Source of the DNA: Pseudomonadota bacterium
GTDB taxonomy: Bacteria; UBA10199; 2-02-FULL-44-16; JAAZCA01
Direction of reading: 5' to 3'
Assembly: GCA_043798915.1 (NCBI GenBank)
Contig: JAZDOG010000036.1
Location: 1 to 37,900, forward strand
DNA: 37,900 nucleotides
How positions within the stretch are numbered: the stretch's first letter is position 1; each line of letters begins with the position of its first letter. Positions 1-37,900 of this stretch are shown piece after piece. Made by a program: the position numbers and the translations under genes. A model generated the notes under the pieces. It did no database searches. It was not told the DNA's origin and was given only the letters and a program-made list of their open reading frames with translations.

Positions 1-22
1 CTTAACGACAGGGGGCAGGGCC

Positions 23-487
23 ATGGCATTCGAATTCAAGAGCAGCGCGTTTGCAAACGGCGCGGCGATTCCCGCGAAATACACCTGCGACGGCGCCGAG
101 GTTTCGCCGCCGCTCGCCTGGAGCGGCGCACCGCAGGGGACGAAGAGCTTGGCGCTCATCTCCGACGACCCGGACGCGCCCGCGCACATCTGGGTCCACT
201 GGGTCATGTGGAACATCCCGCCGGCGCTCTCCGGCCTCAAGGAGGGGATGGAGAAGGGAGCGGCGCTTGCCGACGGGACGCGGCAGGGGGTGAACGATTC
301 CAAAGGAACCGGCTGGGGCGGCCCGTGCCCACCCTCCGGCACGCACCGATATTTCTTCAAGCTCTACGCGCTGGATTCCATCCTCGAACTCAAGCCCGAC
401 ACGACCAAGGCCGCCCTCGAAACCGCGATGAAGGGGCACATCCTCGCGCAGGCTACCCTCATGGGGACGTACAGCAGACAGCGGTAG
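23..487 (+). CDS. YbhB/YbcL family (PEBP / Raf kinase inhibitor-like) protein
   Basis: Motifs YTCDG..VSPPLAW, DDPDAP, WVHWVMWNIP, GGPCPPSG.HRYFFKLYALD; purine-rich SD-like sequence upstream. Confidence 0.93.
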   Translation: MAFEFKSSAFANGAAIPAKYTCDGAEVSPPLAWSGAPQGTKSLALISDDPDAPAHIWVHWVMWNIPPALSGLKEGMEKGAALADGTRQGVNDSKGTGWGGPCPPSGTHRYFFKLYALDSILELKPDTTKAALETAMKGHILAQATLMGTYSRQR

Positions 488-540
488 CGCACCTGTACTG
501 CCAGCTGGACAAACAGGCTGCGCCTTGTTATGCGACTGAT

Positions 541-1182
541 ATGCAGACAACTCCCCAGCTCAAATACATCGCTGTGGACGGACCGATCGGTTCCGGCAAG
601 ACGACGCTCGCCCGGATGATCGCCGAGGATATGGGCGGGCATCTCTGCCTTGAACCGTCGGGGAAAAACCCGTTCCTCGCGGATTTCTACGGCGACCGGA
701 CGCGCAACGCCTTCAAGACGCAGCTCTACTTCCTCCTCAACCGCTACCAGCAACAGCTTGAGCTCAAGCAGCGCGACCTCTTCTCGCCGCTCGTCGTCTG
801 CGACTACACTTTCGCGAAGGACTACATCTTCGCCAGGACCAACCTCTCCGAAGACGAACTCCAGCTCTACAACACCGTATTCCGGATGCTCAAGGAGCAG
901 CTCCCGAGGCCCGACCTCGTGATCTACCTGCGCGCCGAATCCAAAGTCCTGCTCTCCCGCATACGCAAGCGCGGCATAGATTACGAGCGATCGATCGGCG
1001 AGGATTACCTCGACCTGCTCACCGACGGCTACAACCGCTATTTTTTGGACTACTCCGAAACGCCGCTGCTCGTGGTCGACACCTCAAACCAGAACTACGC
1101 CGACAACCCCGAGGACTTCGCAAAGCTCAAGCGCGAGATACTCACCCATCGAGGCGGAACGGTGCATTTCATCGCAAGATAA
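541..1182 (+). CDS. Deoxynucleoside kinase family protein
   Basis: P-loop YIAVDGPIGSGKTT, NPFLADFY, FKTQLYFLLNRYQQ, PDLVIYL, RIRKRG. The real start is ATG 541; the upstream extension in the ORF track overlaps the previous gene. Confidence 0.9.
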   Translation: MQTTPQLKYIAVDGPIGSGKTTLARMIAEDMGGHLCLEPSGKNPFLADFYGDRTRNAFKTQLYFLLNRYQQQLELKQRDLFSPLVVCDYTFAKDYIFARTNLSEDELQLYNTVFRMLKEQLPRPDLVIYLRAESKVLLSRIRKRGIDYERSIGEDYLDLLTDGYNRYFLDYSETPLLVVDTSNQNYADNPEDFAKLKREILTHRGGTVHFIAR

Positions 1183-1198
1183 ACCAGAATCGCAGACC

Positions 1199-2005
1199 AT
1201 GAACAAGATCACGATTCCCGATATGCTCGGCAGGTATCGCAAGGGCGAGAAGCTCGCGATGCTCACCGCCTACGATGCCACGCTGGGCCGGCTCATCGAC
1301 GAGGCGGGCGTGGACATGGTGCTCGTCGGCGATTCCCTGGGCAATGTGATTCAGGGGCGCGACACCACTCTTCCGGTGACGCTCGACGAGGTGATCTATC
1401 ACACCGCGTGCGTTTCCAGAGGTGTGAAGAACGCGCTCGTGATCGCCGATCTGCCTTTTATGAGCTACCAGGCCTCGCGCGCGCAGGCGATGCTGGCCGC
1501 CGGCCGCGCGATGAAAGAGGGGATGGCCCATGCCGTGAAGCTGGAGGGGGGCCTCGAGATGGCCGAGGCCGTATCGCTCATGGTGGCGGCCGGCATCCCG
1601 GTGATGGCACACATCGGCCTTCGCCCCCAGCGCGTCCACCAGATGGGCGGATACAAGATACAGGGGAGGACGGAGGAGGACGCGAAGTCGCTCGTCGCCG
1701 AGGCACTCGCCTTCGAAAAGTCCGGCGCGTTCTCCATCGTGCTCGAGGGCGTGGCAATTGAAACCGCGCGCGACATAACCGAAGCGATATCGATCCCGAC
1801 GATAGGAATAGGGTCCGGCCCCCACTGCTCCGGGCAGGTGCTGGTGATATACGACATGCTGGGCCTTAACCCGTCGATGTGCCCGCGCTTCCTCAAGGTG
1901 TATGCCGATGGCCACAAGATCGTCACCGGCGCCGTCCGCACTTACATAGACGAAGTGAGGTCGGGAAAGTTTCCGACCGAAGAACATGGGTTTTATAGAA
2001 AATAA
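1199..2005 (+). CDS. panB: 3-methyl-2-oxobutanoate hydroxymethyltransferase
   Basis: MLTAYDA, LVGDSLG, ADLPFMSY, AVKLEGG, HIGLRPQ, TIGIGSG..CSGQVLV. Confidence 0.97.
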   Translation: MNKITIPDMLGRYRKGEKLAMLTAYDATLGRLIDEAGVDMVLVGDSLGNVIQGRDTTLPVTLDEVIYHTACVSRGVKNALVIADLPFMSYQASRAQAMLAAGRAMKEGMAHAVKLEGGLEMAEAVSLMVAAGIPVMAHIGLRPQRVHQMGGYKIQGRTEEDAKSLVAEALAFEKSGAFSIVLEGVAIETARDITEAISIPTIGIGSGPHCSGQVLVIYDMLGLNPSMCPRFLKVYADGHKIVTGAVRTYIDEVRSGKFPTEEHGFYRK

Positions 2006-2009
2006 TGAC

Positions 2010-2870
2010 ATGAAGATACTTCGTACCGTTGAAGATATGCGCAGATGGTCTATGACCGAGCGCCGCGCAGGAAAGACCATCGCCTTCGTGCCCACGATGG
2101 GCGCGCTCCACGAGGGGCATCTGTCACTCCTTCGCGCCGGGAAGGAGCGGGCCGATCGGCTGGTCCTGTCGATCTACGTCAATCCGACGCAGTTCGGCCC
2201 GAAGGAGGACCTCGGGAGCTATCCGCGGGATTTCGACGGCGACCTTGGCAAGGCGGAAGGGACGGGCGTCGACGCCGTCTTCTTCCCGTCGGACGAGGCC
2301 ATGTATCCGAAGGGCTACGAGACCTTCGTGACGGTGGAAGAGGTCACGAAACACCTCTGCGGCGCATCGAGGCCGGGGCATTTCCGGGGCGTGACGACGA
2401 TAGTCGCGAAGCTATTCAACATCGTGGCGCCGGATGTGGCGCTCTTCGGCGAGAAGGATTTTCAGCAGCTGGTCGTCATTAAGAAGATGGCCGCCGACCT
2501 CAATATGCCGATCGAGATCGTGGGCTACCCGATCGTCCGCGAGCCGGACGGGCTGGCGATGAGCTCGCGCAACCAGTACCTATCGCGGGAGGAGCGCCAG
2601 GCCGCGCTCTCGCTCTCCCGAGCCCTGGACGAGGCCGGGCTGATTGTGGAGGGCGGCGAGACCAGGGCCGCCCAGATACTGGCACAGGTGCGCGCCACAA
2701 TCGAGGCAACAAAGATCGTCAGGATCGATTATGCCGAGCTCGTCGACGCGGAGACGCTGACCGGCGTCGAAAGGATCAAGGGGCGGGCCCTGCTGGCGCT
2801 TGCGGCATTTGTTGGAAAAACGCGCCTGATCGACAATCGCCTCCTCCGGTTTTCGTTGCCGCCAAAGTGA
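2010..2870 (+). CDS. panC: Pantoate--beta-alanine ligase
   Basis: FVPTMGALHEGH, VNPTQF, SRPGHFRGV, FGEKDFQQ, GLAMSSRN, TRLIDN; ATG 2010 just after the panB stop. Confidence 0.97.
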   Translation: MKILRTVEDMRRWSMTERRAGKTIAFVPTMGALHEGHLSLLRAGKERADRLVLSIYVNPTQFGPKEDLGSYPRDFDGDLGKAEGTGVDAVFFPSDEAMYPKGYETFVTVEEVTKHLCGASRPGHFRGVTTIVAKLFNIVAPDVALFGEKDFQQLVVIKKMAADLNMPIEIVGYPIVREPDGLAMSSRNQYLSREERQAALSLSRALDEAGLIVEGGETRAAQILAQVRATIEATKIVRIDYAELVDAETLTGVERIKGRALLALAAFVGKTRLIDNRLLRFSLPPK

Positions 2871-2895
2871 TGTTCTGATAGGTTGTCCGCCACTT

Positions 2896-4188
2896 ATGGA
2901 AATCGTAACCGCATCATATGTCCTCCCCATGACAAACGGCGGCCCGGTCGTGCCCGATGGCGCGATAGCCGTCGAACTGGGGCGGATCAACGCGTTCGGC
3001 ACGGAGGAGGAGCTCAAAAAGCGCTTCCCCGATGCCCAGGTTAAGTCCCATCCGGGCTCGGTCCTCATGCCGGGGCTCGTGAACTCGCATTGCCATCTGG
3101 ATATGGTGGCCTTCTACGAATCCACGAAGCCGCCGGAGGGAGAGGGGTATACGAAGCAACCCGACTTTGCGGAGACGCTCGTCGCATCCATCGACTTCAA
3201 GCACGACGCCAAGCCTGAGCTGGTCATCTCCGGCATCCAGAAGGGGATCAACCGGCTGATCGAGACCGGAATCACCTGTGTGGGCGACATGACCCACTTC
3301 GAGGGGACGTTCAAGCTCCTGCGCGAGATGGGGTTGCGCGCGGTCGTCTTCCCGGAGATTTTGGCAGGGCGCGGCGAGGCGGCACAGCAGAAATTCGAGA
3401 TAGCGCTCGCCCTCGTCGAGAAGTACACCGATGCCACCCACGACCGCGTTCGCTCTGGACTCGGCCCCTACGCCCCGTACCTGCTCTCCAGAAATCTCTT
3501 GAAGATCATCTCGCGGCACGCGAAGGACGCCTCGATACCGCTCATGATCCACGCGGCCGAGTCGTTCGCGGAGATGGAGTTCTTCTTCGACTCGCAGGGG
3601 CCGATAGCGACCGACGTCTTCCCGAGCCTCGGCTGGAACGAGCTGCCGCCGGCGCAGCGAAAGACCCCGATAGAATATCTGGCGGAGATCGGCTTCTTCG
3701 AGGCGCCGACGACCGTGGCCGGCGGCATGCATCTCTCGCACAAGGACTTCCCAACGCTCGCCCGGCATCTGGCGCGCGTCGTCTGGTGCCCGACGATGAT
3801 GAAGCACATGAAGCACGGGACCTTCCCGCTGACCAAGCTCTCGGAGCACGGCGTCCCGATGGGGCTCGGCACGGATTTCTGGCACACGCACCAGGGCTTC
3901 AGCCTCTGGGAGGAGATGAGGGTGGCGACCTCCGACGGCGCGGCCCCTCCGGCCACACCGAGGGAGGCGCTCCGCATGGCGACCATCGGCGGCGCGAGGG
4001 CGCTCGGGCTGGATCACCTCATAGGCACGCTCGAGGAGGGGAAAAAGGCGGACTACATCGTCGTCAACGTCGGCGCCCTCCCCGGCGCGGCGAATGCCGA
4101 CGCCCTATATGCAAGCCTCGTCGCCAGGGCGGAGCCGCATCACGTGCGGCTGGTCGTGGTCGGCGGGCACATCCTCAAATCTGTCTGA
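2896..4188 (+). CDS. Amidohydrolase family metal-dependent deaminase-like protein (MtaD/SsnA group) with divergent active site
   Basis: MPGLVNSHCHLD, PYAPY, MIHAAES, MGLGTD, MATIGGARALG, GTLEEGKKAD. Confidence 0.85.
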   Translation: MEIVTASYVLPMTNGGPVVPDGAIAVELGRINAFGTEEELKKRFPDAQVKSHPGSVLMPGLVNSHCHLDMVAFYESTKPPEGEGYTKQPDFAETLVASIDFKHDAKPELVISGIQKGINRLIETGITCVGDMTHFEGTFKLLREMGLRAVVFPEILAGRGEAAQQKFEIALALVEKYTDATHDRVRSGLGPYAPYLLSRNLLKIISRHAKDASIPLMIHAAESFAEMEFFFDSQGPIATDVFPSLGWNELPPAQRKTPIEYLAEIGFFEAPTTVAGGMHLSHKDFPTLARHLARVVWCPTMMKHMKHGTFPLTKLSEHGVPMGLGTDFWHTHQGFSLWEEMRVATSDGAAPPATPREALRMATIGGARALGLDHLIGTLEEGKKADYIVVNVGALPGAANADALYASLVARAEPHHVRLVVVGGHILKSV

Positions 4189-4202
4189 AATCTCAGCCCA
4201 AG

Positions 4203-4673
4203 ATGAAAAAAGAACCACATGGCATCAAGATCATCGCCAAAAACAAGAAGGCGTTTTTCGACTATCACATCGAGGAGAAGCTCGAGGCCGGCATAGTGCT
4301 CGCCGGCAGCGAGGTGAAGAGCCTGCGCGACGGCCGCGGCAACCTCTCCGACTCATACGCGATCATCAAGGGCGGCGAGATGTTTCTGCTCCACGCGCAC
4401 ATCTCCCCGTATTCTCCGGCCGCCGGAATGAACCACGCCCCCACGCGGACGCGAAAGCTCCTGCTCCACAAGGGGGAGATCCTGAAGCTCGAGGGAAAAC
4501 TCAAAGGGGGCGGCGCGACGGTCATTCCGCTTTTGCTATACTTCAAGCAGGGAAGGGCAAAGGTGGAGCTGGGGCTTGCGATCGGCAAGAAAAAATACGA
4601 CAAGCGCGCGGCGATCAGGAAGCGCGAGACGGCGCGGGAAGTCAGCAAGGCGATGAAGAAAGGCCGCCGCTAG
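4203..4673 (+). CDS. smpB: SsrA-binding protein
   Basis: NKKAFFDY, EAGIVLAGSEVKSLR, RTRKLLLHK, GKKKYDKR; lies directly upstream of tmRNA. Confidence 0.97.
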   Translation: MKKEPHGIKIIAKNKKAFFDYHIEEKLEAGIVLAGSEVKSLRDGRGNLSDSYAIIKGGEMFLLHAHISPYSPAAGMNHAPTRTRKLLLHKGEILKLEGKLKGGGATVIPLLLYFKQGRAKVELGLAIGKKKYDKRAAIRKRETAREVSKAMKKGRR

Positions 4674-4760
4674 CCGCTCGGCGCGCTTTGTGCTACACTT
4701 AAGTCGGATCTTTGATAACTGAATACGGTGGACGTTCCCGCCGGCAGCGCGAAATACATT

Positions 4761-4840
4761 CCCTCCCCTTTGTAAGGGGAGGGTAAGGGTGGGGTAGATC
4801 GTGATCTACCTCCCCTTCCCCTCCTTACAAAGGAGGGGAG
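4761..4840. repeat. REP-like inverted doublet, copy A
   Basis: CCCTCCCCTTTGTAAGGGGAGGG..GGGTGGGGTAGATC followed by the inverted unit GATCTACCTCCCC..CCCCTCCTTACAAAGGAGGGGAG; near-identical copies at 9114 and 14659. Confidence 0.88.
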
Positions 4841-4857
4841 TAGCTCGCGTGGCGGGC

Positions 4858-5209
4858 GGGGGCGAAGAGATTTCGACGCGGACTATGGAATGCGCGCGGC
4901 ATGCCGACCCGTCATCGAGTCGTAAAACCGATGGCAAAAACATAAGTGCCAACACCGAGCCAATGGCTCTTGCAGCCTAACTAAAGGTTGCACGTCAACC
5001 GGTCGACTCCTGCTAGACTGGAAGACGCCGCAAGCAGGATGGTTGTCACAAGTCCTCCCCGGCGCGTGGCAATAAGACCCATCGGGGATAGTCCCTCTCG
5101 ATCCTGTCCCCGGGAGATGTGAGGGGCGAAATCAAATACAGGGAACAAGCATGTAGAAGCACGCACAAAATGTTCGCGGACGGGGGTGCGATTCCCCCCG
5201 CCTCCACCA
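4858..5209 (+). ncRNA. ssrA: tmRNA; tag reading frame 4948-4980 = (A)ANTEPMALAA*
   Basis: 5' GGGGGCG..ATTTCGAC pairs with 3' CGCCTCC-ACCA including the G3.U alanine determinant; the tag ends ALAA-TAA; adjacent to smpB. Confidence 0.95.
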
Positions 5210-5245
5210 ACAAATGGCCCCTATGCTCGGGGCCGTTTGTTTTTG
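5209..5245 (+). terminator. Probable intrinsic (possibly bidirectional) terminator after ssrA
   Basis: AACAAATGGCCCC-loop-GGGGCCGTTTGTT hairpin followed by a T run. Confidence 0.75.
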
Positions 5246-5296
5246 CGCTGTGCAGGTTTTATAAACACCATCTGGTTTGTGCTCTATATGTGTCCC

Positions 5297-5794
5297 TTAA
5301 GATTTTTCAGGATCTGCAACACAGAAGAATGCTGAATCGGAAGACATGTCGCCTGCGCTGCTTGACGCCTGACCAAAAATGCGGTTCCCTTTAGAAAATT
5401 CGTAACCAACGCGAGTATCTGCTGCTGAAGTAGTCCATGTAAATGCTCTTCGCCCCGCGAAATGCGACACGCTCACAAACGGAAGCTGATCAGATTCGAT
5501 CATGAGCTGGACCTCGGCAGGTGTAGGGAGGCGCTTTCCCAGCTTCGCACAGTATTGTTTGGCTTCTGTCATAGCAACGGCTACTGCACGTGTTTTGGAA
5601 AGTTTCGCCATGTCAGCTCTTACGTACACCGATTCCTCATCTGCATGTTTTTTTTCGAACTTTGAATATGCTGCAGGCTTTACACCTTCAGTGTCAGAAC
5701 AGAAGTTGCCTACTTTTTCTGCGTGCCCCCTTAGATTGACTGTTCCCCCATTCATAAGTTGCATTCCAACTTTACAGCCCTCGCCGCCGCCCAT
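5297..5794 (-). CDS. Hypothetical protein with C-terminal DUF1566/FGE-sulfatase-like (C-type lectin fold) motifs
   Basis: SD AAAGGAGG 5 nt before ATG 5794; EAKQYCAKLGKRLPTPAE, WTTS, terminal FFCV; visibly AT-richer than its flanks. Confidence 0.65.
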   Translation of the reverse strand: MGGGEGCKVGMQLMNGGTVNLRGHAEKVGNFCSDTEGVKPAAYSKFEKKHADEESVYVRADMAKLSKTRAVAVAMTEAKQYCAKLGKRLPTPAEVQLMIESDQLPFVSVSHFAGRRAFTWTTSAADTRVGYEFSKGNRIFGQASSSAGDMSSDSAFFCVADPEKS

Positions 5795-5892
5795 ATTTTC
5801 CTCCTTTGTCTTCGTACACATGAACATTGAAGAACGCCATGTCCTTCAAACTCAAGTACGCATACCAGTTGAACATTGACGATCTATATCCC

Positions 5893-5919
5893 TTATCGCA
5901 GTCTCTGAGAAAAAGTTGC
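5893..5919 (-). promoter_or_regulatory. sigma28-like promoter motif, site 1
   Basis: Minus strand GCAAC-N14-TGCGATAA, a variant of the motif at 19755, 20787 and 31716. Confidence 0.5.
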
Positions 5920-6090
5920 GTCCATGAAAGCGGCCGGTCTGTCAAGAAACTTATAACAATTTGAAATATCAGTTGTTTTTGGAATAAACTTTTTTCAAAA
6001 AAATGCCATCAAGGCGGCGGGGAAGAAGATTCATATTCTCCCCGCGTGGCGGTGGCTGACCAGGAAGGAGTCGATCGAGGCAGATTGACC

Positions 6091-6780
6091 TCATGCCGTT
6101 TCTTTTTTCATAATGAACAGATAATTGAACCCGCGCAGGTAGTAGTTCCCCTTGATAGCCTCGGTCTGCCAGTGGTGGCGCCCAAGCTTGCGGTTGTGGC
6201 GGACGACCGATATGACGTCGAGCGGCTTGAAGTATTTGAACAGGAGATCGAAGAGCCTGAATCCGATCGGCACGAAACCCTTTTTCTTCTGATAGGTGTC
6301 CGAGGCATAGAGCGCCATGCAGCGCCGGTCCCGAAGTATCCTGTGGCATTCCGCGATCACCCGTTCCATCGCCCTGAAATATTCGGGCTCAAATGCCGAG
6401 AGCTTGCCTATGCAGTTTCTGTCGTCCGAGTAGACGATGTGATCGGAATACGGCGGATCGATGAAGACGAAGTCGGCCTTGCCGTCCTCGAGGGGAAGCT
6501 TCCTGGCATCGGCGCGAAAGATGTCCTTGCGCGTGGGCGCAATATCGTAGCCCAGCGCCCTCCGTCCGAGTTCGCGAGCCACGTCGATCGTCGTCCCGCT
6601 GCCGCACATCGGGTCTATCACCAGGTCCTTCTCCCTCGTGTAGCGGTTGAGCAGGTTCCAGATGACCCACGACGGCGTAGCGCCGACATAGTCCTTCCCT
6701 CCCTCGCCCACTTCCGAATAGTGCTGCGAGGGATACTCCCACAGCGTCGTCGCCATCGGTTCGAGCTTCGGTTTTCTCAT
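6091..6780 (-). CDS. Orphan SAM-dependent amino (N6-A/N4-C type) nucleic acid methyltransferase
   Basis: Motif I VIDPMCGSGTT, motif IV FIDPPY; SD GGGAG upstream; no adjacent endonuclease. Confidence 0.85.
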   Translation of the reverse strand: MRKPKLEPMATTLWEYPSQHYSEVGEGGKDYVGATPSWVIWNLLNRYTREKDLVIDPMCGSGTTIDVARELGRRALGYDIAPTRKDIFRADARKLPLEDGKADFVFIDPPYSDHIVYSDDRNCIGKLSAFEPEYFRAMERVIAECHRILRDRRCMALYASDTYQKKKGFVPIGFRLFDLLFKYFKPLDVISVVRHNRKLGRHHWQTEAIKGNYYLRGFNYLFIMKKETA

Positions 6781-6877
6781 GGCCGCCCTCTCCCATCGGC
6801 TGCATTAGCGTATTATGGCCCTATTGACAACCCTCAGCCGTTGCTGCTATTGGCAGCGTGCATTCTGACAACCAGCG

Positions 6878-7051
6878 ATTCGGCGTGGCAAGGGAAACGG
6901 GCGATTGCCGTCATGGCAAGAATCCCGTGCGGTCCCGCCACTGTGAGAGGCTAAATGCCCCTCTCGCCATTCTAAGTCACTGTCCCCTTTCGGGGACGGG
7001 AAGGCAAGGCGAGCAGGAGGAAACCTCAAGCCAGGAAACCTTGCGCCGGAT
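6878..7051 (+). promoter_or_regulatory. Cobalamin (B12) riboswitch
   Basis: AGGGAA-CGGG...AATCCCG-GCGGTCCCGCCACTGT...AGTCACTG...GGGAAGG...AAGCCAGGAAACCT (B12 box); closing helix CGGCG..CAAGG / CCTTG.CGCCG; upstream of a TonB-dependent receptor and ABC transporter. Confidence 0.9.
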
Positions 7052-7086
7052 ATTATCGAGCAACTCTTCGCGGAAAGAGGCTTTCG

Positions 7087-9105
7087 ATGCGTTTCTTTGT
7101 TCTATCTGTCACCTTCATTCTCCTTGCCATAGCCAACACGGCAATCGCAGCTCCCCCCGCGGAGCTGGGGGAGATCGAGGTGCGCGAAAGCCCCGCGGCA
7201 AAGCGCGAGCCCTCGCTCGACAAGACCGCCGACGCAGCCGTCGTCCTCCCCTCAGAAGCGAAAGAGCTCGGCACGACCATCCCGCAGCTCCTCGAACGGT
7301 CCGCTGGCGTCTACGTGAAACGCTACGGAGGCCTCGACGATTTCGCCGCCATATCGCTGCGCGGCTCCACCGCGCAGCAGATCCAGATATATCTCGACGA
7401 CGTGCCGCTCGCCTCGCCTCAGGGGGATATCGTCGACCTGTCGCTCATCCCGCTCGACGTGATCGATCGCATCGAGGTCTACAAAGGCGGATCGCCTGGC
7501 ATCATCCCCGACTCCACCGTGGGAGGGGTCGTAGTGCTCAAGACGAAGAAGCGCCCGGAGAAGACCGAGACCACTATCCGCAACACGGGCGCATCGTTTA
7601 CCACCTACAAGGGGCTCGTGAGCCGCGCGCAGGCCGTGGGCAGATTCTCCTACGTCGCGGCCTACGAGCGATATCAGAGCGACGGCGATTTCACGTATCT
7701 CGACAACAACGGGACGACGTTCAACGCAGCCGACGACGTCCTCACCACGCGCAAGAACAACAACTTCGCATCCAACAGCCTCTATTCGAAGATGATGGTC
7801 GAGCTGTCGAAGGACGCTCATCTCTCCTTCTCGAACTCCTTCTTCAACAAGGACCAGGGGGTACCCGGCCTCGGCAACAGGCAATCGCTCATAGCCAGGC
7901 TCGAGACCTGGCGCGACGTGGTCTCGGCCGCCGCCGACAAGGACTTCTCTTCGATCAAGGGCCTCTCGGGGCACGCCGATCTCTTCTTCGATTTCCTGAA
8001 CAACCAGTTCAGCAATCCGAACGGCCAGATAGGCATCGGCATCCAGAGGAATGACGACGACACCTACAGGTTCGGCGAAAACTTCAGGGCCACCTATCTG
8101 CTGGGCTCGCACCAGCAGCTCAAAGGTTTCGTGTCGCATCGCGGGGAGTATTTCTGCCCGGTCAACTGGGCCGCAACTCCGTCCCACGGCCCGCACAGCG
8201 GGAGGAACAGCTTGAACGCCGGGGCCGAGGACGAGATAATCCTCTTCGCCGACAGGCTTTCGATCGTACCGTCGGCCAGGCTCTCCAGCATCTTCAACGA
8301 CCTCACCAACCAGGACCCGTCGCAGCCGACGGCGTTCGTCTCCACCAATTCGCGCGTCGACAACCAGCTCTCGGCGAAGCTCGGCGCTTCGATACGCCTC
8401 ATCGACGAGCTTCGCCTGAAGGGAAATATCTACCGCGGCTTCAGAAACCCCACCTTCTCCGAGCTTTTCGGCGACAGGGGAACGCTGGTCGGCAATGCTA
8501 CCCTCCGGCCGGAGGAGTCGTTCAACGTAGACGCCAGCCTCTCCTACAGCTACCGGAAAGACGAAAATCGGCTCAGCGCCGATTTCGAAGCTACGTATTT
8601 CCGCAACAGCGTGGACAACCTTATCCAGTTCCTCCAGACATCCCAGTTCACGGTCCGCGCCCAGAACACCAACAAGGCGCTCATCAACGGGATGGAACTC
8701 TCGGCCCGCGCCGCGTGGGCGGAGAGGCTCTCGGCCTATGCGAACTACACGTTTCAGGACGCCAGGGACGCAAGCTCGCTGCCAGCGACGTCCGGAAAAT
8801 ATCTGCCCGGGAGGCCCAGGCACGAACTCAACGCCGGAGTGACGTGGAGCAAGCCGTGGGCAGGATGGATCTCGACGAGGCTCTCGGGCGAGATCAACTA
8901 CATGAGCGGCAACTATCTGGACACTCAGAACCTGCTGTCGGTCAACAACAGGACGATCGTCTCGGCGGGGCTCGCGGCGATCATCCTCAAGGATCTCACA
9001 CTTTCGTTCACGGTGAGAAACCTGACGAACGAAATGATATCCGATCTGGTCGGCTTTCCGCTGCCAGGGAGGTCGTATTGGGGAACTATGGAAGTTAAGA
9101 TTTAA
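7087..9105 (+). CDS. btuB: TonB-dependent outer membrane receptor, cobalamin transporter
   Basis: Signal peptide; plug motifs GVYVKRYGG, ISLRGS, IYLDDVP, IDRIEVYKGG; barrel motifs GFRNPTFSELF, LRPEES, terminal LPGRSYW; downstream of the B12 riboswitch. Confidence 0.88.
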   Translation: MRFFVLSVTFILLAIANTAIAAPPAELGEIEVRESPAAKREPSLDKTADAAVVLPSEAKELGTTIPQLLERSAGVYVKRYGGLDDFAAISLRGSTAQQIQIYLDDVPLASPQGDIVDLSLIPLDVIDRIEVYKGGSPGIIPDSTVGGVVVLKTKKRPEKTETTIRNTGASFTTYKGLVSRAQAVGRFSYVAAYERYQSDGDFTYLDNNGTTFNAADDVLTTRKNNNFASNSLYSKMMVELSKDAHLSFSNSFFNKDQGVPGLGNRQSLIARLETWRDVVSAAADKDFSSIKGLSGHADLFFDFLNNQFSNPNGQIGIGIQRNDDDTYRFGENFRATYLLGSHQQLKGFVSHRGEYFCPVNWAATPSHGPHSGRNSLNAGAEDEIILFADRLSIVPSARLSSIFNDLTNQDPSQPTAFVSTNSRVDNQLSAKLGASIRLIDELRLKGNIYRGFRNPTFSELFGDRGTLVGNATLRPEESFNVDASLSYSYRKDENRLSADFEATYFRNSVDNLIQFLQTSQFTVRAQNTNKALINGMELSARAAWAERLSAYANYTFQDARDASSLPATSGKYLPGRPRHELNAGVTWSKPWAGWISTRLSGEINYMSGNYLDTQNLLSVNNRTIVSAGLAAIILKDLTLSFTVRNLTNEMISDLVGFPLPGRSYWGTMEVKI

Positions 9106-9113
9106 AACCAAAC

Positions 9114-9206
9114 CCCTCCCCTTTGTAAGGGGAGGGTCAGGGTGGGGTAGATCATCATGGAATTAGATATCTACCTCCCCCTGCCCCTCCTTACAAAGGA
9201 GGGGAG
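9114..9206. repeat. REP-like inverted doublet, copy B
   Basis: Same two inverted units as copy A with a longer spacer; lies between btuB and the first lipoprotein gene. Confidence 0.88.
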
Positions 9207-9224
9207 CAAAAAAGGAGATGCATT

Positions 9225-10496
9225 ATGAAGAAGGCATTCGCAGCACTCGCACTGCTGTGCATGCTGGCCATGGCGGCCTGCGGCTCGGTGAACAACTCCA
9301 CGTCCCCGGCGCCTACACCAACTCCGGCGCCATCGGAGACCCCGACGCCCGAGGCGCCGGCGGCGACCCCGCCCTACACGGAGATGCTGCCGTCTGACGC
9401 CGCAATACCGGTCGGGAACACCGTGGTCGTATTCAACTCGAGCTGGACTGACCCGATCGGCAATCTCTCGAGCATCCTGCTCTCGACCCCTGCCTCCCCG
9501 GTGCTCGCGCGCGTCACGACCGACGGCTCCGACGCGGTCGCCAAGAGCTTCGGAGGAAGGATCTACGTCGTCAATCGTTTAGGCGCCGACTCCATACAGG
9601 TCATCGACCCATCCAATTTCTCGGTCGCAGCCGATTATTCCGTGGGCAAGGGTTCCAACCCGCAGGACATCGCCGTCGTGTCGGACGAGAAGGCCTATGT
9701 GTCGAGGCTTGATTCACAGAATGACACATCCGACACGGGCGACGTGCTGGTCATCAACCCGCTCACGGGCGCGAAACTCGGAAGCATCGACCTCAAGCCC
9801 TACACCGATCCAAACGGCAACCGTCTTGCCCGCGCGGCGCAGATGGTCCTGGTCGGAAAACAGCTCTATGTCTGCATCCAGGACCTGCCCGCAGACATGT
9901 CCAAATCCGCCAGCACAAACGGGAAGGTGGCAATCATAGATACCGAGACGGACGGCCTTGTCGATGTGGATCTGAACGCGGCCGGCACGCAGGTGATTGA
10001 ACTCACCGGGAGGGATCCCTGGGGCATCACCTACTCGCCGCTGACCGACAAGCTCTACGTCGCCGACAGCGGCACCTTCGTCAACCTGGCTGCCGACACA
10101 AGCGACAAATTCGGCGGCATAGAGGTCATAGATCACAAAACGAACAGGAGCGAAGGCATCGTGGTGGACGACGCTGCGCTGGGCGGTGGCATATACGAAG
10201 TGAGGATCGCATCCGCGGAGCTTGGCTTCACGATCACGAGCCCCTCCCTGGGGGTCGCAAAGATCGCATCGTTCAACCCGACAACATATGCGGTCGTTTC
10301 GAAAAACGTCTACACGTCACCGGGATTTTATCTCCCGGACTTCACAATCGATTCGCAGGGGAGGCTCTTGATAGCGGAGCAGGAAGCGAAGGGTCCCGGC
10401 GTCGTCATCCTGAACGCCTCCGACGGCTCGAAGGTCGCGGGCCCGGTGAACGTCGGCGCGCCGCCGGTGTCGATAACGTTTGTGGATGTGCAGTGA
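9225..10496 (+). CDS. Lipoprotein with YncE/BtuG-like beta-propeller
   Basis: SD AAGGAG; lipobox-like MAAC; Pro/Thr linker; blade motifs IYVVNR..DSIQVID, GSNPQDIAVVSDEKAYVS, KLYVADSG. Confidence 0.75.
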   Translation: MKKAFAALALLCMLAMAACGSVNNSTSPAPTPTPAPSETPTPEAPAATPPYTEMLPSDAAIPVGNTVVVFNSSWTDPIGNLSSILLSTPASPVLARVTTDGSDAVAKSFGGRIYVVNRLGADSIQVIDPSNFSVAADYSVGKGSNPQDIAVVSDEKAYVSRLDSQNDTSDTGDVLVINPLTGAKLGSIDLKPYTDPNGNRLARAAQMVLVGKQLYVCIQDLPADMSKSASTNGKVAIIDTETDGLVDVDLNAAGTQVIELTGRDPWGITYSPLTDKLYVADSGTFVNLAADTSDKFGGIEVIDHKTNRSEGIVVDDAALGGGIYEVRIASAELGFTITSPSLGVAKIASFNPTTYAVVSKNVYTSPGFYLPDFTIDSQGRLLIAEQEAKGPGVVILNASDGSKVAGPVNVGAPPVSITFVDVQ

Positions 10497-10524
10497 AACC
10501 AACTGACTTTGGGATTGATCCAGC

Positions 10525-12459
10525 ATGAAATGCAGCAATGCAAAGACAGCGATCATGATGATCCTTGCCGCGATCCTTGTTGCAGCATGCGCCGGCTGCC
10601 ATACCGGCGCATATGCGCCGGAGGACGCCTCGCCGAACTCAAGCGCAACAGGGCTGCGGACCTTTGCCCTGGCCGGCGATTTCCCCTCTGACATTGTCAT
10701 TCCGGATATCGACGGCATGCGCTCCACGGCGTTTGTGGTCTCTGCGCAAGATCCTTCGGGCGTGATCGCTATCGACATCGATGCAAACCCGATGAAGCCC
10801 TCCGCGGTTTTTAGGGGCGTCACTGTGCCGGAAGACGCAGGCATTCCCTTGCGGCTGGTCATCGCAACGCGCTCGCAGGGTTTTCTGCTCAACTCCAATG
10901 CCGTCGTTTCCTTCAATCCCGAAACCGGCGCTGTGCTCGACCTCACAAGCGTCGTTGCACCCCTTGCCATTGGCGGAGGGCATCTGAACTCCGACAGCAG
11001 CACCGCAAACACCTGGCTCAACCCTTCCGATCCTGGCGGCATTGCAATTGCCGGAGACAAACTCTTTGTTTCCTCTTCAAACTATCTCCACACACAGCCC
11101 CCGGCGATTGCAGCCCCCGGCACGGTGCAGGTCTTCACGATCAACGCCAACGGATCGCTCACGCCTTCAAACCGGTTCATCACCAGCGGCTACAATCCCA
11201 CCGGGCTCGCGGTGCGCAATGATAATGAACTGCTTGTGCTCAATTCCGGCATCATCGAGAGCGCCGGCGCCAAAAATGTGGCGCAGAGTGACGCTTCCAT
11301 AGATGTGCTCGATCTGGGCATGCTGACGATCACCTCCACCGTCCCGCTCGGCAAGGTAGCGGCATCTCCCTGGGGTCTTGCGCTAACGATTGACGGCTCG
11401 CGCGCCTTTATCGGCTCTGCGGCCTTTGGCCATATCTATGAGGTCGATCTGATCAAACGCCAGGTGCTGCGCGGCGCAGATCATCCGATCGCGGTATCCG
11501 ATGGCGCGGACCATGTGTTGGCGCTCGCGCTCTCCGTGGATGACCAGTATCTCTTTGCCTCGAGCTTCAAACAAAACTCGGTGTTGCCTTTTGATCTCAC
11601 CGCATCAGACCCTGCGCTCGGCAACGCCTATATGGTCGGCTTTCCCTCCGGCGTTACCAACGATAATCCCAGTGGCGCCAACACCGGTGCAGGTCCGCTT
11701 GCCGTGAGGCCCGGCTCGCGCGGCATGGACTACAGCGGCGAGGATCTCTTCGTGCTCACCGGTTATCCTGGGACATTGGTCGCCATCACCACGGATGCCT
11801 CGGCCCAAAGACATACCCCTCCTGCTCTGCCTGCCCCAGACAACAACACCGCACCTCCCACCACACCGCCATCGGGCAACAAAGTTGCACCCTGTCAGGG
11901 TTTCGCGGAGGCAGTTCATACTGTGACATACGGACCAGGCGCAGGCTTTGGGCAAGGTTTCTTACCCAACATAGTGCTGGGACCGCCCCACGGTGCAGGG
12001 GCGCTCAGCGGTGGTTTGGACGTGCTCTCGCTGGGCACGGGCGGCGAGATCGTGCTGGACCTGGAAAACTGTCCGGTGGTCGATGGCCCCGGCAAAGATT
12101 TTATCGTGTTTGAAAATGCCTTCTTGATCGGAGGAAATCCAGCCACGCCGTATGCAGAGCCGGCAACGGTCGGCGTCAGCGATGATGGAATCACGTTTAC
12201 CGACTTTCCGTGCTCGCTTGCCGTCTATCCTTATCAGGGATGTGCTGGCTGTCACCCGGTCTATTCCAATCCCAACAATAACATCAGCCCGTTTGATCCG
12301 CTCGCCGCAGGTGGTGAAGCATATGATCTGCACGATATCAGCATCGCGCATGCGCGCTTTGTGCGCGTCCGCGACGGCGGCGTATGCTGTGCAGGAATCA
12401 CTACGGCGGGTTTTGACCTGGATGCCATCGCGGTCATTCACGGAGAGACTAATAATTAA
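10525..12459 (+). CDS. Lipoprotein: beta-propeller plus C-terminal cell-surface (BtuH-like) domain
   Basis: Lipobox VAAC; propeller motifs; Pro-rich linker; C-terminal VLSLGTGGEIVL, DGPGKDFIVFENAF, AEPATVGVSDDG, FVRVRD, GFDLDAI. Confidence 0.72.
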   Translation: MKCSNAKTAIMMILAAILVAACAGCHTGAYAPEDASPNSSATGLRTFALAGDFPSDIVIPDIDGMRSTAFVVSAQDPSGVIAIDIDANPMKPSAVFRGVTVPEDAGIPLRLVIATRSQGFLLNSNAVVSFNPETGAVLDLTSVVAPLAIGGGHLNSDSSTANTWLNPSDPGGIAIAGDKLFVSSSNYLHTQPPAIAAPGTVQVFTINANGSLTPSNRFITSGYNPTGLAVRNDNELLVLNSGIIESAGAKNVAQSDASIDVLDLGMLTITSTVPLGKVAASPWGLALTIDGSRAFIGSAAFGHIYEVDLIKRQVLRGADHPIAVSDGADHVLALALSVDDQYLFASSFKQNSVLPFDLTASDPALGNAYMVGFPSGVTNDNPSGANTGAGPLAVRPGSRGMDYSGEDLFVLTGYPGTLVAITTDASAQRHTPPALPAPDNNTAPPTTPPSGNKVAPCQGFAEAVHTVTYGPGAGFGQGFLPNIVLGPPHGAGALSGGLDVLSLGTGGEIVLDLENCPVVDGPGKDFIVFENAFLIGGNPATPYAEPATVGVSDDGITFTDFPCSLAVYPYQGCAGCHPVYSNPNNNISPFDPLAAGGEAYDLHDISIAHARFVRVRDGGVCCAGITTAGFDLDAIAVIHGETNN

Positions 12460-12491
12460 CAATATTAACAATTAACCCTAAGGAGGTTGCC

Positions 12492-13823
12492 ATGTTGCCA
12501 GTAATAATTTTCGGTATCGCTGTAGGCAGTGCGATTTTTTTCTCGGGATGCAAAAAACCGCCAGAGGATCATCCTGATGATCAAGACAACAACATAGTGC
12601 CAAAAGATACCGGCGCCGCGCCAAATGACATCAGCGCCGTGCCGAATGACATCAGCGCCGTGCCGAAAGATGCGGGCGTCGATATCAGCGGCGCAAATGC
12701 GGATATGTCTATTCCCCTCGATGCCGCTAAATCTGATACCGCGGTGCCCGTAACACCCAATGCGCCTGCGGCGAGTTCTTACACCAACATGCCCTGTGCC
12801 TTCCCGGCAAGCCTTGCGCACGATCCTTCCACAAACACGCTGCTTGCGGCCTGCGGCGGGGCCCCCAATGCGCTTTTTCGCTCGCAGCCCCTGGGTCAGA
12901 CCGGCAAATGGACACAGGTGGGCGTGGTTGGCGGTTATCCTGCGCACCATATCCAGCTGGATAATCGTTTTTTCCTGGTGAATCACGGTTCGCCTGATGG
13001 ATTCACCATCATCGATGCGCAAACCGGGCTGCCTTCTTCCGAAATTGCATTCTCGGCACTCGCCCCGCGCACCCTGCAGAACCAGCCGCTCGGCTTCACC
13101 CCCAATAATCCTGCAGGCGCTATCATCTCGGGTGCAACGCTATGCATAGCCACCTCGAATCTGAACCACTTCGACGCGGACCCCGCAAAAACCACGTTTT
13201 ATCCTGGCACGGTCTTGTGCATGCCTTACAAAACCTCTGACGGCACAGTCAACACATCAAACGTCACGGCGATTGTCACCTCTGGCATCAACACCACGGG
13301 CATGACAGCATGCGGCGCGCAACGTTTTGCGGTCCTGTCTTCCGGGAGCTATTCGCCAAATCCCAATCAGCAGGCCTCGCTGGATATCTGCACCCTGCCT
13401 TCCATGAACTGCACTGCAACACCCTTAGGTGCAATCACGGCGCAGATATCTCCAACACTGGCACTGACCCAGAGCGGCATGATCCTTATCGGCGTGCAAA
13501 AGCCGTCTCCCAAAGTGCTGGGCGTTTCCAGCACAACGGGTCAGATTGCCTATGACCGCAATGTGCCGGAGGTGCAGAACTTCATCACCTCAATCGCAAC
13601 GCACGACCACGTTGCGGCCTTGTCTGATTTCGGCCAGTTTGGCAAGGGTAGCGCAGTTCTCTTTGCAGATGTGAATCCCAACGGCTGGACCGGCATCCCC
13701 TCCTCTTCGATCAACGGTTCTTGCGGACCCTCGGTCGTAATCGGCGATGCCTTGTATCAGTCGGTAACTGATAACGCAGGCGCTGCAGGGAGCGTGTGGA
13801 AGCTCAATATGGCAGGGATGTAG
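12492..13823 (+). CDS. Lipoprotein, beta-propeller-like, paralog of 10525-12459
   Basis: SD AAGGAGG; lipobox FSGC; low-complexity repeat linker; shares PGTV, TSG.N.TG, VL.SG and AS.D blocks with the preceding protein. Confidence 0.72.
   Translation: MLPVIIFGIAVGSAIFFSGCKKPPEDHPDDQDNNIVPKDTGAAPNDISAVPNDISAVPKDAGVDISGANADMSIPLDAAKSDTAVPVTPNAPAASSYTNMPCAFPASLAHDPSTNTLLAACGGAPNALFRSQPLGQTGKWTQVGVVGGYPAHHIQLDNRFFLVNHGSPDGFTIIDAQTGLPSSEIAFSALAPRTLQNQPLGFTPNNPAGAIISGATLCIATSNLNHFDADPAKTTFYPGTVLCMPYKTSDGTVNTSNVTAIVTSGINTTGMTACGAQRFAVLSSGSYSPNPNQQASLDICTLPSMNCTATPLGAITAQISPTLALTQSGMILIGVQKPSPKVLGVSSTTGQIAYDRNVPEVQNFITSIATHDHVAALSDFGQFGKGSAVLFADVNPNGWTGIPSSSINGSCGPSVVIGDALYQSVTDNAGAAGSVWKLNMAGM
12600..12683 (+). 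repeat. 21-bp coding tandem repeat (PKDTGAA-PNDISAV-PNDISAV-PKDAGVD)
   Basis: CCAAATGACATCAGCGCCGTG / CCGAATGACATCAGCGCCGTG at 12621-12662 plus degenerate flanking units. Confidence 0.85.
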
Positions 13824-13824
13824 T

Positions 13825-14652
13825 ATGCATATCAGAGCGATGCTGATTTTATTTTCTATGATTCTGCCCGGCTCTGCGCTTGCCGGCGACCATTATCCGC
13901 AGCGGATCGTGTCGCTGAAGCCCAACGTCACTGACATCGTCTACGCGCTTGGGGCTGGCGAAGAGCTCGTCGGCGTCACGCGCTACTGCGACATTCCCGC
14001 CGGGGCAAAGAAGCCCGAAATCGTGGGCGACTACGCGCAGGCCTTCGTGGAGAGGATCGTGGCGCAGGGCCCCACCATAGTCATCGGCTCCATGGAGAAC
14101 TCGAGCCGCAGGTCGATCGAATCGCTCGAGAGGATGGGCATGCGCGTTGAGATGTTTCCGTTCACAACGCTGGCCGAAACTTTGGATTCCATCCGCGGGA
14201 TCGGCGAGGCGCTGGAAAGGCCGGACGACGGAAGAAAGCTGGCGGCGCGGATCGAGGAAAAACTCGGGGCTCTTAAAAAACGCTGGTCCGCAGAGAAGCC
14301 GGTCAAGGCGGTGGTCGTGTGGGGTTTGAAACCCCTCATCGTGGCCGGGCACGGGACGTATATGGATGAGATGATGGAATTCATCGGCACCGAAAACGCG
14401 GTGCGCGCCACAAAAGTGAAATACCCGCGCATTGGCCTCGAGGAGCTGATCTCCATGGACCCCGAAGCGATCGTCGATCTTTCGATGGGAAGCGAGGGCG
14501 ACGGCCAGGACGCGAGGCCGTGGAAGGGCGTCGGCCAGATCATGGCCGTCCGCAACGGGCGCATCGTCCGGCTCGACGCCTCGCGGTTTCGCGCCGGGCC
14601 GCTCCTTCCGGAAGCGCTTGAGAAATTGGCGGGGTTGATACATAAAAGATAA
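13825..14652 (+). CDS. btuF: Cobalamin ABC transporter periplasmic binding protein
   Basis: Signal peptide; PQRIVSL.PNVTDIVYALG, LVGVTRYCD, YPRIGLEEL, RAGP; riboswitch operon context. Confidence 0.85.
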   Translation: MHIRAMLILFSMILPGSALAGDHYPQRIVSLKPNVTDIVYALGAGEELVGVTRYCDIPAGAKKPEIVGDYAQAFVERIVAQGPTIVIGSMENSSRRSIESLERMGMRVEMFPFTTLAETLDSIRGIGEALERPDDGRKLAARIEEKLGALKKRWSAEKPVKAVVVWGLKPLIVAGHGTYMDEMMEFIGTENAVRATKVKYPRIGLEELISMDPEAIVDLSMGSEGDGQDARPWKGVGQIMAVRNGRIVRLDASRFRAGPLLPEALEKLAGLIHKR

Positions 14653-14658
14653 ACATAA

Positions 14659-14753
14659 CCCTCCCCTTTGTAAGGGGAGGGAAGGGTGGGGTAGATCAAA
14701 ATAATCAGCGACAGATCTACCTCCCCTAACCCCTCCTTACAAAGGAGGGGGAG
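14659..14753. repeat. REP-like inverted doublet, copy C
   Basis: Same units as copies A and B; lies between btuF and btuC. Confidence 0.88.
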
Positions 14754-14762
14754 TTGTTAAAT

Positions 14763-15755
14763 ATGCACCTCACTCTTCGCAAATGGATAGCGGTCAACTC
14801 GGTGCTCCTCGCACTCCTCGCTGCGGCTATGGTCGCGGCGATGGCGATGGGGTCCGGCCGCGTCACGCTCTCCGATGCGATGGGCGCGGACTCAAAGGCC
14901 AGGGCGATTCTCTTTCTCGCCCGCCTGCCGCGCGCAATCCTCGCCGCGCTCGTCGGGATGGCGCTCGCATCCGCCGGCGGCGCATTTCAGGCGCTCCTCA
15001 GAAATCCACTGGCCGACCCATTCATCCTCGGCGTCTCCGGCGGCGCAGCGCTGGGCTCCGTCGCGGCGGTGGGGCTGCACCTGCCCTTCGCATGGATATC
15101 CGCCGCGGCATTTCTCGGCGCCGCAGTGGCTATGCTCGTCATCTTCGCCATAGCGGGGGTGCGAAGGGGGCTCGATTCGACAACGCTCCTCCTCACCGGC
15201 GTCATCTTCAACGCGTTCTGCTTCGCGCTCATCCTCTTCATCAACGCGGTGGTGACGATGGAGGAGGCATACCAGATCATCTTCCTCCTCATCGGCAACC
15301 TCGAGGTCACCGACATGGGGACGGTGGGAGTGGTAGCGATCTTCGTCATCGCCGGGTTCGGCACGCTCTGCCTCTACTCTGGGCGCATGAATCTGCTCTC
15401 CGCCGGCGACGAGGACGCCATGGCGATGGGAGTCGACATCAAGAGGCTCAGGGCGATTGTGTTCGTGGCCGCGTCGGTCATGGTCGGGGCCGCGGTCGCG
15501 GCGTCCGGCCTCATTGGATTCGTTGGGCTCTTCATCCCGCACATCATGAGGCTCCTCACTGGCTCCGACAACAGGCTCCTCATCCCCGCATCAGGGCTGG
15601 CCGGCGCGGCATTCCTGGTCGCAGCCGACGCCGCGGCGAGGACCCTGCTCATGAACACCGGCTACGCCACACAGCTTCCTGTGGGCGTGATAACCGCCCT
15701 CGTCGGCGCGCCGCTCTTCATGGTGCTTTTAAGAAAACAGATGCGAAAGGCATAA
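14763..15755 (+). CDS. btuC: FecCD/BtuC family ABC permease
   Basis: RLPRAIL, QALLRNPLADPFILGVSGGA, GLIGFVGLFIPH, LPVGVITALVGAPLF. Confidence 0.9.
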   Translation: MHLTLRKWIAVNSVLLALLAAAMVAAMAMGSGRVTLSDAMGADSKARAILFLARLPRAILAALVGMALASAGGAFQALLRNPLADPFILGVSGGAALGSVAAVGLHLPFAWISAAAFLGAAVAMLVIFAIAGVRRGLDSTTLLLTGVIFNAFCFALILFINAVVTMEEAYQIIFLLIGNLEVTDMGTVGVVAIFVIAGFGTLCLYSGRMNLLSAGDEDAMAMGVDIKRLRAIVFVAASVMVGAAVAASGLIGFVGLFIPHIMRLLTGSDNRLLIPASGLAGAAFLVAADAAARTLLMNTGYATQLPVGVITALVGAPLFMVLLRKQMRKA

Positions 15756-16558
15756 TGGACGGCCGCGACATGGCACATCGCCTGAAAATCGAGGACATTC
15801 ATTTCGCCTATGGCGAAGAGGACGTGATCCGCGGCGTCTCCTTCGAGATGGCCCCTAGCGAGATCGTCGGGATACTCGGCCCCAACGGCGCCGGAAAATC
15901 CACGCTCATAAAGCTCATGGCGGGTCTCTTCAAGGCGCGAAGCGGAGAGGCGACCCTCGGCGGAGAGGATCTCCACCGCATGCCGGCGGCAGAGAGGGCA
16001 CGAGAGATCGCCTTCGTCCCGCAGGAGAGCCACATCCCCTTCTCGTTTACGGCGATGGAGGTGGTGCTGATGGGAAGGTCGCCGCACCTCCCGCTCCTGG
16101 GCTTCGAATCCAGGCGCGACATCGCGATAGCGCACGAGGCCATGGAGAAGACCGACTGCCTGAAGTTTGCGCCCCGCGACATCAACTCCCTCTCCGGCGG
16201 CGAGCGCCAGCGGGTGATTTTGGCCCGCGCGCTGGCACAGGAACCGAAGCTCCTCTTCCTGGACGAACCGACGACCTTCCTCGACATCCGCCATCAGATC
16301 GAGCTCCATCGCCTGTTCTCGAGTTTGAGCCGCAAGGGGGGGCTCGCGATCGCCGCAGCGATGCACGACTTGAATCTCGCTGCCGCATTCTGCGATCGCC
16401 TGATCGTGCTCAAGGAGGGAAGGATCACCGCGGCCGGCAAGCCCCGGGATGTGATCACATCCTCCACGATATTCGAGGCTTTCGGCGCCCGAGTCCTCGT
16501 AGGTTCTCATCCGTCGACAGGAACGCCGTATTGCATCCCCCCGGACATCGCATCATGA
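15755..16558 (+). CDS. btuD: ABC transporter ATP-binding subunit (BtuD/FecE family)
   Basis: Walker A GPNGAGKST, LSGGERQRV, LFLDEPT, HDLNLA; TAATG overlap with btuC. Confidence 0.9.
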   Translation: MDGRDMAHRLKIEDIHFAYGEEDVIRGVSFEMAPSEIVGILGPNGAGKSTLIKLMAGLFKARSGEATLGGEDLHRMPAAERAREIAFVPQESHIPFSFTAMEVVLMGRSPHLPLLGFESRRDIAIAHEAMEKTDCLKFAPRDINSLSGGERQRVILARALAQEPKLLFLDEPTTFLDIRHQIELHRLFSSLSRKGGLAIAAAMHDLNLAAAFCDRLIVLKEGRITAAGKPRDVITSSTIFEAFGARVLVGSHPSTGTPYCIPPDIAS

Positions 16559-16640
16559 TGAAACCGCTTCAGTGCCCGCCAAAAGGGCTTTACAGCCCAT
16601 CCACCCGTTGGTAGCATGCGCGTTTCAAAGGAGGATTTGT

Positions 16641-17501
16641 ATGTCCAATGTGCGCAAGGCAGTCATACCCGTGGCCGGCCTCGGGACGAGATTTCTGCCG
16701 GTCACCAAGGCCATCCCGAAGGAACTCTTGCCCATCGGGACCGTACCGACCCTCCAGCTCGTGGTTGAAGAAGCGGCCGCATCCGGAATTGAAGAGGTGA
16801 TACTGGTCACATCAGCCGCCAAGGCCCAAATCGCAGAGTATTTCAGGAGCGACACCCCTTACGACAGACAGCTCGATGCGCTGGGAAAGGGCCGGCTCCT
16901 GGAGGGACTCCGCAACCTGTCCAGGCAGGTGAAGGTGACGACCGCGCCGCAGGAGGCGCCGAAGGGCCTGGGGCATGCGATCCTGTGCGCCAAGGATGCC
17001 GTGGGGGACGAACCCTTCATAGTGATACTCCCTGACGTCCTGATCGAGAGCAGGGTCCCCTGCTGCAGACAGCTCATCGATGCATTTGAAAAAACCGGAG
17101 TGGCCGTCAACGCAACCGAGCACACGCCCGCCGAGAAACTCCATCTCTACGGCATCTACGACATCGCTAAATCAGAGGGCCGCATCCACAGGGCCCGAGG
17201 CGTGATCGAAAAACCAAAGGCGGAGGATGCGACATCAGACCTCTCCGTCGTGGGGCGCTACCTCTTCCCGCCTGATACCTTCGGCATCCTCGAGAGGACG
17301 CCTCCCGGCCGCGGAGGGGAGATCCAGCTCGCAGACGCAATGAACACCCTTGCAAAGGACGGGCGGATGATCGCCTACGAATATGAGGGAAGGCAGTTCG
17401 ACACGGGCGACCCCGAGGGTTTTTTAAAGGCCAATATATTCTACGGCCGCCGGGAACATCCTGCGGCGATAGATGCGTTCATGAGAGAAATGTTGAAATA
17501 A
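16641..17501 (+). CDS. galU: UTP--glucose-1-phosphate uridylyltransferase
   Basis: KAVIPVAGLGTRFLP.TK..PKE.LP, GLGHAI, EKP, GRY, GEIQL.DA; SD AAGGAGG. Confidence 0.92.
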   Translation: MSNVRKAVIPVAGLGTRFLPVTKAIPKELLPIGTVPTLQLVVEEAAASGIEEVILVTSAAKAQIAEYFRSDTPYDRQLDALGKGRLLEGLRNLSRQVKVTTAPQEAPKGLGHAILCAKDAVGDEPFIVILPDVLIESRVPCCRQLIDAFEKTGVAVNATEHTPAEKLHLYGIYDIAKSEGRIHRARGVIEKPKAEDATSDLSVVGRYLFPPDTFGILERTPPGRGGEIQLADAMNTLAKDGRMIAYEYEGRQFDTGDPEGFLKANIFYGRREHPAAIDAFMREMLK

Positions 17502-17520
17502 CGATCTGGAGAAGAGGATT

Positions 17521-18810
17521 ATGCAGACATTCATCAAGGACATAGCAAAGCACGAAGGCAAGGCCGTCACGATCAAGGGCTGGGTCTACAACGCCCGGTC
17601 GTCCGGCAAGATCACCTTCCTGCAGCTGCGCGACGGGACCGGGTTCATCCAGGGCATCGTCCACCAGCCCGACGTGACGGAGAAGGTCTGGGACGACGCC
17701 CACAAGGCGACGATCGAGACCTCCATAATAGCGACGGGAAACGTGGCGAAGCATCCCAAGCGCGAGGAGCACGAGCTCCAGATTTCGGGCATCGATCTCG
17801 TGCAGGTCGCAGCCGAATATCCCATCAGCAAGAAGGAGCACGGGCCGGATTTTCTCCTCGACAACAGGCACCTGTGGCTCAGATCGAAAAAACAGTGGGC
17901 GATCCAGCGCGTCCGGAACACGATCATCAACGCCACATATGAGTGGCTGAACTCAAGCAGCTTCATCAAGATTGATTCGCCGATCCTCACGCCCGCAGCC
18001 TGCGAGGGAACGACGACGCTCTTCGAGCTCGACTACTTCGACATGGGCAAGGCCTATCTCTCGCAGTCCGGCCAGCTCTACATCGAGGCGGCGATCATGA
18101 GCCACGGCCGCGTCTTCGATTTCGGTCCCACGTTCCGCGCCGAGAAGAGCAAGACGCGCAGGCACCTCACGGAATTCTGGATGATGGATGCCGAGATGGC
18201 CTTCTGCGATCACGACGGGAGCCTGAAGATACAGGAAGAGCTCGTGAGCCACATCGTGAAGAAGGTCCTCGAACTGAACGCGCAGGAGCTGGGGATCCTC
18301 GAACGCGACGTCTCGAAGCTCGAAAAGATATCCCCGCCCTTCCCGCGCATGACGCACGCCGAGGCGGTGGCGAAGCTTAAGACGCTGGGCAGCGACATAG
18401 GCGACGATGACGATCTGGGCGGAGATGACGAGACGATGCTCACGGGGTCGATGGAAAAGCCGCTCTTCATCGAGCGCTACCCAGCGAAGGTGAAGGCCTT
18501 CTACATGAAGCGCGATCCGAGGAATCCGGAGCTTGCGCTCTGCGCGGATCTGCTTGCGCCGGAGGGCTTCGGGGAGATCATAGGCGGAAGCCAGCGCGAG
18601 GATGACTATGACGAGCTGGCGAGGCGGATCGAGGAGCACGGCCTGCCGAGGAGCGCCTTCGAGTGGTATCTCGACTTGAGAAAATACGGCAGCGTCCCCC
18701 ACTCTGGCTTCGGCTTCGGCCTCGAGCGCTTGACCGGATGGATCTGCGGGGTGCGACACATACGCGAGACGATACCGTTCCCGAGGATGATTGCGAGATT
18801 GACGCCGTAA
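17521..18810 (+). CDS. asnS: Asparagine--tRNA ligase
   Basis: FLQLRDGTG, NRHLWLRS, YLSQSGQLY, FRAEKSKTRRHLTEFWM, GEIIGGSQRE, WYLDLRKYGSVPHSGFG. Confidence 0.95.
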   Translation: MQTFIKDIAKHEGKAVTIKGWVYNARSSGKITFLQLRDGTGFIQGIVHQPDVTEKVWDDAHKATIETSIIATGNVAKHPKREEHELQISGIDLVQVAAEYPISKKEHGPDFLLDNRHLWLRSKKQWAIQRVRNTIINATYEWLNSSSFIKIDSPILTPAACEGTTTLFELDYFDMGKAYLSQSGQLYIEAAIMSHGRVFDFGPTFRAEKSKTRRHLTEFWMMDAEMAFCDHDGSLKIQEELVSHIVKKVLELNAQELGILERDVSKLEKISPPFPRMTHAEAVAKLKTLGSDIGDDDDLGGDDETMLTGSMEKPLFIERYPAKVKAFYMKRDPRNPELALCADLLAPEGFGEIIGGSQREDDYDELARRIEEHGLPRSAFEWYLDLRKYGSVPHSGFGFGLERLTGWICGVRHIRETIPFPRMIARLTP

Positions 18811-18831
18811 TCGCCGGCCACGAATTCCGCG

Positions 18832-19707
18832 TCAGGGCTTGCTGGGCGCCACCACACACCGGATTCCGATAACATCGGTTTGGAAACCGCCGGGACTACC
18901 GCTGTAGCGGCTGGCCGCCCGCAGATAATCGTCAAAATAGGGATTCGAGGAACCGCCGCGGATGACTTTCTTGGCTCCCTCTCTGAGATTGACCGGGTCC
19001 TTTTCAGGCATCTCACCATACCAATTTCCATCATATGTATCGAGGACCCATTCCGACGCGTTCCCGGCCATATCGCAGAGGCCGAGCGACGTCCTCCCGT
19101 GCGTGCACACATCCGCCGTGGTCTCGGCATCGTATTGCGCTTCGCTATGATTCAGCTTGCCGCTGGCAGTCGGGTACTCATGGCCAGGCGCGCAACCCTT
19201 AAAAACATCCCTCGCCGCGCGCTCCCACTGCGCCTCAGTCGCAAGGTCTCCGCCTATCGACTGACAGTAGGCCCTCGCCTGATCCCATCTCACCCCAACA
19301 GCCGGCTGGTTGGGGCCATCATATCCGTTCCACTTCTCAAGCTTGGTCGGCACCTTTTTTGGCTCGATAACAAAATTGCAGCGGTTCGGGTCGTCGGGAA
19401 TCTGGCGGCTCTGCAGATGCAGCTGGCGCTCGCTGTCTTCGCGTGCGACAATCGACTTGGCGTGCGCGCCGCAGGAAACACTCATGAGATTGAACGCAGG
19501 CTGCTGCGCCTGTTTGGCCACATACGTTGAGTATTCCGTATTCGTGGCCTCATGCTCCGCGAAGCAGAAGGCCGAAACCTCGATCTCACGAACCGGCCAC
19601 TCATCGCGATCGCCGTTCCTGGAGCCCATCATGAATCGTGCTGTGGGAAAATACACAAACCCGGACGGACACCTGCTGTCTCCGCTCATCTCTCCGGCTC
19701 CAATCAT
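18832..19707 (-). CDS. FGE-sulfatase (SUMF1/EgtB/PvdO-type) domain protein
   Basis: FMMGS, HEATNTEY, QPAVGVRWDQARAYC, LATEAQWERAAR, GLCDMAGNASEWV, KVIRGGS, IGIRCV; SD GGAGG. Confidence 0.85.
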   Translation of the reverse strand: MIGAGEMSGDSRCPSGFVYFPTARFMMGSRNGDRDEWPVREIEVSAFCFAEHEATNTEYSTYVAKQAQQPAFNLMSVSCGAHAKSIVAREDSERQLHLQSRQIPDDPNRCNFVIEPKKVPTKLEKWNGYDGPNQPAVGVRWDQARAYCQSIGGDLATEAQWERAARDVFKGCAPGHEYPTASGKLNHSEAQYDAETTADVCTHGRTSLGLCDMAGNASEWVLDTYDGNWYGEMPEKDPVNLREGAKKVIRGGSSNPYFDDYLRAASRYSGSPGGFQTDVIGIRCVVAPSKP

Positions 19708-19754
19708 CCCGCACCTCCCGCCGCCACAAGGCGGCTTGCTTGTCCTCGCCTACG

Positions 19755-19781
19755 TTATCGGCAGGCCGACAAATAAGTTGC
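19755..19781 (-). promoter_or_regulatory. sigma28-like promoter motif, site 2
   Basis: Minus strand GCAAC-N14-GCCGATAA, about 48 nt upstream of the ATG at 19707. Confidence 0.6.
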
Positions 19782-19867
19782 GTCCTTTTTTGCGCAAATC
19801 TGCAAAGGCTGATTTTGCTGGAAATTCAAGGGGTTATAAGGCGAAAATCTCTATTCCCGGACAGCGA

Positions 19868-20713
19868 TTATGGATTGGAGCTCACCGATGTTTTTTGTAC
19901 AGGATGTCGAAGGGATGTGAGGACCAGTTCGCCCGTGAGTTTGGGTGACGTTTTTGCTGTTTGCAATCTATCTTTGTAGAGCTCGTCCCGATCGGGCAGA
20001 CGACGAAGCGTATAGCCTCTGTTGCGAAGAAAATCCAACCCATAGGATAGTGGCAAAGAAACAGGCCAAAAAGTCTGGAGTATTAAGGATCTCGCTTTAG
20101 TTAAAAAACTTTTTTGTTCATAAAAGGGAGTTCTGAACACAATATCAACAAGATTCCTACCTTCCATATTCAGCATGAACAAGGCACCTTCGGTCAATCC
20201 GAAGTTGTCCGCTATGTTTTCCATCCGTCGCATTTTCAATTCTTCGGAACCGCCATCTATAGTATTGCATCCATCAATAATAACACGCACCTTGTTGCTG
20301 AAATGCCGCAGAATAGGTCCAAAAACTCGTTCAACGCTGTATGTATCGTCCAGCCAGACCCTAAAGCTGCCGGATTCATTGCTCACACCAGAATAATAAT
20401 CTTTCCAAGCACCGCCAGAAAACCATTTGTTAAGTCCACCACCGCCATGAGACAGCAGATAAAAGCCATCGACAGGAGGATTGTTTCTGAGACGCATTTC
20501 CAATGCCAACGTTCTATTCAGATGTCTATTGGCGGTAGTGCTGATGACAACAATTTCTGATTCAGGCATTGATTTTTCAATATCGCCCCTGCGGTACATC
20601 ACTCGATGCGGGTTGGCAGCACCGAGATTATCATCTGCGGAAGTATCTATGATGAAGAAGACACCCTTCGTGGGTTGCTGTGGAGAAATCGGCGTGTTAG
20701 CTGGAGATGCCAT
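19868..20713 (-). CDS. Hypothetical protein, possible clan CD (caspase/DUF4347-like) His-Cys peptidase fold
   Basis: 281-aa AT-rich ORF with GFYLLSHG and VIIDGCNT strand-end motifs. Confidence 0.6.
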   Translation of the reverse strand: MASPANTPISPQQPTKGVFFIIDTSADDNLGAANPHRVMYRRGDIEKSMPESEIVVISTTANRHLNRTLALEMRLRNNPPVDGFYLLSHGGGGLNKWFSGGAWKDYYSGVSNESGSFRVWLDDTYSVERVFGPILRHFSNKVRVIIDGCNTIDGGSEELKMRRMENIADNFGLTEGALFMLNMEGRNLVDIVFRTPFYEQKSFLTKARSLILQTFWPVSLPLSYGLDFLRNRGYTLRRLPDRDELYKDRLQTAKTSPKLTGELVLTSLRHPVQKTSVSSNP

Positions 20714-20786
20714 GGCAAAGTCCCCAATAGAGGATAAAACCCCCGGTAGCCACCAAAAATTTCATACCTGCGACCACCTATCTGTA

Positions 20787-20814
20787 TTATCGGCAGAAGG
20801 AGGGACATTGTTGC
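20787..20814 (-). promoter_or_regulatory. sigma28-like promoter motif, site 3
   Basis: Minus strand GCAAC-N15-GCCGATAA. Confidence 0.6.
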
Positions 20815-20845
20815 TAGGTTTTTTGTAATTGTTCAGGTGCCCAGC

Positions 20846-20971
20846 TTGTCATTCTGAACGGAGCGGAAATCGTCAGACGGAGCAAGCTTTTATAATGGGC
20901 TTGATTTATTACCGGGATTCCCGGATTGATTTATGTTATCCGGGAATCCCGGTACAAGGCTGGCATGACAA
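20846..20971. repeat. Palindromic element with TTGTCAT...ATGACAA ends and an internal 17-bp perfect inverted repeat
   Basis: TACCGGGATTCCCGGAT (20910-20926) / ATCCGGGAATCCCGGTA (20938-20954); ends resemble the element at 27594. Confidence 0.65.
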
Positions 20972-21023
20972 TCCATCTGCCAAATACAGAAAACTGAGTA
21001 AAAACCGGAGCCAAGGCCAAACC

Positions 21024-21956
21024 ATGCACGATCACGACCATAGCCATGCAAAGACGGGTTTTCAGTGCCACGATGAAAGTCCGGCCGCCAACGCCGCCTA
21101 CTGTGCCCTGGAGCAGCGCCGGCTGATCATCTCCATCGTGATAACCGGGATCACGATGGTCCTGGAGTTCGCCGGAGGATTCTGGAGCGGGTCCCTCGCG
21201 CTCCTGTCCGATGCCGGCCACATGTTCAGCCACCTCTTTGCGCTCGGCGTGAGCTACTGCGCCATCCTGCTCGCGTGCAGGCCGCCCACGGAATCACAGA
21301 GCTTCGGGTTCTATCGCGCGGAGATACTGGCGGCCCTCGCCAACGGCTTGAGCCTCATCATAATCGCAGCCCTGATCCTGTACGAAGCGTGGAGCCGTCT
21401 CAAGAATCCCTCCGGCATCTCTGGCGCCCACATGCTCATCATCGCCGCCATCGGGCTCGTGGTGAACGCCATCACGGCGATGCTTTTGAAGGACGCCTCG
21501 CATCGCGACATAAACATCCGGGGCGCGTTCATCCACGTTCTTGGGGATCTCGGCTCTTCGGTGGGCGTCGTGATCGCGGCGGTCATCATATCGCTGGGCG
21601 GGCCTGCCGTGCTGGACCCGATAGTTTCAGCGCTCATCGCTGTCGTGATCGCATGGTGGTCGGCGAATCTCTTGTGGGACGCGGTGCGGATACTCCTGCA
21701 GTCGACGCCCAAGCATCTGAGCCATGACAAGATCATTGTGGCGCTGATGGATGGCATACCGGAGATCCGCGGCATACATCACATCCACGTATGGGAATTG
21801 ACGTCCAAGATGTATGTGATGACGGCCCACGTCGAAGTGGATGACATGCAGCTCTCCGCGACGGAGAGCATCAAGGCACGCGCCATGGAACTTCTGGCGA
21901 AGAGGTTCGCAATAACGCACGCCAATCTGGAACTGGAGACTCGGAAACCTGACTAG
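21024..21956 (+). CDS. Cation diffusion facilitator (CzcD/ZitB-type Zn/Co/Cd exporter)
   Basis: His-rich N-terminus MHDHDHSH; SLALLSDAGHM, SFGFYRAEILAAL.NG, NIRGAFIHVLGD, HHIHVWEL. Confidence 0.92.
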   Translation: MHDHDHSHAKTGFQCHDESPAANAAYCALEQRRLIISIVITGITMVLEFAGGFWSGSLALLSDAGHMFSHLFALGVSYCAILLACRPPTESQSFGFYRAEILAALANGLSLIIIAALILYEAWSRLKNPSGISGAHMLIIAAIGLVVNAITAMLLKDASHRDINIRGAFIHVLGDLGSSVGVVIAAVIISLGGPAVLDPIVSALIAVVIAWWSANLLWDAVRILLQSTPKHLSHDKIIVALMDGIPEIRGIHHIHVWELTSKMYVMTAHVEVDDMQLSATESIKARAMELLAKRFAITHANLELETRKPD

Positions 21957-22002
21957 AACTCATTTTAAAACTAAGCGAGGGGGGGGAGGAGTATCCCCGA
22001 GC

Positions 22003-22734
22003 GTAATTTACGATGACGACTCGATCATCGTCATCGACAAACCTGCCGGCATGCCATCCGTATCGCTGAAGAGCGGCGAGAAGGATACGCTGGCAGCGTG
22101 GATTATCGGACGTTTCCCCGGTCAGGCTGAAATCGGCCGCGAGGACCTGGAAGGCGGCCTCGTCCACCGGCTCGACAACGACACATCCGGCATCATGGTG
22201 GCGGCGAAGTCTCAGGCCGCATACGAAGATCTCCGCAGACAGTTCGACGAAGGGTCCGTGCGAAAGGAATACCAGGCGCTCGCCATAGGCTCTCCGCCCG
22301 AGCGGGGTTTGATCGATACTCCGATCGCGCATCATCCTCGGAAGAAAAAGAAGATGGTCGCATGCACATCGCCCGAGGAAGCGGAGAAATGGAAAGGCAG
22401 GCCCGCCCACACGGAATTCGAGGTCATCAGGCGCTTCAAAATCTTGCGAGGGCCAACTCCTCCTGGGGAGATTTTCGCACTCCTTTCCGTCACCATAGCG
22501 ACCGGCGTGAGGCACCAGATCCGCGTCCACCTCTCATCGATCGGATTTCCGATCGCCGGAGACAGGCTCTATCAAAAGAAAAAGGGGACGTTTCTCATTT
22601 TCCCTTTTTCGCGCCAGCTCCTCCATGCCTCCGGCATCGAATTCCTCCATCCCGCCACGGCCAGGCTCATCAAACTCAGTTCGCCGCTCCCGGCCGATTT
22701 CAAGGATGCCATTTCAACACTCAAGCCGCGTTGA
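22003..22734 (+). CDS. RluA/RluD family pseudouridine synthase (start uncertain; conserved N-terminal motif lies upstream of the first ATG at 22051)
   Basis: In-frame VIYDDDSIIVIDKPAG (22003-22050), VHRLDNDTSG, KEYQAL, TGVRHQIRVHL, PIAGDRLY, LLHA. Confidence 0.85.
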   Translation, partial: VIYDDDSIIVIDKPAGMPSVSLKSGEKDTLAAWIIGRFPGQAEIGREDLEGGLVHRLDNDTSGIMVAAKSQAAYEDLRRQFDEGSVRKEYQALAIGSPPERGLIDTPIAHHPRKKKKMVACTSPEEAEKWKGRPAHTEFEVIRRFKILRGPTPPGEIFALLSVTIATGVRHQIRVHLSSIGFPIAGDRLYQKKKGTFLIFPFSRQLLHASGIEFLHPATARLIKLSSPLPADFKDAISTLKPR

Positions 22735-22765
22735 CAGGCGGCGCCATTCAACCTATACGGTGCAG

Positions 22766-23494
22766 ATGCTAAGATGCAAAAACTGGACGTTAGGGGCGCT
22801 TGCCGCAGCAGCGGTCTTCTCCATAGCCGCATCGGGAGGGAAGGCGGGCAACCCCCCGGCCGCCGCCCCGGCCCTGGCGGCCGAGCAAGAGGCGCCTGCC
22901 GCGCGCGCCATCCTCGACAATCTCTCATCGTCAAAGGTCGGAAAGTTTCCGCACAAGTGGCGCACATGGCCGCTCCAGCGCGGGAAGGCTGAAGAGGTCT
23001 ACAGCGTCGCCGAGGAAAACGGCTCGCGCTACATCAAAGCCTATGACGACCACGACGCATCGCAGCAGATATTCCTGAATTTCGACTGGCAGATAGACCG
23101 CAGTCCCATCCTTTCGTGGCGATGGAGGGCGACGACCCTGCCCCCCGGCGCAAGCGAGGCCGGCGACGCTACAAACGACAGCGCCTGCGGCGTATACGTA
23201 ATCGTGGGCCGCTATGATGGCCACGCGATCAAATACGTCTGGAGCTCGACGCTCCCTGCCGGCGCCACGCACACCCGGCATGACGGAAAGCTCAAGATAA
23301 AGGTTTTAGACAGCGGCGCCTCTGGCAAAGGCAAATGGGTCCGCCACCGCGTAGACATTCCCGCTGATTACGAGGCGCTATTCGGAAGAAAGCTCGACAA
23401 GAACCCGTCGGGCGTGGCAATCCTGACCGACGGCAACGCCGTCCACAAACCATCAGGCTGCGACTATGCGGATTTTGCGGTATCCGGAAAGTAG
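22766..23494 (+). CDS. DUF3047 family secreted protein
   Basis: Signal peptide; PILSWRWR, DSACGVYV, AIKYVWSS, W..HRVDIPADY..LFG, GVAILTD. Confidence 0.75.
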   Translation: MLRCKNWTLGALAAAAVFSIAASGGKAGNPPAAAPALAAEQEAPAARAILDNLSSSKVGKFPHKWRTWPLQRGKAEEVYSVAEENGSRYIKAYDDHDASQQIFLNFDWQIDRSPILSWRWRATTLPPGASEAGDATNDSACGVYVIVGRYDGHAIKYVWSSTLPAGATHTRHDGKLKIKVLDSGASGKGKWVRHRVDIPADYEALFGRKLDKNPSGVAILTDGNAVHKPSGCDYADFAVSGK

Positions 23495-23514
23495 CCTGAG
23501 AGGAAGATCCAAAC

Positions 23515-24492
23515 ATGAGCTCACATAAAAACAATTCACTGAAGGCGGTCGCTGTAGTTTTATTCGCCGCGCTGATCGCGATCACATCCGTCGCGCCGGC
23601 GAGCGCCATCGAGAAGGATGAGGGCGGCAATGCCAGGGGCACGATCTCCGACGCCGTCGTCGACGCGCTCTCGGCCGGAGATGTGAACGGCGCGATCATC
23701 GCCATGAGAGAGGAACCGAGCTCCCCCAAGCTCCTCTACCTCACGCGCGAGCTGACTCGCATCAACAACTTTCCCTCCGCCCCCAAGCCGGACAAATCGT
23801 CGGCCCACAAGACATACCAGAACCTGGCGATCGCATATCACAACGTCTATCTTTTCCTGAAATCGCGCGGCGTGGATAAGAAGACCTTCCTCAAGGAGGC
23901 CCACCGCTACTATCACAAAGCGAGGAGCGCCGGCACAACGCTGCACAAGGCCGACTGCGATCTCCTGGATGCGGCGCTCACCGCGGCATCTGGCAACATC
24001 GAAAAGGCGCGGAAACAATTTTCCAGGATCGACGAGGATGCGCTCAGGGGGGATTTCGACTCGATGGAGTATCTGGCGGCCTACCATGCAGCCACCGGCG
24101 ACGCCCCGGCCGCAATAACTGCCCTGGAGGCGGTGCACAGTTTAAACCCTGACGCGACGGTCACCTGGCTTGCGATCGGCGACGATTTTCACGGCATAGC
24201 CGACGACCAGGGCTTCAAGGAGCTCCTCGTCACGTGGAAGGCGACCGAGGTTTCAAAGCGGCTCACGCTTCAAGTCCCGAAGGGCAGCAAACCCAGGCTC
24301 GAGGTCTCGGACGAGACGGGCCTCTTCAGGCCGCAGAAGTCGATGCCTCATTACGATCTCAAAAAGAAGAAAAAGGGGGAAACGAAGATTTCGCACGGAC
24401 GCAAGGAGCATGGGAAAAAGGACGGCAAGAACAGCAAAAAGGCCCCGGCAGGAAAAAAGCAGGGCGCTAAAAAACCCCACCACAAAAGATAA
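23515..24492 (+). CDS. Hypothetical secreted alpha-helical (TPR-like) protein with Lys-rich C-terminal tail
   Basis: SD GAGGA; signal peptide ending ASA; helical repeats; terminal K/H-rich segment. Confidence 0.7.
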   Translation: MSSHKNNSLKAVAVVLFAALIAITSVAPASAIEKDEGGNARGTISDAVVDALSAGDVNGAIIAMREEPSSPKLLYLTRELTRINNFPSAPKPDKSSAHKTYQNLAIAYHNVYLFLKSRGVDKKTFLKEAHRYYHKARSAGTTLHKADCDLLDAALTAASGNIEKARKQFSRIDEDALRGDFDSMEYLAAYHAATGDAPAAITALEAVHSLNPDATVTWLAIGDDFHGIADDQGFKELLVTWKATEVSKRLTLQVPKGSKPRLEVSDETGLFRPQKSMPHYDLKKKKKGETKISHGRKEHGKKDGKNSKKAPAGKKQGAKKPHHKR

Positions 24493-24501
24493 TCGGCCGC
24501 A

Positions 24502-24735
24502 CTACTCGCCATCGTCTCCGATTGCTTCAACGGGGCACGAGTCCTTGGATTCGTGGCACTGCGCCTCTTCCTCTTCGCTCGCCGGCTGCTTGTTCACATA
24601 AGCATAACCCGCTTCTTCCTGATGCGCGAAGTTGGTGGGCGCGATGTCGCGGCAGAGGTTGCAGTCAATGCACTGTGTATCTACGTAATAACGCCCGTCT
24701 GCACTCTCCGGAACCTTGTCGTCGTGGTTTGCCAT
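24502..24735 (-). CDS. Ferredoxin (single cluster)
   Basis: YYVDTQCIDCNLCRDIAP...CPVEAI; SD GGAGG 6 nt before ATG 24735. Confidence 0.92.
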   Translation of the reverse strand: MANHDDKVPESADGRYYVDTQCIDCNLCRDIAPTNFAHQEEAGYAYVNKQPASEEEEAQCHESKDSCPVEAIGDDGE

Positions 24736-24789
24736 ATCCATCCTCCTCCCTGACAGTTGATGACGGCCGGGCATAACGACACATGCCCA

Positions 24790-25431
24790 CTATGTCAAGC
24801 CGTATCTGGGACATAATTTGAGCACCGGGCAGGTGGGGCACGAGGGACTCCTGGCCGCGCAGCAGCGGCGGCCGTGGGTCATGATGAGGGTGGAGAATTC
24901 GGTCCAATTCCCCTCCGGCACGATCGCCGCCAAGTCGGCCTCGACCTTGTCTGGGTCCTTCTGCTTTGTGAGCCCAAGCCTCTCCGAAACCCTGAGGACA
25001 TGAGTGTCGCATATGATCCCCGGAAGGCCGAATGCATAGGCGCGCACGAGGTTAGCCGTCTTTCTCCCCACCCCCGAGAGCCCGATGAGCTTCTCCATAT
25101 CTTCAGGGACTTTTCCGCCGTGCTCCATCGTGAGCTGGGTGCAGCAATTTTGAATCGAGCGCGCCTTGTTCCTGTAAAATCCCGTCGATCGTACCGCCGC
25201 CTCGAGCTCCGCGCTTGAGGCCTTCGCGAAATCCTTTGCGGTGCGGTATTTTGAAAAGAGCGCGGGCGTCACCTCATTGACGCGCGCATCGGTGCACTGC
25301 GCCGAAAGGATCGTGGCGATCAAAAGCTCGAGCGCGCTCTTGTAATTCAACTCACACCTGGCGTGCGGGTAGGTTTTCTGGAGCAGAGGTAAAATTTTTC
25401 CTGCCCTCACCTTGGGGGAATCCATCTTCAT
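24790..25431 (-). CDS. nth: Endonuclease III
   Basis: LIATILSAQCTD, GFYRNKA, HhH LSGVGRKTAN, DTHVLR, Fe-S motif C.ARSPSC..C....CP; ATGA overlap with polX. Confidence 0.95.
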   Translation of the reverse strand: MKMDSPKVRAGKILPLLQKTYPHARCELNYKSALELLIATILSAQCTDARVNEVTPALFSKYRTAKDFAKASSAELEAAVRSTGFYRNKARSIQNCCTQLTMEHGGKVPEDMEKLIGLSGVGRKTANLVRAYAFGLPGIICDTHVLRVSERLGLTKQKDPDKVEADLAAIVPEGNWTEFSTLIMTHGRRCCAARSPSCPTCPVLKLCPRYGLT

Positions 25432-27158
25432 CCTTTCGTTTTTCTGAAATGTTTGATGAGGGCATCCACGCCGAGACAATTCAGGACGTCCCCTTTTTCC
25501 AGCCAGCCCTTGCGGGCGATGCCCACGCCGTAGGCCACGTCCACGAGGCCCTCCGGCTGATGCGCGTCCGGACAGATTGCCATCTTCGCGCCTCTCTCCT
25601 TCGCGTATTTGCACCAGCGCCAGTCGAGGTCGAGCCTCGAGGGATGCGCGTTGATCTCGATCGCCGTGCCGTGCCCCGCCGCTGTATCGATCACCTTCTT
25701 CATATCCACCGCGTACCCCTCGCGCGCCAGGAGCAGCCTGCCCGTGGGGTGCGCCAGAATGCAGACATACGGATTGGATATCGCCTTGACGATCCGATCC
25801 GTCATATCCTTTTCGTTCATGCCGAAGCGCGAATGCACCGCCGCGATGACGATATCGAATGTCGCCAGGATATCGTCGTCGAAGTCGAGCTCGCCGCCGG
25901 CCATGATATCCACCTCGATCCCCTTGAGGACGCGGAAGCCATTGAGTTTTCCGTTCAGGGCGTCGATCTCCTTGTGCTGGCGCTTCACGTCGGCCGGCTT
26001 CATGCCGTGCGCTATCGTCACCGCCTTGCTGTGGTCGGTGATGGCGAGATACGAATAGCCGAGCGAGCGCGCCGCCTTCGCCATCCCTTCGATGGATGCG
26101 CTGCCGTCGGTGTAATTGGAGTGGGCGTGGATCACGCCCTTGAGATCGCCCTCTTCTACCAGCTTCGGAAGCTTGGCCTTAGCCGCGGCCTCTATCTCTC
26201 CCGTGTTTTCCCGGAGCTCCGGCTCGATGTATTCGAGGCCGAGCGCCTTGAAGATGCCGGCCTCATCCATGCACGCGATCGACTTTTTCGACGCGCCCCT
26301 GAAGAGGCCGTATTCGTTTAACTTCAAGCCGGCCTTCTTGGCTAGAAGGCGCATGGCGACGTTGTGCTCCTTCGATCCGGTGAAATAGTGGAGGGCGAAC
26401 GGATATTCCCCATCCTTCACGGCGCGCAGGTCGCACTGGATGCCTGAGGAGAGCACCACCTCCGACTTCGTGTCGCCGTGCTGGACGACGCGCTCTATTC
26501 CCGGGAGATGGACGAACCTGTCCATCACCTTCGCCGGATCTCTGGTCGATACGAGGATGTCTATGTCCCTGACGATCTCCTTCCGCCGCCTGATGCTGCC
26601 GGCCACCTCGGAGCGCGCCACCTCGGGCCAGAGCTTCACCGCATCGTGCACGGCCCGCGCCTCTGCGGCCGCATCGGAGAAGAGCCTCTGCCCCGCGAAG
26701 CGCTTGAGCGATTCTATCCCCGCGAGGATATTCTTCTCCATCTTCTCGCCGAAGCCGGGGAGTCCGTCTATCATGTGCCTCTTGCAGACCATCTCGAGCT
26801 CGCCCGGCGATTTGATCCGCAGCTCCTCCCAGAGATATTTCACGCGCTTTGGCCCAAGGCCTGGGATGGAGAGTATCTGCACGACCCCCTCCGGAACCTT
26901 GGAGCGGAGTTCGTCGTACTCCTTGAACGTGCCGCTCTTCATGATCTCCGCGATATGATCGGCGATGTTCCTGCCTATCCCTTTGATGGACGTGAGCTTG
27001 CCCTCGGCCACGAGGCCCGCGAGGTCGTCGGTGAGATTGTCGATCGCGCGCGATGCGTTCTCGTATGCCCTCACCTTGAAAGGATTTTCCCCCTTGAGCT
27101 CGAGGAGCATCGCCACTTCGCTCAACATGTTTGCCACGCCGTGTTTGTCCATGGTCAC
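25428..27158 (-). CDS. polX: DNA polymerase X with C-terminal PHP domain
   Basis: GENPFKVRAY, AGSIRR..E..RDIDIL, YFTGSKEHN, LNEYGLF, IEPELRE, HAHSNYTDG, ITDHS, AHPTGR, DAH. Confidence 0.95.
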   Translation of the reverse strand: MTMDKHGVANMLSEVAMLLELKGENPFKVRAYENASRAIDNLTDDLAGLVAEGKLTSIKGIGRNIADHIAEIMKSGTFKEYDELRSKVPEGVVQILSIPGLGPKRVKYLWEELRIKSPGELEMVCKRHMIDGLPGFGEKMEKNILAGIESLKRFAGQRLFSDAAAEARAVHDAVKLWPEVARSEVAGSIRRRKEIVRDIDILVSTRDPAKVMDRFVHLPGIERVVQHGDTKSEVVLSSGIQCDLRAVKDGEYPFALHYFTGSKEHNVAMRLLAKKAGLKLNEYGLFRGASKKSIACMDEAGIFKALGLEYIEPELRENTGEIEAAAKAKLPKLVEEGDLKGVIHAHSNYTDGSASIEGMAKAARSLGYSYLAITDHSKAVTIAHGMKPADVKRQHKEIDALNGKLNGFRVLKGIEVDIMAGGELDFDDDILATFDIVIAAVHSRFGMNEKDMTDRIVKAISNPYVCILAHPTGRLLLAREGYAVDMKKVIDTAAGHGTAIEINAHPSRLDLDWRWCKYAKERGAKMAICPDAHQPEGLVDVAYGVGIARKGWLEKGDVLNCLGVDALIKHFRKTKG

Positions 27159-27577
27159 TTATGGTACGGCTCGCCGCGTATTATCGTGCAGGCTCGGTAG
27201 AGTTGCTCCGCGAGAACAACCTGCACGAGTTCGTGCGGGTATGTCATGCGCGAGAGCGAGAACCTCTGATCCGACCTCTTCATTATAATCTCCCCAATCC
27301 CAGCCTCGCCTCCTACGAAAAAGACGATGCGTTTCGTGCCGCGCCTCTGGTGCTCAGAGATGAAATCGGCCATCTCCATCGAGCTCTTCTGCAAGCCGCG
27401 CTCATCGAGAACCACGAAGAAATCCTGCGGGTCGAGGCTGCCCAGTGCCTGTTTCTCGTCGCGGCACGCCTTTATCTCAAAGGGGAGGTAGTGCGTCAGG
27501 CGTTCCGCGTAATCGGCGACGAGCTCCTGAACGGCGCGCGACTTGGGGCGCCCTATGGCGAAGACGGTTATTTTCAT
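27155..27577 (-). CDS. rlmH: 23S rRNA (pseudouridine-1915-N3)-methyltransferase
   Basis: MKITVFAIG, VLDERG, FFVGG..G, FSLSRMTYPH, EQLYRA, GEPYHK. Confidence 0.92.
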   Translation of the reverse strand: MKITVFAIGRPKSRAVQELVADYAERLTHYLPFEIKACRDEKQALGSLDPQDFFVVLDERGLQKSSMEMADFISEHQRRGTKRIVFFVGGEAGIGEIIMKRSDQRFSLSRMTYPHELVQVVLAEQLYRACTIIRGEPYHK

Positions 27578-27593
27578 CTGAGAATCCACCTGC

Positions 27594-27679
27594 TGTCATT
27601 GCGAGGAGCGATAAGCGACGAAGCAATCTCTTTGATTCCAAGGGATTGCTTCGCTCCCGTTGGTCGCTCGCAATGACAA
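27594..27679. repeat. Palindromic TGTCATTGCGAG-family repeat (REP/RPE-like)
   Basis: TGTCATTGCGAG...CGAAGCAATCTC / GGGATTGCTTCG...CTCGCAATGACA long hairpin between rlmH and priA. Confidence 0.8.
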
Positions 27680-27756
27680 CCCGGCAATCAATAGCCGACA
27701 GTCCGGCGAATATCAAGCCCTTGCGGGCAGGCTGCAAATGGGCTACAGGCCATCAT

Positions 27757-29799
<2,043 letters not shown>

Positions 29800-29910
29800 T
29801 TTGCTGCACACTGCATCAAAACGCAGCACCCACCTTAAAGCCTCCGAGGCAAGGCTATTTGTACCACATTGTTTTCACTTATAAATTTTCCATCATCACA
29901 TTGTCATCTA

Positions 29911-29927
29911 TTGGCATGCTTCTTGCT
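29911..29927 (+). promoter_or_regulatory. sigma54 (-24/-12) promoter
   Basis: TTGGCATG-CTTC-TTGCT matches TGGCAYR-N4-TTGCW; upstream of the ORF6N gene. Confidence 0.7.
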
Positions 29928-29943
29928 CTCTTGGTCGTCGGAT

Positions 29944-29964
29944 CTGGTCACAATTTGTGACCAG
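29944..29964. promoter_or_regulatory. Perfect palindrome, operator-like
   Basis: CTGGTCACAA-T-TTGTGACCAG; related palindrome inside the downstream CDS at 30200-30226. Confidence 0.65.
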
Positions 29965-29998
29965 CTTCCCAAGACACCACATATTACGGAGCGACATC

Positions 29999-30529
29999 AT
30001 GATAGATCATGTCGGTATGATTCCTATGCGGACGATAGAAGAACGGATCTTCTTGATAAGGGGGCAACGCGTAATGATAGACGCAGACCTGGCCAATCTA
30101 TACGGCGTTTCCACAAAGAGGCTTCACGAGCAGGTCAAAAGAAACATCGCGCGTTTTCCACCTGATTTTATGCTCACGCTCACATCTGATGAGTTGAAGG
30201 AACTGGTCGCAAATTGCGACCAGTTCAAAAAACTCAAGCATTCTAGCGTGTTACCACGTGCATTCGCGGAGCACGGGGCATTGATGCTCGCCAGCGTACT
30301 CAACACACCACGCGCGATCGAAGTCAGCGTCTTGGTAGTAAGGGCCTTCGTCAAGCTGCGGGAGATTCTGTCGACGCATAAGGAACTAGTTTACAAGCTG
30401 AATGAGCTTGAGCGCAACATTGCAACGCATGACAAGGCGATCCAATCATTATTTGCGGCCATTCGCCAACTGATGAAACCGCCTGAATCAACACAGCGCC
30501 GCATTGGCTTCTATGTTAAGCAAAATTGA
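29999..30529 (+). CDS. ORF6N domain DNA-binding protein
   Basis: IRGQRVMIDADLA.LYGV.TKRL.EQVKRN..RFP.DFM.L, PRAFAEHGALMLASVL, RAFVKLR, RRIGF; SD GGAG. Confidence 0.9.
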   Translation: MIDHVGMIPMRTIEERIFLIRGQRVMIDADLANLYGVSTKRLHEQVKRNIARFPPDFMLTLTSDELKELVANCDQFKKLKHSSVLPRAFAEHGALMLASVLNTPRAIEVSVLVVRAFVKLREILSTHKELVYKLNELERNIATHDKAIQSLFAAIRQLMKPPESTQRRIGFYVKQN

Positions 30530-30593
30530 CGGGATTGTTGTCGACCGCAAGTAAACCTGCTCTGATTTATGGCGGGCTGTTTCCGAAGTCATC

Positions 30594-30628
30594 CTCCCCC
30601 TTTGTAAGGGGGAGTTAGAGGGGGTAGA
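30594..30628. repeat. Single REP-like unit, same family as copies A-C
   Basis: CTCCCCCTTTGTAAGGGGGAG-TTAGAGGGGGTAGA. Confidence 0.78.
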
Positions 30629-30660
30629 CCATGTAACTGGTTTGAGGCGCGCTGATGTTT

Positions 30661-31130
30661 TCATTCTGGGATAACTATCTTAGATCCCAACCCCGCTTTC
30701 GCCACAGCAGCGGCAATCGACTGAAGGGCATAGTAACGACTCCCGGGGTCTGTAATTTTTTCCGCTATGACAATCAAACGCTCAAAGAACGGCATCCCCT
30801 TCCCTTTCAGCCCCGCATCTTCAAAGGCAGAGGCAATCGACTGAAGGGCATCGGAACGATCAGATAGTTCTTCAGATTCCTCCGCATCGGCAATCGCAGC
30901 GGCAATTTGTTTTTCCAATTTTATAAGAAGGAGGTCCCCTTCCGGAGCTTCAAAAAGAGCCAGTTCCTCTGACACGCGATCCCGGTCCGAAACGGTCCTC
31001 CGCGACCCGCGCCAATCGACTATCTTGACCGTTGGATACTCGTGAACGTTGTATTGCCTCGCCAGGCCCTCGTTTTCCGTTCGAAGCCAAAGATACTGCC
31101 CTTTTCCTCGCCCTGCCATTTTGTCAAAAA
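30661..31130 (-). pseudogene. Probable 5'-truncated gene: thioredoxin-like fragment plus 40-aa helical repeats
   Basis: LARQYNVHEYPTVKIVD fragment; ALQSIA repeat (20-bp exact repeat at 30712-30731 and 30832-30851, 120 bp apart); the ORF-track ATG at 31143 lies inside the opposite-strand AbiEii fragment. Confidence 0.5.
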
Positions 31131-31557
31131 GCAGAACTTTCATATCAAACTGGAAATCAATACGGAGGATGTCGTCCCGTCTGAGCTGAAGGTCCTGTAT
31201 TCAGAACTGGCGCCGGCATCGTTTCATCTGCAGGTCATGCGGGTTGATTATCTGGTCGCCCAGAAGATCAGGGCGCTGATGCAGAGGGGCAAGGGTCGCG
31301 ACCTTCTCGACCTGTGGTTCATTTTGAAAACCGGTCTTCCGGTCAAACGGGGGCTGGTCTCGGAGTTGACCGGCGTGAAGGAAGGCGATCTCATGGGCGA
31401 GATTGAAAGCCGTGTGTCGAAGCTCGCCGAAAAAGACATCGCGGCAGATATGAACCCTTTTATCAGGCCAGCGCTCAGAAACTGGGCCAAAAAGGATATG
31501 AAAAAGGACATCCTGCAGATGCTCAAGGCATTCGATCTTCTCAATCAAAACGCCTGA
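31126..31557 (+). pseudogene. C-terminal fragment of an AbiEii/AbiGii-family nucleotidyltransferase toxin
   Basis: IKLEINTE...LVAQKIRALMQRGKGRDLLDLWFIL; the N-terminal GGT/R.S.D.D catalytic motifs and an antitoxin gene are absent. Confidence 0.65.
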
Positions 31558-31715
31558 TGAGCGCATAAACAAATGTATCAAGACTGGATCGCGATCGAGG
31601 AATCAATCCTCGCGGCCCCCAACCCTAACATGCCGATATATAAAGACCTTTATTTGGTCGGCGATGCCCCGTTTATTCGCAAGAAGGCCGCCACAAAAAA
31701 TATTTTTCATCCCAC

Positions 31716-31744
31716 GCAACTTTGCCCCCCTCTCCTGCCGATAA
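31716..31744 (+). promoter_or_regulatory. sigma28-like promoter motif, site 4
   Basis: GCAAC-N16-GCCGATAA. Confidence 0.55.
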
Positions 31745-31750
31745 CTATAG

Positions 31751-31823
31751 TGGAACAACGCAGTCACATGAAGTTGACCCCCCTTTTGGGCCCTTCTGCA
31801 ATAGTGTGGAAGGGCTCTTTTTT
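31751..31823 (+). ncRNA. Candidate small RNA (~73 nt)
   Basis: Lies between the site-4 promoter motif and an intrinsic terminator; contains a C-rich stretch GACCCCCCTTTT. Confidence 0.35.
31788..31823 (+). terminator. Intrinsic terminator
   Basis: GGGCCCTTCTGCA-ATAG-TGTGGAAGGGCTC followed by TTTTTT. Confidence 0.75.
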
Positions 31824-31870
31824 CTTGGCGCCATTGACTGCATCCGCCCTCTCTAATATAGGTACCCGCC

Positions 31871-32380
31871 ATGCGACGCGAGATAGTCAAATTTCCCGAT
31901 CCGATCCTCCAGAGAGTTGCCAAGCCTGTGAAAGAGGTGGACGGCGAGGTGCGCGAGATTTTGAACGACCTGGTCGATACGATGTATGCCGAGGACGGCG
32001 TGGGAATAGCCGCGCCGCAGATCGGCGTGGGAAAGCGCCTCGCGGCGATCGACATCACAGGAAGCGATGGCGACACCGGGGCGGGGCTCATCAAGATGGT
32101 CAACCCGGAGATCGTCTCGCGCGATGATGAGATAAAATGGGAGGAGGGCTGCCTCTCGGTCCCCGAAATGAGGGTGAAGATAAAGAGGAGCCGGAAGCTC
32201 ACCGTCCGTTATCTGGACGAGAACGGCACCTCAAAGGAACTCATGGCAGAGGGGTTGCTCGCCGTGGCGATACAGCAGGAGATCGACCACCTCGACGGAA
32301 AACTCATCATCGACTATGCCTCCCGGCTCAAGCAGGACATGTATATTAAAAAACTGAAGCGGGCGGCGAAAGAACAATGA
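31871..32380 (+). CDS. def: Peptide deformylase (motif 3 variant QQEIDH)
   Basis: GVGIAAPQIG, EEGCLSVP, QQEIDHLDG; translationally coupled to fmt. Confidence 0.9.
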   Translation: MRREIVKFPDPILQRVAKPVKEVDGEVREILNDLVDTMYAEDGVGIAAPQIGVGKRLAAIDITGSDGDTGAGLIKMVNPEIVSRDDEIKWEEGCLSVPEMRVKIKRSRKLTVRYLDENGTSKELMAEGLLAVAIQQEIDHLDGKLIIDYASRLKQDMYIKKLKRAAKEQ

Positions 32381-33303
32381 AAATTCTTTTCATGGGTTCC
32401 GCGGCATTTGCAGTTCCGTCGCTCGAGGCGCTTGCAACCTCGGGGCACGAGATCGCCCTGGTCGTGACCCGGCCCGACAAGCCGGCGGGGCGAGGAATGC
32501 ACATCGCCTCCTGCCCGGTGGCCCAAGCCGCCCTCGGCCTCGGCCTGCCGCTCTTCCAGCCGAAGAAGGTGAAGGATGCGGCGGCCATAGATCATTTCCG
32601 CGCGCTCTCGCCTGAGCTCGTCGTCGTCGTCGCCTACGGCCGGATCCTCTCGAAGGAGTTCCTGGAAATTCCGACCCGCGGATGTGTAAACGTGCACGCA
32701 TCGCTCCTGCCAAGCTACCGAGGCGCAGCGCCGATAAACTGGGCTGTCATCAACGGAGAAAAAGAGACCGGCGTGACGACGCAGCGGATAGTCGAGGAAC
32801 TCGATGCCGGCGACATCCTCCTCTCGTGCAGCACCGCGATCGACGAGGCGGAGACGGCAGTCGAACTGCACGACCGGCTTGGGCCCATGGGCGCCGACCT
32901 CCTGACGAAGACGATCGACGGTATCGCGAAAGGCACGATCAAGCCGCGGCCACAGGATTGCGCAAAGGCAACATACGCGCCGATCCTCAAGAAAGAGGAC
33001 GGCCACATCATCTGGTCCGAACCGGCGGCAAAAATTTACAACAGGATACGCGGCTTGAAACCCTGGCCCGGCACCTATGCAAAGCTTGAGGAAAAAACGC
33101 TGAGGATACACGAAGCGGCGGCCCTCCCCGCGGAGCACAAGACCGCCCCGGGCACGGTGATCGAGAGCGGCCCGCATTTGGCCATTGCATGCGGCGAGGG
33201 GGCGCTGTATCTCCTCGAAGTGCAGCTCGAAGGAAAGAAGCGGATGTCGGCTGCGGATTTCTTGCGAGGACACAAGGTCCAGACGGGAACAGTGCTCACA
33301 TGA
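32377..33303 (+). CDS. fmt: Methionyl-tRNA formyltransferase
   Basis: MKILFMGS..FA, PDKPAGRG, VVVAYG, NVHASLLP.YRGAAPI, LDAGDI, PWPG. Confidence 0.96.
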   Translation: MKILFMGSAAFAVPSLEALATSGHEIALVVTRPDKPAGRGMHIASCPVAQAALGLGLPLFQPKKVKDAAAIDHFRALSPELVVVVAYGRILSKEFLEIPTRGCVNVHASLLPSYRGAAPINWAVINGEKETGVTTQRIVEELDAGDILLSCSTAIDEAETAVELHDRLGPMGADLLTKTIDGIAKGTIKPRPQDCAKATYAPILKKEDGHIIWSEPAAKIYNRIRGLKPWPGTYAKLEEKTLRIHEAAALPAEHKTAPGTVIESGPHLAIACGEGALYLLEVQLEGKKRMSAADFLRGHKVQTGTVLT

Positions 33304-33941
33304 AGAGGCTCATCGCACCATCCATACTCTCCGCCGATTTCACGAAGCTCGGCGCCGAGATCAAGGCGGTTGAAAAGGCGGGCGCCGACGTCATCCACAT
33401 CGACGTCATGGACGGACACTTCGTCCCGAACATCACGGTGGGGCCGCCGGTGGTCGCGAAGATCCGCAAGGCCACAAAACTCCCGCTCGACTGCCACCTG
33501 ATGATCGAGCATCCTGAAAAATACATCGACGCATTCAGGGCAGCCGGCGCCGACTGGATATCCGTCCACGTTGAGGCGTGCGACCTCACGGACCTGCTCC
33601 CGAAGATAAGAAACCTCGGCATGAAAGCGGGGTGCGTGATCAATCCGCCCACGCCGCTCAAGGAGATACTGCCATACGTGCCGCTCGCCGACTTTGTCCT
33701 GGTTATGACCGTAAACCCGGGCTTCGGCGGGCAGAAGATGATAGAAACCTGTCTCGAAAAAGTTTCGGCGATAAAGGCCTTCATCGCCGACAAAAAACTT
33801 TCAATTCCTGTCGAGGTGGACGGCGGGATAAATGCAAAGACCATCTCGATGGCCGCAGCCGCCGGCGCGGACATCATCGTCGCCGGCTCGGCGATCTTCG
33901 AATCGGAAGATTACGCCAGCGCAATCAAAGCGCTTCGCTAG
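33300..33941 (+). CDS. rpe: Ribulose-phosphate 3-epimerase
   Basis: IAPSILSADF, HIDVMDGHFVPN, DCHLMI, VMTVNPGFGGQ, EVDGG, VAGSA; ATGA overlap with fmt. Confidence 0.96.
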   Translation: MKRLIAPSILSADFTKLGAEIKAVEKAGADVIHIDVMDGHFVPNITVGPPVVAKIRKATKLPLDCHLMIEHPEKYIDAFRAAGADWISVHVEACDLTDLLPKIRNLGMKAGCVINPPTPLKEILPYVPLADFVLVMTVNPGFGGQKMIETCLEKVSAIKAFIADKKLSIPVEVDGGINAKTISMAAAAGADIIVAGSAIFESEDYASAIKALR

Positions 33942-33949
33942 GATAGGAA

Positions 33950-34849
33950 TTAAAGGTTGCTGGAGGGATTCGGTTCCTCTGCCATCGCATCGCGCATGAG
34001 CGAGTCTATCGACACCCGCTTGGCCTTGGCGGGCCAGCGTTTGACGATATCGTCGACCTTCCCCTCGTCTATCGAATCGATACCCACCCCGCCGGACGCC
34101 AGCGCATCCATGACCGCGGCCTTTTTCTGCGGCAGTTTGTGGTAGAAATCAGGATAGATGAAGAGGGCGCCGCTCCTGAAGATGACGGGCTTGTAGACGA
34201 GCCTGACCGGGACCGGGGCCTCAAGCTGCACGACATACGTCGTCCCCCCGTTCTTGCGGTAGACGCCCCGAAGCGCGGGGTCGGTCCTCTCGGAAAAGCG
34301 GCTCTGCAGGAACCAGCCAAGTTCCGCTGCGTCGGTGTTGTGCATCCTCATGCAGCCGTGCGACACGGGCCTGCCCACCGAATAATCCTTGTTTGTCCCA
34401 TGAAAGAGGATCGCGTCCGACATCGGCATCTTCACGCGCCCGAGGGGATTTCCCGGCCCTGGAGGCGTGGGCTTGGCGCCCCTGGCCCACGGCGCGTTCG
34501 GCGGCGGATACCACCACGGGTTCCACTCGATCTTCTTTATCTCCGATTCCTGCTCTGGCGTCGGATAAACGCCGCTGCCGATCGCGACCGGATTCACCAT
34601 GATCGGCGCCCCGTTCTCATAGACGATCATCTCCATCGCCGGAATGTTCACCTCTATCTTGATATCGGGGTAGATTTTCGCCCCTGCCTTCAGGATATCT
34701 TCGGCCTGCAGAGTAGGAGGGATATGCACCCCCTGTGCCGTGACATTGCCCGCACCGCTGCCAAACGCCAGCGCCAGGAACATCGCCGCAGCCGCCAGAG
34801 GCTCCGCAAGATGAAGGCTGCGACTCTTATCAGTGTCGGTGACAGGCAT
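33950..34849 (-). CDS. L,D-transpeptidase (YkuD family)
   Basis: NPWWYPP, PGPGNPLG, LFHGT, VSHGCMRM (catalytic His/Cys); N-terminal signal-like segment. Confidence 0.9.
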   Translation of the reverse strand: MPVTDTDKSRSLHLAEPLAAAAMFLALAFGSGAGNVTAQGVHIPPTLQAEDILKAGAKIYPDIKIEVNIPAMEMIVYENGAPIMVNPVAIGSGVYPTPEQESEIKKIEWNPWWYPPPNAPWARGAKPTPPGPGNPLGRVKMPMSDAILFHGTNKDYSVGRPVSHGCMRMHNTDAAELGWFLQSRFSERTDPALRGVYRKNGGTTYVVQLEAPVPVRLVYKPVIFRSGALFIYPDFYHKLPQKKAAVMDALASGGVGIDSIDEGKVDDIVKRWPAKAKRVSIDSLMRDAMAEEPNPSSNL

Positions 34850-34874
34850 AGTCCCCCCTGCTGTTTGTAATCAT

Positions 34875-34891
34875 AGCAAGGGGCATGCCAA
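34875..34891 (-). promoter_or_regulatory. sigma54 (-24/-12) promoter
   Basis: Minus strand TTGGCATG-CCCC-TTGCT, about 26 nt upstream of the L,D-transpeptidase start. Confidence 0.7.
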
Positions 34892-35006
34892 GCCGACATA
34901 TGGCAAAGCTCAGTTTAAACCGCTATTTTAGCTGATTTTAAGGCAGGGCGTATAACGTCAGATGCTCAAAAGAGTCAAAAAACACCCATTTGCGTCAAAA
35001 ATCCGA

Positions 35007-36296
35007 CTACTTGATAAGTTTCAGGCCTCTCTCCATCTCATCGATGAGGATCGCCGGCTCCTCAAGGCCCACCGCAACGCGCACACCGCCCGGATCGATG
35101 CCTGCCCGGGCCTGGTCGGCTGGACTTATCGAGCAGTGCGACATCGACGAGGGATGCTCGATGAGCGTCTTGCAGTGGCCGAGGCTCACGGCGAGCGTGT
35201 AGGAGATTGCATTGCTGGCCAGCCAGTTCATGAGTTTTGCGCCTCTCTCCTTCGCTTTGTCCGGTGAACCCTTGAGGACGAAATAGAGGATCGACGACGG
35301 CTTGAATTTCCCGTCGTAGCCAAGCATCTGTTTTTTCGCCAGGGCACGCTGCGGAAAGCTTTCGAGGCCGGGGTAGAGCACGCGCTCGACCTTCGGATGA
35401 TTCGAGAGATACTTCGCAAGCTCCGTGGCCGTCGCCGTGGTGCGGGCGAGCCTCACCGAAAGACTGGGGAGGCCATAGACGATGAAGGGCCACGCATGTC
35501 TCCCGGAGAGGACGGCGCCGAAATCCTTGCGGTAGAGCATGATCTCGCCGAAATAGCGCTTGGGCCCTACGATCACCCCGCCCATGTCGGTGCCATAGCC
35601 TGAAATGTGTTTGGTCAGGCTCTCGATCACGAAATCGGCGCCGAACTCGATCGGCCGCTGGCAGACAGGGCTCGCAAAGGTGTTGTCCACCGCCACGAGG
35701 ATGCGATCCTTCTTGTCCCTCTTCGCGTTCGCCCTGGCGACGACCTTGCACACCGCTTCTATGTCGATGATTTCGAGCGTCGGGTTGATCGGCGTCTCGA
35801 AAAAGACGATCCGCGTCTCGGGGCGTATGAGGCTTGCAAGGTCGGCGCCGTTCAGATGCGCAAACGTCACGTCGACGCCCCGCTTCGGCATCCAGTTCGT
35901 GAAGAGCGAATAGGTGCAGCCGTAGACGGAGTCGTTCGAGATGATATGCTGTCCCTTGCCCGTGAGCGCGCTGGTGAGCGCCGACACCGCCGCCATGCCG
36001 GTGGAGAAGGCGATGGCCATCTCTCCGCGATGCGCCTCCGCCAGCCTGCCCTCGAGCATACTGGTCGTCGGCTCGTCGATGCGCTCGTAGATGTAGATCG
36101 GATCCCTGGTCATCGCGTCGTAGTCGCCGAACTGAGCGAAGCCCTTGGCGCCTCGCTCCACCGAACCCACGCGGTAGATGACGGAGGCGGTCATCGGCGG
36201 GACGACGTGGTGGCTGTAGTCCCACTTCGGCGTCACGTCCTCGCCGTGGATAAGGAACGCCTCCATGTGTTTGGGATGATCTTTGTGGTCGGCCAT
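35007..36296 (-). CDS. PLP-dependent Cys/Met metabolism enzyme, methionine gamma-lyase-like
   Basis: STGMAA, VYGCT (Tyr-x-Cys typical of MGL), FETPINP, VDNTFASP, SLTKH (PLP Lys), AVSLG...LIEHP.SM.H, VRVAVGLE; SD AAGGAG before ATG 36296. Confidence 0.88.
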   Translation of the reverse strand: MADHKDHPKHMEAFLIHGEDVTPKWDYSHHVVPPMTASVIYRVGSVERGAKGFAQFGDYDAMTRDPIYIYERIDEPTTSMLEGRLAEAHRGEMAIAFSTGMAAVSALTSALTGKGQHIISNDSVYGCTYSLFTNWMPKRGVDVTFAHLNGADLASLIRPETRIVFFETPINPTLEIIDIEAVCKVVARANAKRDKKDRILVAVDNTFASPVCQRPIEFGADFVIESLTKHISGYGTDMGGVIVGPKRYFGEIMLYRKDFGAVLSGRHAWPFIVYGLPSLSVRLARTTATATELAKYLSNHPKVERVLYPGLESFPQRALAKKQMLGYDGKFKPSSILYFVLKGSPDKAKERGAKLMNWLASNAISYTLAVSLGHCKTLIEHPSSMSHCSISPADQARAGIDPGGVRVAVGLEEPAILIDEMERGLKLIK

Positions 36297-36323
36297 AGCC
36301 GCTCCTTTCAAGGAGAGAGATTT

Positions 36324-37115
36324 TCAATCGGCTGCTACCAGATGCGTGCCGGGTTGTAAATGACAAGCCAAAGTATTATACGGACACGCATCCTGGCATG
36401 CGTCGCAGCCGTAAGCGTCTCCCTCCTCGCCGCGTTCGATCGTGAGATATGAGATGCACTTCCTCGCGTCCAGCGAGCGGGGCGCGGTGAACGCGCCTCT
36501 GGGACATGCTTCGATGCAGGCCCGGCATCCGGCGCATCGGTCCGCAGCGGACGCGTCGGGCTCAAGCTCCAGGTCGGTTATGATCTCGCCCAGCATGAAC
36601 CACGACCCCAGCTCCTGATTCAAGAGTATCGTGTGTTTTCCGATCCAGCCGAGTCCAGCGCGGGCGGCGAGCGCCTTCTCAAGGATTGGGCTCGTGTCGA
36701 CGCAGATATTCGCCCGGGCGCCGGGCGCGGCCCTGCGCACCGCCTCCCACAAAAGCCCCAGCTTTTTTCTGACTACGTCGTGGTAGTCCGCCCCTCTGGC
36801 GAAGCGGGCGCGCAAGCCCCCCTCACCCCGACCCTCTCCCCCAAGGGGAGAGGGAGCTAACTTAGGTGGATTGTCTAAAGCGATACCATGTTCTCCGTAC
36901 GCAAGCGCGCAGCAGATGACGGACCTGGCCCCGGAAAGAAGCGATGAGGGCTCGCACCGCGCCCTTGGATCGCGCGTGAGCCAGCCCATCGCTGCCGTCC
37001 TCCCCGAATCGATGGCATCGTTCAGATGCAGGAGCCCTTCGACGGGATAAGCGCTCGTTATTCCAACCGATGCAAATCCAACCTCGGCCGCAGCCTTTTT
37101 GATCAGTCCTTCCAT
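36324..37115 (-). CDS. queG: tRNA epoxyqueuosine reductase, compact form
   Basis: GF..VGI, MGWL, ARSVI, ARFARGADYH, VDTSPILEK..A..AGLGWIGK, GSWF.LGEI, CAGCRACIEACP, CISYLTIE, GCDACQDACPYN. Confidence 0.92.
   Translation of the reverse strand: MEGLIKKAAAEVGFASVGITSAYPVEGLLHLNDAIDSGRTAAMGWLTRDPRARCEPSSLLSGARSVICCALAYGEHGIALDNPPKLAPSPLGGEGRGEGGLRARFARGADYHDVVRKKLGLLWEAVRRAAPGARANICVDTSPILEKALAARAGLGWIGKHTILLNQELGSWFMLGEIITDLELEPDASAADRCAGCRACIEACPRGAFTAPRSLDARKCISYLTIERGEEGDAYGCDACQDACPYNTLACHLQPGTHLVAAD
36817..36856 (-). repeat. REP-like palindrome inserted in frame in queG (encodes PSPLGGEGRGEGG)
   Basis: Minus strand CTCCCTCTCCCCTTGGGGGAGAGGGTCGGGGTGAGGGGGG; architecture like the intergenic REP units. 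Confidence 0.75.
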
Positions 37116-37208
37116 ATATATCTTCGGTTTCTATGTGATCCTGCAATATCCTGCAAGAACCGTTGTCGAGTCCGCCGCAAAGACTTATAATGTCGATGGC
37201 GGGTTTAT

Positions 37209-37900
37209 ATGAGCATAGAAAAAGTAAATACGCAGCTCGTCGGGTTGCCGCCGGCGTGGATGAGCCGGGTGGTAAGCCGCGGCGGCGCGATGGGGAACGC
37301 CCAGGAGATCAAAAAGATACTGGGAGAGCCGATACCCCAGGGGGTCGACCCCGACACGCTCCCGCCCGAGATCGCCGCATTCTTCGCCGCGGGTGGCCTG
37401 CTCGAAAGGCTCAGGAAGAAGCTCTCCATCTTCTCGCGAAAGAAGGGCGGAAAAATCATACCGGCCAGAAACACGATCGCCTCGGTGGACGACGAGGACA
37501 ACCTCTATGTGGGCGTCGATTTCCTCGCCGCGCACGGCGAGGACGAGCCTCTCATCGCCGGCATCCTCGCGCACGAATGGGGCCACATGATGAGCGACCT
37601 CCCGCGCGGCGTCGACTGGTCTCACCTGACATGGGACGAGCTGCACGCGATCCGCAGGGACGAAGAGGGGGACGCGGACGGTTTCGCCGGGCGGGCGATG
37701 TTCCTGATGGGCTATTCGCCTGAAAAGATGATCGAGTTTCTGAAGGAGATGGACCGCCGGAGGAAGGACAAAAAGATCCCGTGCCACAAATACCATAACC
37801 ACGCCACGCGCGCCGCGATCCTGCGGGAATCGTATGAAGCGGAGAAGAGGGCGATGGAGGTCGCGCGCCGCCTCTTCTTCGCCGGCAGCGACCCGACCGG
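37209..37900 (+). CDS. M48-like zinc metallopeptidase domain protein (3' end beyond window)
   Basis: Open frame from ATG 37209 to the window edge, absent from the ORF track: IAGILAHEWGH...EEGDADGFAG...GYSP; TTGTCG-17-TATAAT upstream (37163-37191). Confidence 0.75.
   Translation, partial: MSIEKVNTQLVGLPPAWMSRVVSRGGAMGNAQEIKKILGEPIPQGVDPDTLPPEIAAFFAAGGLLERLRKKLSIFSRKKGGKIIPARNTIASVDDEDNLYVGVDFLAAHGEDEPLIAGILAHEWGHMMSDLPRGVDWSHLTWDELHAIRRDEEGDADGFAGRAMFLMGYSPEKMIEFLKEMDRRRKDKKIPCHKYHNHATRAAILRESYEAEKRAMEVARRLFFAGSDPT

Follow-up and report, generated by a model that had tools for sequence, protein, structure and literature searches.

Putative promoters and genes in the window

The window (the whole stretch of DNA that was analysed, 37,900 nucleotides long) carries four copies of a two-box motif in which GCAAC precedes a sigma-28-like -10 element. 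The sites and the features downstream of them are listed by position in the window.

5297..5794, minus strand: orphan gene P0001, 165 aa, N-terminus MGGGEGC..., behind site 1; GGAGG ribosome-binding site; GC 0.48
5893..5919, minus strand: putative promoter site 1, GGACGCAACTT...CTGCGATAA; 26.2 bits, rank 81
18832..19707, minus strand: gene for an FGE-sulfatase-domain protein, 291 aa, behind site 2; Pfam PF03781, E 1.3e-36; GC 0.59
19755..19781, minus strand: putative promoter site 2, GCAAC-N15-CCGATAA, GGACGCAACTT...CTGCCGATAA; 43.7 bits, rank 9
19868..20713, minus strand: orphan gene P0002, 281 aa, behind site 3; GC 0.45
20787..20814, minus strand: putative promoter site 3, GCAAC-N16-CCGATAA, CTAGCAACAAT...CTGCCGATAA; 36.8 bits, rank 50
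31716..31744, plus strand: putative promoter site 4, GCAAC-N17-CCGATAA, CCACGCAACTT...CTGCCGATAA; 30.3 bits, rank 74
31788..31823, plus strand: intrinsic-terminator-like hairpin, a 13-bp stem and then TTTTTT, some 40-70 nt past the expected site-4 start
31871..33303, plus strand: def (peptide deformylase) and fmt (formyltransferase) operon, past the site-4 hairpin; Pfam PF01327, and PF00551 with PF02911

All four sites are real and lie where the earlier note had placed them, and its sub-counts are correct (CTGCCGATAA in three sites, ACGCAACTT in three and GGACGCAACTT in two). The sigma-28 extended -10 sequence GCCGATAA is exact in three of the four. In site 1, GCAAC occupies positions 5919-5915 and the -10 element positions 5899-5893, where GCGATAA differs from CCGATAA by one mismatch.

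P0001 found only itself among 5.8 billion protein clusters and matched no Pfam family. Its predicted structure (Atlas) aligns to FGE-sulfatase domains with TM 0.56-0.62 and its feature matches to InvE_AD and Lcl_C clusters reach 0.95-0.97, so that an FGE-sulfatase or C-type-lectin-like fold may be taken as a lead only. P0002 likewise had a self-hit only in the protein-cluster search and no Pfam family, and its Atlas leads are weak. The 291-aa protein is one of five FGE-sulfatase paralogues behind putative promoters of this kind, and its gene has a 47-nt leader containing a hairpin without a T-run. The hairpin behind site 4 would end a transcript after about 70-75 nt, giving a short RNA, or would serve as an attenuator; no Rfam family reached the gathering score for this short RNA or for the conserved leaders. 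According to the earlier note, every site is directed into either an orphan gene richer in AT or a short transcript with a terminator. This describes sites 1 and 3 (orphans with GC 0.48 and 0.45) and site 4 (the terminator-like hairpin) but not site 2, whose FGE-sulfatase-domain gene has a GC of 0.59.

A recurrent motif with an altered -35 element

Within the 2.34-Mb genome the motif has the consensus of an A/T-rich upstream tract followed by cACGCAACTTT, N11 and GCCGATAAt. The A/T-rich tract lies directly upstream of the -35 element and looks like an UP element. In the window, GCAAC-N13..17-GCCGATAA occurs three times against 0.03 expected, and three matches were reached in none of 100 shuffles. 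A position weight matrix finds 93 sites of at least 14 bits and 85 of at least 24 bits genome-wide, while a genome simulated with a third-order Markov model yields 4 and 0, respectively, with the same matrix. The bit scores and ranks given in the list above are those of this matrix, with ranks taken among the sites of the whole genome. The scan of the genome that the earlier note had proposed shows strong enrichment, with the correct orientation relative to genes. The motif is also present in all 93 genomes of the phylum that were examined, with 4-79 copies per genome where the reversed control gives 0-7.

Box spacing is narrowly constrained. Genome-wide, GCAAC-Nx-CCGATA peaks at N15 (41 sites), with 9 sites at N16 and 11 at N17, and no other spacer length between 8 and 24 has more than three; N15 therefore accounts for 41 of the 61 seed sites and N16 and N17 together for 20. 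The -10 element is extended, with G before CCGATA in 55 of 61 seed sites and A after it in 52. GCAAC-N15-CCGATA can be written as GCAACTTT-N11-GCCGATA, a spacing equal to that of the canonical TAAAGTTT-N11-GCCGATAA, which a published account gives for Escherichia coli FliA sites, e.g., those of tar and tsr (PMC4183435). The canonical -35 element TAAA(GTTT) was not found at the motif, where the -35 sequence is cACGCAACTTT, and the genome has no copy of canonical TAAAG-N15-CCGATA but 41 of the GCAAC version.

Position relative to genes and regulon content

Gene calls and start choices were rough heuristics made for this analysis, and by these calls only 12 of the 85 -10 elements lie inside genes although the calls cover 85% of the genome. 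A same-strand open reading frame of at least 50 aa begins no more than 260 nt downstream at 81 of the 85 sites; the distance from the end of the -10 element to the start codon has a median of 41 nt and is 100 nt or less in 73 of 81. A well-scoring open reading frame of at least 100 aa begins within 150 nt at 67 of 80 sites, compared with 33 of 80 when the orientation is mirrored and with 979 of 2000 positions chosen at random. The start codons have a ribosome-binding site, and a purine-rich TGGAGG follows the -10 element at a constant distance. Leaders of paralogous genes keep both boxes while their spacers have diverged. At contig ends, some copies of the motif accompany gene families that arose by recent duplication. 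No close orthologue was found for the S13 peptidase behind site 18, whose best match (32% identity) represents the housekeeping paralogue; 24 loci of that paralogue in relatives, which served as a negative control, are without a strong site.

The roughly 85 putative promoters correspond to about 4% of the genes in this genome. First genes were identified for 81, of which 51 have no Pfam family, and the downstream genes are mostly fast-evolving proteins without an assigned function. The remainder include peptidases, cell-wall (peptidoglycan-remodelling) enzymes, c-di-GMP proteins (GGDEF and PilZ genes are among the members) and lectin-like proteins of the FGE-sulfatase fold, together with parts of a type III secretion cluster. 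No flagellin, chemotaxis or motor genes are in the putative regulon. The products had been described as adhesin- or effector-like, which fits only some, namely those that look surface-binding or lytic; most, as the Pfam count indicates, have no assigned function. The host-interacting or predatory life stage that the earlier note also raised would be a speculative reading. A Gly-rich N-terminal motif was found in 0 of 29 promoter-proximal open reading frames of two distant relatives (genomes G033 and G089), where the choice of frame was crude (the longest open reading frame, short loci).

A divergent sigma-28 factor as the candidate reader

The genome encodes four sigma-70-family factors (RpoD, an RpoH-like factor, one ECF factor and one group-3 factor) in addition to RpoN. 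The group-3 gene lies on another contig (C20).

C20:63338-64264, minus strand: group-3 sigma factor, 309-aa open reading frame, FliA/WhiG-like; the sole group-3 sigma factor in the genome

The protein has regions 2, 3 and 4 without region 1.1, as in the group-3 architecture, and matches Pfam Sigma70_r2 and r4. Its best family is FliA_WhiG (TIGR02479, E 1.1e-37), with an alignment covering profile positions 1-219 of 224, and its score of 130 bits lies below the curated cut-off of 189.6. The closest solved relatives are WhiG (6pfv) and FliA (9wsf, 6pmi and 1rp3). The -35 recognition helix of region 4.2, LSKSWTSRLHARAL, reads SKSWTSRLHAR where the canonical helix reads SESRVSQLH; it aligns to SESRVSQLHSQ of Pseudomonas aeruginosa FliA and TESRVSQIHTK of WhiG. 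Among 30 orthologues examined the helix is LSKSW[T/V]SR[L/M]HARAL throughout, save that the bracketed residues vary and the HARAL tail carries a few substitutions, and S274, K275, S276, W277, S279, R280 and H282 are strictly invariant. The canonical S-E-S-R-V-S-Q is absent from all 30, which have S-K-S-W-T-S-R (T or V at the fifth position) instead. According to the report on the P. aeruginosa FliA structure, S224 and Q228 contact bases at the -35 element (PMC12784957). If these residues are placed on the alignment by the sole S-x3-Q pair in that helix, the serine is retained and the glutamine is replaced by arginine in the group-3 factor. The region 2/3 stretch RI+GAI.D.LR..GW.PR is conserved, in agreement with the unchanged -10 element.

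The sigma gene sits within the flagellum-related type III secretion cluster, in an operon headed by a conserved 141-aa open reading frame. A complex prediction of the 141-aa product with sigma residues 68-300 scored 0.00, which counts neither for nor against an anti-sigma role. An RsbW-like protein (C12:55984-56385) is another anti-sigma candidate. The 97%-complete genome has no match to Flagellin_N, Flagellin_C or Flg_bb_rod, and none to FlgM (Pfam PF04316 or TIGR03824); relaxed Pfam scans of the unassigned open reading frames of the secretion cluster for FlgM also gave nothing.

The group-3 factor is found in 91 of the 93 phylum genomes, the two without it being 78% and 73% complete. The gene that heads the sigma operon is preceded, in all 15 relatives that had sufficient sequence, by a best-scoring site of the form GCAAC-N17-CCGATAAT (N16 in one); this site lies 34-59 nt upstream of the start in 14 relatives and 11 nt in one, with spacers that vary between genomes. 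This suggests autoregulation. In flagellated members of the phylum a second FliA-like gene, with the canonical-type helix KTESRICQIHNE, lies near the flagellin genes; the query used recovered it from only two flagellated genomes. Regions upstream of flagellin genes have a [T/C][T/A]AAG-type -35 element and a TCCGT[T/C] -10 element in 8 of 13 cases and GCAAC in 0 of 13. No GCCGATAA was found before the flagellin genes of flagellated relatives, where the -10 variant TCCGTT occurs instead.

These observations argue that the motif is a class of promoters read by RNA polymerase carrying the divergent sigma-28 (FliA/WhiG-family) factor, to which we assign a probability of about 0.8. The earlier note had proposed that a sigma-28-family factor specific to the lineage, with a changed recognition of the -35 element, controls a dispersed regulon, and every in-silico test that was run supports this: the -10 element and spacing are canonical while the -35 element differs, motif and factor co-occur across the phylum, the motif precedes the sigma operon, and the sole group-3 factor has an altered and invariant helix in region 4.2. 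The altered helix would read cACGCAACTTT in place of TAAAGTTT. Transcripts are predicted to begin about 6-8 nt past GATAA, so that many leaders would be very short and start nearly at the ribosome-binding site. The factor would drive the roughly 85 promoters of this genome and probably activates its own operon.

Other readings of the motif

That the promoters are read by a sigma factor other than the group-3 one is unlikely; the candidates would be the ECF factor, the RpoH-like factor, and RpoD helped by an activator that binds GCAAC. ECF promoters have AAC-type -35 elements such as GGAACTT, from which GCAACTT differs by one base, and the genome does encode one ECF and one RpoH-like factor. 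However, the -10 element of ECF promoters is of a CGT type, whereas the 8-nt element here is identical to the sigma-28 consensus and unlike the elements of RpoH or sigma-70. The ECF factor occurs in only 8 of the 93 genomes, being absent from 85, while the motif occurs in all of them, and the ECF gene (contig C34) has no motif site nearby. Since both the motif and the group-3 factor are near-universal in the phylum, their co-occurrence does not separate the latter from RpoH-like, RpoD or RpoN readers, and the phyletic pattern gives no ground for setting the RpoH-like factor aside. Against that factor, no dnaK, groEL or other chaperone gene is found among the 81 first genes. Sites of the sigma-70 consensus form a separate set (348 in the genome versus 145 in the reversed control). 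That the motif stands ahead of the sigma-28-like operon in all 15 relatives further favours the group-3 factor over any of these.

That the motif is no promoter at all, being instead a two-box transcription-factor site or the part that is conserved in a mobile element or dispersed repeat, is a very improbable reading. A bipartite structure with fixed spacing would suit it, as would the copies in recently duplicated families. Sequence conservation, however, falls to background in the spacer and beyond both boxes, the motif follows the strand of the downstream gene at a short and consistent distance from the start codon, and the -10 box is that of a known sigma factor; the hundreds of sites also lie in differing contexts across 93 species. 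Chance or compositional artefact has a negligible probability and is refuted by the window shuffles, the simulated genome and the reversed-pattern control given above.

Comparison with known sigma-28 systems

In E. coli, Salmonella and Pseudomonas, FliA reads the class 3 flagellar promoters, and the putative promoters described here resemble these in GCCGATAA, the distance between the boxes and the T-run after the -35 core. The candidate reader is likewise a group-3 factor, closest to FliA and WhiG in both family and solved structure. The two systems differ in the -35 element (TAAAG versus GCAAC, extended to cACGCAAC) and in the helix (SESRVSQLHSQ versus SKSWTSRLHAR). The hierarchy of FliA, FlgM and late flagellar genes also has no visible counterpart here: flagellin, rod/hook and FlgM were not detected, and the sigma factor scores below the family cut-off.

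In Bdellovibrio bacteriovorus, FliA is the global regulator of the attack phase, and TTAAG-N16-CCGATA is present in 92 of 140 mapped attack-phase promoters (PMC3627812). Its regulon includes proteases, surface proteins, many uncharacterised proteins and small RNAs. The two systems are alike in having a large sigma-28-type regulon that extends well past flagellar genes; here about 85 putative sigma-28-type promoters precede many non-flagellar genes. Bdellovibrio has a -35 element of the canonical type, a flagellum and mapped transcription starts, whereas the system described here has a rewired -35 element, no flagellin and predicted starts. Chlamydia has a small sigma-28 regulon with canonical TAAA/GCCGATAA promoters, in contrast to the roughly 85 promoters with a different -35 element here. 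It is nonetheless alike in being non-flagellate with type III secretion, and its sigma-28 is reported to control late, stage-specific genes. Streptomyces WhiG, the best solved match (6pfv_A), is a sigma-28-family factor co-opted for a non-flagellar programme according to two accounts (PMC8325347 and PMC12871210); unlike the factor described here, it has the canonical helix TESRVSQIHTK and canonical promoters. Given the GGDEF and PilZ genes in the regulon, a link to c-di-GMP as with WhiG is possible. No prior description of a promoter combining GCAACTT and CCGATAA, or of a similar link between a FliA-type factor and non-flagellar type III secretion, was found in the literature searched.

Implications for the phylum

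A broader reading, which we offer tentatively and hold to be doubtful as a whole, is that nearly every genome of the phylum has a second, non-flagellar type III machine related to the flagellum, with its own sigma-28 paralogue and GCAAC code insulated from the flagellar FliA. A true flagellar FliA with TAAAG-type/TCCGTT promoters would survive in a minority of members. The regulon of about 85 promoters would then supply the late parts of the machine and exported cargo that would act on other cells during predation, epibiosis or symbiosis. The cargo would comprise orphan proteins together with lectin-like binders and enzymes that degrade the wall, of which many lack a Sec signal and some share a Gly-rich N-terminus. 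Such an arrangement would resemble the checkpoint by which FliA ties the expression of late genes to flagellar export.

Few types of bacterial promoters are as conserved as those of sigma-28. If the group-3 factor reads the motif, an entire uncultured phylum would use a sigma-28 paralogue in which reading of the -10 element is unchanged and reading of the -35 element is altered, with a matching change in the recognition helix. This would constitute a natural experiment in how sigma specificity becomes re-coded and insulated after duplication. The motif would also serve as a predictor of the regulon in 93 uncultured species, flagging about 4% of genes as one co-regulated, secretion-linked programme. 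Most of the flagged genes are orphans beyond the reach of homology annotation, and the motif may thus provide a testable way into the lifestyle of the lineage.

The four sites in the window

All four copies of the motif (GCAAC as the -35 element with a CCGATAA-type -10) reported in the earlier note are present in the window, with the sequence claimed for them. Sites 2, 3 and 4 read GCAAC-N15-CCGATAA, GCAAC-N16-CCGATAA and GCAAC-N17-CCGATAA, respectively, and site 1 carries GCGATAA as its -10 at N15 spacing. Exact matches to GCAAC-N13..17-GCCGATAA number three in the window against 0.03 expected, and three or more were reached in 0 of 100 shuffles. Ranked by matrix score among all sites in the genome, the four lie at positions 9, 50, 74 and 81. 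The sites and their surroundings are as follows.

4858-5209 (+), tmRNA gene (Rfam RF00023, 164 bits)
5297-5794 (-), 165-aa orphan
5893-5919 (-), site 1, flanked by the tmRNA gene on one side and a DNA methylase gene on the other, upstream of the 165-aa orphan
6091-6780 (-), truncated N6/N4 DNA methylase
6867-7061 (+), cobalamin riboswitch (RF00174, 72 bits)
7087-9105 (+), TonB-dependent receptor gene, directly downstream of the riboswitch
18832-19707 (-), FGE-sulfatase-domain gene
19755-19781 (-), site 2
19868-20713 (-), 281-aa orphan
20787-20814 (-), site 3
29957-30529 (+), ORF6N-domain protein
31042-31557 (+), AbiEii-type nucleotidyltransferase toxin fragment, matching the C-terminal part of the profile only
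31716-31744 (+), site 4
31788-31823, hairpin with a 13-bp stem and T-run, after site 4 and before def-fmt

Site 1 is predicted to drive the 165-aa orphan, and sites 2 and 3 the adjacent genes on the same strand. Transcription from site 4 would yield a short RNA or, alternatively, a leader subject to attenuation. Defence or mobile-element remnants adjoin sites 1 and 4, given the ORF6N protein, the AbiEii-type fragment and the truncated methylase found there. Site 1 and its orphan gene lie just past the 3' end of the tmRNA gene, a common place for inserted DNA. Both orphans returned only themselves in a word-indexed, length-bounded search of 5.8 billion protein clusters; the FGE-sulfatase/C-type-lectin-like fold suggested for the 165-aa orphan by the Atlas serves as a lead only.

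The motif across the genome

The assembly comprises 2.34 Mb in 105 contigs (57.7% G+C, 97% completeness), of which C92 is the window. The spacing of GCAAC-Nx-CCGATA has a sharp peak at N15 (41 matches), with 9 at N16, 11 at N17 and at most 3 for each other spacer from 8 to 24. A logo of these 61 N15-17 sites extends the -35 to cACGCAACTTT and the -10 to cTGCCGATAAt around a spacer without conservation. An A/T-rich tract lies 5-10 nt upstream of GCAAC (A or T in 60/61 sites at one position), and a purine-rich TGGAGG lies 13-18 nt past the first C of CCGATAA. Scores from a two-block weight matrix, refined on the 61 sites, are bimodally distributed; 93 sites reach 14 bits and 85 reach 24 bits, compared with 4 and 0 in a third-order Markov simulated genome, a strong genome-wide enrichment. 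Sites resembling the sigma-70 consensus with up to two mismatches exist separately (348 vs 145 in a reversed control), so the motif is distinct from the housekeeping promoter.

Genes were called with a home-made, crude codon-bias caller that misses atypical genes (1852 calls, 85% of the genome). Only 12 of the 85 -10 elements are contained in a call, and 81/85 sites are followed within 260 nt by the start of a same-strand ORF of at least 50 aa. The distance from the end of the -10 to the chosen start has a median of 41 nt (quartiles 24 and 70) and is at most 100 nt in 73/81. The sites also point into genes, as the earlier note had held: 67/80 sites have the start of a positively scoring ORF of at least 100 aa no more than 150 nt away, against 33/80 when mirrored and 979/2000 random positions. 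Many predicted leaders are very short and begin with the ribosome-binding site itself, which accounts for TGGAGG at a fixed distance.

Three FGE-sulfatase paralogues (at the end of C74, on C102 and at the end of C13; L029, L030 and L071) share a near-identical leader of ~95 nt behind the promoter, and two giant proteins of >884 aa and 2635 aa (C85 and C76; L051 and L055) share one of ~86 nt. These gene families are recently duplicated. Their leaders retain both promoter boxes with diverged spacers, several copies lie at contig ends, and an Rfam scan of the leaders gave no family match. One strong site (41 bits; C103:8785, +, L053) lies within dnaG, ~1.3 kb upstream of rpoD, and recalls the internal promoters of the E. 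coli rpsU-dnaG-rpoD operon. Another (41 bits; C33:23413, +, L050) is without a downstream ORF and faces a tRNA gene on the opposite strand; its product may be an antisense or small RNA.

The sigma factor

The genome encodes four sigma-70-family factors and one RpoN. By NCBIfam these are RpoD (735 bits, above cut-off), an RpoH-like factor (275 bits vs a cut-off of 241), one ECF factor and a group-3 factor (309 aa; C20:63338-64264, -) whose best family is FliA_WhiG (E 1.1e-37; 130 bits, below the cut-off of 189.6). The ECF factor occurs in only 8/93 phylum genomes and 0/12 others of the same family, and therefore is not the reader of the motif.

The nearest solved relatives of the group-3 factor are WhiG and FliA. 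The altered -35 recognition proposed in the earlier note has a counterpart in region 4.2, where the helix differs from the canonical one and reads LSKSW[T/V]SR[L/M]HARAL in 30 orthologues from several families of the phylum, with S274, K275, S276, W277, S279, R280 and H282 invariant. It aligns with SESRVSQLHSQ of Pseudomonas aeruginosa FliA and TESRVSQIHTK of WhiG. The paper on the P. aeruginosa FliA structure attributes the base-specific -35 contacts to two residues in this helix, S224 and Q228 (PMC12784957). With these residues placed, by an inferred mapping, on the sole S-x3-Q pair of the helix, the serine appears to be kept and the glutamine replaced by arginine, with R-to-W and V-to-T changes in between. 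The segment of region 2/3 that reads the extended -10 is conserved. The factor is thus altered where the promoter is altered (helix, -35) and unaltered where it is not (region 2/3, -10).

Motif and factor are spread across the phylum, here 93 species of a single class. GCAAC-N15-CCGATA occurs in 93/93 genomes at 4-79 copies each (0-7 for a reversed-pattern control), and the sigma orthologue in 91/93, among them 63/63 of high quality; the two genomes in which it was missed have a completeness of 78% and 73%. A protein search for public relatives gave uncultured MAGs, most of which carry the label 'Deltaproteobacteria bacterium'.

The sigma gene cluster and its relation to flagella

The sigma gene lies within a one-strand cluster (C20 ~50,700-69,100, -; loci L116 and L117), in the following order.

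Promoter (site 59 of the genome-wide set), 184-aa unknown, TPR chaperone-like protein, 322-aa YscJ/FliF-family protein (short YscJ/FliF)
Second promoter (site 82), 141-aa unknown, thioredoxin-TPR protein
Sigma gene, 164-aa unknown, FliG-like, FliH/SctL
ORF at the locus boundary
YscO/FliJ-like, FliK/SctP-like, FliM, FliN, FliO, FliP, FliR
More unknowns and TPR proteins
Sigma-54 activator with an FHA domain, divergently transcribed
Outside the cluster: FlhA (C42:16998-18989) and FlhB (C13:18442-19461)

The order YscJ, 141-aa ORF, sigma, 164-aa ORF, FliG-like is kept in relatives; of 48 loci, which overlap in genomes, all 48 contain the FliG-like gene, 45 the 164-aa ORF and none the thioredoxin insert. 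In 15 relatives the sequence extends 219 nt or more ahead of the 141-aa ORF, and in all 15 the best matrix site there is GCAAC-N17 (N16 in one)-CCGATAAT, at 34-59 nt from the start in 14 relatives and at 11 nt in the other, with unrelated spacers. This constitutes a phylogenetic footprint of the promoter ahead of the sigma operon, and the factor may thus regulate its own operon.

A partner-switching module (C12 ~54,700-56,700, -; L205) encodes a 114-aa STAS protein, a 134-aa RsbW/SpoIIAB-like kinase and a 418-aa GAF-PP2C phosphatase, and adjoins a sigma-54 activator. Since the genome has only one group-3 sigma factor, the module is a reasonable candidate for its controller (anti-sigma). With one query, an RsbW-like gene was found in 34/93 genomes, and in 20/21 other genomes of the same order.

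Flagellin N- and C-terminal domains, rod and hook proteins and FlgM gave no match in this genome. Flagellin occurs in 12/93 phylum genomes (11 above cut-off). FHIPEP is present in 91/93, with at least two matches in all 11 flagellin-positive genomes; flagellin-positive genomes also supply all of the ten best matches (854-889 bits), the sole copy here scores 782 bits, and many relatives have a copy of 745-795 bits 10-18 kb from the sigma gene. Because flagellated relatives have an extra, higher-scoring FlhA, the flagellum-related type III secretion cluster on C20 looks like a second, phylum-wide machine. Two flagellated genomes carry, on the flagellin contig, a second FliA-like gene with the canonical-type helix KTESRICQIHNE (L209, G083:C9; L212, G084:C22). 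Among 13 flagellin upstream regions from 11 genomes (L210-L225), 8 have a [T/C][T/A]AAG(T)TT-type -35, N11 and TCCGT[T/C], 62-92 nt before the start, and none has GCAAC. These flagellin promoters are thus sigma-28-like with an altered -10. From these few genomes we infer two paralogous sigma-28 systems with distinct promoter codes.

The predicted regulon

No Pfam family was found at E <=1e-4 for 51 of the 81 first genes (21/40 and 30/41). The remainder include the following.

Lectin-like or repeat proteins: five FGE-sulfatase-domain paralogues (including window 18832-19707), two thrombospondin-type-3-repeat and three TPR proteins
c-di-GMP signalling: two PilZ proteins (one a DnaJ fusion) and one HAMP-GAF-GGDEF cyclase
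Peptidases: S13, S8 (two), M16, M15/DUF882 and Zincin_1, with a weak M48 match within a 2635-aa protein
Cell wall: one SLT lytic transglycosylase
Others: CAP-domain protein, NYN nuclease, 1972-aa FHA protein, helicase, zinc-ribbon protein, CarD and def
Intragenic: the site within dnaG, upstream of rpoD

Proteins of at least 700 aa make up 21% of first genes vs 7.7% of gene calls, and a crude signal-peptide rule is positive for 13/81 vs 351/1852. Regulon genes are slightly AT-richer (median GC 0.577 vs 0.596, p = 0.00045). The window genes at 5297-5794 (-) (MGGGEGC...) and 18832-19707 (-) (MIGAGE...), and ~18 others genome-wide, follow good ribosome-binding sites and share a Gly-rich start, M-x-[GA]-[GA]-G-[DE]..., in many cases followed by a Cys between residues 6 and 16. 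[GA][GA]G in residues 2-7 is found in 13/81 regulon proteins vs 9/1791 other calls (Fisher p = 2.6e-13, owing partly to paralogy), and the Gly-rich N-terminus in 0/29 ORFs picked crudely in two distant relatives. A role in export or processing is possible.

Comparison with known sigma-28 systems

The promoter form GCAACTTT-N11-GCCGATAA has the same -10, spacing and T-run as E. coli FliA promoters, exemplified by tar, TAAAGTTT-N11-GCCGATAA (PMC4183435). The P. aeruginosa fliC promoter combines TCTAAAG with GCCGATAA (PMC12784957). The difference from both lies in the -35 core only. Canonical TAAAG-N15-CCGATA has no match in this genome, compared with 41 for the GCAAC version. Because it lacks two features of canonical FliA systems, a TAAA -35 and a score above the curated cut-off of the family, the system is a variant of FliA systems rather than a canonical one. 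A literature search at the level of listings showed nothing relevant on the GCAAC/CCGATAA pair or on FliA paralogues linked to non-flagellar secretion.

In Bdellovibrio, FliA-type promoters (TTAAG-N16-CCGATA) head 92 of the 140 mapped attack-phase promoters (PMC3627812). By analogy, this FliA regulon is the closest functional precedent, the likeness being in how the system works, as proposed here from sequence. Unlike in Bdellovibrio, the -35 and the recognition helix would be re-coded, the flagellum is lacking, and the system appears tied to a flagellum-related secretion cluster throughout the phylum.
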